DNA of 64,000 nucleotides from Mobula birostris (Eukaryota), in the NCBI RefSeq assembly GCF_030028105.1, contig NC_092374.1, positions 193,993,345 to 194,057,344 of the forward strand, read 5' to 3'. Below, in pieces: positions 1 through 64,000 of the stretch; positions within the stretch are counted from its first letter, which is position 1, and every line of letters starts with the position of its first letter. The position numbers and the translations under genes were made by a program. A model generated the notes under the pieces. The model searched no databases, was not told the DNA's origin, and saw only the letters and a list, made by a program, of their open reading frames with translations.

Positions 1-790
1 GGACTAGGAAGATGGAACTCGGAACCAGAGTCTGGACAAGGACCCAGAACCTGGGTCTTGGTTGGGACTCAGAACCTGGGTCTTGACTCGGAACAGGAAC
101 CCGGCTTTGGGCAAGGACTCGGTACTAGGATCTTGGCAAGGACAGGACGAGGCTACAGGACAGGACGAGGTACTACAGCACAGGACGAGGTACTCAAGGA
201 CTGGACATGGATCTCCTGCAGAGGACGAGGAATCTCCAGCACAGGACGAGGACACGAAGCTCAGATTTGGACGGGGCTGGAACACGGAACCTGGACTTGG
301 TCTTGGAACACAGAAACAGAGCCTTGGAATTGGACTGGACACTCAGAGCCTTGCACGTGGACTGGACGAGGTACTCCAGGGCAGGACGAGGCTCCGGGAC
401 GCGGGGCCGGGACCCTTTCTCGGGACGCGGCGCCGGGGCGACTGACAAGGTCAACTGCCGAGGTAAACTGTCCAGGTGAACTGCCGAGGATTCGGATGGG
501 GACGATCCAGCACAGGACGAGGAATCTCCAGCACCGGGCTGTGCGAGGTAATCCTGGGCTGGGCGAGAAACATGGACAGTGAGAGGCACCAGAACTCGAT
601 GAGGACAGGAAGCTCAGACGTTGACAGGGCTGGAACACGGGCGCCTGGACTTGGTCTTGGAACACAGGAACACAGAGCCTTGCACTTGATCACAAGGACA
701 CAAAACACAGAGTCAGGACCCCTCCTCGAGGACAGGATGTAGGGCCAGGGCTCGTACGCAGAACACGGACTCTAAACACGGGAACACAAA
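1..790. repeat. Imperfect tandem array built on CAGGACGAGG / GGACTTGG motifs
   Basis: Many copies of caggacgagg, plus a higher-order duplication (about 210-347 vs 565-712). The ORFs called here are repeat-derived. Confidence 0.85.
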
Positions 791-1102
791 GAGACAGTTC
801 CAAACTCAACAATAGATAGTTCCTTATCTTAGCGTGGCAAGACTCCGGTCTCACTCCGGCGGTTGAACTTGACAGCGATACTGACGAGATTTCAGGCGAA
901 GGTTTCAGATGGAAGGGGAGGGAACTGTCCAGCAGGAAATCCTTCGTTTGCAGAGGTATTTATGTGCCAGCCCCCAAAAAGCGAATCAGGTGCCTCAATT
1001 ATGGAACCCAACGGAACCTGGGGGAAACCGGAAAACCTGGAATAAGGATCGATGGACCGGACCATGAACTGGAATGTGGAATTTACGGACCGCACCATGA
1101 GA
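1..1102 (-). mobile_element. Probable LTR of a Gypsy-type element, running off the window start
   Basis: The minus strand starts TCTCATGGTGCGGTCC at 1102 (close to a TG-type LTR terminus), followed by internal tandem repeats. No internal ORFs are in the window. Confidence 0.4.
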
Positions 1103-1237
1103 GTGAGATGTCATTTCCCACACATGAAGCTAATCAGTCCTGTTTATCTAAATGCTGGTAGATCCCGTCCATCAGATTTAATTCCAATATTTTATCACCT
1201 CCGATGTTAGGCTCACTTGGAAGAATAACGTAATGAT

Positions 1238-1487
1238 TGGCTGTCAGTTCGGAGTTCGATTCAAACCGCTGTCAGTAAGGAAACCATGTGGGTTTCCTAC
1301 GGGCACGCTGATTTCCTCCGGCATTCCAAAGGTGTGCAGTTATTGCTCGGGTTACTGAGTTATTGGCATGCTAAACTAGCCCCGGAAACGTGGGGACAAT
1401 CCTCGCTGATATGAATTGACGCAAGCGACGCATTTCGCTGTACGTTTCGATGTCCATGTGATAGGTAAAACTAATCTTTAATCTTTT
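1238..1487 (+). mobile_element. V-SINE/HE1-like tRNA-derived SINE
   Basis: B-box-like ggagttcgattc, central motif gtgggtttcctacgggcacgctgatttcctcc...cattccaaag, and an aatcttt repeat tail. Confidence 0.6.
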
Positions 1488-1749
1488 GTCTTTGCTGCCC
1501 CTATGAATGAATATTAGCCATCCTCCAGTCCTCTGGAACTTCTCCCGTTGGTATGGAGGTTCCAAGAATCTTTGCAAGTGCCTCTGCAATTTCTTCCGTA
1601 GCTTCACATGAGATCCAAGAATTCACTTGATCAGGCACAGGGTATTTCCCCACCTTAATGTGCTTTAAGGGCGTCGATACCTCCTATAACTGGTTTTGCA
1701 ACTATCCCATAAACTCCGGAGCAGGACCTTTACCGTTGCATATTTAAGT

Positions 1750-2340
1750 TAACGGCGGAACTGCTCGCAGCTCACGCAGCAGCACACAGGCACCGAAGCT
1801 CCTCAATGCACAAAGCTTTACCTCACTCTATACACAGCGCATGCGGAGTGGAGAGAGTGGGGGACATGTAGATCAGACAGAGCATGGGAACGGTAGATGC
1901 TCTGGATCGGGGAGCACCTTCTCGGTGTGTATGAGTTTGTGTGTACGTGTGTCTGTCTGTCTGTCTGTGTGACTGCGCGCACGTGTGTGTATACAGCTAT
2001 TTTACTAAATCCTTCCTCTGCTGACCACCATCCACACTGTAATTTCGAACTGCAAACTGCCTCATCATCCTCTGCGGTAATAAAAACAACCAGTTCACTT
2101 GCTGACCTCTGAGCTCGGTGGTGCGGTGAGTTAGAGCTGCTTCTCTCTGGGCTGAACGTGAAACGGGCGGTTTGCATGCATCAGCTCTTCACACCGCTAC
2201 CGCAGCTTCCGAACGCTGAGCGACAAGTTTTACACGCGGCCGGAAACCGGACGCCGTGAGACAGGGAAGGGCGGGAGCGGGGGTAAAGATCTAGTGCAAA
2301 GTTACTTGACATCTGCAAGCCAGCCGGATTTATCGGCAGG
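1750..2340 (-). promoter_or_regulatory. CpG-rich promoter-like segment, possibly the first exon of a divergent gene
   Basis: High CpG density, ETS core CCGGAA near 2240, GC box GGGCGGG near 2267, NRF1-like GCGCATGCG near 1838, and a minus-strand donor GAG|GTAAAG at 1822/1821. Confidence 0.35.
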
Positions 2341-2924
2341 GAGTTGTCATCTCGGACGCATGTGGGCTTTCGGGTAATTTACCTGTTAAAGAACAACGGT
2401 AGAATTAGAATTACACCTTTATTAATTATTAGCTCTTCCGGGAGGGATCCGGGGAAAATCTGTCTTCGACTATATAAAACTCCTGTAATTTCCATTCCCT
2501 GCCGAATTGTGGACTGCATCGAACTGTGGAAGTTTCCTTAATTCCCAATAAAAAAGGAAATAATGGGAGTCCATGGACTGGGAAACAGAGTTAATGTTTA
2601 CAGTTCTGAGATCCTTCAGGCGAAACAAAACGTTAATATTTCGCTCTGACTCAGGATAGAAATATTAATTGTTTCTCTCTCCGCAGATGGTACGTGACCT
2701 GCTGAGTTTTTCAAAAGCATTTTCTGTTTTTATTTCAGATTTCCAAAATCTACGAACTATCTTAATTATTTTATCTATTCCGTCAAGAGGTGTGAACGAC
2801 GTGATTCGTTTGTTGGCGGTTGTCCGGCGTACCAACAATCACAGGAGACCCGAGCGGGGGTTTTAACGTGGGAGAGTTAACTAGGACAGTTCCACACTCT
2901 TACCCTCGGATGTCCGGGTGCAGT

Positions 2925-3366
2925 GGTACGAGTAGTCGTCACAAACTGGGGTCTTCCTTGGTTGTAGTGGGTGACCATGACATCTTCCGTGCCTTGTCGT
3001 GCCGTGCGCTGTCCACGGAGAGTTGCAGAACCGCCTTCCTGGCTGTTAGATCTCACTGTTGATCACATCTGTCCAGTCCGCCGGATGAGTTCAACATTAA
3101 TTCTGTTTCCCATTCCATAGATTTCCACTAGTTTCCTTCGTATTATAGGACGGGGATTTCCCTATCTCACTCGAGTATGAGGTCCACCGGCTGCCTTCAC
3201 CTGGTTTAGCCCGCCTGTCGAAGCGGTCTACCCGAGTGTGGCCGCTTTCGCATGCAGACAGGTACTTGGAGCTGAGCGTCTGGTGGAACCCAAGGGTAAG
3301 TGAGCTGCCCCAGGATGGACAGGACAAGCCGCTTCAGCAGAGGAGCTACCCCTCCCTGGACAGCCC
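2925..3366 (-). mobile_element. RTE-like retroelement non-coding fragment
   Basis: Recognised from memory of RTE-type UTR motifs only. No ORF support. Confidence 0.3.
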
Positions 3367-3529
3367 ATTTCACCAACTGTTACCAATTGATATGTTACCA
3401 ATTATTTAACCCCTTCCGTTAAAGTGACACGTTGTTGTGGGGATTGAAGTCAAATGCGAAATAATTTACATTAACTGAGATACGACAGTTTCGTAGCTTA
3501 CATTAACCATTTCGGTTTGATACGTAGAA

Positions 3530-3790
3530 CCATTGCAGCAAATGTTAGCGCTGTTTTCTTGCACCTCCTGCGTCCGCGGGTTCGACCCCGATCTATGGTG
3601 CAGTTTGTATGGGTGGAGTTTGCATATTCCGCCTGATTCCCTGCGGGTGCACCAGCCGTGTGGGCTCCCCCCACACCGCCGGGAGCTACGGTTCATTACG
3701 CGTCCCTACGACTTGTGGAATTGTCTTAATTACGGTGCGAATTACGGGAGGAGTGGAAGGGAAGTTGGGGAGAGTGTGTAGCCCAGTCAG
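3530..3790 (+). mobile_element. Degenerate V-SINE
   Basis: B-box gggttcgacccc followed by ggagtttgcatattc and a V-domain-like core. Confidence 0.45.
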
Positions 3791-4168
3791 CACTGGAGTA
3801 GAGCCGGCGATCGGCGTGGGCTGAATTGCCTTCTTCGCGCGCTGCGCGATGAGGGATTTGAATGTGAAACTGCGTTTGGAATCTGTCAGTCCAAAAGGGC
3901 ATCTTACCAAGGAAAGGACGTGGCTCATCGCTCAACGACCCTAACGTCACTGAACCGCTTATTGTCACGCTTTCCCCGCTCCTAATCTCTTTGTAACTCT
4001 CCTTATGGTTTATCCAGCTTGTTCCAGTGATTCGGAAATCAACTGGAAAAATCCAGTGGACGGTACTTAATCCCTCCCAATTTTCCAACAGGTTGCACGA
4101 GGAGGCGCGGCTGTGAGAAGGGAGAAGTAGCGAACACTAAATATCTCCTCTGCTTTAGAGGAGTAACG

Positions 4169-4211
4169 ATGGAGGTGGGCGCCATTCTGTGGCTCCTGAC
4201 CGTCTCTTCCG
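4169..4211 (+). CDS. Exon 1: signal peptide [14 protein letters not shown](G)
   Basis: Strong Kozak aacgATGG, hydrophobic core, and a phase-1 donor G|GTAAGT typical of IgSF leader exons. Confidence 0.88.
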
Positions 4212-7200
4212 GTAAGTAGCTTTCTGTTCCTTTACAGCTACAGCTTGGGGGAGAAGGCAATGGGCAGCGCGGGAAAAGCGGGAAGGTTCGTCTGCTTCAT
4301 TTGCGTTCACAACCAACACACCTACGGAGGCACTGTGGGCAGCTCGCGAGGGTCGCCACACATTCCAGCGCCAACATTGATGTCCACAATGTCGGCAGAA
4401 CAACATAAAGCACAACAAAACGCAACGAAACAAGCCCCTTCCCTCCCTCCCACGCGCACACACGGACAGTCCACCAATTCCGAGAACAACGTTCGGGCTT
4501 CTAGTCTCCAGGCTTCCGACATCGACCCCCTGACTAGCCGACGGGGGAAGGGGGGGGGGGCTGAATTCCAGGTCGAACACTGAGGACGCAGACTTCTCGT
4601 TTCTCCCTCCTTCCTTTCCAATCATGATGAAGGGTCTCAGCCCGAAACGTCAACTGGTTATTCCCCTCCACAACTGCTGCCTGACCTCCCGAGTTCGTCC
4701 TGTTACTCTGGATTTCCCGCATGTGCAGAATCTCCTGAGCGTGGGAGTTGGGAAGTTTTGTTACAGATGTACCAGTGACCGTGAGGCCGCACTTGGATTA
4801 TTCTGTAGAATTTTAGCCTCGGTGATTGTGGACTCCTAGCCCCGAAACAGGCCCTTCGGCCCAACTCGTCCTTGTTGATCGTGTTAACCAACGAACTTGT
4901 CCTATCTGCCCGCGTTTGGCCCACAGCCCGCTAAATCCCTCCGACTCATGCACTTATCTAGAAGGCTTTAAAATGTTTGTAATTTACTCGCGGCCACCGC
5001 CATTTCTGTCAGCTCATTTCAACCACGTAAAACCATTTATGTAAAGAAATGGTTTAATATCCCTTTCAAAACTCTCCTGTCTAATCTATGTTCGCTTGTT
5101 GGTAACAACATCCCCCCACCCCGGTGAAAAATGCTGTTTTCAGAATATCTATGCCCCTTATTGTGTTACATCCCCCTATAAGGTGACCCCTCAATCTCCT
5201 ACATTCCAGAGAATAAAGTACTAGTCTGTGTAACCTCTCCTTGTAACTCAGGCCCCCAAATTCTGACGACATCCAGGTAAACCATATCTCCGCGCTTTCT
5301 AACTAATAACATCTACAACAGAGTGGCCAATTCTGTACAAAATATTCCAAGTGCAGCCTCACCAACGACTTGTACGACAGAAACATAACTTCTGGACTCC
5401 TGTCCGCAAAGCTCTGACTGAAGCTCAGCGTACTGAACATTGTCTTCACTACCTGTCTGCCGCTTTCAATGAGCTATGCACTCGTACTCCTAGGTTCCTC
5501 TTTTCCAGGCTCCGATCCGCACTTTCTCGGTAACTGTAACACTTCATTCCCCATTCTGCTATTGTTCCTTCTTTACACTAACTCATTGAATCGATGTGAT
5601 AAAATGATCTGTATGGGTGGCAAACAAAACGTAGTTTTTCACTGTACCTCAGTACATGTGACCACAATTAACCAATTTACCCATTTTAAAGTTTGCTCTC
5701 TGCTTTCAGGCATTGGTGCTGAGAAGTTTGTGGTGATTCAGGACAAGTCCAGCATTGTTGCCACGGAAGGGGAGACGGTGGTTATTCCATGCAGACACAA
5801 TGTCACGAATAAGATATGGTCGTATCGCTGGTTCAAGGGTGCCAGAAATGGAATAGAAGTGACCAAAGAAACAGCAGAGTACAGAGGCCGCTTCTTCAGA
5901 CCTCAAGGGGGTGATCCCTCCACTAACAGCACAGATGTTTCTATGCAACTGAAGTACGTGCGGCCGAGTGATACTGGGATGTACGTATGCAAGTTGGAGG
6001 CAATAAAATGGAAAATGTATGGGGCAGGGACGATTCTCGCAGTGAGAGGTAAGCCAATCATCAAGCATCTCCTTGTCTAAGCAAATCAGACCCACCACCC
6101 GAACAGAATTTGGTCAAGGCTGGAAAGTGCTGGAGTCACTTAGCAGGTCAGTCAGCAACTGTGAGGAGAGAAGCAGCAAAACGTTCAGATCTGTGACCAA
6201 TCCTCAGGGAAGAGAAGGAGGGTAAACTAGAAGAAAGAAGAATCTTGTAAACAATTTTTTCCCAGTACTGAGGAAAGATCTTCCACTTCAAGCATTAACT
6301 CTGTTTCAGTTCCCACTGATGCTGCCTGACCTGCTGAGCATTTCCAGCATATCCAGTTTTTTACCTCAGATTTCCAGCATCTGGAGGCTTTTAATTTTCA
6401 TTGTTAGAATTTCACACCCTGGATAATGACAAAATCGTTCCAGCACAGAAAATGTGGAGGGGGTGAGTGGTCACAAATCAAATCTCCCCTCCAAGGACTC
6501 TGTCTGCTGACTTCTTGCTGCCTCAGTAAAGCTGCCAACATAATCAAAGACCCCACCCACCCAGGACATTCTCTCATCTCCCCTCTCCCCTCTCCCATTG
6601 GGCAGAAGATACAAAAGCCTGAAAGATCAAACTGCCAGGCGCAAGGACAGCTTCTATCCCACTGTTATGAGATATCTCAGATCAAGTTCTCAGTATTCTC
6701 AAGAGGGAGGGTGAGCAGCCAGATGTCGTGGTCCACGTAGGGACCAGTGACGTGGATACGAAGAAGGAGGAGGTCCTGCAAAGAGAATTTAGGGAGTTAG
6801 GTGCAAAGTTGAAGGACAGGACCTCCAGGGTTGCAATCTCAGGATTGCTACCTGTGCCACGTGCTAGTGAGGCTAGAAATAGGAAGATAATGCAGCTAAA
6901 TACATGGCTAAGGAGTTAGTGCAGGAGGGAGGGCTTCATGTTTCTGGACAATTGGGCCTTGTTCCAGGGAAGGTGGGACCTGTTCTGATGGGACGGGTTA
7001 CACCTAAACTGGAGGGGAACTAACATCCTTGAGGGAAGGCTTGCTAGTGCTGCTCCGGGGGGGGGGGGGGGTTTAAACTAGATTTGCAGGGGGAGGGGAA
7101 CCAGAGTGTTAGAGTAGATAGTGACGTGGAGGAGGATAAAGGTCATGCGAGAACTGTAAGTATAGTACATGGAGTAAAGCCAGATCTAACATATAAAGAG

Positions 7201-10200
7201 GCTTTGATGAAAGAGAAATAGACTAAAGGGTGTAAAGGCAGTAAGGTAGAAGGGCTAAAGTCTGTGTACCTCAATGCAAGAAGCATCAGCAACAAAGGTG
7301 ATGAACTGAGAGCTTGGATACATACATGGAATTATGATGTAGTGGCCGTTACTGAGACTTGGCTGGCACCAGGACAGGAATGGATTCTCAATATTCCTGG
7401 ATTTCAGTGCTTTAAAAGGGATAGAGAGGGAGGAAAAGGGGAGGAAGGGTGGCATTACTGGTCAGGGATACTATTACAGCTACAGAAAGGGTGGGTAATG
7501 TAGCAAGACCCTCTTTTGAGTCAGTACGGGTGGAAGTGAGGAACAGGAAGGGAGCAGTTGCTCTATTGGGAGTAATCTATAGGTCCCCCCGGTAGCAGCA
7601 GAGATACAGAGGAGCAGATTGGGAGGCAGATTTTGGAAAGGTGCAAAAATAACAGGGTTGTTATCATGGGTGACTTTAACATCCCTAATATTGATTGGCA
7701 CCTGATTCGTTCCAAGGATTTGGATGAGGCAGAGCTTGTTAAGTGTGTCCAGGACGGATTCCCGTCACAGTATGTTGACAGGCTGACTAGGAGGGAATGC
7801 CATACTAGATCCAGTATTAGGTAATGAACCGCGTCAGGTAACAGATCTCTCAGTGGGTGAGCATCTGGGGGACAGTGACTACCGTTCCCTGGCCCTTAGC
7901 ATTATCATGGAAAAGAACAGAATCAGAGAGGACAGGAAAATTTTTAATTGGGGAAAGGCAAATCATGAGGCTATAAGGCTAGAAATTGTGGGTGTGAATT
8001 GAGATGAAGTTTTTGCAGGGAAATGTACTACGGACATGTGGTCGATGTTTAGGGATCTCTTGCAGGATGCTACGGATAAATTTGTCCCAGCGAGGAAGAT
8101 AAAGAATGGTCGGGTGAAGGATCCATTGGTGTCAAGTGAGGTGGAAAATCTAGTCAGGTGGAAGAAGGCAGCATACATGAGGCTTAGGAAGCAAGAATCA
8201 GATGGGTCTATTGAGGAATATAGGACAGCAAGAAAGGAGCTTAAGAAGGGACTGAGGAGAGCAAGAAGGGGGCATAAGAAGGCCTTGGCGAGTAGGGTAA
8301 AGGAAAACCCCAAGGCATTCTTCAATTATGTGGAGAACAAAAGGATGACAGGAGTGAAGATAGGACCAATTAGAGATAAAGGTGGGAAGATGTGCCTGGA
8401 GGCTGTGGAAGTGAGCGAGGTCCTCAATGAATACTTCTCTTCAGTATTCACCAATGAGAGGGAACTTGATGATGGTGAGGACAATATGAGTGAGGTGGAT
8501 GTTCTGGAGCATGTTGATGTTAAGGGAGAGGAGGTGTTGGAGTTGTTAAAATACATTAGGACGGTAAGTCCCTGGGGCCTGACGGAATATTCCCCAGGCT
8601 GCTCCACGAGGCAAGGGAAGAGATTGCTGAGCCTCTTGCTAGGATCTTTATGTCCTCATTGTCCACAGGAATAGTACCGGAGGATTGGAGGGAGGCGAAT
8701 GTTGTCTCCTTCTTCAAAAAAGGTAGTAGGGATAGTCCGGGTAATTATAGATCAATGAGCCTTACATCTGTGGTAGGAAAACTGTTGGAAAAGATTTTTA
8801 GAGATAGGATCTCTGGGCATTTAGAGAATTATGGTCTGATCAGGGACAGTCAGCATGGCTTTGTGAAGGGGAGATCGTGTCTAACAAGCCTGATAGAGTT
8901 CTTTGAAGAGATGACCAGGCATGTAGATGAGGGTAGTGCAGTGGATGTGATCTATATGGATTTTAGTAAGGCATTTGACAAGTTTCCTCACAGTAGGCTT
9001 ATTCAGAAAGTCAGAAGGTATGGGATCCAGGGACGTTTGGTCAGGAGGATTCAGAATTGGCTTGCCTGCAGAAAGCAGAGGGTCGTGGTGGAGGGAGTAC
9101 ATTCAGAATGGAGAGTTGTGACTAGTGGTGTCCCACAAGGATCAGTTCTGGGACCTCTACTTTTCGTGATTTTTATTAACGACCTGGATGTGGGGGTAGA
9201 AGGGTGGTTTCGCAAGTTTGCAGATGACACAAAAGTTGGTGGTGTTGTGGATAGTGTAGTGGATTGTCGCATATTGCAGAGAGATATTGATAGGATGCAG
9301 AAGTGGGCTGAGAAGTGGCAGATGGAGTTCAACCCGGAGAAGTGTGAGGTGGTACACTTTGGAAGGAAAAACTCCAAGGCAGAGTACAAAGTAAATGGCA
9401 GGATACTTGGAAGTGTGGAGGAGCAGGGGGATCTGGGGGTACATGTCTACAGATCCCTGAAAGTTGCCTCACAGGTAGATAGGGTAGTTAAGAAAGCTTA
9501 TGGGGTGTTAGCTTTCGTAAGTTGAGGGATATAGTTTAAGAGTCGTGAGATAATGATGCAGCTCTATAAAACTCTGGTTAGGCCACACTTGGAGTACTGT
9601 GTCCAGTTCTGGTCGCCTCACTATAGGAAGGTTGTGGAAGCATTGGAAAGGGTACAGAGGAGATTTACCAGGATGCTGCCTGGTTTAGAGAGTATGCATT
9701 ATGATCAGAGATTAAGGGAGCTAGGGCTTTACTCTCTGGAGAGGAGGAGGATGAGAGGAGACATGATAGAGGTATACAAGATAATCAGAGGAATAGATAG
9801 AGTGGACAGCCAGTGCTTCCTCCTCAGGGCACCACTGCTCAAAACAAGAGGACATGGCTTTAAGGTAAGGGGTGGGAAGTTCAAGGTGGATATTAGAGGA
9901 AGCTTTTTTACTCAGAGAGTGGTTGGTGCGTGGGATACACTGCCTGAGTCGATGGTAGAGGCAGATACACTCGTGTAATTTAAGGGACTACTGGACAGGT
10001 ATATGGAGGAATTTAAGGTGGGGTGTTATGTGGGAGGCTGGGTTTAAGGGTCGGCACAACATTGTGGGCTGAAGGGCCTGTACTGTGCTGTACTGTTCTA
10101 TGTTCTATTAACTGGTTCCCTGGTATGATCAGATGGGCTCTGGACCTCATGATTTACCTCGTTACGGCATTGTCTCCCTACACTGCACTTTCTCTGTCAC

Positions 10201-13200
10201 TGTTACACTTTACTCTGCTATTGATTTACCGAGTACTACCTCACTGTGCGCCATGTAATGATCTGATCTGAATGAACAGTATGCAAGACAAGTTTTTCAC
10301 TGTCCCTCAGATTATGGGACAATAATACACAAATCCCAATTCCAAAGAGGCTGCTGGTGCTGAAACCTGGAATGAAAGAACCACAATGCTGGAGGAACTC
10401 ATAATTCAGGCAGAACCTAGGGAGGGAGATTGAGAGTTGACCTTTCAAATGGGGACACTCAGCGCATTCTGTCTGTACTGAGTCCACGCAACAACAATTC
10501 CACACTCCAGCTTTTCTCCAGAGCCTGGCAAACAGTTCTCAGTCAAATACCTCCCAGTTCGCTCTTGAACATTAATATTATTAAAATGTATACACAGAGT
10601 ACACTGTTAGTGAGTGGCAAGACCCTTAACAGTGCAAATGAGCAGAAGGATCTTGGAGCCCAAGTCCAAAGCTCCCTTGAAGGGGGCCGGATATGTTAAT
10701 AGGGTGGAAAAGAAGGCTTACGGCTTATTTGCCTTAATTATTCAAAGTAATCAGTTCAAGAGTTGCGAAGTTGCATTACAGTTTTATATAATTATTTAGT
10801 TTGCATCTGATATTGCATTCAGTTCTGTTCAGCCCATTATAAGAAGGATGGTGAGCTTTTGGAAAAAGGTGCAGAAGAGGTCCATTTTACCACCTCATTC
10901 TTTCAAAGTTTCTACCCCCAATGCCAACTCTGACTGATGGTGGGATCAGAACCAGAAATGGCATCAGTATCAGAATCAGGTTTAATATCACCGGCATATG
11001 TTGTGAAATTTGTTTACTTAAGTGGTAACAATACAATGCAATACATGATAATTTAGAAAAAAATAAATAAGTAGATCAATTACAGTAAGTACAAAGTTTG
11101 TATATATGTATATTAAATAGTTAAATTAGAAATCGTGCAAAAACATAAATAATATTTAAAAGGTGAGATAGGGTTCATGGGTATGATATCGATTTAGAAA
11201 TTGGATGGCAGAGAGGAAGAAGCATTCCCTGAGTCACTGAGAGTACCTCCTTCCGGGGGTACAGTACTACGGGAGCGTCGCTCCGGCACCTCTGTTAAAA
11301 AAAAGTCAAAATAAACAAGCGGGGATTTTAACAGCGGCCGCATATTAAATAGAGGGAATTTTACGGAACCGTGTGTTGGGGAGAGTGGTTGGCGACTGGT
11401 GGGTAACGTACCACTAGTAACATTAGGATCGGATATTTGATCGTTTTTGGTGAAATCCTGGAGCAGTGACTGTAATTTATTTCGGTACTGTATTTGTGAA
11501 TTTGGTCCTCGCCCGACCCGTTGTTTTCCCAGCATGCCCTGCTGTAGCCTCCCGCCATTTCGCAGAGCCTGAGCCTCTCTCTCCAGCCGAGGGCGGCTGT
11601 AGGCGAGTGGGAGCGTTCTTCCGCCCTCTCCAACGGGTACCATTGGATTCCTCTTAGGAGCTATATTAGGCAAGGAGTGAACATCGAAACCTAAGGTTAA
11701 AAGTAAAAAATAATGAATGAAAAAAAATCACTGCTCGCTCATCTTCGGCCTGATTTTGATGAAATGCTCAAGGTAATCATCCCAAATCCTCTTCTACACC
11801 TGGATAAAGTGAATTTAGTTTTTTTTTTACAAGCCAAATGGGGAAAAAAGAACATTTCTAGGCTATAAGCTATTTTTACGTCATTTCAACTGTTATTAAT
11901 AACGGATCAACCCCTTGGCCCAGCTCCACCAACTATAGTTGATTGGAAAGAGGATCTTTTTCTCTTTGTGCTGATAGGAAAAAGAGTAATTTAGTGAGAC
12001 AATGAACGAGACGAAACGCATTTTCAAACCTCCCAGATGGTTGCTTTCCTTCCCTGTTAACATTTGTCACTTCCAAGATATGATAATTTTTATTCGTATA
12101 GATACAATAATAATTTATGTAAAGATTCAAGCTTCTTTAACGTTTTATACATTTAAAGACTAAACAGGACCTGTATTGGCCTAACTCTGTAATACCCCAC
12201 GTGTGAGGATATTGTGAGTATCGACACGCACAGATCCACTTCCTGTCCAACCATTTTTGCGAGAGAAACGGTACGAGGTAGAGTTGCCAACCTACCGCTT
12301 TTGATACTAATATTCACCAATATTCGTAGCTTTAGCAATAGTTCATTAGATGTTCTTTTTTCATGCTTGATTACTTGGTTCCAATTTAGGTGGTTAAAAG
12401 TTTAAAAAGCTTATTTGCTTTATTTCAACAACACACATCAAAGTTGCTGGTGAACGCAGCAGGCCAGGCAGCATCGGTAGGAAGAAGTGCAGTCGATGTT
12501 TCAGGCCAAGACCCTTCGTCAGGACTGGCGAAGGGTCTCGGCCTGAAACGTCGACTGTACCTCTTCCTAGAGATGCTGCCTGGCCTGCTGCGTTCACCAG
12601 CAACTTTGATGTGTGTTGCTTGAATTTCCAGCATCTGCAGAATTCCTGTTGTTTGCTTTATTTCAGTTATTTTTATACCTGCTTAGGAACACTGCTAAGC
12701 GCTGCGTGCCCTGCTGTCTGCGCTGACTCAGTAAGGCTACATCTGTGGTGGTCGGTGGATTAGTCGCTAATACAAAAGTTGATTTTTCTCACTAGCAACC
12801 CTATGGCTTCTAAACAAACAATGTTAACTTTCTTTCGTAAACAAGCTGAGTGTAATAAAAATAACGTACAAGAGACTGATAACATTTATGATAATTAGTG
12901 AGTGTAACCGTGCAACACTTTGTCAAGTTATTAAATTAAGTATTATATGTTTTATTGTACCAGTTATACACTGAAATGTAGTGATAGGCTATAATCTTGT
13001 TAATGCCTTAACTATCACTATATTTATGTGGAGCTCTGGAATTCATATATTTCTTTCATCTTGGTTTAGTGCTTGACATTATAAGAAGCCCTATTCATAT
13101 ACTGTATATGCCACACCCAATTTGTGTACCTGCTCATTGCATGAATGGGCAAGGAAGTTGCCCAGTACGTGAAATCAGCAGGTACACAAATTGGGTGTGA

Positions 13201-16200
13201 CATACGAGGGGTGATTGATAATTTTGTGGCCTAAGGTGGAAGGAGTCAATTTTAGAAAACCTAGCAATTTTCAGTTATCTGAAACAGAAATACCACAAAA
13301 GTTATTAACTTCAAACTTTCTGCATAATCACTCAAAGAGTTGAACTGCACATGCATGTAACGAGAGCTGTATAACCTTAGGCCACGAACTTATCAATCAC
13401 CCCTCTTACAGCTCCGGCACCAAAAAAATTGGAACTGCATTCCGCCTCCTTCCCAGTGGTAACAATGAGAAGAGGGCATGTCTTGGGTGATGGAGGTCCT
13501 TAATGATGGACACTGCCTTTCTGAGACACCACTCCTTGAAGATGTCTTGGATATTGTGGAGGCTGGTGCCCTAGATGGAGCTGACTAATTTTACATCTTT
13601 CTGTAACTCCTTTCAATCCTGTGCAGTAGCCACCCACTCCACATGCACCCCCCCCATGCCAGACAGTGGTGCAGCCTTTCAGAATGCTTTCCACAGTACA
13701 TCTGTAGAAATCTTCAAGTGTTTTGGTGACAAAACAAATTTTCTCAAACTCCTAATGAGCTCTTCTACATTCCGGAGAGTAAAACCCTGGACAGTGCAAC
13801 CACTCCTTGCAACTCGGGCCCCGAAGTTAAGATGACGTCCAGGTAATTTTTTTTTGCATGCTTTCTAATTATAAACATCTATAACAAAGTGGCCAATTCT
13901 CGACAAAATATTCCAAGTGCAGCCTCGCCATCGACTTCTACAACTGAAACATAAGTTCCTGACTCATATCCTCAAAGCCCTGAATGATGGTCAGCATGCT
14001 AAAAAATCTTCTTCAATATGCTGCTTTCAATGAGCTACACCCTCATACTCCCAGCCATCATACCCCCTTTTCTAGAATTTGATTCCGCTGTAATAAGACA
14101 TAACGGTCCCTTAGTATCATCAGATGGATTCTGGACTTAAGACCACAAGATATAGGAGCAGAAGTAGGTTATTCGGCTCATCGAGTCTGCTCCACCATTC
14201 AATCATGGGCTGATCCAATTCTCACAGTCATCCCCATTCCTCTGCTTTCTCCCCATACCCTTTGATGCCCTAGCTAATCAAGAAACTGTCTATCTCTGCT
14301 TTAAATACACCCAATAACATGGCCTTCGCAGTTGCTCGTGGAAACAAATTCCACAGATCTACCACCCTCTGACTAAAGTAATTTCTCCACATCTCAGTTC
14401 TAAAAGGACATCCTTCAAACCTGAAGTCTTGCCCTCTTGTCCTAGAATCCCCTGCCATGGGAAATAACTTTGCCCTATCTAATCTGTTCAGGCCTTTTAG
14501 CATTCGGAATGTTTCTATGAGATCCCCCATCATTCTCCGAACTCCAGAGAATACAGCCCAAGAGCTGTCAGACGTTCTTCATATGGTAACCCTTTCATTC
14601 CTGGAATCATTCTTGTGAATCTTCTCTGAACCCTTTCCAATGTCAGTATATCCTTTCTAAAATAAGGAGCCCAAAATTGCACACAATACTCCAAGTGTGG
14701 TCTAACAAGTGCCTTACAGAGCCTCAACATCACATTCCTGCTCTTATATTCTATACCTCTAGAAATGAATGCCAACATTGTATTCGCCTTCTTCACCACT
14801 GACTCAACCTGGAGGTTAACCTTTAGGGTACCTTGCACAAGGACTTCTAAGTCCCTTTGCAGCTCAGCATTTTGAATTCTCTCCCCATCTAAATAATAGC
14901 CTGCCCATTTATTTCTTCCACCAAAGTGCATGACCATACACTTTCGCACATTGTATTTCATTTGCCACTTCTTTGCCCATTCCTCTAAACTATCTAAGCC
15001 TCTCTGCAGGCTGTCTGATTTCTGAACACAACCGCTCCTACACCTATCTTTGTATCATTGGCAAATTTAGCTACAAACCATTAATACAGTAGTCCAAATT
15101 ATTGACATAAATCATAAAAAGCAGCGGTCCCAACACTGACCCCTGTGGAACTCCACTGGTAGCCAGCAGCCAGTCAGAATAGGATCCCTTTATTCCCACT
15201 CTCTTGTTTTCTGCCGACCAGCCAGTGCTCCATCCAGTCTAGTAACTTCCCTGTGATTTCATGGGCTCTTATCTTGCTAAGCAGTCTCATGTGTGGCACC
15301 TTGTCAAAGGCCTTCTGAAAATCCAAGTAGACCACGTCTACTACATCTCCTTTGTCTACCCTGCTTGTAATTTCCTCAAAGAATTGCAGTAGGTTTGTCA
15401 GGCAGGATTTTCCTTTCAGGAAACCATGCTGGCTTTGGCCTATCTTGTCATGTGCCTTTGGGTACTCCATAATCTCATCCCTAACAATCTGTTCCAACAA
15501 CTTCCCTACCACTGATGTCAAGCTAACAGGTCTATAGTTTCCTTTCTGCTGCCTTCCACCCTTCTTAAATAGCGGAATAACATTTGCAGTTTTCCAGTCA
15601 TCTGGTACAATGCCAGAATCTATCGATTCTGAAAGATCATTAATGCCTCTGCAGTCTCTCCAGCTATTTCCTTCAGAACTCAAGGGTGCATTCCATCAGG
15701 TCCAGGAGATTTATCCACCCTCAGACCATTAAGAACCTGAGCACCTTCTCAGTTGCAATTTTCACTGCACAAACTTCACATCTCCCTGACACTCTTGAAT
15801 GTCTGGTATACTGCAGATGTCTTCAGTTCCGCTGCCATCTGTGCACCTCTCATTACAGTATTTCCAGTGTCATTTTGTATTGGTCCTATATCTACCCTCA
15901 ACTCTATTTTACCCTTCATATACTTAAAAAGCTTTTAGTATCATCTTTGATATTAGTCACCAGTTTCCTCTTATTGTTCATCTTCTCCTTCCAAAGGACC
16001 TTCTTAGTTTCCTTTTGAAAGTTTTTGAAAGCTCTCCAATCCTCTGTCTTTCCAGTAGCTCTGGCTTCCTTGAATACTCTCTTTTGCTTTTACTTTGGCT
16101 GTGACTTCACTTGTCGGCCACAGTAGTGTCCTTCTCCTTGAAAATTTCCTCTTCTTTGGAATATATCTCTCTTGCACTACCCTCATTTTTCGCAGAAACT

Positions 16201-19200
16201 CCGGCCATTGCTGCTCTGCTCTCTTTCCTGCAAATGTCCCTTTCCAGTCAACTTTGGCCTGCTCCCCTCTCATGCCATTGTAAATTCCTTTATTCCACTG
16301 AAATACCGACAAATTGGATTTTATTTTTTCCCTGTCAAATTTCAATGTGAACTTGATCATATTGTTATCACTGTGCCCTAAGGATTCTTTAACCTTAAGC
16401 TCTCTTGTCACCTCCACAACATCCAATCCAGCATAGCCAATCCCCTAGTGGGCTCAACACCAAGTTGTTCTGAAAAGCCATCCCATAGATGTTCTACAAA
16501 TTCTCTCTCTTGAGGTCCAGTACTGACCTGGTTTTCCCAATCCACTTTCATGTTAAAATTCCCAATGATTATCATGATATTGCCCTTTTGACATGTCTTT
16601 TGTATCTCCTGCTGTAATCTGTAATCCACATCCCGGCTGCTGTTTGGAGGCCTGTATACAATTGCCATTAGGGCCCTTTCACCCTTGCTGTTTCTTAACT
16701 CAACCCATTGACACTCTACACTGGTTGTCGCCAACCTTTTTAAGCCCAAAATCCCCTACCTCAGCCTTGGTGAAAGGCAAGATTGACCTACTAAATCGTT
16801 TAGTCACACGCATGCGCACCAGGCAGAATAGACCTGGAAGTAAAACCCCGCAACCCAGAAACAATCTCTCTTTACAAACGGCTTTCCGTAGCGGGAGTAT
16901 TGCTATATTACCATTATCTTAATTACTATTACTTATTTTTATAATGTTCACATTACAACACCTTTAATTCTATGTTTCATTATTTAATTTTATTTCAACA
17001 TGAAAAATAAATGAATAAAAATTGTTGCACTCAGTGTGATGACTGGGGCTGAATACTTTCTGCTAGTTCCCTGAAATTTGGCTCATAACTACATACAGCC
17101 AGTCTGAGACAGTATGTGATGTGTCTGTCAGTAAGACAGCTCCTGTACTTCGATTTCATAATTTTCATCTGTTGCAGCACAGTACCCTCGCAAACCTCCT
17201 GACAGACTGAATGTTGAATCTGCCAAATTTTTCAGGTGTTTTGTATTGGTAAGCTGTTACTGAGACACTAGTATGTTTCAGAGGTACACAAGATAATGAC
17301 ACCACTGTTTTTTGTTTCCCAGTTATTTACATTTGGGGACTGTTGGAATTTAAAGGGGAAGAAGTGAGTAATGTGAACATTATAAAGATAAGTTAATACA
17401 AATTAGAATAATGGTAATATAGCAATACTCCCGCTACGCGGCTACGGAAAGCTGTTTGTAAAGAGAGGTTGCTTCCGGGTTGTGGGGTTTTACTTCCGGT
17501 CTTTTCTACCGCGGTGTATGGCGGGGGAGATATACACACATGCACACTGGGCAGAAAGAACGGAACTAAAACCCTGCAACCCGGAAACAATCTCTCTTTA
17601 CAAACAGCTTTCAGTAGCTGGAGTATTGCTATATTACCATCATCCTAATTAGTATTACTTATTTTTATAATGTTCACATTACAACAGTATTTGTGTATTT
17701 ATTTATTTTTCATTTTTTTGGGAACTACTGGGAAAGTCTCAAAGATTGACCGGTCGATTGCGATCAACCAGTTGGCAACCACTACTCTACACCTTGCAAT
17801 CCTATGTCATCTCTTTCCAATGATTTAATATTTCTTATACACAGAGCCACACCACCCCCTCTGCCTACTAACCTATCTTTCCAATATACCGTACATCCTT
17901 GGACGTTAAGCTCCCAATGACAGCCATCCTTTAGCCAAGTTTCAGTGATGGCCACAACGTCATATTTGCTAATGTTGAGCTGAATTTCAAGATTGTCCAT
18001 TTTATTCCTTATGCTGCGAACATTCAAGTACAACACAACCTACTTTGCATGTTATTTTCTGCCTGAATTGCACTTTCTCTGTAACTGTAACACTTCATTC
18101 CCCATTCTGTTATTGTTCCTCCTTTGCACTAACTGATTGAATTGATGTGATGAAATGATCTGTATGGATGGCAGATAAAACGTAGTTTTTCACTGTACCT
18201 CAGTACATGTGACAATACTAAACCTGTGCCTTCGTCGCTGCCACTGCTACTGTGTGATCCAGAATCTCCGGAGGAGAAAGCCCCGAGTCCTTGGCTTTGC
18301 TTGTTGCTCGGCAGCCAGGCGGAGTCGATGTGCTTGGCAGAGATGTTGCTCGGTGCTCAGTGTCGGAGGGCTGGTCGGAGGCTCGAAGTTTTCGGACGGA
18401 CTCAGAGTCAGCGGTGGTCGGGTGCTTCCAATGCATCGGCCGTTGTCGGCGCCTGAAGGTTTATGGCAGGGAGAGTTTCTCCCTTTTGCCACCTGCTATC
18501 AGGACTATCAGGTGTCGATCGGAACTTTGAGAATTTTTTTTACCATGCCCATGGTCTGCTCTTTATCAAATTATGGTATTGCTTTGCACTGCTGTAACTA
18601 TATGTTATAATTATGTGGTCTTGTCAGTGTTAGTCTTTGGTTTGTCCTGGTTTTTTTTTTGTGATATCACTCTGGAGGAACATTGTATCATTTCTTAATG
18701 CATGCATTTCTAAATGACAATAAACGAGGGCTGAGTGTCCTCATAATCTAATCTAAAAAAAATTTACCCATTTTAAAGTTTGTTCCCTGCTTTAAGGCAT
18801 TGGTGCTGAGAAGTCTGTGGTCATTCAGGACAAGTTCAGCATTGTTGCCACAGAAAGGGAGACAGTGGTTATTCCATGCAGGCATAATTCCACGAGTAAG
18901 ATATGGTTGTACCATTGGGTCAAGGGTGCCCAAAATGGAATAGAAATGACCGATGAAACTGAGGAGTACAGGGGCCGCTTCTTCAGACCTGAAGAGTTTG
19001 ATCCCTCCCTTAACATGAACAATGTTTTCATGCGACTGAAGTACGTGCGGCTGAGTGATTCTGGGATGTACTTTATACTTTATTCTTTATTGTCGCCAAA
19101 CAATTGGTACCAGAGCGTACAATCATGGCAGCGATATTTGATTCTGCTCTTTGTGCTCCCTGGAGTACAAATCGATAGTAAATATTAAAAATTTAAATTA

Positions 19201-22200
19201 TAAATCATAAGTAGAAAATAGAAAAGTGAAAGTAAGGTACTGCAAAAAAACTGAGAGGCAGGTCCAGATATTTGGAGGGTACGGCCCAGATCCGGGTCAG
19301 GATCTTTTCAGCAGTCTTATCACAGTTGGAAAGAAGCTGTTCCCAAATCTGGCCATGCGAGTCTTCAAGCTCCATACCAGGTTGTGATGCACCCCAGAAG
19401 AATGCTTTCTACAGTGCATCTATAAAAATGAGTGAGGGTTTTAGGGGACAGGCCAAATTTCCTTAGCTTCCTCAGGAAGTAAAGGCGCTGGTGGGACTTC
19501 TTGGCAGTGGACTCTGTTTGGTTGGACCAAGTCAGGTCATTTGTGATATTGACCCCGAGGAACTTAAAGCTTTTGACCTGTTCCACTTGCGCACCACCGA
19601 TGTAAATGGGGTCGTGTGGTCCGCTACTCCTTCTGAAGTCAACAACCAACTCCTTAATCTTGCTGACATTGAGGGATAGGTTATTGTCTTCGCACCATGC
19701 CACCATGTTCTTAATTTCCTCTCTGTACTCAAACTCATCATTACCTGAGATACGACCTACAATTGTTGTGTCATCTGCAAACTTATATATTGAGTTCGAT
19801 GGAAACTTGGCTACACAATCATGGGTGTACAGTGAGTACAGCAGGGGGCTGAGTGCACAGTCTTGTGGGGCACCGGTGCTCAGAGTGATTGTAGAGGAGA
19901 GCTTGTCCCCTATTTTTACAGTCTGGGTCCTGTCTGTGAGGAAGTTAAAGATCCAGCTGCAGATCTGAGTGCTAAGGCCCAGGTTCCGGAGCTTAGGAAT
20001 CAGTTTATTTGGAATGATGGTATTAAAGGCAGAGCTGTAGTCAATGAAAAGGAGCCTTACTTATGCAAGTTGAAGACAATGGAATGGGAAATATATGGGG
20101 CGGGGATGTTTCTCACGGTGAGAAGTAAGGCAGCCTTCAAGTATCTGCTTGTTCGTGCGAATCAGACCCACCACCCAAACACAGTCTGGTCAAGGCTGGA
20201 AAATGATGGAAACACTCAGAAGATCAGTCAGCCACTGCAGTGAGAGAAGCAGTTCAATGTTTAGGTCAGCGACCCATCCTCAGAGCAGGGAAAGAGGGTA
20301 AAAAAGAAAAATGAAGAATGTTGTAAACAACTTTTTTTGCCCAGTTCTGAGGAAAGATCTTCCACTTCAAGCATTAACTCTGTTTCACTTCCTGCAGATG
20401 CTGCCTCCCATGCTGAGTATTTCCAATTTTAACCTCAGATTTCCAACATCTGCAGGCTTTTAATTTTCATTGTTAGAATTTCATCTGCAGAAGAATAAGA
20501 AACAAGACTCAGCACTGAAAAAAGGAGGTGGGGGGGATGAGGTCACAAATCAAACCTCCCCTCCAAGGACTCTGTCTGCTGACTTCTTGCAGCCTCAGTA
20601 AAGCTGCCAACATCATCAAAGACCCCACCCACCCAGGACATTCTCTCCTTTCCTCTCTCCCATTGGGCAGAAGATACAGAAGCCTGAGAGCACACACCAC
20701 CAGGCACAAGGACAGCTTCTATCCCACTGTTATGAGACTATTAAGTGGTTCCCTGATACGATCTTGACCTCACAATTTACCTTGTCGTGACATTGCATCT
20801 TATTGTCTTCCTGCTCTGCCTTTTCTCTGTAGCTGTTACACTTCATTCTGCTATTGTTTTACCTAGTGCTATCTCATTGTGTCATGTAATGATTGGATCT
20901 CAATGAACAGTATGCAAGACAAGTTTTTCACTGTACCTCAGATTATGGGACAATAATAAACCAATACCAAATCCAAAGAGGCTGCAGGTGCCGGAATGTG
21001 GAGTGAACGAAAGACAATGCTGGAGGAACTTGTAAGTCAGGCAGAATCTAGGGAGGGAGATTGAGAGCTGACCTTTCAAAAGGGGACACTTGCCTCATTC
21101 TGTCTGTGCGGAGTCCATGCAACAGCAATTCCACTCTCCAGCTTTTCTTCAGAGCCTCACAAACGCTTCCCAGTCAATTGCTTCCCAGTTCCCTTTTAAA
21201 CACTAAAATTATTCAGATGCATACATTCATGCATGCTGTTAGTGGCAAGACCCTTAACAGTGTTGATGAGCAGAAGGATCTTCGGGTTCCAAGTCCAAAA
21301 CTCTCTGATAGTGGCCACATTGGTTGATAGGGAGGAAAAGAAGGTACATGGCAAATTTGCCTTTATTATTAAAAAAAAATGAGTTCGAGTTTGGAAGTTA
21401 CAGTGTAGCTTTATATAATTATTTAGTTTCCATCTGGTGCATTGCATGCAGTTCTCATCATCCCATATTGGAAGGATGATGAGATTTTGGAGAAGGTGCA
21501 GAAGAGGGCTTCCAGAATTCTGTCTGAAATAGACGGCAGGTGCTTTAAGGAAAGATTGGACAAACGTGTGCTGTTTTCTCTGGAGAGGCAGAAACTGAAC
21601 AGAGACCTAGAACATAGAACATAGCCCTCTATTTTTCTAAGCTCCCTGTATCTATCTAAGAGTCCCTTAAAAGACCCTATTGTGTCTGCAATTATCACCA
21701 TCACTGGTAGTGCATTCCATACACCCACCACTCTCTGTGTGAGAAACTTAGCTCTGACAACCCCCAGTACCTACTTCCAAGCACCTCTCATGATAGCCAT
21801 TTCAGCCCTGGGGAAAAAAAGCCACTGACTATCCACACTATCAATGCCTCTCATCATCTTATACACCTCTATCAGGTCACCTCTCATCCTCCATCGCTCC
21901 AAGGAGAAAAGGTCACGTTCACTCAACCTATTCTCATAAGGTGCACAATCCAATCCAGACAACATCCTTGTAAATCTCCTCTGCAGTCTCTCTATAGTAT
22001 CCACATACTTCCCGTAGTGAGGTGACCAGAACTGAGCACAGTCTTCCAAGTGGGGTCTGACCAATGTCTTATATACTGTAGTTGTAACATTACCTCACAC
22101 TTTTGAACTCAATCCCACGGTTGATGAAGGTCATCACACCATACACCTTCTTAACAACACCATCAACCTGCGCAGCAGCTTTGGGTGTCCTTTGGATCTC

Positions 22201-25200
22201 TGTGATCCAGCATACTGCCAAGAGTCTTACCATTAATTTTACATTCTGTCTTCAAATTTAACCTACTAAGATGAACCACTTCACACTTACCTGGGTTGAA
22301 ATCCATCTGCCATTTCACAGCCAGTTCGGTATCCTATCGATGTCCCGCTGTAATCTCTGACAACCCTCCAGACTATCCACAACACCTCCAACTTTTGTGT
22401 CATCAGCAACTTACTAACCCACATTTCTACTTACTTATTCAGGTCATTTATAAAAATCTCAAAGGGAGGGGTGTCCCAGAACAGGTCCCTGCAGAACACC
22501 ACATCATTGACCTCCATGGAGAATACAAACCATCTACAGCCTTTACCTTCTGTGGGCAAGCCAATTCTCAACCCTCAATGCAAAGTCTCCTTGGATCTGA
22601 TGTCTTCTTACTTTCTAAATGAGCCTTGCACGGGGAACCTTATCAAATGCCTTACTGAAATCCATATACAGTACATCCACTACTCTCCCGTCATCAATGT
22701 ATTTTGTTACATCCACGAAGAGTTCGATCAGGCTTGTAAGGCGTGACCTGCCCTTGACAAAGCCATGCTGACTATCCCTAATCAGATTGTCTCTCCAAAT
22801 GCTCATAAATCCTGTTTCTCAGAATCTTCTCCAACAACTTGCCCACTGCTGAAGTAAGACTCACCAGTCTATAATTTCCTGTGTTATCTCTACTCCCTTT
22901 CTTGAACAGGGGAACAACATTTGCAACCCTCTAATCCTCTAGTGCTTCTCCCATTCCTATTAGTGATGCAAAGATCATCACCAGAGGCTCAGCAATCTCC
23001 TTCCTTACTGTCCACAATAGCCTGGGGTATATTTCGTCTGGTTTCGGCGACTTATCTAACTTAATACTTGACAGAAGCTCCAAGACATCCTCTTCCTTAA
23101 TGCCTATATGCTCAAGCAGTTCAGTCTGCTGTAAGTCATCCCTACGATTGTCAAGGTTCTTCCACTGGTGAATACTGAAGCAAAGTTTTCATTAAGTACC
23201 TCCGCTTCCGCCTCCGACTCCATGTGTAGGTTTCCACTATCGCACCTGATTGGTCCTATTCCCACATGGCTCACCCTCTTGCTCTTCACATACTTGTAAA
23301 GTGCCTTGGGGTTTTCCTTAATCCTTCTTGCTCAGGCCTTCTCATGGCTCCTTCTAGCTCTCTTAATTTCATTCTTAAGCTCCTTTCTAGCAACCTTGTA
23401 ATTTTCTAGAGCTTTAACAGTACCCTGTTTCTTGAACCTTTTGTAAACCTTTCTTTTCTTATCTAATTTTCCTTTGTACACCATGGTTCCTTAACCCCAC
23501 CATCCTTTCCCTGACTCAATGGAACATAGCTATGCAGAATGCCATGCAAATTTTCCCTGAACATTTGCCACATTCCTGCCATGCACTTCCCTGAAAACAT
23601 CTGCTCCCAAGCTCCTGCCTAATAGCATCATATCTCCCCTTATCCCAATTCAATGTTTCCCCAAATTGTGTGCTCCTACCCCTCCAGTGCTATGGTAAAG
23701 GAGATAGATTTGCGATCACTACCTCCAAAATACTCTCCCACTGAGAGATCTGACACCTGACCAGGTACATTTCCCAATACCAGATCAAGTATAGCCTCTC
23801 CTCTGGTTGATGCATCTACATATTGCATCAGGAAACCTTCCTGAACACACCAAACAAACTTCTACCCCATCCAAACCCCTTGCTCTAAGGAGATGCCAGT
23901 CAATGTTAGGAAAGTTAAAATCACCCACACAGCAACATTATTATTATTGCACCATTACAGAATCTGCCTCCCTGTCTGCTCCGTGATGTCTCTGTTACTA
24001 CTGAGGAAGGGCCTACTAAAGCACCCAGTAGAGTTATTGCCCTCTTTCTGTTTCTGACTTCCCCCACACTGACTGTGTGGAGAATCCCTCCAAGACTTCC
24101 TCCTTTACTGCAGCCGTGACACTATCTCTGATTAGTAATGTCACACCCCCACCTCTTTTGCCTCTGTCCCTGTTCGTTTTGAATCATCTAAAGCCCGACG
24201 CTCTCAGCAGCCATTCCTGCCACTGAGATAGCCAAGTCTCTGTAATGCCCACAATGTCATAGTTCCATGTATTGACCAACTCCCGAAGTTTATCCACCTT
24301 ATTTATGATATTCCTTCCATTAAAATAGGCACATCTCAAACCATCTGGCTGAGTGCATCTTTGCTCTATCATCTGCCTGTCCTTCTGCAGAAACACCCTG
24401 CAAACTGTCTTGACTTATACACCAACTGCCCCATCCGCTGCCTTTTCACTTTAGTTCCCACCCCCCCGCAAATCTCGTTTAAACCCACCCCAACAGCACA
24501 TGCAAACTTTCCTCCCAAGATATCGGTTCCCCTCCAGTTCAGATGCAAGCCATCCCACTTGAACAGGTCACCCCTTCCCCAGAAAGATTCCAATGATCTA
24601 AGAACTTGAAACTCTACTCCCTGTACCATATCCTCAGCCAATCATTCTTCTGCACTGTCTTCCTGTCCCTCCCTCGCTCGTGGCACAGGGAGTAATCCAG
24701 AGGACGTTGGAAGTCCTGCCCTTCAGCCTCCTTCCTAACTTCTTAATCTTATTGCACAGGAACTCCACCACTCTCCCGCCTATGTCATTGGTACCAGTAC
24801 AATGGAACCAGCCCTCTGGCTTCTAACCTTCCCCTTTCAGAATATTCTGCAACCACTCAGAGACATCCAGGACCCTAGCAACCGGAAGACAACACACCAT
24901 CTTGGTGTCTCTTTTGCTGACACAGAGTCTCCTATCTATCACCCTAACTATCAAGTCCCCGATGATTATTGCTTCGCCTGACTTCACCCTACTCTTCTGA
25001 GGCTCAGAGCTGACCACAGTCCTATTGGTCTGGCTGCTGCTGCCTTGCCCAGGTAGGTCATCCCCCTCAGCAGTATCCAAAGGGGTATACCTGTTGCTGA
25101 GGTAATGGCCACAGGAGGACCCTGCACTGATTTCTTTCTCTCTTTATCTTTTCGGTGTTCACCCATCCACTCCCTGAATTCTGCACTCTGGGTGTAACTC

Positions 25201-28200
25201 AATAGTCTTATCTATCAGTTTGCCTCCCTCCGGATAATCCTTAGTTCATCCACCTCCAGTTCCAGCTCTTTAATTTGGTCTTTCATGAACTGGAGTTGGC
25301 TGCACTTCCCATGGGTGTAGACATCAGGCAGACTATCAGGTTCCATGAATTCCCACATCCTGCAAGAGCAACATTCCACTGCAATATCTGCCATCCTGCC
25401 TCCACTGGACTATGGGCAGATATGGACCAAATCAGCAATAACGAAAGGAAAAAATCTACCCTTCCTCCCTGTTTCTTTGGCCTCAGCCTCTTCTTGTTCC
25501 ACTCTGACAATGGCCACTTCAAAGATGGCCTCTCCGCTGGACCCGATCTCTCCTTTATGGTTTAAAAATAAGAAAAATCCCCTCACAAGGAGAAGGAACT
25601 CATCACGTTTGGTGGTGCTCTGCCTGCCTTCCACTACTGCCGATGCCTCCGATACTTCCCGCTCCTGCGCACTGGCTACGGTTTTCAAGAAAAATCCCCC
25701 ACAAGGAGAAAGAACTCACCACGTTTGGTGGTGCTCCGCCTGCCTTCCGCTGCCGCTGAAACCTCTGACTTGATAGAGGTTTATAGTTTATTAGAGACAT
25801 AGACAGAGGAGACAGTTGATATCATTGTCACAGGGAAAAATGTCCAATTCCAGAGGGCGTGAATTTAAGGTGAGAGGGGGAATGTTCAAAGGAGAAGTAT
25901 GGGCAAGTGTTTTTCATAGACAGATACAATCAGGCATTCAACAGGCTCTTAAACAGGCACATGGATGTGCAGGAAATGAGGGATACGGACATTATGTTGG
26001 GATGGGTTAGTTTAATTGGACATCTGGTCACCAATTAGTTTGGCACAACATTGTTTACCGAAGTGCCCATCCCTGTACAGTACTGTTTTTTAACATAGTA
26101 ACTACTGAACTTTCCAGTCCATAGCCCAATCAAACTCTTTGTTAAAATATTTCTGCTCATGTTTTACCACCTTATTCTTCCAAAGTTTCTACCCCAATGC
26201 CAACTCTGACTGATGGCAGGATCAGAACCAGAAACGGAATCAGTATCAGAATCGGGTTTAATATCACCGGCAAATGTTGTGAAATGTGTTAACTTAAGCA
26301 GCAATACAATGCAATACATGGTAATGTAGAAAAGATAAGAAATAAGTAGATAATTACAGTAAGTATAAATGTACTTTCTCACAGACAGGACCCAGGCTGT
26401 AAAAATAGGGGACAAGCTCTCCTCTACAATCACTCTGAGCACCGGTGCCCCACAAGGCTGTGTACTCAGACCCCTGCTGTACTCACTGTACACCCATGAT
26501 TGTGTAGCCAAGTTTCCATCAAACTCAATATATAAGTTTGCTGATGACACCACAATTGTGGGCCGTTTCTCGGGTAATAGAAACATAGAAAATAGGTGCA
26601 GGAGTAGGCCATTCGGCCCTTCGAGCTTGCACCGCCATTTATTATGATCATGGCTGATCATCCAACTCAGAACCCCGCCCCAGCCTTCCCTCCATACCCC
26701 CTGACTCCCGTAGCCACAAGGGCCATATCTAACTCCCTCTTAAATATAGCCAATGAACTGGCCTCAACTGTTTCCTGTGGCAGAGAATTCCACAGATTCA
26801 CCACTCTCTGTGTGAAGAAGTTTTTCCTAATCTCGGTCCCAAAAGGCTTCCCCTCTATCCTCAAACTGTGGCCCCTTGTTCTGGACTTCCCCAACATCGG
26901 GAACAATCTTCCTGCATCTAGCCTGTCCAATCCCTTTAGGATCTTATACGTTTCAATCAGATCCCCCCTCAATCTTCTAAATTCCAATGAGTACAAGCCC
27001 AGTTCATCCAGTCTTTCATCATATGAAAGTCCTGCCATCCCAGGAATCAATCTGGTGAACCTTCTTTGTACTCCCTCTATGGCAAGGATGTCTTTCCTCA
27101 GATTAGGGGACCAAAACTGCACACAATACTCCAGGTGTGGTCTCACCAAGGCCTTGTACAACTGCAGTAGTACCTCCCTGCTCCTGTACTCGAATCCTCT
27201 CGCTATAAATGCCAGCATACCATTCGCCTTTTTCACCGCCTGCTGTACCTGCATGCCCACTTTCAATGACTGGTGTATAATGACACCCAGGTCTCGTTGC
27301 ACCTCCCCTTTTCCTAATCGGCCACCATTCAGATAATAATCTGTTTTCCTATTTTTGCCACCAAAATGGATAACTTCACATTTATCCACATTAAATTGCG
27401 TCTGCCATGAATTTGCCCACTCACCCAACCTATCCAAGTCACCCTGCATCCTCTTAGCATCCTCCTCACAGCTAACACTGCCACCCAGCTTCGTGTCATC
27501 CGCAAACTTGGAGATGCTGCATTTAATTCCCTCATCCAAGTCATTAATATATATTGTAAACAACTGGGGTCCCAGCACTGAGCCTTGCGGTACCCCACTA
27601 GTCACCGCCTGCCATTCTGAAAAGGTCCCGTTTATTCCCACTCTTTGCTTCCTGTCTGCTAACCAACTCTCCACCCACACCAATACCTTACCCCCAATAC
27701 CGTGTGCTTTAAGTTTGCACACTAATCTCCTGTGTGGGACCTTATCAAAAGCCTTCTGAAAATCCAAATATACCACATCCACTGGTTCTCCCCTATCCAC
27801 TCTACTAGTTACATCCTCAAAAAATTCTATGAGATTCGTCAGACATGATTTTCCTTTCACAAATCCATGCTGACTTTGTCCGATCATTTCACCGCTTTCC
27901 AAATGTGCTGTTATCACATCCTTGATAACTGACTCCAGCAGTTTCCCCACCACCGACGTTAGGCTAACCGATCTATAATTCCCCGGTTTCTCTCTCCCTC
28001 TTTTTTAAAAAATGGAGTTACATTAGCCACCCTCCAATCCTCAGGAACTAGTCCAGAATCTAACGAGTTTTGAAAAATTATCACTAATGCATCCACTATT
28101 TCTTGGGCTACTTCCTTAAGCACTCTGGGATGCAGACCATCTGGCCCTGGGGATTTATCTGCCTTCAATCCCTTCAATTTGCCTAACACCACTTCCCTAC

Positions 28201-31200
28201 TAACATGTATTTCGCTCAGTTCCTCCATCTCACTGGACCCTCTGTCCCCTACTATTTCTGGAAGATTATTTATGTACTCCTTAGTGAAGGCAGAACCAAA
28301 GTAATTATTCAATTGGTCTGCCATGTCCTTGCTCCCCATAATCAATTCACCTGTTTCTGTCTGCAGGGGACCAAATTTGTCTTTATCAGTCTTTTCCTTT
28401 TTACATATCTATGAAAGCTTTTACAGTCCATGTTTATGTTTCCTGCCAGTTTTCTCTCATAATCTTTTTTCCCCTTCCTAATTAAGCCCTTTGTCCTCCT
28501 CTGCTGAACTCTAAATTTCTCCCAGTCCTCAGGTGAGCCACTTCCTCTGGCTAATTTGTATGCTTCTTCTTTGGAATTGATACTATCCCTAATTTCTCTT
28601 GTCAGCCACGGGTGCACTACCTTCCTTGATTTATTCTTTTGCCAAACTGGGATGAACAATTGTTGTAGTTCATCCATGCAACCTTTAAATGCTTGCCATT
28701 GCATATCCACCGTCAATCCTTTAAGTGTCATTTGCCAGTCTATCTTAGCTAGTTCACGTCTCATACCTTCAAAGTTACCCTTCTTTAAGTTCAGAACCTT
28801 TGTTTCTGAATTAATTATGTCACTCTCCATCTAAATGAAGAATTCCACCATATTATGGTCACTCTTACCCAAGGGGCCTCTCACAACAAAATTGCTAATT
28901 AACCCTTCCTCATTGCTCAAAACCCAGTCCAGAATAGCCTGCTCTCTAGTTGGTTCCTCGACATGTTGGTTCAAAAAACCATCCCGCATACATTCCAAGA
29001 AATCCTCTTCCTCAGCACCTTTACCAATTTGGTTCACCCAATCTACATGTAGATTGAAGTCACCCATTATAACTGCTGTTCCTTTATTGCACACATTTCT
29101 AATTTCCTGTTTAATACCATCTCCGACCTCACTACTATTGTTAGGTGGCCTGTACACAACTCCCACCAGCGACTTCTGCCCCTTAGTGTTACGCAGCTCT
29201 ACCCATATCGATTCCACATCTTCCCGGCTTATGTCCTTCCTTTCTATTGCGTTAATCTCTTCTTTAACCAGCAACGCCACCCCACCTCCCTTCCCTTCAT
29301 GTCTATCCCTCCTGAATATTGAATATCCCTGAACGTTGAGCTCCCATCCCTGGTCACCCTGGAGCCATGTCTCTGTGATCCCAACTATATCATAATCATT
29401 AATAAGAATCTGCACTTTCAATTCATCCACCTTATTACGAATGCTCCTTGCATTGACACACAAAGCCTTCAGGCGCTCTTTTACAACTCTCTTAGCCCTT
29501 ATACAATTGTGCTGAAAAGTGGCCCTTTTTAATGCTTGCCCTGGATTTGTCAGCTTGCCACTTTTACTTTTCTCCAGAGTACTTTTTGCTTCTACCCTCA
29601 CTTTACACCCCTCTGTCTCTCTGCACTGGTTCCCATCCCCCTGTAGTGAACTAACCTCCTCACGCCTAGCCTCTTTAATTTGATTCCCACCCCCTAACCA
29701 TTCTAGTTTAAAGTCACCTCAGTAGCCCCCGCTAATCTCCCTGCCAGGATATTGGTCCCCCTAGGATTCAAGTGCAACCCGTCCTTTTTGTACAGGTCCC
29801 GCCTGCGCCAAAAGAGGTCCCAATGATCCAAAAACTTGAATCCCTGCCCCCTGCTCCAATCCCTCAGCCACGCATTTATCCTCCACCTCATTCCATTCCT
29901 ACTCTCACTGTCGCGTGGCACAGGCAGTAATCCCGAGATGATGATGAGTTTGAGTACAGAGAGGAAATTAAGAACCTGGTGGCATTGTGCGAAGACAATT
30001 ACCTATCCCTCAATGTCAGCAAGATGAAGGAATTGGTTTTTGACTTCAGAAGATGTAGCAGACCGCACAACCTTATTTACATCGGTTGTGCGCAAGTGGA
30101 ACAGGTCAAAAGCTTAAGTTCCTCAGGGTCAATATCACAAATGACCTGACTTGGTCCAACCAAGCAAAGTCCACTGCCAAGAAGGCCCACCAGTGCCTTT
30201 ACTTCCTTATAAAACTGAAGAAATTTGGCCTGTCCCCTAAAACCCTCACTAATTTTTATAGATGCACTGTAGAAAGCATTCTTCTAGGGTGCATCACAAC
30301 CTTGTATGGAAGTTGTCCTAAGTCTGGAAGAAGCTGCAGAAGATTGTGAACACCGCCCAGCACATCACACAAACCAATCTTCTGTCCTTGGACTCACTTT
30401 ACACCGCACGCTGTCGGAGCAGTGCTGCCAGGATAATCAAGGACACGACCCACCCAGCCAATACACTTTTCGTCCCTCTTCCCTCCGGGAGATGGCTCAG
30501 GAGCTTGAAGACTTGTATGGCCAGATTTGGGAACAGCTTCTTCCCAAATGTGTTAAGACTGCTGAACGGATCCTGACCCGGATCTGGGTCGTACCCTCCA
30601 AATATCCGGACCTGCCTCGGTTTTTTTGCACTACCTTACTTACCCTTTTCTATTTTCTATTTGTGATTTATAATTTAAATTTTTAATATTTACTATTGAT
30701 TTGTACTCCAGGGAGCGCGAAGCGCAGAATCAAATATTGCTGTGATGATTGTATGCTCTAGTATCAATTGTTTGGCGACAACGAAGTAAAGTAAATGTAT
30801 ATTAAAAACTTAATTTAAAAATCATGCAGAAACAGAAATAATTTAAAAAATGTGAGGCAGTGTTCATAGGTTCAAAGTCCATTGAGAAATTAGATGGCAG
30901 AGGGAAGAAGCTGTTCCTGAATCGCTGAGTCTTAGGTGATGGGGGTCCTTAATGATGGATGCCGCCTTTCTGAGGCACCACTGCTTGAAGATGTCTTAGA
31001 TACTGTGGAGGCTGGTACCCAAGATGGAGCTGACTAATTTTACATATTTGTGTAGCTTCTTTCAATTGTGTGCAATAGCACCCCACCAACTCCCCCCCCC
31101 CATACCAGTCAGTGATGCAGCCTGTCAAAATGCTCCCCGCAGTACATCTATATAAGGTTTCAAGTGTTTTAAGTCACAAAACAACGATCCTCAAACTCCT

Positions 31201-34200
31201 AATGAAATACAACCGCTGTCTTGCCTTCTTTATTACTGCATCATTGTGTTGGGGCCAGGTGAGATCCTCAGAGATATTGACAGCCAGGAACTTGAACCTG
31301 CTTACTCTCTTCACTTCCGATCCTTCTATATGGATTGGTTTATGTTCTGTCATCTTACCCTTTCTGAAGTCTGCCAGGTTACCCACCATGTGGGGAAATT
31401 CTGTCTCCCTCCTTTTGCCTTTGAACTGGGCAGCTACTTTCAGATGGGCCTCGAAGTGCTGAGCAGTAAATTCCCGGTTTGAGATCATCCATTTCTCTCC
31501 TTGAAGAATGCCAGCAGGATATTTGGGCAAGTTGTTGCTTCCATTGTGAATGACACAAGTTCACTCGAGCTTGTATGGATGATGTTCCCCATTCTCATTT
31601 GCTACCCACTTCATTTCCACTCCCCCCCACCCCCCCCCCCCCCCCAATCTCCATACCAACACCTGTATCCTCAGCCTCCTCACTGTCAGGGTCAGCTCAA
31701 ATGCAAGCTAGAGGAACATCATCATCTTCTACTTCCCCCTGGGTTGTCCACAAGCTGACAGTGTGAACTTTGAATTCTTCAACTTCCTGCAAACTGCTCC
31801 CCCTCTGACCCTTTTCCCCTCCTCCTGATCTACTCCGTTATCCCTACAAACAAAAGACGACAAACTGCACAATAATGAAATGCTGAGACCTGAGTTCTAA
31901 AACTCCAACATCTGCAGTACTTTGTCACATCTACCTGCCACCTCCCAACCTCCATCACTACCTCCACCTTCCTTCCCCCTTCCGCCTATCACCTCCTCCT
32001 CACCTGGATCCACCTGCACTTGCTCTACCCCTTCCCCATTACCTTTTTGTTTCTGGCCACATCTCTTCAGTCTTTCAGTCCAGGCAACTGGAAATTTCTC
32101 CCCCCACAGCTGCTGCCTGGCCCTCTGAGTTCCTCCAGCATCTGGTGTGTTCTTCATTAGTATGGGAAAACTCTGGTTCCAAAATCACAGTGGTGGAAGG
32201 CAGAATATGTCAGTCTCTGCTTGAATATACTCTGCAACTCAGCCTCTATAGCCATCCTAAGGCTCTCCAGCCTATGGAGCCATCTATCCAAATAGCCAGC
32301 TGCTTTGTTGAGACTGGACCCCACGCCCCTAGGACAATGCTCCCTGACAGGGGAAGATATTCCATGCATCTCAGAGAGAGACTGATGGTTGCTCACTGAA
32401 ATCTCAATTTTCTGAGAATCCTGAAGAGAGCTGGACATCAATACTCACAACCTTCCATAACACACAACGATGAAGCATGTTAGGATGAGAATGGAATCGG
32501 GTTTAATATCACTGGCAGATGTCATGAAATGTGTTTTTTACAGCTGCAGCAATACATAATAATAAAATCTATAAATTACTATAAGAGTTTATATACAAAC
32601 TCTTTAAGCAACTTTTTCCCGTCCTGTGCAGTGGCCGCTCGGTGTCAGGCAGTGCTGCAATCAGTTAGTACATCTGTAGAAATCTACAAATCTGCAAGTA
32701 ATTTTGGCATACCAAATCTCCAAAAACTCAAAATGCAATAGAGCCTATGTTGTACCATCTTTGTAATTGGATCAATATACGGGGCCCAGGATAGATCCAC
32801 AGGGATGGTGACACCCAAGAGCTGCTCACCATTTCCACTTCTGATGAGGACTGGGGTGTGTTCCCTTGGCCTCTCCTTCATGAAGTACATAATCAGTTTC
32901 TAGGTATTCATGTTGAGTTCAAGGTTGTTGTTGCAACACCACTCAACGAGCTGGTCTTTCTCACTCCTGTACACCTCCTCATCACCATCTAAAATGTTGC
33001 CAAGAATAATTGTGACGACAGCAAATTTATAAATAGCATTTCAGCTGTGCCTAGCCACACAATAGTCAGTGTAGAGATAGTAGAACAGTGGGCCAAGCAT
33101 GCATCCTTGAGGTACACCAGTGTTGATCGTCAACGAGGCGGTGATGTTATTTCCAACCCGCACAGACTCTGGTCTCCCAGTGAGGATGGCAAGAATAGAG
33201 TTGCAGAGGGACGTTTAGAAGCCCAGGTTATGGAACATGTTTGGATGCACATTAGAGAGCATCCTAACATGCTGGATTGCTGTGTGGTACGGAAACTCAC
33301 AGTGATGGATAGGACGACTCTACAGCAGGTAGTTAAATAAGACCATAAGGTATAGGTGCAGAATTAGGCCATTTGGCCTGATTTGGAAGAGTCTGTTCCG
33401 TTATTTCATCATGTCTGATCCATTCTCCTCTCAACCCCAATCTCCTGCCTTCTCTCTGTGTCTCTTCATGCCCTGACCAATCAAGAACCTCTGCCTCAAG
33501 TATACATGAACACTTGGCCTCCACAGCTGTCTGTGGCAAGATATTCCAGAGATTAACCACTCAATGGCTAAAGAAACTGCTCCTCACCTCCTTTCTAAAA
33601 GGACGCCCCTCTGTTCCGAGGCTGTGTCCTCTGGTCTTAGACTCGTCCTCCATAGGAACATCCTCCCCACATCCACTCTATCAAGGCCTTTCACTATTCG
33701 ATAGGCTTCAATGAGGTCACCCCTTGTTCTGAATTCCAGCAAATACAGACCCAGAGTCATCAAACACTCTTCATATGACAAGCCAATGAAGAGCTTGTTA
33801 TATGAGCCCTTCAAAATGCAGAACACATCCTCGGTATCGGCTTATCCACCATCAAGGACCAGACTCAAAAACAGGTACTTCCTCCAATGTTATCAGGTTG
33901 ACCAACACCTCCACCATTAACCCACCCCACCACCACTACATCCACATCAGCCACTCCTCTCCACAGCCCTCAGCACCCTTCCCATGCACTGTCACTTTAC
34001 AGTTACTTGTACATTGTGTTTTATAGGATGGGTGTATATTTATATATTTATTTGTTTTTATGCTTATTGTCTCTTTTTTATGCTGCGTCTGAACTGGAGA
34101 AAGAATGATTTCATCCTCCTTTAAACTCTTGTACTGACGATTGACAACAAACAATTTCAAATGTTGAATGTGTCCAGTTTTTAACACTGGGTCTTAATTC

Positions 34201-37200
34201 TCACTCCAATGGCCAACTTCCAAACGGGAAGCATTGACTTTCTCCTTTTCCCATTGCAGGAAAAAGCAAGAGCTTCACAGTTACGCAAGGCCAGTCCAGT
34301 ATATTTGCAGGTGAGGGTGAAACGGTCCTCATGGTCTGTAGCCATAATGCCAATCACTCTGGAGACACCGTGTTCTACAGCTGGTACAGGAACACATCTG
34401 AAGTCTCCAACGGGACGGCAGAGTATGCAGGTTGTGTCCTTGGGCCTGACCAGGAGGATTCCTTCAGAGCTTCCATAAAGCTGGTGGATTTGAGGGAGAG
34501 CGATTCTGGAATGTACTTCTGCAAAGTACGGATAGACGGGATTGGCGAGGAAATCGGAGAAGGAGTATGGCCGACTGTGAGTCACACACGTGAGTGGTTC
34601 CACAGTCCGAGACAACACTGAGCTTATTACCACCCACCATCACCCACCCTGCTGACCATTGCTGAATGTAGATGGGAGACTACAGATAACAAGAATTACA
34701 TTGGGGTGACTGGCTGGAGATCACACACTTATCAACCCATCAACAATGATTGGCTCAGTGTGCAGATTATGGAAGAGTGGCAATGGGTCATACACAATCC
34801 TCTGTCACACTGGTACCCAGTACGGCAGTGGATCACACACTGTCCTCTTCCCTCTGGGACTGGGCGGGGCAGTGAGTTACAAGGTGTTCTCTCCCGCTCT
34901 GGGTCGAGGTGAAGCAGTCAATCACACACTACCCTCTTCCCCCTCTGGGACCGGGTGGGGTAATGGGTCACACACTGTCCTATTCCCCTCTGGGACCCAG
35001 TGGGGTAGTGGGTCACACACTGTCCTATCCCCCTCTGGGACTTGGTGGGGCAGTGTGTCACACACTGTCCTATCCCCCTCTGGGACCCGGTGTGGCAGTG
35101 GGTCACACACTGTCTATTCCCCTCTGGGACCCAGTGGGGTAGTGGGTCACACACTGTCCTATCCTATTCTCAATGGATTCTCCCTGTGATGGTGTGGCCA
35201 ACCCCCACCCCTGGGTGCTCTGGTTTTCTCCCACACCCCAAGATCAGTGGTTTAATTGATTGCTGTAAATTGCCCCCAGTGTGTTGGGAAGTGGTAAAAG
35301 TTCGATGGATTTGAAGAGAAGGTGGGGAGGATCGTTTATCGGTAAAATTAATAGGAAAATAAATGGGATTAGTGTAGGACATTTAAATGTTAGACGAAGA
35401 TCAACGTTCAATGTGACTTTATTACCTTTTGGTCATCCTATACAATTATTGGAAGAGCAACTTCCCTGTGCTTCCTGCCCTGGAATAGTGAGGAAGGTGT
35501 GTGGCAGGAACAGGAATGATTTCACCTGTGGGGTTAAACACTTTCAGGTCAGCTGCCATATCATTGCGTGCTTCACCAGTCTCGAAGGGCCAAATGGCCC
35601 ATTTGTGCTCGTGTGTTCTGAGTTGTTTTCTCCCCCACAGACATACTGAAACCTGTCACAATTCTCCTGGTGATTCTGTTAACGGTCTTTGGAATACAAG
35701 GGAGCATCCTGCTCGTCAGCATCCTGTTTCGTAGAAAACTATGCAGCGTAGACAGTAACGAGACTGAATCATTTACCTCTATGGCCAGTATAGGATCATC
35801 AGACATAGTAGGATTTGGTCATTCAGCCCAATGAGTTACTCTACCATTCCTCACTGAGGGATTTGTTTTCCCTCTCAACACCATTCTCCTGCCTTCCTCC
35901 ATAACCTTAGAAACCAATACTCAACCTATCAACTTGTGTTTTCAATATACCCAATGATTTGGCCTCCACATTCATCTGTGGCAATGAATCTTCTGGCTAA
36001 TGAAACTCCTCCTTATCTCCTATTCTAAGCAGTGCCCTCAGGTCCAAGACTCTCTCAATATTGGAAATATTGTCACCACATACACTCTGTTTAGGCCTTT
36101 CAGTATTTGATAGATGTTAGTAAGATCCCTCCCCACCATTCTTCTAAACTCCAGCGAGTACGGCCCAGAGCTAGCAATCCTCATACATTTACTCTTTCAT
36201 TCCCAAATCAGTTTTGTTATTCTCCTCTGGATCCTCTTCAATGCCAGCACATTGGTTCCTAGATATGGAGACCAAAACGGCACATAACACTGCCAATGTT
36301 CTTTGACCAATGCCTTATATCCTTAAAGGTGAGGAACATTTGGAAAGCCCAAGGGGTTCAACAGCATGTGCAGATAAGCAGGGCAATTGAGGTAGTAGAT
36401 CTGTGAGTCAGCAGCACAGACACAGGCCCTTCAGCCCAACTCATCTCTGCTGACATGGCCCATATGCCTTTGGTCATAGTGGTGCAAGCTGTGGTATCTC
36501 TTGAGATCATGGCCCAGACTAAGTTGTGCTTTTAAGTTTGTAGGGATGGTTTTCAGGACAGTGAATGGAGTTGGGGGTCAGATTAGGGTGTATAGACATA
36601 GACAGGGATGTGAAGGAGGTAGAGGTCAGCACTCCACTCTGCACCCAGTGATGTGGATAGTTGAGAAGATGCACTCCGAGTCCAGGACTCTGCTCCACGC
36701 TCGAAATCCAGCGATACTGTCATGGCAACGAAGTACATTCAGAGTTTAGGCCTCTGCTCTGTGCACAAAGGTTAGTAATGTGGGTGAAAATGTCCATAAA
36801 GGATACCCATGAATTCCGGACTGTCTCGAGTTGGTGGGTCCCAGTATTGAACATCAGTGCGATCCAGAGGCACAAGGCCCAGTCAGCTGGCCCCTAATGG
36901 TAATTGTGCCCAATTCTGCAGATTTCTATGATGACTGGGCTGGATAAATTTATTGTCAGACGCTCCAAGATGGTTTCTCTCCGCTTCTGTCCTCTCTTTT
37001 TCCATTCCTCATTCTGATTACCTTCTCAGCCCCTTTCCTTCTCCTTACCCAATCATCACCTTCCTCAGATGCCCCTTGTCCTTCCCTTCAATTATCCTCT
37101 GTCCTCTCCTGTCAGATTCCTTCATCTTCAGCCCTTCACCTGTTCTACTTATCACCCTCCCCCCAGCTTCTTATTTCATGCGCCTTCCATCACCTGCCCA

Positions 37201-40200
37201 CCTTCCCCCTCACCTGGTCTCACCTATCACTTGGCAGTTTGTACTCCACTCCCTTCCCCTCACATTATCTTCTTGTTCTGGCTTCTACCCCCTTCCTTTC
37301 CAGTCCTGTTGGAGGCTCTTGATCAGAAGCATTGACCGTTTATTGCTTTCCATAAATGCTGCCTGACCTGCTGAGTTCATCCAGCATTTTGTGTGTGGTT
37401 CGCTGGACTTCTAGTATCTGCAGAATTACTTGTGTTTATTGACTAATCAGCATCTTTCTTCTCTCCTTCCCTTCACAGATTCTCTCCTGTTTCAAAGGTG
37501 AGTGCTTGCTACACGCTTGTGTTTTACAGAATGTGTTCCATTGCAATGTAAAGGGACACACAGGGAGTAAACATTTTCCACTTTTTCTCTTCAGACAGGA
37601 GCTATCTACTCTGAATGACAGCACCACAGCGGGTAAGTAAAAGCCCCCAGAGCCAATCCATGTGAGTGTATTAGGCAGACTTGTCTGTGATGTTAGGTAG
37701 AGTGTCATACAGCATAGAACCTGGCCATTCAGCCCTTCTTCTCCAAGCTGACCTGTGGGTACCCATCAGAATTAACACCACCTTCCACCACTTAGTCTCG
37801 TGCCCTTGGCAATTCAAGTTTCGATTCAGAATTGCCTTACCCACAGAGGGGGTTCAGAATTTTCTTGCCTGTAGGAGGCAGAGGGTAGTTGTAGATGGAG
37901 CCTATCCTGCTTGGAGAATGGTGAACTGTGGTGCTCTGTACTGCTCTGTTCTGGGACCGCCGCTCTTTGTGATTTTTAGAAATGATTCGGATGAAGAAGT
38001 GGGAGGGTGTGTTAGTAAGCTTGTAGATAACATGAAGTTTGTGGAGTTGTGGATAGTGTGAAATGGTGGCAAGGATTACAACAGGCCATTGATAGGATGC
38101 AGAGCTGGGCTGAGAATGGCACGTGGAATTCTATCCTGAAAAGTGGGAAGTGATTCACTTAGGAAGGCTTAATTTGAAGGCAAAATACAGGGTGAATGGC
38201 AGAATCTCTTGCAGTGTAGAGAAACAGAGGGATCTTGGAGTCCATGTCCGTAGATCCCTCAACGTTGCCGTGCAAGTTGATTGAGCCATGAAAAAGGCAT
38301 ATGGTGTGTTGGTCTTCATTAATTGGGAGATGAGTTCAAGAACCGTGAAGTAATGTTGCAGCTCTATAAAACCCTGGTTAGACCACAATTGTGTATTGTG
38401 CTGAGTCCTCTTCACATCATTATTTACCATGATGCTGCCTGGATTGGAGAGGATAAGCTGAGTAAGCCAGGGCTTTTCTCTTTAGAGCGAAGGAGGAGAG
38501 AGGTGGATTGATAGAGCAATACAAAATGATAAGTGGCAGAGATCAAGTGGACTTTTTCCCCAGGCTGAACTCGCTAATATGAGGGGCCATAATTTTATGG
38601 TGTTTGGAGGAAAGTATAGGGGGAATGTCAGAAGTAAGTTCTTTACGCAGAGAGTGTGGGTGCCTGTAGAAAGGAGAGGATAGTTGTAAATCTGTCAGTG
38701 TCTGCATTAATATGCACATAATTAATTTTACAGCTGATTTACCTTCACCCCAACTGGAGGAAGGACCTGAGACGGTAAGTCGTAAAGCAAAATAAAAGCC
38801 TGCAGATGCTGGAAATCTGAAATAAAATCAGAGAATGCTGGGATATTCAGCAGGTTAAACAGCATCTGCAGAGAATCAAGCAGAGTTAAGGTTCTGGAAC
38901 AGTGGGTTTTTAACAGAACTGGGCAAAATTGAAAGCATAACGGATTGCTGTGAGGAGGGGACGGGTAGAGAGAATAAGAGTGGAGAGCGAGAGAGACTGG
39001 ATGTCATAGTCGGGATTGCTCGCAATGAGGGAGGACGTGGATAACTAGTTCATTTTGCATAGAAAAGGTTCAAGTGCTCATCTCTGTTTTTTGTCTTTTG
39101 TGAAAGTCTCTGCTTCACCTTATTTACAAGGAGCACTGCCACAAGAAAGGAGCATCCATTATCAAGGATCCCACCATCCAAGCCATGCTGTCTTCTCACT
39201 ACTAACATAAAGCATGAAGTACGAGAGCCTTAGGTCCCATGCTGCCAGTTCAGGAACAGTAATTACCTTACAACACGGGTTCCCAATCTTTTTTTGTGCC
39301 ATGGACCAATACCATTAGGCAAGGGGTCCGTGGATCCCAGTTTTCAAACCCTGCCCTACAACCATCAGGCTCCTGAAACAGTTGAACAATCTCACTCACC
39401 TCAGCGCTAAACTGACTCCACAACCAATAGACTTGCTTTCAAGAACTTTCAAATTCAATATTATTTATTTATTTTTATTTATTTTCTTTTGGACTCTGGT
39501 TGTTTGGCAGCCTTTGTTCGTCATAGTTTGTCTATAAGTTCTATTGTATTTCTTTACTTCCCTGTAAATCCTTGCAAGATAATGCAGCACCACCAGGACA
39601 GGGATGTGAAAGAGTTGAGTCGTTCAAAATTCTGACAGCAATGAGGAAAAAGCTGTTCTAGGAACATAGGACATAGGACATAGCATGTCAAACAGTAGAC
39701 CACAGGAACAGGATTTCAGCCCACAATTAATGCTGGACTAATTAAAGAAATGGTGTCTAATTACGCTCATCTCCTCCACTTGTACATGGTTCACTTCCCT
39801 CCATTTTGTCCATTGTCATGTGAGTATCTACGATTCTCTTAAACATCTCTATTGTATCTGCCTTCTCCATCACTAACCCTGGCAGCACATTCCGAACGCC
39901 ATCACTCGGTGTGGAAAGAAAAACTTGCTCTGCCCACCTCTTTTAATCTTTCCCTGTCTCAGCTTAAAGGTTGAGTCTGGACACCCAGGCTTTCGAGCTC
40001 CTGTAGACCAATAGAAATGCTCATTGTAATATCTTATTTCACAACAGACTGAAGATGGGAATGCCCCTCCATGCCCGGTAAGATGGTGTCCTTTTCACTC
40101 GGAGTGCTCATAAGAAAACTGATTTGTAACAAAATGTCACCAGTTTCATGTTCTCTACTTCCCGATTAAAGGTCAGTTCTTGATCCAATCTGCACAACCC

Positions 40201-43200
40201 CATTCACTGCCCCAGTATGGCAACATTTTGCATCAATAGATGAACTTTGTTTGGTCTAATTCTGTTCTATCTTGCAAAAATTGTGTATAATTGATGTTTC
40301 ATTGATGTTTTTCTTGCTAATGTTATGTTTCTGATGCTGTGTGCCTATGATACTTCTGCAAATCAGTTTTTTATTGCCTTTGTGCATACATATGATTATG
40401 ACATGAGGGTAGCAGACACCAACAGAATCAACAAACTCATTCGTAAGGCCAGTGATGTTGTGGGAATGGAACTGGACTCTCTGACGGTGGTGTCTGAAAA
40501 GAGGATGCTGTCCAAGTTGCATGCCATCTTGGACAATGTCTCCCATCCACTACATCATGTACTGGTTGGGCACGGGAGTACATTCAGCCAGAGACTCATT
40601 CCACTGAGATGCAACACAGAGCGTCATAGGAAGTCATTCCTGCTTGTGGCCATGAAACTTTACAACTCCTCCTTTGGAGGGTCAGACACCCTGAGCCGAT
40701 AGGCTGGTCCTGGACTTATTTCATAATTTACTGGCATAATTTACATATTACTATTTAACTATTTATGGTTCTGTTACTATTTATTATTTATGGTGCAACT
40801 GTAATGAAAACCAATTTCCCCCGGGATCAATAAGGTATGACTACGACTATGTTATTGACCAAGAAGAGCTCCTGATCACTGCTATTGACCTAAAGTGACC
40901 TCTGCCTCCTCTGTTGACCCAGGGAGATCCCACTAACTCCACACAAGGTCCCAGACCCCTTTCCTAATACAATCCTTGGATATTATTCCATATCTGATCA
41001 CTAAACATTTGGTTCTTGAACCAACCTGCACAACCCTAATCACCACCTCAGTGGAGCAACATTACACTACAATGGACTTTGTATTTGTTCTAATTGGGTT
41101 TTCTCTTAAGTAATTGGAGCCATCGAGCACTGTAACACAAAAACAGGTTCTTCTAATAACGACAATGGCCTTTGAGTGTTATGGACTACCAAAGTCACTT
41201 GTTGCATGTAAATTTTTTTTAATTAAGCCATACCACATGCATTGTAAATATCTGTTCTGCACGGACTGGAGTAGCACCACAATCTCGTTGTCTTGAGCAA
41301 CGACAATAAAGTTGTATTCTATTCTATTCTAGTCCATTCCAACCCAACACCTGTCCTTACACCTCCTTCCTCACCTCCATTCAGGGCCCCAAACAGTCCT
41401 TCCAGGTGATTCAACACTTCAGGTGCAAATCTGCTGGGGTCGTCTATTGTGTCTGGTGCTCCTGATATGGCCTCCTCTGCATTGGTGAGACACGTTGTAA
41501 ATTGGTGGACTGCTTCGTCGAACACCTCCTCACCATCTGCAAGAGCCAGGACTCCCTGGTGGCCAAACAGGTTAATTCCAATATCCCGTTCCTATTCTGA
41601 CGTGTTCATCTATGGCCTCCTCTTGAGCAAGCTGAGGCCAACCTCAGGGTGGAGGAGTAACACCTTATACTCCGTCTGGGTACCCTCGAATCTAATGGCA
41701 TGAATATTGATTGCTCCTTCTAGGAAACAAATTTCCCCCTCCAACTTCCTCTATTCCCCTTTCTGACTTTTCACTTCTCACCTGCCTATTCCTTCGCTCT
41801 GGGTTCCTTTCCTCCTATGGTACACTTTTCTGTTCTATCTGTTTCTTTCTTCTCCAGTCCTTGACCTTTCCCATCCACCTGGCTTCACCTAACACCTTCC
41901 AACTAGACTCGTTCTCTACCCCCAACCCCCACTTTTTGATTCTGGTATCTTCCCCCTTCCTTCTGAGTCCTGAAGAAGGGCCTCGGTCTGAATCGTCGAC
42001 AGTTTATTCTTTTCCATAGATGCTGCCTGACCTGCTGAGTTCTTCCAGCACTTTGTGTGTGTCACTTTGGATTTCCATCATCTGCAGACTTTCTCATGTT
42101 TGCATGTTGTGTAGGCTTCATGTTTAATACATATTTTTCTGTGAATGTTGTGTACCTGATGCTGAATGCCTGTGATGTTGCTGCAAGTAAGCTTTTCATT
42201 GCACCTGTACATGCACATACTGTACTTGTGCATCGACAATAATCTTGACTTTGGAATTTTTAAAATCTCTTGATGTCATAGAATCAAACATGCACTGGGC
42301 ATGATCTTTCAAGAATCACTTGATTCTGGTATGGTCACAGAGAACTAGAAGATTGCAAATGTCACTCCACTCTCTAAGAAGAGAGGAAGGCAAAAGAAAG
42401 GAAATGGTAGCCTAACCCCAGTGGTTGGGAAACTGTTGCCCATTGTTAAGGATGAGGTTAATGATAAAGTACGTCAAAGTCAGCATGGTTTCTGTGAAGG
42501 GGAATCTTGCCTGAAAAATCTGTTAGAGTTCTTTGAGGAAGTTACAAGCAGGGTGGACAAAGGAGAGGCAGTGGGTGTCATTTACTTGGATCTTCAGAAG
42601 GCGTTTGATAAGGTGCCACACATGAGGCTGCTTAACAAGATGAAATCCAGTGACATTAAAGGAAAGAGATTATGGATGGATAGAGGAATGGCTGACAGGC
42701 AGGGGACAGTGAGTGGGAATAAAGGGGGCCTTTTCTCGTTGGCTGCCAATGACTTCTTGTGTTCCTCAGTGGTCAGTATTGGGACCGCTGCTTTGCACAT
42801 TGTTTGTCAATGATTTAGATAGTTGAATTGATGGCTTTGTGGAAAAGTTGGTGAAAGGATAGGTAGCGCTGAGGAAGCAATGCGATTGCAGCAGGGCTTT
42901 GACAAATTGGAAGAATGGGCATAAATGTGGCAGATGGGATATAATGTTGGGAAATGAATGATAATGCATTTTGATAAAAGGAACAATTGTGCAGACTATT
43001 ACCTAAATGGGGAGAAAATTCAAACCTCAGAGCTGCAGAGGGACCTAGGGGTCCTCGTGCAAGACTCCAGAAGGTTTGAATATAGGTCGAGTCAGTGTTA
43101 AAGAAGTCAAATGCAATGTTGGCATTCATTTCAAGGGGAATCGAATATAAAAGCAAGGAGATTATTCTGAGCCTTTAAAAGACACTAGTCAGGCCACACT

Positions 43201-46200
43201 TGGAGTATTTTCAAAAGATGTCAACAGCTTTGAGCACCATACCTCAGAAAGGATATGATGTCATTGGAGATATTCCAGAGGAGATTCACAAGGATGATTC
43301 CAGGGATGAAGGAGTTAATATATGAGGAGAGTTTGGCAGCTTTGGGCCTGTACTCACTGGAATTTAAAAGCATGCTGGGGTGGGAGGACCTTATTGAAAT
43401 CTACCAAATGTTGGAAAGACCAAATAGGGTTTAAGTGGAGAGCATGTTTCCTTGGGTGGGTGTATCCAGAACTAGAGAGCACAGCCTCAGAATTGAGGGG
43501 TGACCCTTTAGAACAGTGTAATGAATTTTTTTTAGGCACAGAGTAGTGAATCTGTGGAATTCTCTGCCACAGACTGCAGTAGAGGCCAAGTCCATGGGTA
43601 TATTTAAGGCAGAAGTTGATCGTTTCCTGATTGCTCAGGGCATCAAAGGATATGGTGAGAAGGCAGTGTGTGGGGTTGAGTGGGATCTAGGATCAGCCAG
43701 GATGGAATGGCAGAGCAGACTCGATGGGCTGAATGGCCTAATTCTGCTTCTATGTCTATTGTCTTATATTCCTATGTCTTATGGTCTTATGATCTGTGAC
43801 ATGGCTTAATTTTCCTTCTTTAGGAGATCCAGCCAGAAGACGAATTGATCTACACACCAATGCAAAGGTGAGTATGGATCCAGCCACCGCTAGATTAGTT
43901 GGTTTGCTACAAATGGAGCATTACCCAGGGTCCAGTGTTACACTGCTGTCTGCGTGCTCTATTCAGCAGGGAAGCAGTGAGATGTATCGCCATCCCAAAA
44001 TGACCCTCTGCTGTGGAGAGTTCATTATCAGGTAATGGTGCAGTTTGTTGTCCATCCAGTGAGCAGACTGGACCCGCAGGATGAAGCAGTGAAGCCTGGT
44101 GCACTGACATCATGCTAGGAGTAGTTGGTATTCAAGTTGATGCATTGTGTAGTGAGATTATGTAGATGATAGAGCAAAATTGTAGTCAGTGGGATGGGTT
44201 GAAGTTTAACATAGGGTCAAAGTCAAAATGGGTGATGAATACAGGACTATTTCAATAGGTTCAATGGGTACATTTAACAGAGAAATGTATACAATATACA
44301 TCCTGAAATTCTTTTTCTTCGCAAACATCCACGAAAACAGAGGAGTGCCCCAAAGAATGAAAGAATGAATGACAGTTAAACATTAGACCCCAAAGCCCCC
44401 CCCCACGCACAAGCAGCAGCAAGGCAGCGATTCCCCCCTCCCCCAGCAGTAAAAAAGCATTGGCGCACTCCACCAAGCAGTCAAACATACAGCAAATTAT
44501 CAATAAAGACAACGACTTGCAGTACTCCAAAGACTACTCATTTACCCGGTAATTCTCATGCAACAGGCTCTCTCTTGCCCTAATAAGGGGAAAAAAGGTG
44601 TCCCTGTTTCACAATGAGAGAGGAGACATAACAAACAACTCACTGATAATAGGGTTTTAAAAGTCTGTTGTGTCATTTTTTACCAAGCTAAGAAGCTAGG
44701 ATGTGAGATACAGATTTCAACAAGAAATAGAAAAGACATTTAACAAGGGCAATGTTATGATAGTCGTGGTGGAATTCCATTTGCAGGTGGATTGGGAAAA
44801 TCAGATTGGTGCTGGATCCCGAGAGGGAATTCGTAGGATGCCTGCAAGATGATATTTTAGATCAGCTTGTGGTGGAACCCAGTGGGGGACAGGCGATTCT
44901 GGATTGGGTGTTGTGCACCAAATTTGATAACGGACCTTAAAGCAAAGAAGCTTTGGAAGGCAGTGACTTTAATATGATAAAATTCACCCTGCATTTTGAG
45001 AGGGAGAGTAAGTATTACAGTGGATTAAAGGGAGTTACCGAGGCATGAGCGTACAGCTGGTCAAAGCTGATTGGAAGGAGTCACTATCAGCGATGATAGC
45101 AGGGTAGCAACGGCTGGAGCTTCTGGGGGCAATGTGGGAAGATCAAGATAGATACATCCTAAAGATGAAGAAGTATGCTAAAGGGAAGACAAGTCAGCCG
45201 GGGCTGACAAAGAAAGCATAAAAGCAAAAGAGAGGGCATATAATATAGCAAAACTTTGGGAAGCTTTTAAAAACCAACAGGAGACAGCTAAAAATTCATA
45301 AGGAGAGAAAAGATGAAAGATGAAGGTAAGCTAGTTCATTCTTCTGGGAAGGAGGGAGGCAGAAGGAGGAACTTATAGGCTAGTTAGCTTGACTTCAGTG
45401 TTGTGAAGATATTGGAGTACATTATTAATAATGAGGTTTCAGGGTACTTGATAAAGTAGGCTAAATTCAGAATTGATTCCTTAAGGAGAAATATTGCCTG
45501 ACAAATTTGATGGAATTCTTTAAGGAAATAACAAAGCAGAGTCGGTGGATGTTGCTTACTTGGATTTTCAAAAGGCCTTTGACAGGGTGCTGCACGTGAG
45601 GGCCATTAACAAGATAAGACCCCACGGTATTACAGGAAAAATACTAGCATGGATAGAAAGTTGCCAGGAGGGTTGGAAGGTTGGAATAAAGGGGACCAAT
45701 TCTAGTTGACTGTTGGTGACTAGTGGTTTTCCTCAGGGGTCGGCATTAGGACCACTTCTTTTCACATTATATGTTAACAATTTGGTATAGAGTTGTTGCC
45801 AAGTTTGCAGATGATACAATGATAGATAGAGAGAGAAGTAGTGTTGCAGAAGCAGGGGCTCTGACAGAATGGGTAAAGTGGCAGGTAGAAAATAGTGTAA
45901 AGAAGTGTGTGGTCATGAACTTTGCTAGAAGGAATAAAGGCATAGACTGTTTTCTAAATGGGGATAAAATACAAAATTTGGAGGTGCAACTTGTGCAGGA
46001 TTTCCAAAGGTGGACTTACAGATTGAGTCAGTGGTACGGAAGGCAAATGTACTGTTAGCGTTCATTTCAAGAGAATTAGAATATAAAAGCAAGGTTGTGA
46101 TGCTGAGGCTTTATAAGACTGCACTTGGAGTATTGTGCCCTATATCTAAGAAAAGATGTTTTGGCACTGGATAGATTCCAGAGGAGTTTCAAGAGAATGA

Positions 46201-48129
46201 TCCAGAATGACAAGCTTATGGTATGAGGAGCATTTGATGGTTCTGGGCCAGTATTCCCTGGAACTTAGAACAATGAAGGGGAATCTCATTGAAACCTATA
46301 GAATTATGAGAGATATCGATAGGATGATTGCAATCAGGCTTTGTTCCATTGAGGTTGGGTGGGATTACAACCATTTGTCATGGCTTAAGGGTGAAAGGTG
46401 AGAAGTTTAAGGTAAGAAGTTTAACTTCTTCATTCAGAGGGTCATGAGAGTGTGGAATGAGCTGCCAGTGCAATTGCTCCACACGAGATCGATTTCAAAG
46501 TTAAGAGAAGTAGGAATCTGGAGGGCTATAGTCCTGGTGCAGGTTGTTGGGAGTAGGCAGCTTAAGTGGTTTTGGGCATGGACTAGATGGCCGAAGGGTT
46601 ATTTTCTGTGCTATACTTCTCTATAGCTCTATGAATATTGAAAGGCCTAGGCAGAGAGGATTGCTCCTATAGTGGTGGAATCTAGGACCAAAGAGCACAG
46701 CCTCACAATAGAGGGACGTATATTTAGAACAGAGATGAGTAGAAATTTGTTCAGCCAGAGGATGATGAATCTGTGGAATTTATTGCCATGGACGGTTGCA
46801 GAGGACAATTCATTAGGTATATTTAAAGCATGGGTTGATAGTTTCTTGGTTAGTCAGGCCGTCAAACACCTGAACCATGGCTGCTGCACAAAGATTACAC
46901 TGGGCCTGTGTACATATCTGACTCCAGGTCCCTCTCTTCGCCCTGATACATTACCCCATTGTCCTTTGAAAATTTGGCTACTCCTGTCTGGGGCATCTCC
47001 TGCCCCAGTACTGGTCACAGTGACACAGGTTTATGAAGCAGCACATGAGCAGGACAATTCCCCCAACCACCCCAACTTGCACTTTATCAATGAGTGACCT
47101 CCTTCCCCCTCTTTCTCCTCACGGCCTGAAGACATTCAGTAACTCAATGGACAATGACATGGGTAAGTAAGTCCTCTTGAGCGTGGCTGATGCAAAAATG
47201 GGTGCAACCTCCGAACTCCCTGACACCCCAGTCACTCCTCACCTCAGCAGGCCATCTGTCCCATCGGTCCTAATTGTCAGCATTACCAACAGCCTGTCCT
47301 GGTCCGTCCACATTGATGCTACAGCCAGGAAAGTTCACCAACACCTCTAGTTCCTAAGGCAGTATCACGGCTTGGTAGGGCAACTGCTGTGCCCATGACC
47401 ACATCGAATTGCACAGCTCAGCACAGCATGGAAACTGGCCTCACCTCCATGCACTCTGTATTTCTCGCTGACTTGGCAAAGCAGCCAGCATAATAAAGAT
47501 CCTATCCACCCTGGTCATTGTTGCTCGATCCCCATCCCATTAGGCAGTAGATACAAAAGTCTGAAAGCACGTACCACCAGGATTCAGGACAGCTTCTACC
47601 CCACTGTTATCAGAGTATTGAATCGTTTGCTTGTACGATCAGATGGAGTCTTGACCTCACAATCCACCTCCTCATGTCCTTGCACCACACTTTCTCTGTA
47701 ACACTACATTCAGCATTCTGTTAGTGCTTTTCCCTTGTACTATCTCGATGCACTGACGTAATGGTATGGTCTGTATGATGTCTGTACTTCAGTGCAATAA
47801 TAAACAACTCACCAATGTAAGCAGACCAGGGTTTAGAATTGTCTTCGGACGAGAGGGCACCTTCAACCAGTGAAATCCACCATTTATTCCCAATGCAGAA
47901 ACCAATCTCTGCACAGGAGTAACCCACAAGGAGACAACAAAAGGAATTAGGAACAAGAATTGTGTCCTGTGGCACTGTTCACTCCTCCTCGCCTGCGCTC
48001 TCCATGTTCCTGCCCGTTGCTTTCACCTGTGGCAAAGGTTCACTGACATTCTCGTATTCACTCTCACAGATGTGATCACCCAGTGTCGACCAGACAACTC
48101 GCCGGTCTCCGATGAAGAGGTAAGTACAT

Positions 48130-48211
<82 letters not shown>

Positions 48212-51200
48212 TATACTAGATATATATAGTTATGTAGTTCATATCCTTGACAAATAGGAGACCACTCAGCCTGTTGATGTCTGTCTGCCCCAATTCTTCC
48301 ACTTGATCCCCTGCAACCTGTTCTCCCCACATTCCCACTGGGCTGCTCCTTGTTGGATATTTGTCTAGTGCAGGGGTCCCCAACCCTTTTCGCACTGCGG
48401 ACCGGTTTCATATTGACAATATTCTCGCGGACCGGCCGACCCGGGGGTCGGGTGGTGGTGGTGGTAGGGTTGCCAACGATCAAGAGTAGCTGTCAAATAC
48501 ATTGGGTATACCCTGAAAGGACTACAATGACCATGAAGACTTGCGCGGGCACCAGTGCGCATGTGTGATTTGCGTGCCGATTTTTTTTAAACTACAAATC
48601 GTTTTTGGTGGTTCTGTTCGGAGGGGGAGGTGTTATAGGTGATAAGTGGCTAATACACTCAATTTCGTTTCTAAAAGGGTTTATCTAACGAATTTCATAT
48701 TAAACACACAGCGCATATTTTCCTCGCATGAATATAGCGATAAGTCAATTATCAGGGGAGCTTGAAGTAAGTGTTGAACGAACTTCCAGTAGAAGTGGTA
48801 GAGGCAGGTTCGGTTTTATCATTTAAAGAAAAATTGGATAGGTATATAGATAGGAAAGGAATGGAGAGTTATGGGCTGCAGGTCGGTGGAACTAGGTGAG
48901 AGTAGCATTCGGCACAGACTAGAAGGGCAGAGATCGCGCGCACACACACACACAAATAAATATGCTGAACACCAGCTTTTCATTATATAGCTCCACCCTT
49001 CTATCACCATAGTGACTCACGAGCTGCTCGGTGCCTCTCTCTCTCTGAATCAGCGGCACACTCTCTCTCTTTTTAAAGGCACACTCCATAATGAATAATC
49101 CTTAGGGATTTTGTCACACCTCCCTCCTTTTGGGAAAAATTTTGAGCAAGGAGCAAATTTTTGTCCAACTGTAGACTGTAAAGCTTGAAGCAATACATGT
49201 GTAATTATCAGCTAATATAGCAAAAGCGTATACAAATTTTAACTTAACACCTGCATAAACAATCGGCTATAGTGTTGTCAGTACCCTTTATGTTTTATTT
49301 CCATGTCATATTCTTGCAAGATCAGACTCCAGTTTAGTAACCTTCTATTCTTATCCTTCATCTTACTCAGAAACACTAATGGATTATGGTCAGTGTAAAT
49401 CACAAGTGGTTTCTGCGCAGGACATACATAGACATCAAAATATTGCAAGGCTGAAATGAGTGATAGCAACTCCTTCTCAACAGTGGAATAATTCTTCTGG
49501 TGCTCATTAAATTTCTTTGAGAAATAAGCTACAGGATGTTCAATGTCATCATCACCCTTTTGTAAGAATACTGCCCCAGCAGATTCGTCACTAGCATGTA
49601 CAGCTCCCGAAAATGGTTGAGTAAAATTAGGTGCTTTAAGCACAGGTTGATAACACAGGATAGTTTTTAGTCGTTCAAAGGCCTCCTGGTAGAGCTCACT
49701 TCATACAGATCTTTCACTCTTCCCTAGTAGTTTCGTTAGAGGGAGAGTGATATCCGTGAAGATTTTATAAAACTTACGGTAGTACCCAACGATTCCTAAA
49801 AACCTTCTTAAAGTTTTCTTGCCCGTCGGAACGGGAACCTCAGCAATAGCTTGTACCTTGGTCTGCACAGGAGCCAGTTGGCCCCGGCCTACTACATAGC
49901 CAAGGTGAGTAACAGTGGCATGGCCAAGTTCAATTTTAGAGAGTTTAACAGTAAGATTGGCCTGGAAAGCTAGTCAAACAGCTTCTCTACTGCGGAGATA
50001 TGCTTCTCCCACGTATCATTCCATACAACCAAATCGTCAATATAATCCTCTGTATTTTATAAACCTCGAATCATAGAATTAATCATTCTTTGGAATATCC
50101 CTGCAGCATTTTTCATTCCAAAGGGTAAAACATTATACTCATACAATCCAGATGGTGTGACAAATGCAGAGATTTCTCTAGCCCTTTCTGTCAAGGGAAC
50201 ACACCAGTACCCTTTTAACAGGTCAATCATTGTAAGGTATTTAGCCTTTCCCACCTTATTAATACAGTCACCCACTCTCGGAATAGGATAAGTATCTGTC
50301 TTGGTCGCTGCATGAACTTTCCTGTAATCAGTACAGAATCTCATGCTGATGTCCAGTTTTGGCACAATTACACAGGGCAATGCCCAGTCTGAGCTAGATG
50401 GCCTAATCATGCCGTTTGTCAGCATGTACCCAATTTCTTGTTCAGCCATTTTACACTTTTCTAAATTCATTGTATAGGGATGTTGCTTAATTGGGTCAAC
50501 GTGACCTAAAATTACATCATGCACTGCAGCTGTGCATTGTTTTGGAATATCAGGGAACAAATCCTCATATTTGCTAATTAATCCCTTCAATTGATTTTGC
50601 TATTCAGGCTCCAGATGATGGACTTTACTGTCAGTGTTTTCCAAATGGAATTCCAGTGGAATTCCTGAGCCTTGTTGGGACTATACTTAGCTTGTTAAAA
50701 TTATCTGGTAACTCGTTACCAGTCTCCATGACTCCACTTGTTTTCATAATAGTACTCTCAGGTGCTGTCTCCGAGTTATAATAAGGCTTTATCATATTAA
50801 CGTGTACCACTTAAGTAGCCTTCCTTCAGTTGGGAGTCTTAACAACATAATTCAAAGAGTCAATTTTTTAAATTATCTGGTATGGTCCACTAAATTTTGC
50901 TTGGTGGGTTGATCAAAAGTTGGAACAGAACCAGAACATTATCTCCAACATGATACATCTGTTCTCTAGTTTTTCTGTCATACCAGACCTTCATCTTCCT
51001 CTGAGAGTTCTCCAAATCCTGCCTTGCAAGGACACAAACCTTGTTAAGTCTATCTCTGAATTCCAAAACATAACTGAACATGCTTACACATACCTCCTGA
51101 TTAGACCACTTCTCCCTGAGTAAAGTTAAAGGTCCTCTGGCCCTGTGACCGAAAACAAGTTCAAACGGGATAAACCGTAACGATTCTTGAATCGAGTCTT

Positions 51201-54200
51201 TGACAGCAGACAAAAGTAAATGCACACCTTCATCCCAGTCTTTTCCGTTTTCCACACAGTGTGTTTTAATCATTGTCTTAAGAGTGGAATGAAACCTTTC
51301 CAAGGCTCCTTAGGACTCTGGGTGATATGCAGATGATACGATCTGCTTAACTCCCAGTTCACCAACCATCCGCTGGAACAACCCTGAGGTGAAGTTACAG
51401 CCTTGGTCGGATTGAATCTGTTTGGGCAGACCAACCAGAGTAAAAAAAACTTGATGAGCACCCTCACCACAGTTTTACCTTTAGTATTTCGGAGAGGAGT
51501 CGCTTCGGGGAACCTAGATGCAGCACACATAATGCTTAACCCATACTGATGGCCAGCTGGAGTTTTTGGTAATGGGCCAACACAATCCACTATGACTTTG
51601 GAAAAAGGTTTACCAAAAGCAGGTATCGACTGAAGTGGGGCTACTGGGATGGGTCTCATTAGGTTTCCCCACAATTTGGCAAGTATGACAGGCCCTGCAA
51701 AAGGTAACAACATCTTTCTTTAAATTAGGCCAGTAAAATTCCTTCATAATCTTTCTCACAGTCTTATTCACTCCAAAATGTCCACCTTCGGCTTCTTATG
51801 GGCCATGTTTAAAATTTCAGCTTTGCAAACTTTCGGAACCACAACTTGATGCACAATGGTCCAATCCTCACTTGCAGGCACAGTGGATGGTCTCCACTTC
51901 CTGATTAACACCCTTTCCTTAAGGTAATATCCTATTGACTCCTTCTGAATCTCATCATCGGAGAGAGCTGCTTTTTTAAAGCCACAATTTCAGGATCTCG
52001 GTTTTGATCTGCTAGGAATTCTTTCCTAGACAAAGATAAACCTCGCTCATCAACCTTACTACCCAAGTCCTGTTGAAACAGGGTCGGTAGAAAAGTCTCT
52101 GATAAATCATCATGATCTGAACCCCTGTTTTGGCTATCATGGGCATTAGAATCCCCCTGCTCCGAACTATCTGCATCAGCAGATTTTTTAGACATGCTTC
52201 GGATTACTGCGCATGTGGGGTAAATATCCGTATCCATGTGTGGGTTGTTAGCTGCAGGTTTCCTCGTTAACTGCACTGCTGGATAAACATCCCCACCTGC
52301 AAGGTCATTACCGAGCTGCTGGATTGTCTATCAGTAATCCAGATCGTACCCCTATCTTGACGGGTCTTGATACCAAGTCGCATTTCAAAATTACCTTATG
52401 CAAAGGCACAGCCTCAGTCCCCTTTCCAATACCTTTGATAATATTCACTCCATCAGTTTTCATCTCGTCACCGAATTCCAAAACACTGTCTAATATTAGT
52501 GACTGAAAAGCCCCAGTATCTTGCCAGATTCTCACTGGAACCACAGTTGACCCCTCCTTTACAGACACAAACCAATTTGAGATAAACCGCTCAAATAACG
52601 CTTGAATTCGGTCAGACCCCTCCTTCCTTAGCAGTGTCTCAACTGACTGAACACAAGCATTTGGGATTGTCTCCTTTTCTTTTCCTTTTTCCCTTTTCAG
52701 AGTAAAACAACTAGATGCCACATGACTGGGCTTCTTACAAAAGTTACATGTAAAACTGGAAAATTTTCCTTTTGACTGCTTTCCTTCCTCTTTACATTTG
52801 TCAATAGTTCCCGACTTACTTTCTGGTTTAACCTGTGGGTTATCTCTGTTACTCTTTTGGTAGCGATTATTCGAGAAAAACGTAACCTTATGGGTTAAGG
52901 CAAACTCGTCTGCTAACCAAGCAGACACTGAAAGTGTCGCCAACTCTTTCTCAAATAAGTACGTCCTTAGTTCAGCAGGGACGCAGCTCTTAAACTCTTC
53001 AATCAATATCAACTCTCTTAAGTGATTAATATCCTCATTCGCCCCTTTGAGCTACACCAACGATTGAAGTACACCTGTTTTCCATGGGCAAACTCCACAT
53101 ACGTTTGGTTCCAAGACTTTTTCAAATCTCGAATCTTTTGTCTGTACACCTCCGGATCCAACCTCATAACCCTTAAGCACAGCATCTTTCACTGTGCTAT
53201 AATCATTTGCCTCTACAAGAGACTGGGCAGAATACGCTTGCTGAGCCTTCCCCTTAATCACACTTTGTAACAGCACAACCCACTGATCCCTTGGCTATTT
53301 CCGAATCAGGGCAACTTTTTCGAAGTGCAGGAAATACCTATCCACTTCGGTTTCATCAAATGGAGGTAGCAACTTAATTTCTTGGCTGGCATTAAACAGT
53401 ACAACCAGGTCATTACCACGGTCTGGCACTTGATATCTGCTGCCATTTCTCCCTCTCGAACTCTGTCTTTCTGCCTCTCTAGCCTCATACTGCCTCTGCC
53501 TTTCTTTATCCTCAGTCTCTAATTTAAGTCTATCTAATTTCATTTGTTCCAGTCGTAACTGGATCTCCTCTTTACCTACAGGAAATCCCTTTAACTCCTC
53601 CTCATCAAATTGCTTCGTAGAGATATAGCATTCAACTACTTTCCTTTGAATTTCTACCTTTGTCATACCCTTCTTTAGCTCCGTAAGTTTCAGCTCTTTA
53701 ACAATGTCCACAACTCATCCTTTCTAGCTTTCTTCAAAGCCACAGGGTCTGGCGATGCCAGAAAATCCCAAACATCCACTTCTGCTGTTTTCTACACGTG
53801 AGTCAATCAAAGGAAAAGTAGCCAATAAGATTGTTAATCACTCAATCAGTAAGCCCCCAATTTAGTTCATATCTCGGACGCAGGCCCCAATTTTGTTACG
53901 TAACCCGTAACGGGTTAAAAGAAACAGCAGAAATGGAACGCACCTGGAGTCTAGTTTTGCTGTTAACTAACTCTATTTTATTAGTAGCTATGTAATAAAG
54001 CAACATACAAACAGATAAATCTAACAGGTTAGCAGAGTTTATGCATATATAGGTGTGTAAATACAAAACCCAAACTTCTTCAAACTTAGGTGGTAATTGA
54101 TACAGTCTTATGAAGGTATGTAAACGAAGTTAGTTCAGTTCGTGACATTGAGTTGAGTAGAATTGAGGAGAGAGGTGATTTGTTATCCAAGTAAGCTGAT

Positions 54201-57200
54201 GCCGTCAATCTTTTCGTGGTCCTCCGAATACTTTAAGGTCACCAAATGTGACCACACTAAAGGCACCATCTTCATGTGGTGAAGCTATAAACCCAGGCAA
54301 GGGTTAAATACACTGATAGCTTTCCACCGGTCACTCCTTTTCTTGCACTGTGAGAGCCACTGGTCGATTCTCCCGATCGATCCACAAAACCCACCCGTTT
54401 TGGGGCACTCAAAGCTCATCTGGTGTCAGTTTCTTCTGTGTCTCTGTACGCCTACAAGAAAGCCAGCTGACCTTGTATATATATATATACAAACATGCTG
54501 AACACCAGCTGTCCATTATATAGCTCCACCCTTCTATCACCATGGCGACTCACGAGATGCTCGGTGCCTCTCTCTCTTAACCAGCGGCACACTCTGTCTC
54601 TTTTTAAAGGTACAGTCCGTAATGAATAATCCTTAAGATTTCGTTGCAGTGAACCATCTGTAAATAACTGACTGGAGACACAAGGGAAGGCAAATGCTAG
54701 AATCTGGAGTGTCAAACAATCTGCTGGAGGAGTCAATCGGGTCGAGCGGGCTCTGTGGCAGGGGGTGCTGGTGTGAAATATTTCCAGTCAAAACCCTAAA
54801 CCTTGCACCAGGGCTTGGAAGTGGAGATGGCCTGTACAAAGAGATGAGGGTGTGTTGGAGGTAACTGGTAGGGGCTGCTGGATAACAGGCAGATAATGCT
54901 CTGCAGATGACAGAGAGGGGTGGAATTTGGAGACAAGCGTGGATGGCAAACAGCTATGGGAAGGATGGGATATTTGGAAGTTTGGTTGACCAGCAAGCTT
55001 GGCAAGATTTTTCGAGCCGTTTCGGCTACAATCATGTGGGATATAATTTGTTGTCGTATCTCTTTTATCTGAATCTGACTCTTCGGGGAGCATCAAGGGA
55101 GACGTGGGCCTGGTCTAACTTAATCCTTCACTGTATTGCCGTGCCTACAGTGAAAAGCTTAGATTTCCATGCTGATTGTACTCAGATCATTCTAATCGAA
55201 TCCTTTTCTCCACAAGGTACCCACTGTAGAGAACATCCAGTATGCGGAGATATATCCAAGTTACTCCAAAAACCGAACTCCTGCCAAGACATCGGTGGAA
55301 GATGGCGATTTGGAGTGAGTTACTTAACTTATCTTAGCTTAGTTGTGGCTGGATACATAGGGTGACTGAGTATGGAGAATCACAGCACAGAAATAAGCCC
55401 TCCAGCCCAGCATAATCCTCGGACTATGTTGTTCGAGGACGCAAACAACTCATTTCACTGCACAGGGTTCGATGTGCGGGTGTCAGGTAAAGATCGTCTT
55501 TAACTCTGGCATTAAGTTATAGGTGGAAGAATTGGAGAGAAGATTGGGAACAACATTTTCACAAGAGTGGAGCGGGAGTCCAGAACTCCTTTGTGAAAGG
55601 GCAGCAGGCACAGAAATCTTCAGCACCTTAAACTGTGTGATGCGTGTGTGTCTGTCTGTATGAGTGTGTGTGTGTGTGTGTCTGTGTGATCTAACAGCCG
55701 CTCAAATGTACTTCTATATCAACTTGCACCATTCCAGGCCACTACCACGCTCTGTGTGTTTAAAAAAAAACCACTTACTGCACAATCTCCTCTGAACTTT
55801 CTCCCTCTCACCTTAAGTGCATTTCCTCTGGAAAGAGGAAGAAATTGCCTTTAAACTCATGAGAGAACATAGGCCATCAACTTTTTGCTGTTGATGTTTC
55901 TGTAGCAGGCAATTTCTTTTTTACTAGGTCGAGTTACTAGCTCGACTCTCAACCCAGCACGGGTGGAAAGCTGCCAGGGGAGCCGACTGGGTTTGAACTC
56001 GGGAACTTTCGCTCCGAAGTCCAGCGCTGATGCCACTGCGCCACCAGCCAGCTACATTTCCTCTAATATTTGACGTTTATTATAATTGTTCAATTTTAAT
56101 ATTAATGAAATAATCAAACAGTTAAGATAATGATAAAAATGCATTAATATATAACCAAAAAGAACACCAAATAGTCACTTTAGACATGGTTGAATTCTGT
56201 GAGTAAAAGTCACACTGGAGTTTATTGTCATATGCATGGATGCAATGAAACAGTTAATTGTAGAAGCATCACATAGCATCACATAAACAGAGTTACACAC
56301 AAAATGCTGGAGGAACTCAGCAGGTCAGGCAGCATCTATGGAGAGGAATAAACACTCTGTTTCTGGTTGAGACCCCATCATCATGACTGAAAAGGGGGTG
56401 GGGGGGGGGGAGAAGTAGAGAAGCCAGAATGAGAAGGGAATGGTGGTGGGGGTAAGGAATACAAGCTGGCAGGTGATAGGTGAGACCAGGTGAGAGGGAA
56501 GCTGGGTGGCATTTGTCTGTGTTGCGTTGGATGTCCAGCTTCTGCAGAATCTCCTGTGTTTATCGTACTGACATTACTCTCAAGCAAAGCATACATTATG
56601 TATATTTTTAAGGACTTTACTCGCCTCTTGAATGAGTTGAGTAGTTTTGCTCCCTTTCCTGCAGAACATTGGGTCAGAAACACAGTACTGGGGGAGAGAG
56701 CACTTCATGGGTACCTGTTACAAAATGCACCAAACGCCTGGCTCCAGTGCAGCCAGTGTCACTGTGCACCGGGTACAGCATGAAATGGTGGGATTAGTGA
56801 GATACTGCGGGGCGGTCCCACTACAAGAGGTAGATGCTGAATTTCGTAAAATAAAAATCTGATGCCAGTCGCCACAGAAACGTAAAATGCCACCAGCACA
56901 GATTCCAGGTCTCATTAACCCCACCCTCCCCACTTCCTTTGGCAGGCAGGACGACGGCTATGACGAGCTGAACGTGATAGGTGAGTATCAAAGGTAGCAA
57001 CGCGTGGTGGAGAGACTGGGGGTACATGAGAACTGGGGTAAAATAGTGAGGTTAAACTGGGGACTGAAGTAAAATAGCCCATGGGGTTAAAATGGGGACA
57101 AAGGTAAAATAATGGGGTTAAAATGGGGACTGGAGTAAAATACTGGGGTTAAAATATGGACTGGGTAAAAGTGGGGTTAAAATGTCAGTGGGGGCAAAAT

Positions 57201-58994
57201 AGTGGGATTAAAATGGGGACTGGGGTAAAATAGTGGGGTTCAAATGGGGATGGGGTAAAATAGTGGGGTTAAATTGGGGACTGAGGTAAAATAGTGTGGT
57301 TAAAATGGGGACTGGGGTAAAAGTCGGGGTTAAAATGGGGATTGGGGTAAGTCAGTGGGGCCTGAGGGGTTAAAATGGATATAGTCATTAAAGCGGAGAC
57401 TCATGTAAAATGTGAATGGGGGTTCAGGGGAACTGGGATAAAATCATGGGATTAAAATGGGGATTGGGGTAAAATAGTGGGGTTAAACTGGGAATGGGGT
57501 AAAATCAATGGAGTTTAAATAGGGACTGGTGTGAAATAGTGGGGTTAAATAGGAACGGGGTGAACTAGTCAGTAGGGTTAAAATAGTAACAGATTTAAAA
57601 TGGGGACTGGAATATAATGGGGATGGGGAAATATCAGTGTGATTAAAATGGGGATGGAGTGCTTAAAATGGATACAGTCATTCGAATGGGGATTGAGGGG
57701 TAAAATGAGAATAGAGGTTCTATGGGAACTGGTTAAAATAGGCAGAGGTGTTAAAATGGTGACAGGAATTGGCTAAATAGGGACTGACCGAATTAAACAA
57801 GAATGAGGATAAATGGGAACTGAGGAGATTAAACAGGAATGGGACTAATTTGGGACAGGGGGTTAAACAGGAATGAGGCTAAATGGGGACATCTGTCAGT
57901 AACATTTACTGATGCTTTAGATGCCTCATTTGCTTCTTTCTCTATTTCACAGCAAAACGTAGCCTCCAGCCTGAAGAAGCCACAAACCAGGTAAGAAACC
58001 AAGCATTTGCTGAGGTCAGGGCAAGTGGGGAGATCCTGGAGAGATTCGAAAATGTAGCTGAGAAATGTTAAATTGAGCTGTGTTTGGCCCTTAGCTTCAG
58101 AAATGAAATGAAGTGGTGATTGGGTTAGAATCTGTCAGAACATTTTTCATTTCCTGTCCCTGTGGCTGGATTATTTCCAATAAGTCCCTGAACTGGAGAT
58201 GTGAGAGGGGAGATTGAGTAGATGAGGGGTGTATTCCCTTGAGTCTAGATTAACTAGACATTCCAGACCATGAGTGTTCGCACAACTGTTTGAACTAAAA
58301 CTGCTCTCGACTGGGAGAGTGTACATCAGAGGCCACTTGACACAAGTGATTCAGAAGCTGCTCACCTTATTGATAAGGACAATGATTTGTGCCTCCCAGA
58401 CCCCAGCAATGTGCGGGTTGGGTCAGTAGGATAATCGGCCATTGTAAGTATTCAATTGCGTAGATGAGTGGCGGAGTCTGCTGGAGGAGGAGCTGACAGG
58501 CATGCAAAGAAGGTAAAATTGGTGAGGGTAGGATCAGTTTGATCACTGGCACGGACACGTTGGGCCAGAGAACATTTTCTCTGACCTAATGAGACAAGAG
58601 GGGCTTTTTTCACTCAGCGAATTATTGGAAACTGGGATTACATTCAGTCACAGCGAGCAGAAGAGAGCTGGAAGAGCATCTGAAGGTCGATGGGCTGAGA
58701 GTGGAGCAGTGGGATTACCTGGTTTTTGCAAGAGCCAGTACAGCCTAGATAGGCCAAATATCCTCCTCCTGTACCTTGCCACTACAGAGGAGTTGGTTCT
58801 TTACTCCCAATGGTCAGGCCATACCAGTTAACAGAATTAATTTGTCTCTTCTGTGTTTTCAGTAGGAAGATGGGACTGTGAACAAACAGGTCTTGAGGAA
58901 GATTGGGAAGATCGGAGAAGCAGGTCCTCAAACGTGCTCTCAGCAGTTGGGTCGTGAATATAACAAGGATTCCAGTTTCTGTTCCTTTAATTGA
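4169..58994 (+). CDS. NCR3-like: Multi-exon NKp30/NCR3-related VJ-IgSF type I receptor with long tyrosine-motif tail (about 461 aa; spliced gene span)
   Basis: Join(4169-4211, 5710-6048, 34260-34589, 35641-35754, 37479-37497, 37595-37632, 38734-38774, 40048-40077, 43824-43867, 47125-47162, 48070-48119, 55217-55314, 56946-56980, 57953-57990, 58866-58994) gives 1386 nt in one open frame. All junctions are GT-AG except a GG acceptor before 47125. Confidence 0.75.
5710..6048 (+). CDS. NCR3-like: V1 exon: germline-joined VJ-type IgV domain, NKp30-like
   Basis: Acceptor tttcag and donor G|GTAAGC, phase 1-1. Has B-strand Cys (IPC), C-strand Trp (YRWFK), DTGMYVC and a J-like [24 protein letters not shown] resembles NKp30 GKEVRNGTPEFRGRL. 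Confidence 0.9.
6675..10108 (+). mobile_element. CR1-type LINE, 5'-truncated (ORF1 esterase remnant + ORF2 APE-RT), with stops and frameshifts
   Basis: [10 protein letters not shown] esterase motif, YLNARSI...ETW endonuclease, [10 protein letters not shown] and KFADD RT motifs, and a ctgttctatgttctat tail. Absent from the duplicated block at about 20735. Confidence 0.93.
12429..12618. repeat. About 190-bp near-perfect palindrome (Penelope-terminus-derived hairpin)
   Basis: caacacacatcaaagttgctggtgaacgcagcaggccaggcagcatc is the reverse complement of the distal arm. Arms pair up to a loop of about 10 nt, and the ORF track shows mirrored ORFs. Confidence 0.9.
13112..13199. repeat. 23-bp perfect inverted repeat / mini-MITE
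   Basis: cacacccaatttgtgtacctgct (13112-13134) pairs with agcaggtacacaaattgggtgtg (13177-13199). Confidence 0.85.
13205..13406. mobile_element. Tc1/mariner MITE
   Basis: TIRs cgaggggtgattgataa..gtggcctaagg / ccttaggccacgaacttatcaatcacccctc, flanked by TA on both sides. Confidence 0.85.
14138..18030 (-). mobile_element. CR1-type LINE ORF2, degenerate, interrupted by a hAT element
   Basis: APE ([11 protein letters not shown]...ETW) and RT ([26 protein letters not shown]) fragments, with the 3' tail near 14138. Confidence 0.92.
16722..17784. mobile_element. Non-autonomous hAT (Charlie-like) element
   Basis: TIR-like tggttg..ccaacc / gttggcaaccacta and an 8-bp TSD CTCTACAC (16714-16721, 17785-17792). 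It splits the CR1 peptide LQGVE|CQWVEL. Confidence 0.8.
18224..18760 (+). mobile_element. Retroelement 3'-end/SINE-like insertion just upstream of the V2 acceptor
   Basis: Absent from the paralogous intron upstream of V1. Ends with tgacaataaa and a taatctaatctaa tail. Confidence 0.6.
18797..20124 (+). pseudogene. NCR3-like: V2 pseudo-exon: duplicate of V1 split by a LINE insertion
   Basis: [11 protein letters not shown]...DSGMY (18797-19071) [insertion] [21 protein letters not shown] (20061-20123). Acceptor aag and donor A|GTAAGG are retained, and 33 of 112 codons differ in amino acid from V1. Confidence 0.9.
19074..20057 (-). mobile_element. 5'-truncated Rex1/Babar-type LINE inserted in V2
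   Basis: [13 protein letters not shown] motif and [13 protein letters not shown]...[12 protein letters not shown]. Candidate TSD TACTT at 19069-19073 and 20058-20062. Confidence 0.88.
21600..25700 (-). mobile_element. Old fragmented CR1 LINE (ORF1 + ORF2 remnants)
   Basis: Remnants of RT ([16 protein letters not shown]), APE ([12 protein letters not shown]) and ORF1 esterase (DGLHLNWRG; [10 protein letters not shown]). Confidence 0.8.
26370..30790 (+). mobile_element. Rex1/Babar-type LINE interrupted by a CR1 at 26579-29937
   Basis: [20 protein letters not shown]...[11 protein letters not shown] before the insertion and [14 protein letters not shown] after it. Confidence 0.85.
26579..29937 (-). 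mobile_element. Young CR1 LINE, near-intact ORF2, 5'-truncated in ORF1
   Basis: ORFs 28831-29601 (APE), 28342-28830, 27959-28345 and 26667-27953 (RT, 428 aa) are separated by one in-frame stop and two frameshifts. Confidence 0.95.
30800..31370 (-). mobile_element. Old Rex1/Babar-type LINE 3' fragment
   Basis: [14 protein letters not shown]...[14 protein letters not shown] (ORF 31174-31530). Confidence 0.7.
33338..33790 (-). mobile_element. CR1 3' fragment
   Basis: Peptide remnants [17 protein letters not shown] and VNLWNILPQ, with a tcttat-type tail. Confidence 0.7.
34260..34589 (+). CDS. NCR3-like: V3 exon: second intact VJ-type IgV domain, NKp30-like
   Basis: Acceptor ccattgcag and donor C|GTGAGT, phase 1-1. 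(G)KSKSFTVTQ...MVC...[16 protein letters not shown]...[27 protein letters not shown] and CKVRIDGIG resemble NKp30 EVRNGT and CRVEVLGLG. Confidence 0.88.
34770..35165. repeat. Minisatellite, about 43-44 bp unit (gtgggtcacacactgtcctatccccctctgggacccagtggg)
   Basis: Several tandem copies that are most homogeneous at 34960-35160. Confidence 0.9.
35641..35754 (+). CDS. TM exon [38 protein letters not shown]
   Basis: Acceptor tcccccacag, a hydrophobic run of about 25 residues, then an RRK stop-transfer. The phase-1 donor A|GTAACG is only moderate, so the 3' end is less certain. Confidence 0.8.
37479..37497 (+). CDS. Cytoplasmic micro-exon C1 (N)SLLFQ, phase 1-2
   Basis: Long pyrimidine tract + cacag, and donor AAG|GTGAGT. 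Confidence 0.8.
37595..37632 (+). CDS. C2 (R)[12 protein letters not shown], phase 2-1
   Basis: Acceptor ctttttctcttcag and donor CGG|GTAAGT. Only the phase-2 reading is open. Confidence 0.8.
38734..38774 (+). CDS. C3 (A)[13 protein letters not shown], phase 1-0
   Basis: Acceptor ttttacag and donor ACG|GTAAGT. Confidence 0.8.
40048..40077 (+). CDS. C3b [10 protein letters not shown], symmetric phase 0-0
   Basis: Acceptor tcttatttcacaacag and donor CCG|GTAAGA. At 30 nt it can be skipped in frame. Confidence 0.65.
40300..40850 (+). mobile_element. Rex1/Babar-type LINE 3' end
   Basis: [14 protein letters not shown]...HPLH...[11 protein letters not shown], followed by a short-repeat tail. Confidence 0.75.
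41330..42105 (+). mobile_element. Penelope-like element, GIY-YIG endonuclease remnant
   Basis: Degenerate [21 protein letters not shown] motif and a gatgctgcctgacctgctgagtt terminus. Confidence 0.7.
42270..43795 (+). mobile_element. Degenerate CR1 RT/3' end
   Basis: [22 protein letters not shown]...[13 protein letters not shown], with a tcttatggtcttat tail. Confidence 0.85.
43824..43867 (+). CDS. C4 [14 protein letters not shown], phase 0-2, YxxM motif
   Basis: Acceptor ttttccttctttag and donor AAG|GTGAGT. Confidence 0.82.
44740..46860 (+). mobile_element. Highly degenerate CR1 ORF2
   Basis: Remnants of [12 protein letters not shown] and KFADD motifs among many stops. Confidence 0.75.
47125..47162 (+). 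CDS. C5 (S)[12 protein letters not shown], phase 2-1, non-canonical GG acceptor
   Basis: Branch-like gtgac + pyrimidine tract + cacGG, with a perfect donor TGG|GTAAGT. The 38-nt length and phases are the only ones linking C4 to C6 in frame. Confidence 0.65.
48070..48119 (+). CDS. C6 (D)[16 protein letters not shown], phase 1-0
   Basis: Acceptor tcactctcacag and donor GAG|GTAAGT. Confidence 0.8.
48134..48232. repeat. Compound microsatellite (TG)n(TA)n(CA)n
   Basis: Directly visible, beginning 14 nt after the C6 donor. Confidence 0.95.
48371..48780. mobile_element. hAT-type MITE, one end only
   Basis: Terminus CAGGGGTCCCCAACC preceded by gtctagtg. No matching right end was found. Confidence 0.6.
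48958..54648 (-). mobile_element. Gmr1-like Ty3/Gypsy LTR retrotransposon (gag-PR-IN-RT-RH), decayed
   Basis: 5' LTR 53894-54648 and a PBS-like TGGGGCCTGCGTCCGAGAT. Gag has [14 protein letters not shown] and the protease motif is DTGA. Integrase (GHFGVNKT; VDCVGPLP; ERFHSTLK) precedes RT (RFCTDYRK; IDLLKGYW) and RNase H (DASDE...YTDHNPL). PPT 49119-49130, then a truncated 3' LTR 48958-49118. Confidence 0.9.
55217..55314 (+). CDS. C7 [32 protein letters not shown], phase 0-2, ITIM
   Basis: Acceptor tccttttctccacaag and donor GGA|GTGAGT. IQYAEI fits the ITIM consensus. Confidence 0.8.
55912..56052 (-). mobile_element. tRNA-derived SINE (tRNA-Arg-like head)
   Basis: A-box TGGCGCAGTGG, anticodon-like GACTTCGGAG, B-box GAGTTCAAACC and an A-rich tail. 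No acceptor stem. Confidence 0.75.
56946..56980 (+). CDS. C8 (E)[11 protein letters not shown], phase 2-1, hemITAM-like
   Basis: Acceptor cacttcctttggcag and donor TAG|GTGAGT. Confidence 0.8.
57030..57890 (+). repeat. G-tract satellite, about 30-31 bp unit (tggggttaaaatggggactggggtaaaatag)
   Basis: Many degenerate tandem copies with strong G skew on the + strand. Confidence 0.9.
57953..57990 (+). CDS. C9 (A)[12 protein letters not shown], phase 1-0
   Basis: Acceptor tctttctctatttcacag and donor CAG|GTAAGA. Confidence 0.8.
58866..58994 (+). CDS. Probable terminal coding exon EDGTVNKQ...SFCSFN* (if the distal AG is used)
   Basis: Tandem acceptor ttttCAG-TAG, TGA at 58992-58994, and AATAAA at 59165. 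Confidence 0.5.
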   Translation, partial: EDGTVNKQVLRKIGKIGEAGPQTCSQQLGREYNKDSSFCSFN

Positions 58995-59164
58995 ACCTTG
59001 AAACCCCAATGGCATCAGATTGTTCACAAATGCTCCGTGTCTTCGAGGAAAGAAATCTGTCAATGGCCCGAGTTTGCTTCCGCTTCCACATTGGTTACTC
59101 TCCCCGAATTAACAGAGCATCAGATTAAATCAAGCTCTCTAGTCAAGTGTGAGATTGCTGGCAT

Positions 59165-59170
59165 AATAAA
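59165..59170 (+). terminator. Candidate polyadenylation signal
   Basis: AATAAA about 170 nt after the predicted stop. Confidence 0.4.
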
Positions 59171-60161
59171 CCTATAGGGGAATCATACTCTCTATAGCCA
59201 TCCCAGAGACACATACTCGGGCTGAGGCTGGAATCCGGAGCAGCACACACAATGCTGAAGGAACTCAGTGTGTCGGGCAATATCTGCGGAAGGAAATGGA
59301 GAGTCAAAGTCTCTGGTTGAGACCCTTCCTCTGCACTGGAAACTAGAGGGAAGATAGCCAAATGTATAAAGATGGAGCATGTACTGGCAGGTGAGGGGGG
59401 TGATCGGCAGATGGGGGGGGAGGTGTAACGTTGAAGCAGGTTCATGGGTTTTGGTGAGTCAGGTAGAAGACACTGACTACAAGTAAGCATATTAATCATT
59501 TATTTACAAATAGTAAAAGATTCCTCCAAACAATTAAGTTGCCAAGTTACCCAAACTGCAAAACTAAATATTCAACAAACAGAAACTTAGTGTGGCCTTC
59601 TAAGCCTGGAGCACTTTCCCAATGGTTCTTTAGCAGAGGTCGCAACGTCAGTGTGAAAAGTCCTTGGAGACAAAGGCAAAGCGACCAAGCCTCCCACGTG
59701 AGTTATTCTTATGCCCGAGGTGCCTGACACGGGCCACCGGTGCCATGGCACACAAGGCAACCAATGGAAAAGAGCTGCTTCATACCTCAAACGGGCCATT
59801 TGATGACCAGCACAATGGAAGCGTTTTTCGACCAACAAGTTAACTGTTCCCCAAAAACGAGGAGGGGGCCAGAGAGTGGGAATGTTGTCAGAGACTGAAA
59901 GATAGGATGGATATAGTATCCACGTTCCCTCTCCCTTCTACCTTTCGGATATTGTGAATGGTCTTAACCAGACACATTAATAGTCGATTCTCTCCATAGG
60001 TGAAATTGGAATCTGGATCCTAGAACCTACTAGGACCTGTAGTCCTCTATGACTCATTGAATCTAAATCACCATGTTGTGCTAATTGGATGAGTGCCTGC
60101 AGTGTTTTGTATATTAAAGCAACTTTCCTACTTCCTTCTCTGCCTGTCTGGCCCGTCCCAG

Positions 60162-60182
60162 GTTCCAAGTTGTTACTGGTGA
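60162..60182 (+). CDS. Candidate alternative last exon VPSCYW*
   Basis: Long pyrimidine tract + cccag, phase 0, TGA at 60180-60182 and AATAAA at 60209. It also contains a donor CTG|GTGAGA at 60178/60179. Confidence 0.35.
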   Translation, partial: VPSCYW

Positions 60183-60229
60183 GACAAGGCAACATTTTGC
60201 GAGGAGCAAATAAAACTAACTTCCACCAA

Positions 60230-61240
60230 CCTACCACTACACATATCCACCATCTTAAATGAGATCCCAGCACTCGCCATATCCGCCATCTCCAAAGGGA
60301 TCCCAGCACTGAACATATCTGCCATCTGCAACGGGACCCTACCTCAAAGCAGATCGACCATTTCCTTCAGAATCCTATCACTGAAAGTATCTTTACCTCC
60401 ACAGGGATCACTCCATCTGCAATTCCCTTGTCCATTCATCCCTCACCACTAATCTCTCTCCTGGCCCTTATCCCTGTTAGCAACTAAAGTGCTACACCTG
60501 CCTATTTGCCTCCTCCTCCATCTTTATTCAGGGTGCCAAATTGTCTTTCCAGGTGAAGAAGACATCACCTGCAAATCTATTGGGGTTGTCCATTGTGTTG
60601 GCTTCTTCTGCTGTGGCCTCCTCTACACTGGTGAGACCCGTCGTAATTTGGGGGAGGGGGGTGCCACTTCATCGAGCACCTCCACTCCATCCACCAAAAG
60701 CAGAACTTCCCGGTGGCCAAACATTTTAATTCCATTTCCAGTTCCGTTCCTACATGTTGGTTCATGGCCTCTTGTGCCTAGATGACGCTACCATCTGGGT
60801 GGAGTGGCAACACCTTATATTCCGTTTGGGTACCCTCCGGCCATTTGGCATGAGTACCGATTTCTCCTTCCGGTTAAAAAATCCCTCTGCCTTCCCTCTA
60901 TTCCCCACTCTGGCCTACTAACTCCTCTCACCTGCCTATCACCTCCCTCTGGCTTCCCTCTTCCCTTTCTCCTATGGCCCACCCTCCTCTCCTTATCAAA
61001 TTCCTTCTCCTGCTCGTTATCTTTCCAACCCACCTGCCTTCACTTCTAGCTAGCTTCCTTCCCTTATCCCCCACCTTTTTATTTCGGTGTCTTCCCCGTT
61101 CTATTCCGATCCTGAAGAAGAGTTTCGGTCCGAAAAGTCAACAGTTTTTTCATTTCCATGGATACTGTCTCACTTGCTGAGTCCCTGCAGCATTTTGTGT
61201 GTGTTGTTTTGAATTTCCATCATCTGCAGATTTTTGCATG
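60230..61240 (+). mobile_element. Penelope-like element, GIY-YIG remnant
   Basis: TCKSIGVVHCVGFFCCGLLYTGETRRNLG and the same terminus as the 41.3-kb copy. Confidence 0.7.
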
Positions 61241-61439
61241 TAAACAAAACTAATTTATTAAATATACATTTTCTGGCCAACAATCACTGCAATCGGCAGT
61301 CTGTAATTTCCTTTTGGGAGCTGTGTTTGAATGAGAATCAGGTTTATTATCACTGACGTGTGTCATGAAATTTGATATCTTAGCAGCAGTAGTTCAATGT
61401 AATACATGAAAAAATAAGTAAATAAATTACTGAAACATA

Positions 61440-62115
61440 AATAAAATGCTGTTCTTGGACTACAGTTCAGCATTCAACACCATAATTCCCTCCAGGATCG
61501 AAAAGAAGCTCAGAGATCTCAGACTTAATGCTGCCTTGTGTTGCTGGATCTTGGACTTCCTGTCAGATCGTCAGCAGCTGGTGCGATTGGGCTCCCTCAC
61601 CTTTCCCCTCTGACCCTCAAAACAGGTGACACTCACGCCAGTGTACTAAGCCACCTCTTACTCTCTGTCCAACTTGCCAATTAAATTTGCAGGTGATATA
61701 TTAATTGGCCTTATCTCAAGTAATAACTGGGCAGTCGACAGAGAAGAAGTGATCACGCGGACACTGGTGCAAACAAAACAACCTCTCCCTCAATGTCGCA
61801 AAAACAAAGGAGCTGGTTGTGGATTACAGGAGGAATGGAGACAGGCTAACCCCTATTGACATCAATGGATCTGGGGTTGAGAGGGTGAACAGCTTTAAAT
61901 TCCTCAGCATACACATCACCAAGGATCTCATGTGGTCTGTACATACTGGCTATGTGGTGAAAAAGGCACAACAGCGCCATTTTCACCTCAAATGGTTGAA
62001 GAAGTTTGGTATGGGCCCCCAATTCCTAAGAACATTCTACAGAGGCACAATTGAGAGCATCCTAACTGGCTGCTTCACTGCCTGGTATGGGAACTGTAAC
62101 TCCCTTAATCACAGG
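61440..62115 (+). mobile_element. Rex1/Babar-type LINE fragment cut by an LTR insertion
   Basis: VERVNSFKFLSIHITKDLMW...FYRGTIESILTGC, stopping abruptly at the LTR start. Confidence 0.75.
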
Positions 62116-64000
62116 TGTTATCTGTCCACAGTATCGATTCCCGTGAATGCCCCATGACCTTGTTAACTGTGAGCCTCACATGATGGCATATCTCACTGGT
62201 ATAAAAAGGGGGGCCGCCGATAGTTGGGAGTCGCTTTGCTGGGGAATCGCAGTGGTAGAAGGAGAGAGAGTGAAAATTGGAGGCTCCGAACGAACCGAAA
62301 GGATTGGGGTTAATCAACGGCATGCAGTGCATTTCAGGTGTGACTGACACTGGGTATAATCCATACGTGGCACGGCCTTTTGTTAACCCTTACATGGTTT
62401 GGGTGTTGTGTGCTGACCACTTCGGCGAAAGGTCAGTTACTTTGAGAAAACTCACTCTTCGTAGACTGTCCTTCTCGGCTGGGATCAGCGTCAACGGTTT
62501 CTTCGTTTTTTCAAGAATCGCCTCATCGCTGCTTCGTGAACTCTCTCCTCTCACTTATTTCATGAATCACTTGGACCTCTTAGACTACCACTTTAAAACT
62601 GTGCTTGAGTAAGATCTGTTAAAAATTGTCTCTAAGTTCGACTGTTTGATAGCTATACACGCATAACACTGTTAACTTCCGTTTAAGTTAGTCGTTTGTT
62701 TACTTTTCTATGTTTTTGAGTAAAGGTTAATAAATATCTTTGTTTATCTATAAAAACCCGACTTAATTTCATATCTATTGCTGCTGGTACGTAAGATAAA
62801 AATTGAGGGCTCGTCCGGATATGAACAAATTCAGAGCTTATTGATTGTTTAATTATCGATCTGATTGGGAAAAGGGAAATACCCAATTCTTTTTGTTTGA
62901 TTGGTTTGTGTGTGGTGATCAGCAGCAATGGATGTTGGGGACTTTCTGGAATCACAACCCCTGAGGGATTAGAGAAAGTGAAAAAGGGTGAGGTGCTGGA
63001 GATTGCTAAAGAACTGAAGCTTACAGGGATAACGACGACTACAACAAAGCCAGTGATTCAGAGGAAAATAGCTGAGTATTATATAGCTACGAAATTGTTT
63101 GATGAAGAGATGTTAGAGAAGTTTGCTACAAGTAAACTTGAGATGCAGCTACAACTGGAACAAATTAAGTTAGAGAGATTTAACGTATAGGTGGCGGAAA
63201 GGGACAGAGATAAAGAGAGAGAAGCTGCAGAAAAACAAAGGCAATTTCAGCTAGTGATAGAGAAGTTAAGGCTGGAGAAGCAAGCTGGTTCGAGGAAACT
63301 GGTTGTACCGTTTGTTGCTAGTCAGGAAATTAAATTGGTTCCTCTAGTTAATGAGGCAGAAGTTGATAACTACTTCCAGCATTTTGAAAAAGTTGCTCGG
63401 AGTTCACAGTGGCCGAAAGAGGGCTGGCTCGTCCTTTTACAAAGTGTAATGAAAGGTAAAACACAACAGGTTTATACGGCCTTAACCAGTGAACAGGCTG
63501 CTGATTACGATACTGTGAAGCAGGTTATATTTAAAGGTTATGAACTAGTTCCGGAAGCTTATAGACAAAGATTTAGGAGTCTGAAGACATCTGTGAACCA
63601 GACTTATGTGGAATTTGCCTATGACAATTCTGTGTGTTTTGAGCGCTGGTGCATCTCTAAAAATGTGAATGGAGGTTAAGACAAGTTGAAAGAGTTGGTT
63701 TTAATTGAGGAATTTAAAAGGTGCGTCCCTAATGACATAAAGGCATATTTGGATGAGAAAGACACTGCCACATTGCAACAGTCTGCTAAATTAGCAGATG
63801 AGTTTGCTCAAACCCACAAGGGTAAGTTTACTCCGAGTCAAATTTTCCAAAAGAATAGCATGGATAGTCAGGGTAAACCAGAAATTAAGTCGGAAGCTAG
63901 TGATAAAGGAAAAACATTTTGGTCCTATTTGTCTCTATTGTAGGAAATCTGGTCATGTTATGGCTAACTGCTTCTGTCTGAAGAAGAAGCAAAAGGAAGC
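62116..64000 (+). mobile_element. Second Gmr1-like LTR element: 5' LTR, PBS and gag; runs off the window
   Basis: LTR about 62116-62796 with TATAAAA near 62200, and PBS TGAGGGCTCGTCCGGAT (62804-62820, tRNA-Pro-like). Gag has two in-frame stops, YFQHFEKVA..WPKEGWLVLLQSV and CLYCRKSGHVMANC, and is homologous to the gag at 52.3-53.8 kb. Confidence 0.88.

Follow-up and report, generated by a model that had tools for sequence, protein, structure and literature searches.

A manta ray relative of NKp30 with two V domains and a candidate signalling tail of its own

The question raised by this locus is whether the short open stretches scattered over tens of kilobases of repeat-rich DNA belong to one gene and, if they do, what kind of receptor that gene encodes and how the receptor would signal. 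The window (the whole 64,000-nucleotide stretch of Mobula birostris DNA that we analysed) is vertebrate DNA rich in LINE and LTR retroelement copies, has no N runs, and holds no other gene. On the basis of a protein search, the gene is apparently unannotated in the window's own genome. A first-pass annotation had proposed an NKp30-related receptor of 15 exons, of which the ORF track shows only fragments, and the bacterial-style ORF list does indeed give just pieces of the gene.

An all-against-all HMMER search retrieved the M. hypostoma protein XP_062903900.1 (P0003; 419 aa; “uncharacterized protein LOC134346462”), and a search with the V1 exon retrieved P0001, a partial M. birostris protein. 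The M. hypostoma locus encoding XP_062903900.1 aligns collinearly over the entire window at ~96% identity, which identifies the window gene as the ortholog of M. hypostoma LOC134346462. Exact spliced GT-AG mapping of XP_062903900.1 on that locus, with the exon ends transferred to the window, yields 15 exons, all on the plus strand, that match the M. hypostoma protein exon for exon and agree with the first-pass annotation in their number and in the first base of the gene. The layout is a leader, V1, V2, a transmembrane (TM) exon and 11 tail exons (10 coding, of 19–98 nt, plus the stop-only exon 15), as follows:

4169–4211, plus strand: exon 1, start codon and signal peptide (14 residues), with a phase-1 donor
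5710–6048, plus strand: exon 2, V1, a VJ-type IgV domain with J motif YGAGTILAV (Pfam V-set; V1-type profile)
18797–20124, plus strand: dead third V exon (V1b type), split by a retroelement into a left part (18797–19074) and a right part (20058–20124)
34260–34589, plus strand: exon 3, V2, a V-set domain with the J-like motif GEGVWPTV
35641–35754, plus strand: exon 4, stalk, uncharged TM helix (25 residues) and RRKLC stop-transfer sequence
37479–37497, plus strand: exon 5, tail mini-exon of 19 nt
37595–37632, plus strand: exon 6, tail mini-exon (13 residues)
38734–38774, plus strand: exon 7, tail mini-exon (14 residues)
40048–40077, plus strand: exon 8, tail mini-exon (EDGNAPPCP)
43824–43867, plus strand: exon 9, YxxM site (within 10 residues)
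47125–47162, plus strand: exon 10, tail mini-exon (13 residues), whose acceptor at 47123–47124 reads GG
48070–48119, plus strand: exon 11, a further tail mini-exon with a (TG)23 run after it
55217–55314, plus strand: exon 12, ITIM (ENIQYAEI), an exon contained in RNA runs X6 and X7
56946–56980, plus strand: exon 13, acidic YxxL site (within 11 residues)
57953–57990, plus strand: exon 14, tail mini-exon (13 residues)
58863–58994, plus strand: exon 15, stop at cag/TAG, or alternative acceptor tag/GAA at 58866

All donors are GT, 13 of the 14 acceptors are AG, intron phases are compatible throughout the joined model, and the joined frame is open over the 14 coding exons. The single open frame claimed earlier is thus present, while its proposed length of about 461 aa is obtained only with the second AG of exon 15. 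At the first AG, which the NCBI M. hypostoma model takes, a TAG follows immediately and the protein has 419 aa; from the second AG of cagTAG/GAA, 42 further residues are read up to a TGA at 58992–58994, giving 461 aa. In the M. birostris paralogous locus L001 the extra 42 codons are likewise free of stops (with an in-frame 6-nt difference), and nearly every change there is residue-altering. The Hypanus protein ends in ...TNQEDGTVNQ, which implies that the second-acceptor reading is in use there and lends some precedent to the longer form. We regard 419 aa as the more likely product length.

RNA bears on whether these exons are joined in one transcript. Runs were drawn from two run searches and their contigs placed on window positions 34200–40150. 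Among the RNA runs found, none fits the window species: the k-mer shares are 0.13 for V1 and 0.33–0.67 for the ITIM exon (0.67 in X6, 0.33 in X7), the values expected for M. hypostoma being 0.13 and 0.53, and so fit M. hypostoma or other relatives. In these related rays the joint of V2 to the TM exon is seen repeatedly. Record 8 of X3 contains the whole of V2 from its acceptor and runs on into the TM exon, record 3 of X1 likewise links V2 with the TM exon, and record 24 of X7 (1173 nt) carries the same joint, with a TM piece that ends exactly at the predicted donor (35754) and is followed by 879 nt. Differences in this TM piece are unlike the ortholog, so that record 24 may partly derive from a paralogue. 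In record 18 of X6 the TM piece has exactly three ortholog-type differences and ends at 35751 (donor at 35754), with 99 nt more beyond it. The ITIM exon, exon 12, is likewise present in RNA contigs of related rays. Of the junctions predicted earlier the V2–TM joint is therefore the one borne out; neither the TM-to-tail joint nor any joint within the tail was seen directly in the RNA contigs, in which exons 5–8 are too short to place.

These gaps, and the fact that no single read or contig was seen to span V1 to exon 14, are what could be said for the V exons and the tail exons being separate transcripts that gene prediction has fused into a 15-exon chimera. Such a chimera is extremely improbable, as independent NCBI models from six elasmobranch species place the same tail behind NCR3-type V domains, the contigs join V2 to the TM exon and extend 99–879 nt beyond the TM piece, and intron phases fit from end to end.

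To which family do the V domains belong? Each is a VJ-type IgV domain in a single exon with a GxGTxLxV-like G strand, clear in V1 and degenerate in V2. V-type family profiles, the V1-type profile having the window V1 exon as its first sequence, were searched against PDB. For the V1-type profile, human NKp30 is the top solved-structure match (3e-18), followed among single-domain families by SIRP-alpha (6e-11); for the V2-type profile, human NKp30 is again first (2e-14), the next single-domain family being the TCR mu V (9e-9). The nearest named relatives are the author-submitted nurse-shark NCR3 proteins QTT61898 and QTT61904, then NCR3 of turtle, frog and lungfish. A maximum-likelihood tree built from 50 V domains unites all 39 elasmobranch ones, including those of QTT61898 and QTT61904, in one clade (support 96/90) against bony-vertebrate NCR3. 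Within it the window V1 groups with V domains of shark proteins bearing the same tail, while V2 forms its own long batoid branch. As the tree was built from NCR3-like sequences, leaving SIRP, CD28-family and Ig/TCR V domains outside its scope, it places these domains among NCR3-like genes and does not serve to exclude other families. The proposed relationship to NKp30 is upheld by both profiles and by the clade with nurse-shark NCR3; the phylogeny that the first-pass annotation called for has been obtained for the NCR3-like part of its intended sampling.

The automatic NCBI names of relatives (SIRP-beta-like or SHPS-1-like) suggest instead a SIRP-family gene unrelated to NKp30. A single-sequence PDB search with V1 agrees with them, as SIRP-alpha D1 (3e-9) scores better than NKp30 (2e-6), and Foldseek on a model of the two-domain ectodomain puts SIRP-beta-2 first. 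SIRP-alpha shares with the ray gene an N-terminal V domain of VJ type, a membrane span free of charge and an ITIM-bearing tail; its ITIMs are of the xYAxI/L type and recruit SHP-1/2. The single-sequence ranking of V1 as a SIRP-alpha relative is, however, overturned by the family profiles: in the V1-type profile NKp30 leads by seven orders of magnitude. The SIRP ectodomain is V-C1-C1, whereas the ray gene has no C1-set exons between V2 and the TM exon, P0003 contains only V-set domains, and the nurse-shark proteins that their authors named NCR3 lie within the same clade. The AlphaFold2 model of the two-V ectodomain is of moderate quality (pLDDT 72, pTM 0.51), and its Foldseek matches in PDB and among Swiss-Prot models are generic two-Ig proteins (scFv, FcRL, SIRP, HepaCAM) with TM scores <0.45, which do not discriminate between families. 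We therefore consider a SIRP identity very improbable. We place the gene in the elasmobranch NCR3 family, and its product most likely signals by means of a tail of its own with mainly inhibitory output.

The two intact V exons of the first-pass annotation are both present, but a third V exon had been overlooked. It is cut after MYF by a minus-strand retroelement of ~985 bp with TACTT at both flanks. The break is common to M. hypostoma, with which this region forms an unbroken 13.7-kb alignment. As the third V exon is intact in the paralogues with three V domains (P0001, P0154 and P0156), the two-V form is derived from a three-V form. A three-domain ancestor would thus have become a two-domain receptor when a retroelement destroyed its middle V exon. 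A neighbouring paralogue in M. hypostoma, P0002 (XP_062903898.1), is modelled with five V domains, one of V1 type and four of V2 type, and no TM exon. The P0002 model may be incomplete, to judge from record 24 of X7, in which an ortholog-like V2 is followed by a different TM exon.

Mobile and repeated DNA also occupies other parts of the locus. A 3.4-kb LINE with endonuclease and reverse-transcriptase ORFs lies on the minus strand of intron 2 (26577–29941). M. hypostoma lacks it at the corresponding site and carries copies ~96.5% identical to it at two other places of the locus, beside window positions 6362–6372 and 62466–62470; this LINE family has accordingly inserted in both lineages since their split. 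The minus strand of intron 11 (49278–53711), between exon 11 and the ITIM exon, carries a block that resembles an LTR retrotransposon and has ORFs for reverse transcriptase and RNase H as well as gag-like and integrase-like ones. Between V2 and the TM exon lies a minisatellite with 7.5 copies of a 45-bp unit (34827–35162), a 31-bp minisatellite (57032–57561) lies in intron 13, and the (TG)23 run (48134–48180) begins 15 nt past the exon-11 donor.

The tail comprises ~150 residues encoded by ten coding mini-exons and carries three tyrosine sites, IYTPM (YxxM), IQYAEI (ITIM) and DDGYDELN (acidic YxxL). A naive all-frame motif scan returns mostly chance matches; these three sites are conserved across species. 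The conserved blocks of the tail are a stretch of 14 residues, (I/V)xYAx(I/L) and D(D/Y)GYDELN, and the motifs are kept in Mobula, Hypanus, Scyliorhinus, Heterodontus, Chiloscyllium and Stegostoma. The ITIM agrees with the consensus (I/V/L/S)xYxx(I/V/L), relatives having IQYAVI, IHYAVI, VQYATI, IHYATL, VQYATL or IQYTEI. We find this tail in elasmobranch proteins only, behind one V domain (Chiloscyllium P0157, Heterodontus P0021, Stegostoma P0166), two (Mobula, Hypanus, Scyliorhinus) or three (Heterodontus P0152), and it matches no Pfam family. The idea of an NCR3-LST1 fusion was rejected, since the feature neighbours of the tail, the membrane adaptors C1orf162, LST1, SIT1 and SCIMP, score at most 0.71, which is within noise.

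How would such a receptor signal? Mammalian NKp30 (NCR3) has no signalling capacity of its own, its membrane arginine pairing with CD3-zeta or FcR-gamma (PMC6514059). The ray gene shares with it the non-rearranging VJ-type V domain in one phase-1 exon and differs in most other respects: it has two V domains in use and one dead as against one, a membrane span of 25 residues with zero charged residues as against one with an arginine, and an extended tail bearing YxxM, ITIM and YxxL sites as against a short tail without signalling motifs. The uncharged span, lacking an arginine for CD3-zeta or FcR-gamma, and the conserved tyrosine motifs together make signalling through its own tail, as the first-pass annotation had it, the sensible reading. 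Pairing with these adaptors by a membrane arginine would not be available, and the receptor would signal by its own phosphotyrosines. On ligand binding, Src-type kinases would phosphorylate the three conserved sites; IYTPM would then dock p85 of PI3K, and IQYAEI together with DDGYDELN would recruit SHP-1 or SHP-2 through their tandem SH2 domains, so that the net output would for the most part inhibit, or would be dual like that of BTLA. These steps are read from the motifs. The ITIM and YxxL tyrosines are 28 residues apart, a spacing that resembles the tandem ITIM pairs of other receptors. The tails of BTLA, PD-1 and CD96 combine a PI3K/Grb2-type site and an ITIM with a second tyrosine site ~25–30 residues on; the likeness to the ray tail, which is without homology to any Pfam family, is one of logic only. 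Other shark NCR3 members (P0041, P0037, P0012) have ITIM tails with xVQYxxLN repeats, unrelated to the ray tail.

The same motifs could be read as those of an activating receptor, in which the acidic DDGYDELN acts as a hemITAM recruiting Syk, the YxxM feeds PI3K and the ITIM is a modulator. HemITAMs, which consist of a single YxxL behind a tri-acidic DED(G) run and recruit Syk, are found in CLEC-2 and Dectin-1. The acidic run before YxxL in Mobula (QDDGYDEL, within a stretch of 11 residues), the conserved YxxM and the existence of ITIM-less forms (P0152, P0154) would suit this reading. It is ranked lower because the acidic run is found only in Mobula; Hypanus and most sharks have DYGYDELN or DFEYEELN. 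In addition, most members of the family keep the ITIM, and hemITAMs are known from the N-terminal tails of type II lectins. An activating receptor is thus rather unlikely, and we retain the mainly inhibitory or dual tail as the preferred reading.

This output need not be the same in all family members. Exons 10–12, which include the ITIM, total 186 nt with the same phase at both ends and constitute a frame-neutral cassette. In P0152 (Heterodontus isoform X1) and P0154 (a Mobula paralogue) exon 9 is joined directly to exon 13, and the Heterodontus isoforms X5 and X6 (P0158 versus P0021) are one mini-exon apart. As the ITIM cassette is frame-neutral and missing in other family members, the output of the tail appears tunable by splicing or gene copy. 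The L001 locus of M. birostris is ~90% identical to the window and different in structure; its positions 29477–30139, compared with window positions 39107–58531, are without ~19 kb that include exons 8–12 and possibly 13–14. The M. hypostoma counterpart of the L001 paralogue, P0154, has three V domains, and every signalling tyrosine in it is replaced (CPPM, DYDDNEMN).

Selection on the gene is visible more clearly over long distances than between the two close relatives. Against M. hypostoma, dN/dS is 0.36 overall, 0.33 in the tail and 1.9 in the TM exon. Coding sequence differs from M. hypostoma by 3.8% and is no less divergent than the non-coding background (2.4–2.9%), and the strongest evidence of constraint is for this reason the deep conservation. 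The blocks around V1, V2 and the TM exon (1103–6362 and 30929–36972) are 3.3–5.0% divergent, as compared with 2.3–2.5% in other long blocks, and synonymous divergence in the V exons, 0.09–0.12, is three to four times background. Fast evolution or exchange among tandem paralogues are possible explanations of this raised divergence.

The one acceptor that departs from AG is that of exon 10, which reads cacGG in the window and cacAG in M. hypostoma. Its consequences for the protein can be computed. Use of a cryptic in-frame cAG 15 nt inside exon 10 would lose only LKTFS and give 414 aa. Use of a site at +7, or skipping of exon 10, would shift the frame and end the protein at 344–347 aa, with the ITIM and YxxL gone. 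The 186-nt length of the cassette further implies that splicing exon 9 onto exon 13 would preserve the frame and remove the ITIM. Because this acceptor is broken, the distal tail is in doubt for the window genome, in which it may be altered or lost. When changes are polarised with Hypanus as the outgroup, 14 residues are derived in the window lineage and nine in M. hypostoma. Those of the window lineage at otherwise conserved positions are F107V (beside the V1 cysteine), R186C and L232P, the last two in V2, where L232P affects the J strand (GEGVWPTV in the window versus GEGVRLTV in other species).

It is accordingly possible, although unlikely, that the window gene is undergoing decay or that its distal tail is gone, either because the GG forces skipping of exon 10 or use of the +7 site, leaving a protein of 344–347 aa that ends after the YxxM, or because exon 9 is joined to exon 13 in an ITIM-less form. 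The change from AG to GG at 47123–47124, the three changes F107V, R186C and L232P within the excess of derived changes, and the dN/dS of the TM exon would all accord with decay. The frame, however, is otherwise open in all 14 coding exons, the in-frame cAG at +15 is strong and costs only five residues, the excess of 14 over nine changes is small, and the G at the acceptor may be an assembly error or a polymorphism. The reading that we prefer, and consider probable, is that the window holds the manta-lineage ortholog of LOC134346462, a type I receptor of the NCR3 family that has its own mainly inhibitory or dual tail and descends from a three-V ancestor.

The first-pass annotation did not recognise the architecture as a described one. 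In sequence databases it is not new, as the same 15-exon model is present at NCBI for M. hypostoma and near-identical models, unnamed like it, are there for Hypanus, Scyliorhinus, Heterodontus, Chiloscyllium and Stegostoma. The 15-exon, two-V layout is that of XP_062903900.1 (94% protein identity) and of the Hypanus sabinus ortholog LOC132393824 (P0155; 80% protein identity). A divergent NCR3 family of sharks has been published (Kinlein et al. 2021, Immunogenetics 73:333, as cited in PMC10450919), and the nurse-shark NCR3 proteins, members of this divergent multigene family, fall in the same V clade as the ray gene. In the accessible literature, a scope that excludes the full text of Kinlein et al. 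2021, we found no description of the tail or of the multi-V forms.

A broader and tentative scenario, which we regard as doubtful, is that these genes represent an old, adaptor-free type of the NKp30 lineage in elasmobranchs. The ITIM cassette would in that case let one gene, or a set of tandem copies, supply an inhibitory form (YxxM, ITIM and YxxL) or, minus the ITIM, a potentially activating one (YxxM and acidic YxxL), the number of V domains would vary from one to five by exon duplication and loss, and the loss at exon 10 in the manta would have fixed an altered tail.

To our knowledge, NKp30 is the one NK-cell receptor whose lineage can be followed from sharks up to humans, and the mammalian form is purely activating and adaptor-dependent. 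If our preferred reading is correct, the conserved branch of multi-V receptors with self-contained tails in sharks and rays would mean that the NKp30 family once spanned inhibitory or dual signalling as well, which would bear on the origin of paired activating and inhibitory receptors. Exon loss reshaping an immune receptor would, in addition, have a dated natural example in the dead V exon and in the broken acceptor.

What the first reader, a model, noticed from the sequence alone, without database searches (positions are those of the whole stretch)
43824..56980. Three different tyrosine motifs in one tail: YxxM, ITIM and hemITAM-like
Seen: LIYTPM (C4), IQYAEI (C7) and QDDGYDEL (C8), each on its own exon. 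Known: YxxM binds PI3K p85 (CD28, ICOS, DAP10). I/V/L/SxYxxL/V/I recruits SHP-1/2 or SHIP. DEDGYxxL is the Syk-binding hemITAM of Dectin-1 and CLEC-2, which are C-type lectins rather than IgSF receptors. Inference: a dual activating/inhibitory receptor tunable by splicing.
Basis: partly seen in the sequence, partly recalled or inferred. Interest (0 to 1): 0.72.

Follow-up and report, generated by a model that had tools for sequence, protein, structure and literature searches.

The report
Manta NKp30-like receptor three-tyrosine tail
The three tyrosine motifs are real and lie on separate exons of a manta ray immune-receptor gene, and sharks and rays have kept them, but they look like an ordinary "switch-off" receptor tail rather than a splice-tunable on/off switch, and this copy has a damaged splice site that may cut the tail short.

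Summary
Observation confirmed. LIYTPM, IQYAEI and QDDGYDEL sit at the stated coordinates on three separate exons. They are exons 9, 12 and 13 of a 15-exon, 419-residue NKp30-like receptor gene in Mobula birostris, with two V domains and an uncharged membrane helix.

The same tail occurs in a tandem paralogue 27 kb downstream and in predicted proteins of Mobula hypostoma, Hypanus sabinus, Scyliorhinus canicula and Heterodontus francisci. Only these three tyrosines are invariant. The ITIM-to-distal-tyrosine spacing is fixed at 28-29 residues. A profile of the tail finds only five elasmobranch clusters among 1.84 billion proteins.

Interpretation partly supported.
- YxxM and ITIM fit their consensus.
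- The "hemITAM" look (DDGY) is a Mobula-specific change from the ancestral D-Y/F-G/E-Y-D/E-E-L-N. Its position fits better as the second phosphatase docking site of an ITIM pair.
- Splice tuning has no support. No motif exon can be skipped in frame, all annotated horn shark isoforms of the two tail-bearing genes keep all three motifs, and no manta RNA covered the exons.

This copy has GG instead of AG at the exon 10 acceptor. Skipping that exon would leave only the YxxM motif.

An earlier follow-up in this scan reported the same tail on the paralogue. This is a new member of a known kind, of modest interest.

The parts
4169..4211 (+). Exon 1: start codon and leader peptide ([14 protein letters not shown]), donor GTAAGT, ends in phase 1
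   Evidence: tblastn of P0002 gives 100% over residues 1-15; boundaries
5710..6048 (+). Exon 2: outer V-set domain (V1) with J-like YGAGTILAV, phase 1-1
   Evidence: Pfam V-set E 1.8e-9; PDB hits to SIRP-alpha and NKp30, E about 1e-6 to 4e-6; 93% identical to P0002
18796..20129 (+). Broken extra V exon (V1') in intron 2: 18796-19074 and 20064-20129 are split by an insertion of about 990 bp. It is absent from the 419-aa model.
34260..34589 (+). Exon 3: membrane-proximal V-set domain (V2), phase 1-1
   Evidence: Pfam V-set E 7e-11; NKp30 chains are the best full-domain PDB hits, E about 5e-6; sequence
35641..35754 (+). Exon 4: transmembrane helix [25 protein letters not shown] with no charged residue, then RRKLCSVD. 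The donor GTAACG is shared with the paralogue (GTAAGG).
37479..37497 (+). Exon 5: 19-nt micro-exon (N)SLLFQ(R). It is needed to keep the frame between exons 4 and 6.
   Evidence: motif scan, flanked by cacag|...|gtgagt; reproduces P0002 residues VANSLLFQR
37595..37632 (+). Exon 6: (R)[12 protein letters not shown]
38734..38774 (+). Exon 7: [14 protein letters not shown]
40048..40077 (+). Exon 8: [10 protein letters not shown]
43824..43867 (+). It carries the YxxM motif IYTPM. 44 nt, phase 0 to 2.
   Evidence: I-Y-x-P-M is invariant in 7 of 7 tails
47123..47124 (+). Acceptor dinucleotide of exon 10 reads GG; the paralogue has AG at the same aligned position
   Evidence: no differing base was listed for the source-sample DNA run X4 in this bin, which is not independent of the assembly
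47125..47162 (+). This is a conserved segment; 38 nt, phase 2 to 1.
   Evidence: the relative's DNA contig carries 47157 A>G, which gives Gly as in P0002
48070..48119 (+). Skipping exon 10 would put a stop codon in this exon.
55217..55314 (+). It carries the ITIM IQYAEI. 98 nt, phase 0 to 2.
   Evidence: only two copies in the genome, this gene and the paralogue
56946..56980 (+). It carries the distal acidic YDEL site, 29 residues after the ITIM tyrosine. 35 nt, phase 2 to 1.
57953..57990 (+). Exon 14: [13 protein letters not shown]
   Evidence: 100% identical to the P0002 C-terminus
58863..58865 (+). Start of exon 15: the acceptor ttttcag is followed directly by the TAG stop. It is a CAG|TAG tandem acceptor. 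The 3' UTR follows.
49281..53714 (-). LTR-retrotransposon remnant in intron 11 (RT, RNase H and gag-like and integrase-like open frames on the - strand). It is absent from the paralogue and is not part of the gene product.

Best explanation
The stretch is the 3' half of a 15-exon gene of the giant manta ray. The gene encodes a type I membrane receptor of the cartilaginous-fish NKp30 (NCR3)-like family. It has two V-type Ig domains, an uncharged transmembrane helix and a 152-residue cytoplasmic tail built from eleven coding mini-exons. The tail is a signalling module conserved across elasmobranchs. It has a membrane-proximal I-Y-x-P-M (YxxM), then a conserved [12 protein letters not shown] segment. 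An ITIM, (I/V)-x-Y-(A/T)-x-I, follows, and exactly 28-29 residues later comes an acidic D-(Y/F/D)-(G/E)-Y-(D/E)-E-L-N site. Inferred mechanism: after ligand binding and phosphorylation by Src-family kinases, the ITIM and the distal YxxL act together as a bivalent dock for the tandem SH2 domains of SHP-1/SHP-2. The receptor is therefore mainly inhibitory, like PD-1, BTLA, KIR or SIRP-alpha. The YxPM site adds a PI3K p85 or adaptor (or endocytic) output, as in CD300f and BTLA. Shown here: the gene model, the motifs, their exon layout and their conservation. Inferred: phosphorylation and every SH2 partner. In this particular copy the acceptor of exon 10 is GG. Unless that site or a cryptic AG 15 nt downstream is used, the mRNA shifts frame after the YxxM exon and loses the ITIM and the distal site.
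For: Gene model: 15 exons, 1260-nt open frame, 419 aa, collinear with and about 92-100% identical per exon to M. hypostoma XP_062903900 (P0002). Fourteen of fifteen junctions are canonical. Both V exons are V-set with NKp30 among the best PDB matches. There is no charged residue in the TM helix. The tail module is present and intact in the tandem paralogue (416 aa, all AG/GT), and also in M. hypostoma, Hypanus sabinus, Scyliorhinus canicula and two Heterodontus francisci genes. Of 4-8 tail tyrosines per sequence only these three are invariant. Y2-Y3 spacing is 28-29 in all seven sequences, while Y1-Y2 is 38-43. Invariant columns cluster at the motifs, p = 5e-4. Literature: in PD-1 and BTLA the ITIM and ITSM tyrosines are 25 residues apart, with similar spacing in many receptors, and this is proposed to allow 1:1 bivalent binding of the SHP1/2 tandem SH2 (PMC8631942). 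CD300f is an ITIM receptor that also binds p85 (Alvarez-Errico 2007 and Tian 2014, as cited in PMC7247439 and PMC10768021).
Against: No biochemical data exist and no transcript evidence for the manta gene was found. The two small runs guessed to be RNA had zero depth on exons 10 and 11. The distal site has D or Y, not I/V/L/S/T, at -2, so it is neither a canonical ITIM nor an ITSM. Its fit to an SHP C-SH2 domain rests on my memory of peptide-library work, not on a test. Between the two manta paralogues the tail shows dN/dS near 1 on very few changes, so there is no power. The GG acceptor may mean that this copy does not make the full tail at all. The key paper on shark NCR3 genes (Kinlein et al. 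2021, PMC8273117) is not held, so I could not check whether this tail type is already described.
Confidence: 0.6

Rival explanations
1. One reading: a dual activating/inhibitory receptor. The distal DDGYDEL is a hemITAM that recruits Syk, YxxM recruits PI3K and the ITIM recruits phosphatases, and alternative splicing of the one-motif exons sets the balance.
For: Each motif is on its own exon. The window gene and its M. hypostoma orthologue read Q-D-D-G-Y-D-E-L in an acid-rich context ([14 protein letters not shown]), close to the DEDGYxxL of CLEC-2 and Dectin-1 (definition in PMC3576117). Human NKp30 and NKp44 are known to change function through tail splice variants (PMC5371597 and PMC4682172, titles and abstracts).
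Against: The acidic -2 residue is derived. The paralogue, stingray, catshark and horn shark have Y or F there. No motif exon is a multiple of 3 nt (44, 98, 35), so none is a clean cassette; only the blocks of exons 9-11 (132 nt) and exons 12-14 (171 nt) are in frame. All seven annotated H. francisci products from the two tail-bearing genes keep all three motifs. Known hemITAMs sit in N-terminal tails of type II lectins without an adjacent ITIM.
Confidence: 0.12
2. This copy is a decaying or neo-functionalised duplicate. The AG-to-GG change at the exon 10 acceptor makes the mRNA skip exon 10 or use the first downstream AG. The frame then shifts, giving a 344-347-residue protein that keeps only the YxxM motif, or a transcript removed by nonsense-mediated decay. 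The intact three-motif tail would be made only by the neighbouring paralogue.
For: The window has GG at 47123-47124 and the paralogue has AG in an otherwise identical 45-nt polypyrimidine context. Skipping gives ...[21 protein letters not shown]-stop, and the AG at +7 gives a 344-aa product. No alternative base was listed in DNA contigs of the source sample at that bin. The extra V exon in intron 2 is also broken, by an insertion.
Against: Exons 11-14 downstream are fully open and differ from the M. hypostoma orthologue at only 4 residues, with all motifs intact, so any loss would be very recent. A cryptic AG 15 nt downstream would keep the frame and remove only LKTFS (414 aa). The base was checked only against reads of the sample the assembly came from. 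The state in the relative's contig could not be read, because the position is within 31 nt of a contig end.
Confidence: 0.35
3. The distal Y-(D/E)-E-L site is mainly a Src-family kinase SH2 docking site of the pYEEI type. It holds the kinase on the tail so that the kinase phosphorylates the ITIM and YxxM. It is neither a phosphatase site nor a Syk site.
For: Horn shark sequences read YEEL and the others YDEL, with invariant E at +2 and L at +3 and acidic residues upstream. From my own knowledge, pY-E-E-I/L is the classic optimum for Src-family SH2 domains.
Against: The strictly fixed 28-29-residue distance to the ITIM is not required by this model, but is expected for bivalent tandem-SH2 binding (PMC8631942). 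The model was not tested.
Confidence: 0.12
4. IYxPM is chiefly a Yxx-hydrophobic sorting signal for AP-2-mediated endocytosis (as with YVKM of CTLA-4; own knowledge), not a PI3K site.
For: The motif fits Yxx-hydrophobic as well as YxxM. It is the tyrosine nearest the membrane and is invariant.
Against: Invariance of Met and Pro specifically, rather than any bulky hydrophobic residue, points to a more specific reader. From memory, YxPM occurs in p85 sites of PDGFR-beta and IRS-1. The two roles are not exclusive.
Confidence: 0.2

Closest known systems
Cartilaginous-fish NKp30 (NCR3) family receptors (Flajnik 2012 and Kinlein 2021, known to me; the latter is cited in PMC10450919 but its text is not held)
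   Same: Non-rearranging VJ-type V-set domains with NKp30 among the best structural-database matches. A multigene cluster on one chromosome.
   Different: Two V domains instead of one. An uncharged TM instead of the Arg-bearing TM of mammalian NKp30. A long eleven-exon tail with three conserved tyrosines, whereas human NKp30 has a short tail without such motifs. MHC linkage and B7H6-type ligand were not tested.
BTLA and PD-1 (ITIM plus ITSM checkpoint receptors)
   Same: A type I Ig-V receptor with an uncharged TM. An ITIM is followed at a fixed distance by a second tyrosine site, 25 residues in PD-1 and BTLA (PMC8631942) against 28-29 here. From my own knowledge, BTLA also has a more membrane-proximal extra tyrosine site for Grb2/PI3K.
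   Different: The second site is acidic D-x-G-Y-D-E-L, not TxYxx(V/I). There is no detectable sequence homology of the tails; the profile search found only elasmobranch proteins.
CD300f (IREM-1 / CLM-1)
   Same: A single receptor chain that combines ITIMs with YxxM sites binding PI3K p85 and has both inhibitory and positive outputs (Alvarez-Errico 2007 and Tian 2014, cited in PMC7247439 and PMC10768021).
   Different: A different Ig domain family, a different motif order and number, and no sequence similarity of the tails.
hemITAM receptors CLEC-2 and Dectin-1
   Same: A YxxL preceded by acidic residues and Gly.
   Different: Those are type II C-type lectin-like receptors with the motif in a short N-terminal tail and no ITIM. 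Here the acidic -2 residue is not conserved outside one Mobula lineage.
SIRP-alpha (the automatic NCBI name of the manta partial model P0001 is 'tyrosine-protein phosphatase non-receptor type substrate 1-like')
   Same: A V-set N-terminal domain with weak similarity (E about 1e-6) and an ITIM-bearing tail that docks SHP phosphatases.
   Different: SIRP-alpha has V-C1-C1 domains and four ITIM-type tyrosines. The similarity covers only strands A-F of the V domain. It is not an orthologue.

Membership tests
ITIM-bearing inhibitory Ig-superfamily receptor | (I/V/L/S)-x-Y-x-x-(L/V/I) in the cytoplasmic tail | tested here: met
   IQYAEI at 55235-55252. The homologues have IQYAVI, IHYAVI, VQYATI, IQYATI and IQYTEI.
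ITIM-bearing inhibitory Ig-superfamily receptor | Transmembrane helix without a charged residue, so no pairing with DAP12, FcR-gamma or CD3-zeta | tested here: met
   [25 protein letters not shown] contains no K, R, D or E.
ITIM-bearing inhibitory Ig-superfamily receptor | Second tyrosine site about 25-30 residues downstream, for tandem-SH2 binding | tested here: met
   Y2-Y3 is 29 in the window and 28-29 in all 7 sequences. The spacing criterion is from PMC8631942.
ITIM-bearing inhibitory Ig-superfamily receptor | Phosphorylation-dependent recruitment of SHP-1, SHP-2 or SHIP | not testable with these tools
   Needs biochemistry.
YxxM PI3K-docking motif (CD28, ICOS, DAP10, CD300f type) | Y-x-x-M in a cytoplasmic tail | tested here: met
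   IYTPM in the window; I-Y-(T/A/I)-P-M in 7 of 7 tails.
YxxM PI3K-docking motif (CD28, ICOS, DAP10, CD300f type) | Binding of p85 SH2 domains when phosphorylated | not testable with these tools
   Needs a pull-down assay.
hemITAM | Single YxxL/I | tested here: met
   YDEL or YEEL is invariant.
hemITAM | Triacidic DED(G) stretch directly before the tyrosine (PMC3576117) | tested here: inconclusive
   The window and M. hypostoma have QDDG, two of three acidic residues. The paralogue, Hypanus, Scyliorhinus and one horn shark gene have DYG, and the other horn shark gene has DFE. The feature is therefore lineage-specific and not conserved.
hemITAM | Sits in the N-terminal cytoplasmic tail of a type II C-type lectin-like receptor as the sole signalling motif | tested here: not met
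   Type I Ig receptor; the motif lies in the C-terminal tail 29 residues after an ITIM.
hemITAM | Syk recruitment by receptor dimers | not testable with these tools
   Needs biochemistry.
NKp30 / NCR3 family | Non-rearranging VJ-type V-set domain with a J-like G-x-G-T-x-L-x-V strand | tested here: met
   V1 has [10 protein letters not shown]2 has a degenerate IGEGVWPTV (IGEGVRLTV in the paralogue and orthologue). NKp30 chains match through the G strand at E 3e-6 to 6e-6.
NKp30 / NCR3 family | Single V domain and an Arg in the TM helix for CD3-zeta/FcR-gamma coupling (mammalian NKp30) | tested here: not met
   Two V domains and an uncharged TM.
NKp30 / NCR3 family | MHC linkage and a B7H6-type ligand | not tested
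   Chromosomal neighbours outside the window were not examined.

The most novel reading that the evidence does not exclude
The elasmobranch tri-tyrosine tail is an old, family-specific checkpoint module whose distal acidic YxxL can switch between phosphatase and Syk/Src-type kinase docking. The two tandem manta genes form a natural pair: one with the full YxxM-ITIM-YxxL tail, and one (this window) reduced by the GG acceptor to a YxxM-only, PI3K-type costimulatory tail. That would be a paired inhibitory/activating set created by a single splice-site change, not by a charged TM residue.
Probability: 0.1. Interest if true: 0.6.

Novelty: new member of a known kind. Interest (0 to 1): 0.35.

Why it matters
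The finding shows that a complete ITIM-type inhibitory tail has been kept in NKp30-like receptors of both sharks and rays. The tail has a fixed-distance second tyrosine and an added YxxM site. The logic of mammalian checkpoint receptors such as PD-1, BTLA and CD300f therefore also exists on an NKp30-type binding domain in cartilaginous fish. It gives three precisely placed tyrosines and a natural splice-site variant to test. It also corrects public annotation, where these genes are unnamed or called SIRP-alpha-like or turtle-like. It does not reveal a new signalling principle.

Tried and rejected
(1) RNA support. The only runs guessed to be RNA for this species (X1, X2) gave zero depth over exons 10 and 11 and only repeat-derived contigs elsewhere, and X1 is probably DNA.

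(2) State of the GG acceptor in the close relative (run X8). The position lies 17 nt from a contig end, and such differences are not listed, so this is unresolved.

(3) Fetching the orthologous loci of M. hypostoma and S. canicula to compare exon phases. No DNA was served because the files are too large, and one look-up timed out.

(4) Word-based search with the tail found only M. hypostoma and Hypanus.

(5) The protein-atlas search of the tail gave scores of 0.78 or less and TM of 0.28 or less, which is noise, as expected for a disordered tail.

(6) dN/dS between the two manta paralogues is about 1 in the tail, on 8-44 differences, so it is uninformative.

(7) ITAM (two YxxL/I 6-12 residues apart), ITSM (TxYxxV/I) and Grb2 YxN were looked for by eye in the 152-residue tail and are absent.

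(8) An exon 4 to exon 6 junction without a micro-exon was rejected. No donor/acceptor pair keeps the frame, and the 19-nt exon at 37479-37497 restores it and reproduces the orthologue's NSLLFQ.

Full report
**What is there**

The window is G000:C6:193993345-194057344. This 210-Mb contig has the same length as the one that carries an NCBI Mobula birostris protein, P0001. The region is rich in transposable elements.

Each lies in a short open stretch bounded by a polypyrimidine-AG acceptor and a GTGAGT donor.

**Gene model**

A search with the V-domain open frame returned P0001. Searching with P0001 returned full-length predicted proteins from other elasmobranchs. The 419-aa Mobula hypostoma protein P0002 (XP_062903900, 'uncharacterized') maps onto the window exon by exon at about 92-100% identity.

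I then placed every boundary. This included a 19-nt micro-exon (37479-37497, NSLLFQ), without which exons 4 and 6 cannot be joined in frame. I also placed the terminal acceptor, which is followed directly by TAG. The window then gives a 15-exon, 1260-nt open frame of 419 codons. The parts are:
- a leader peptide;
- two V-set domains. Pfam V-set scores are E 2e-9 and 7e-11, and NKp30 chains are among the best PDB matches, aligned through the J-like strand at E about 4e-6;
- an uncharged transmembrane helix;
- a 152-residue tail encoded by the end of exon 4 and ten further mini-exons.

The finding's coordinates run from the first base of exon 9 to the last base of exon 13.

**Conservation**

A tandem paralogue about 27 kb downstream is 85-93% identical, introns included. 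It has the same 15 exons, all with AG/GT, and encodes 416 aa with LIYTPM, IQYAEI and QDYGYDEL. The ITIM exon peptide has only these two copies in the 4-Gb genome.

The same tail is present in:
- M. hypostoma;
- Hypanus sabinus;
- Scyliorhinus canicula;
- two Heterodontus francisci genes.

I aligned seven tails from five species.
- The invariant residues around them are I-Y-x-P-M, Y-x-x-I and D-x-x-Y-x-E-L-N.
- Invariant columns are enriched at the motifs (Fisher p = 5e-4).
- The distance from the ITIM tyrosine to the distal tyrosine is 28-29 residues in all seven. The YxxM-to-ITIM distance is 38 in sharks and 43 in rays.

A profile HMM of the tail, run against 1.84 billion cluster representatives, found five proteins and nothing else at E <= 0.001. 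The motifs are therefore real, non-random and old. Their age is at least that of the shark-ray split, which I place in the late Palaeozoic from my own knowledge.

**What the motifs most likely do**

IYxPM fits YxxM and IQYAEI fits the ITIM pattern. The transmembrane helix has no charged residue, so the receptor must signal through its own tail.

A hemITAM is a YxxL downstream of a triacidic sequence (PMC3576117). Here the site sits in the C-terminal tail of a type I Ig receptor, directly downstream of an ITIM. The acidic residue at -2 that creates 'DDGY' is found only in the window gene and its M. hypostoma orthologue. The paralogue, stingray, catshark and one horn shark gene have DYGY, and the other horn shark gene has DFEY.

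What is conserved is Y-(D/E)-E-L-N and its fixed 28-29-residue distance from the ITIM. Xu et al. (PMC8631942) note that the ITIM and ITSM tyrosines of PD-1 and BTLA are 25 residues apart. They add that many receptors share similar spacing, and they propose that this allows 1:1 bivalent binding of the tandem SH2 domains of SHP1/SHP2.

My best reading is therefore an inhibitory receptor. Its ITIM and distal YxxL form one bivalent phosphatase dock, and the YxPM site adds an accessory PI3K, adaptor or endocytic function. CD300f is an established example of an ITIM receptor that also binds p85 (references in PMC7247439 and PMC10768021). All SH2 partners are inferred and none is shown.

**Splicing**

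The motif exons are 44, 98 and 35 nt, with phases 0-2, 0-2 and 2-1. None can be skipped alone without shifting the frame. Only the blocks of exons 9-11 (132 nt) and exons 12-14 (171 nt) are in frame, and the second block removes the ITIM and the distal site together.

Seven annotated H. francisci products come from the two genes that carry this tail. They differ only in the V domain, the transmembrane exon or repeated juxtamembrane exons, and each keeps all three motifs. A third H. francisci gene product (P0003, named 'turtle homolog B-like') has IDTPM and ends just after it, but that is a different gene.

The only manta runs guessed to be RNA gave no depth on exons 10 and 11. 'Tunable by splicing' therefore has no support so far, though it is not excluded.

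**A defect in this copy**

The acceptor of exon 10 (47123-47124) is GG. The paralogue has AG within an otherwise identical 45-nt context. Exon 10 encodes a conserved segment, [10 protein letters not shown]. The possible outcomes are:
- Skipping exon 10 gives ...[21 protein letters not shown]-stop (347 aa).
- Using the first downstream AG (+7) also shifts the frame (344 aa).
- Using an AG at +15 keeps the frame and loses five residues (414 aa).

DNA contigs of the source sample list no alternative base there, but that sample is not independent of the assembly. The relative's contig could not be read at that base. However, the same contig carries 47157 A>G, which reproduces the Gly of P0002 and confirms orthology.

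Exons 11-14 are still intact and differ from the orthologue at four residues, so any loss is recent. For this gene, then, 'three motifs in one tail' depends on how exon 10 is spliced. For the family, the statement holds.

**Comparison and novelty**

By its V domains the gene belongs with the cartilaginous-fish NKp30/NCR3-like receptors. It differs from mammalian NKp30 in having two V domains, an uncharged TM and a long signalling tail. By function it most resembles BTLA, PD-1 and CD300f.

The proteins exist in public databases only as unnamed or mis-named predictions. An earlier follow-up in this scan (s1-145157) reported the same three conserved tyrosine motifs on the paralogue. I could not read the main paper on shark NCR3 genes. 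I file the gene as a new member of a known kind, of modest interest. The most useful specific points are the fixed ITIM-to-YxxL spacing, the derived nature of the 'hemITAM' look and the GG acceptor.

Noticed in passing
window 18796-19074 and 20064-20129: A third V exon (V1', about 75% identical to V1 at protein level) lies in intron 2. An insertion of about 990 bp splits it between ...SGMYF and CKLKTMEW.... A manta partial model (P0001) and other cluster members carry three V domains, so this copy seems to have lost its middle V exon.
   Followed up: partly
window 37479-37497: A 19-nt micro-exon (NSLLFQ) is needed to keep the frame between the TM exon and the next tail exon. It is conserved in the paralogue (L007/L006 region, C6:194100743-194100761). 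An annotator could easily miss it.
   Followed up: yes
window 58857-58868: A tandem CAG|TAG acceptor at the last exon. The proximal site makes TAG the stop codon, so the protein ends ...ATNQ as in M. hypostoma. The distal site would read on as EDGTVNK..., and the Hypanus protein ends ...NQEDGTVNQ.
   Followed up: partly
window 49281-53714, - strand: An LTR-retrotransposon remnant (RVT_1, RT_RNaseH, gag-like and integrase-like open frames in pieces) is inserted in intron 11. It is absent from the paralogue's intron. A similar gag-like open frame lies at 62825-63940 on the + strand.
   Followed up: partly
window 48134-48179: A (TG)n microsatellite begins only 15 nt after the exon 11 donor. Read contigs break there.
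   Followed up: no
window 1-500: Degenerate 20-26-nt tandem repeats (units such as ACAGGACGAGGAACTCCAGC) lie about 3.7 kb upstream of the start codon. They give long open frames on both strands that are not genes.
   Followed up: partly
P0005 (S. canicula), P0013 and P0012 (H. francisci): Several annotated relatives lack the transmembrane exon, with the V domain or even the leader joined directly to the tail exons. These are either annotation errors or soluble or odd isoforms. The juxtamembrane Q-R-Q-E-x-(D/N)-I-P-x-x-T unit is repeated 2-4 times in horn shark.
   Followed up: no
window versus paralogue, V1 exon 5710-6048: V1 differs at 24 of 112 residues between the two manta paralogues (dN/dS 1.2), whereas V2 differs at 9 of 110 (dN/dS 0.27). 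The outer domain is diverging faster, as expected for a ligand-binding face.
   Followed up: partly
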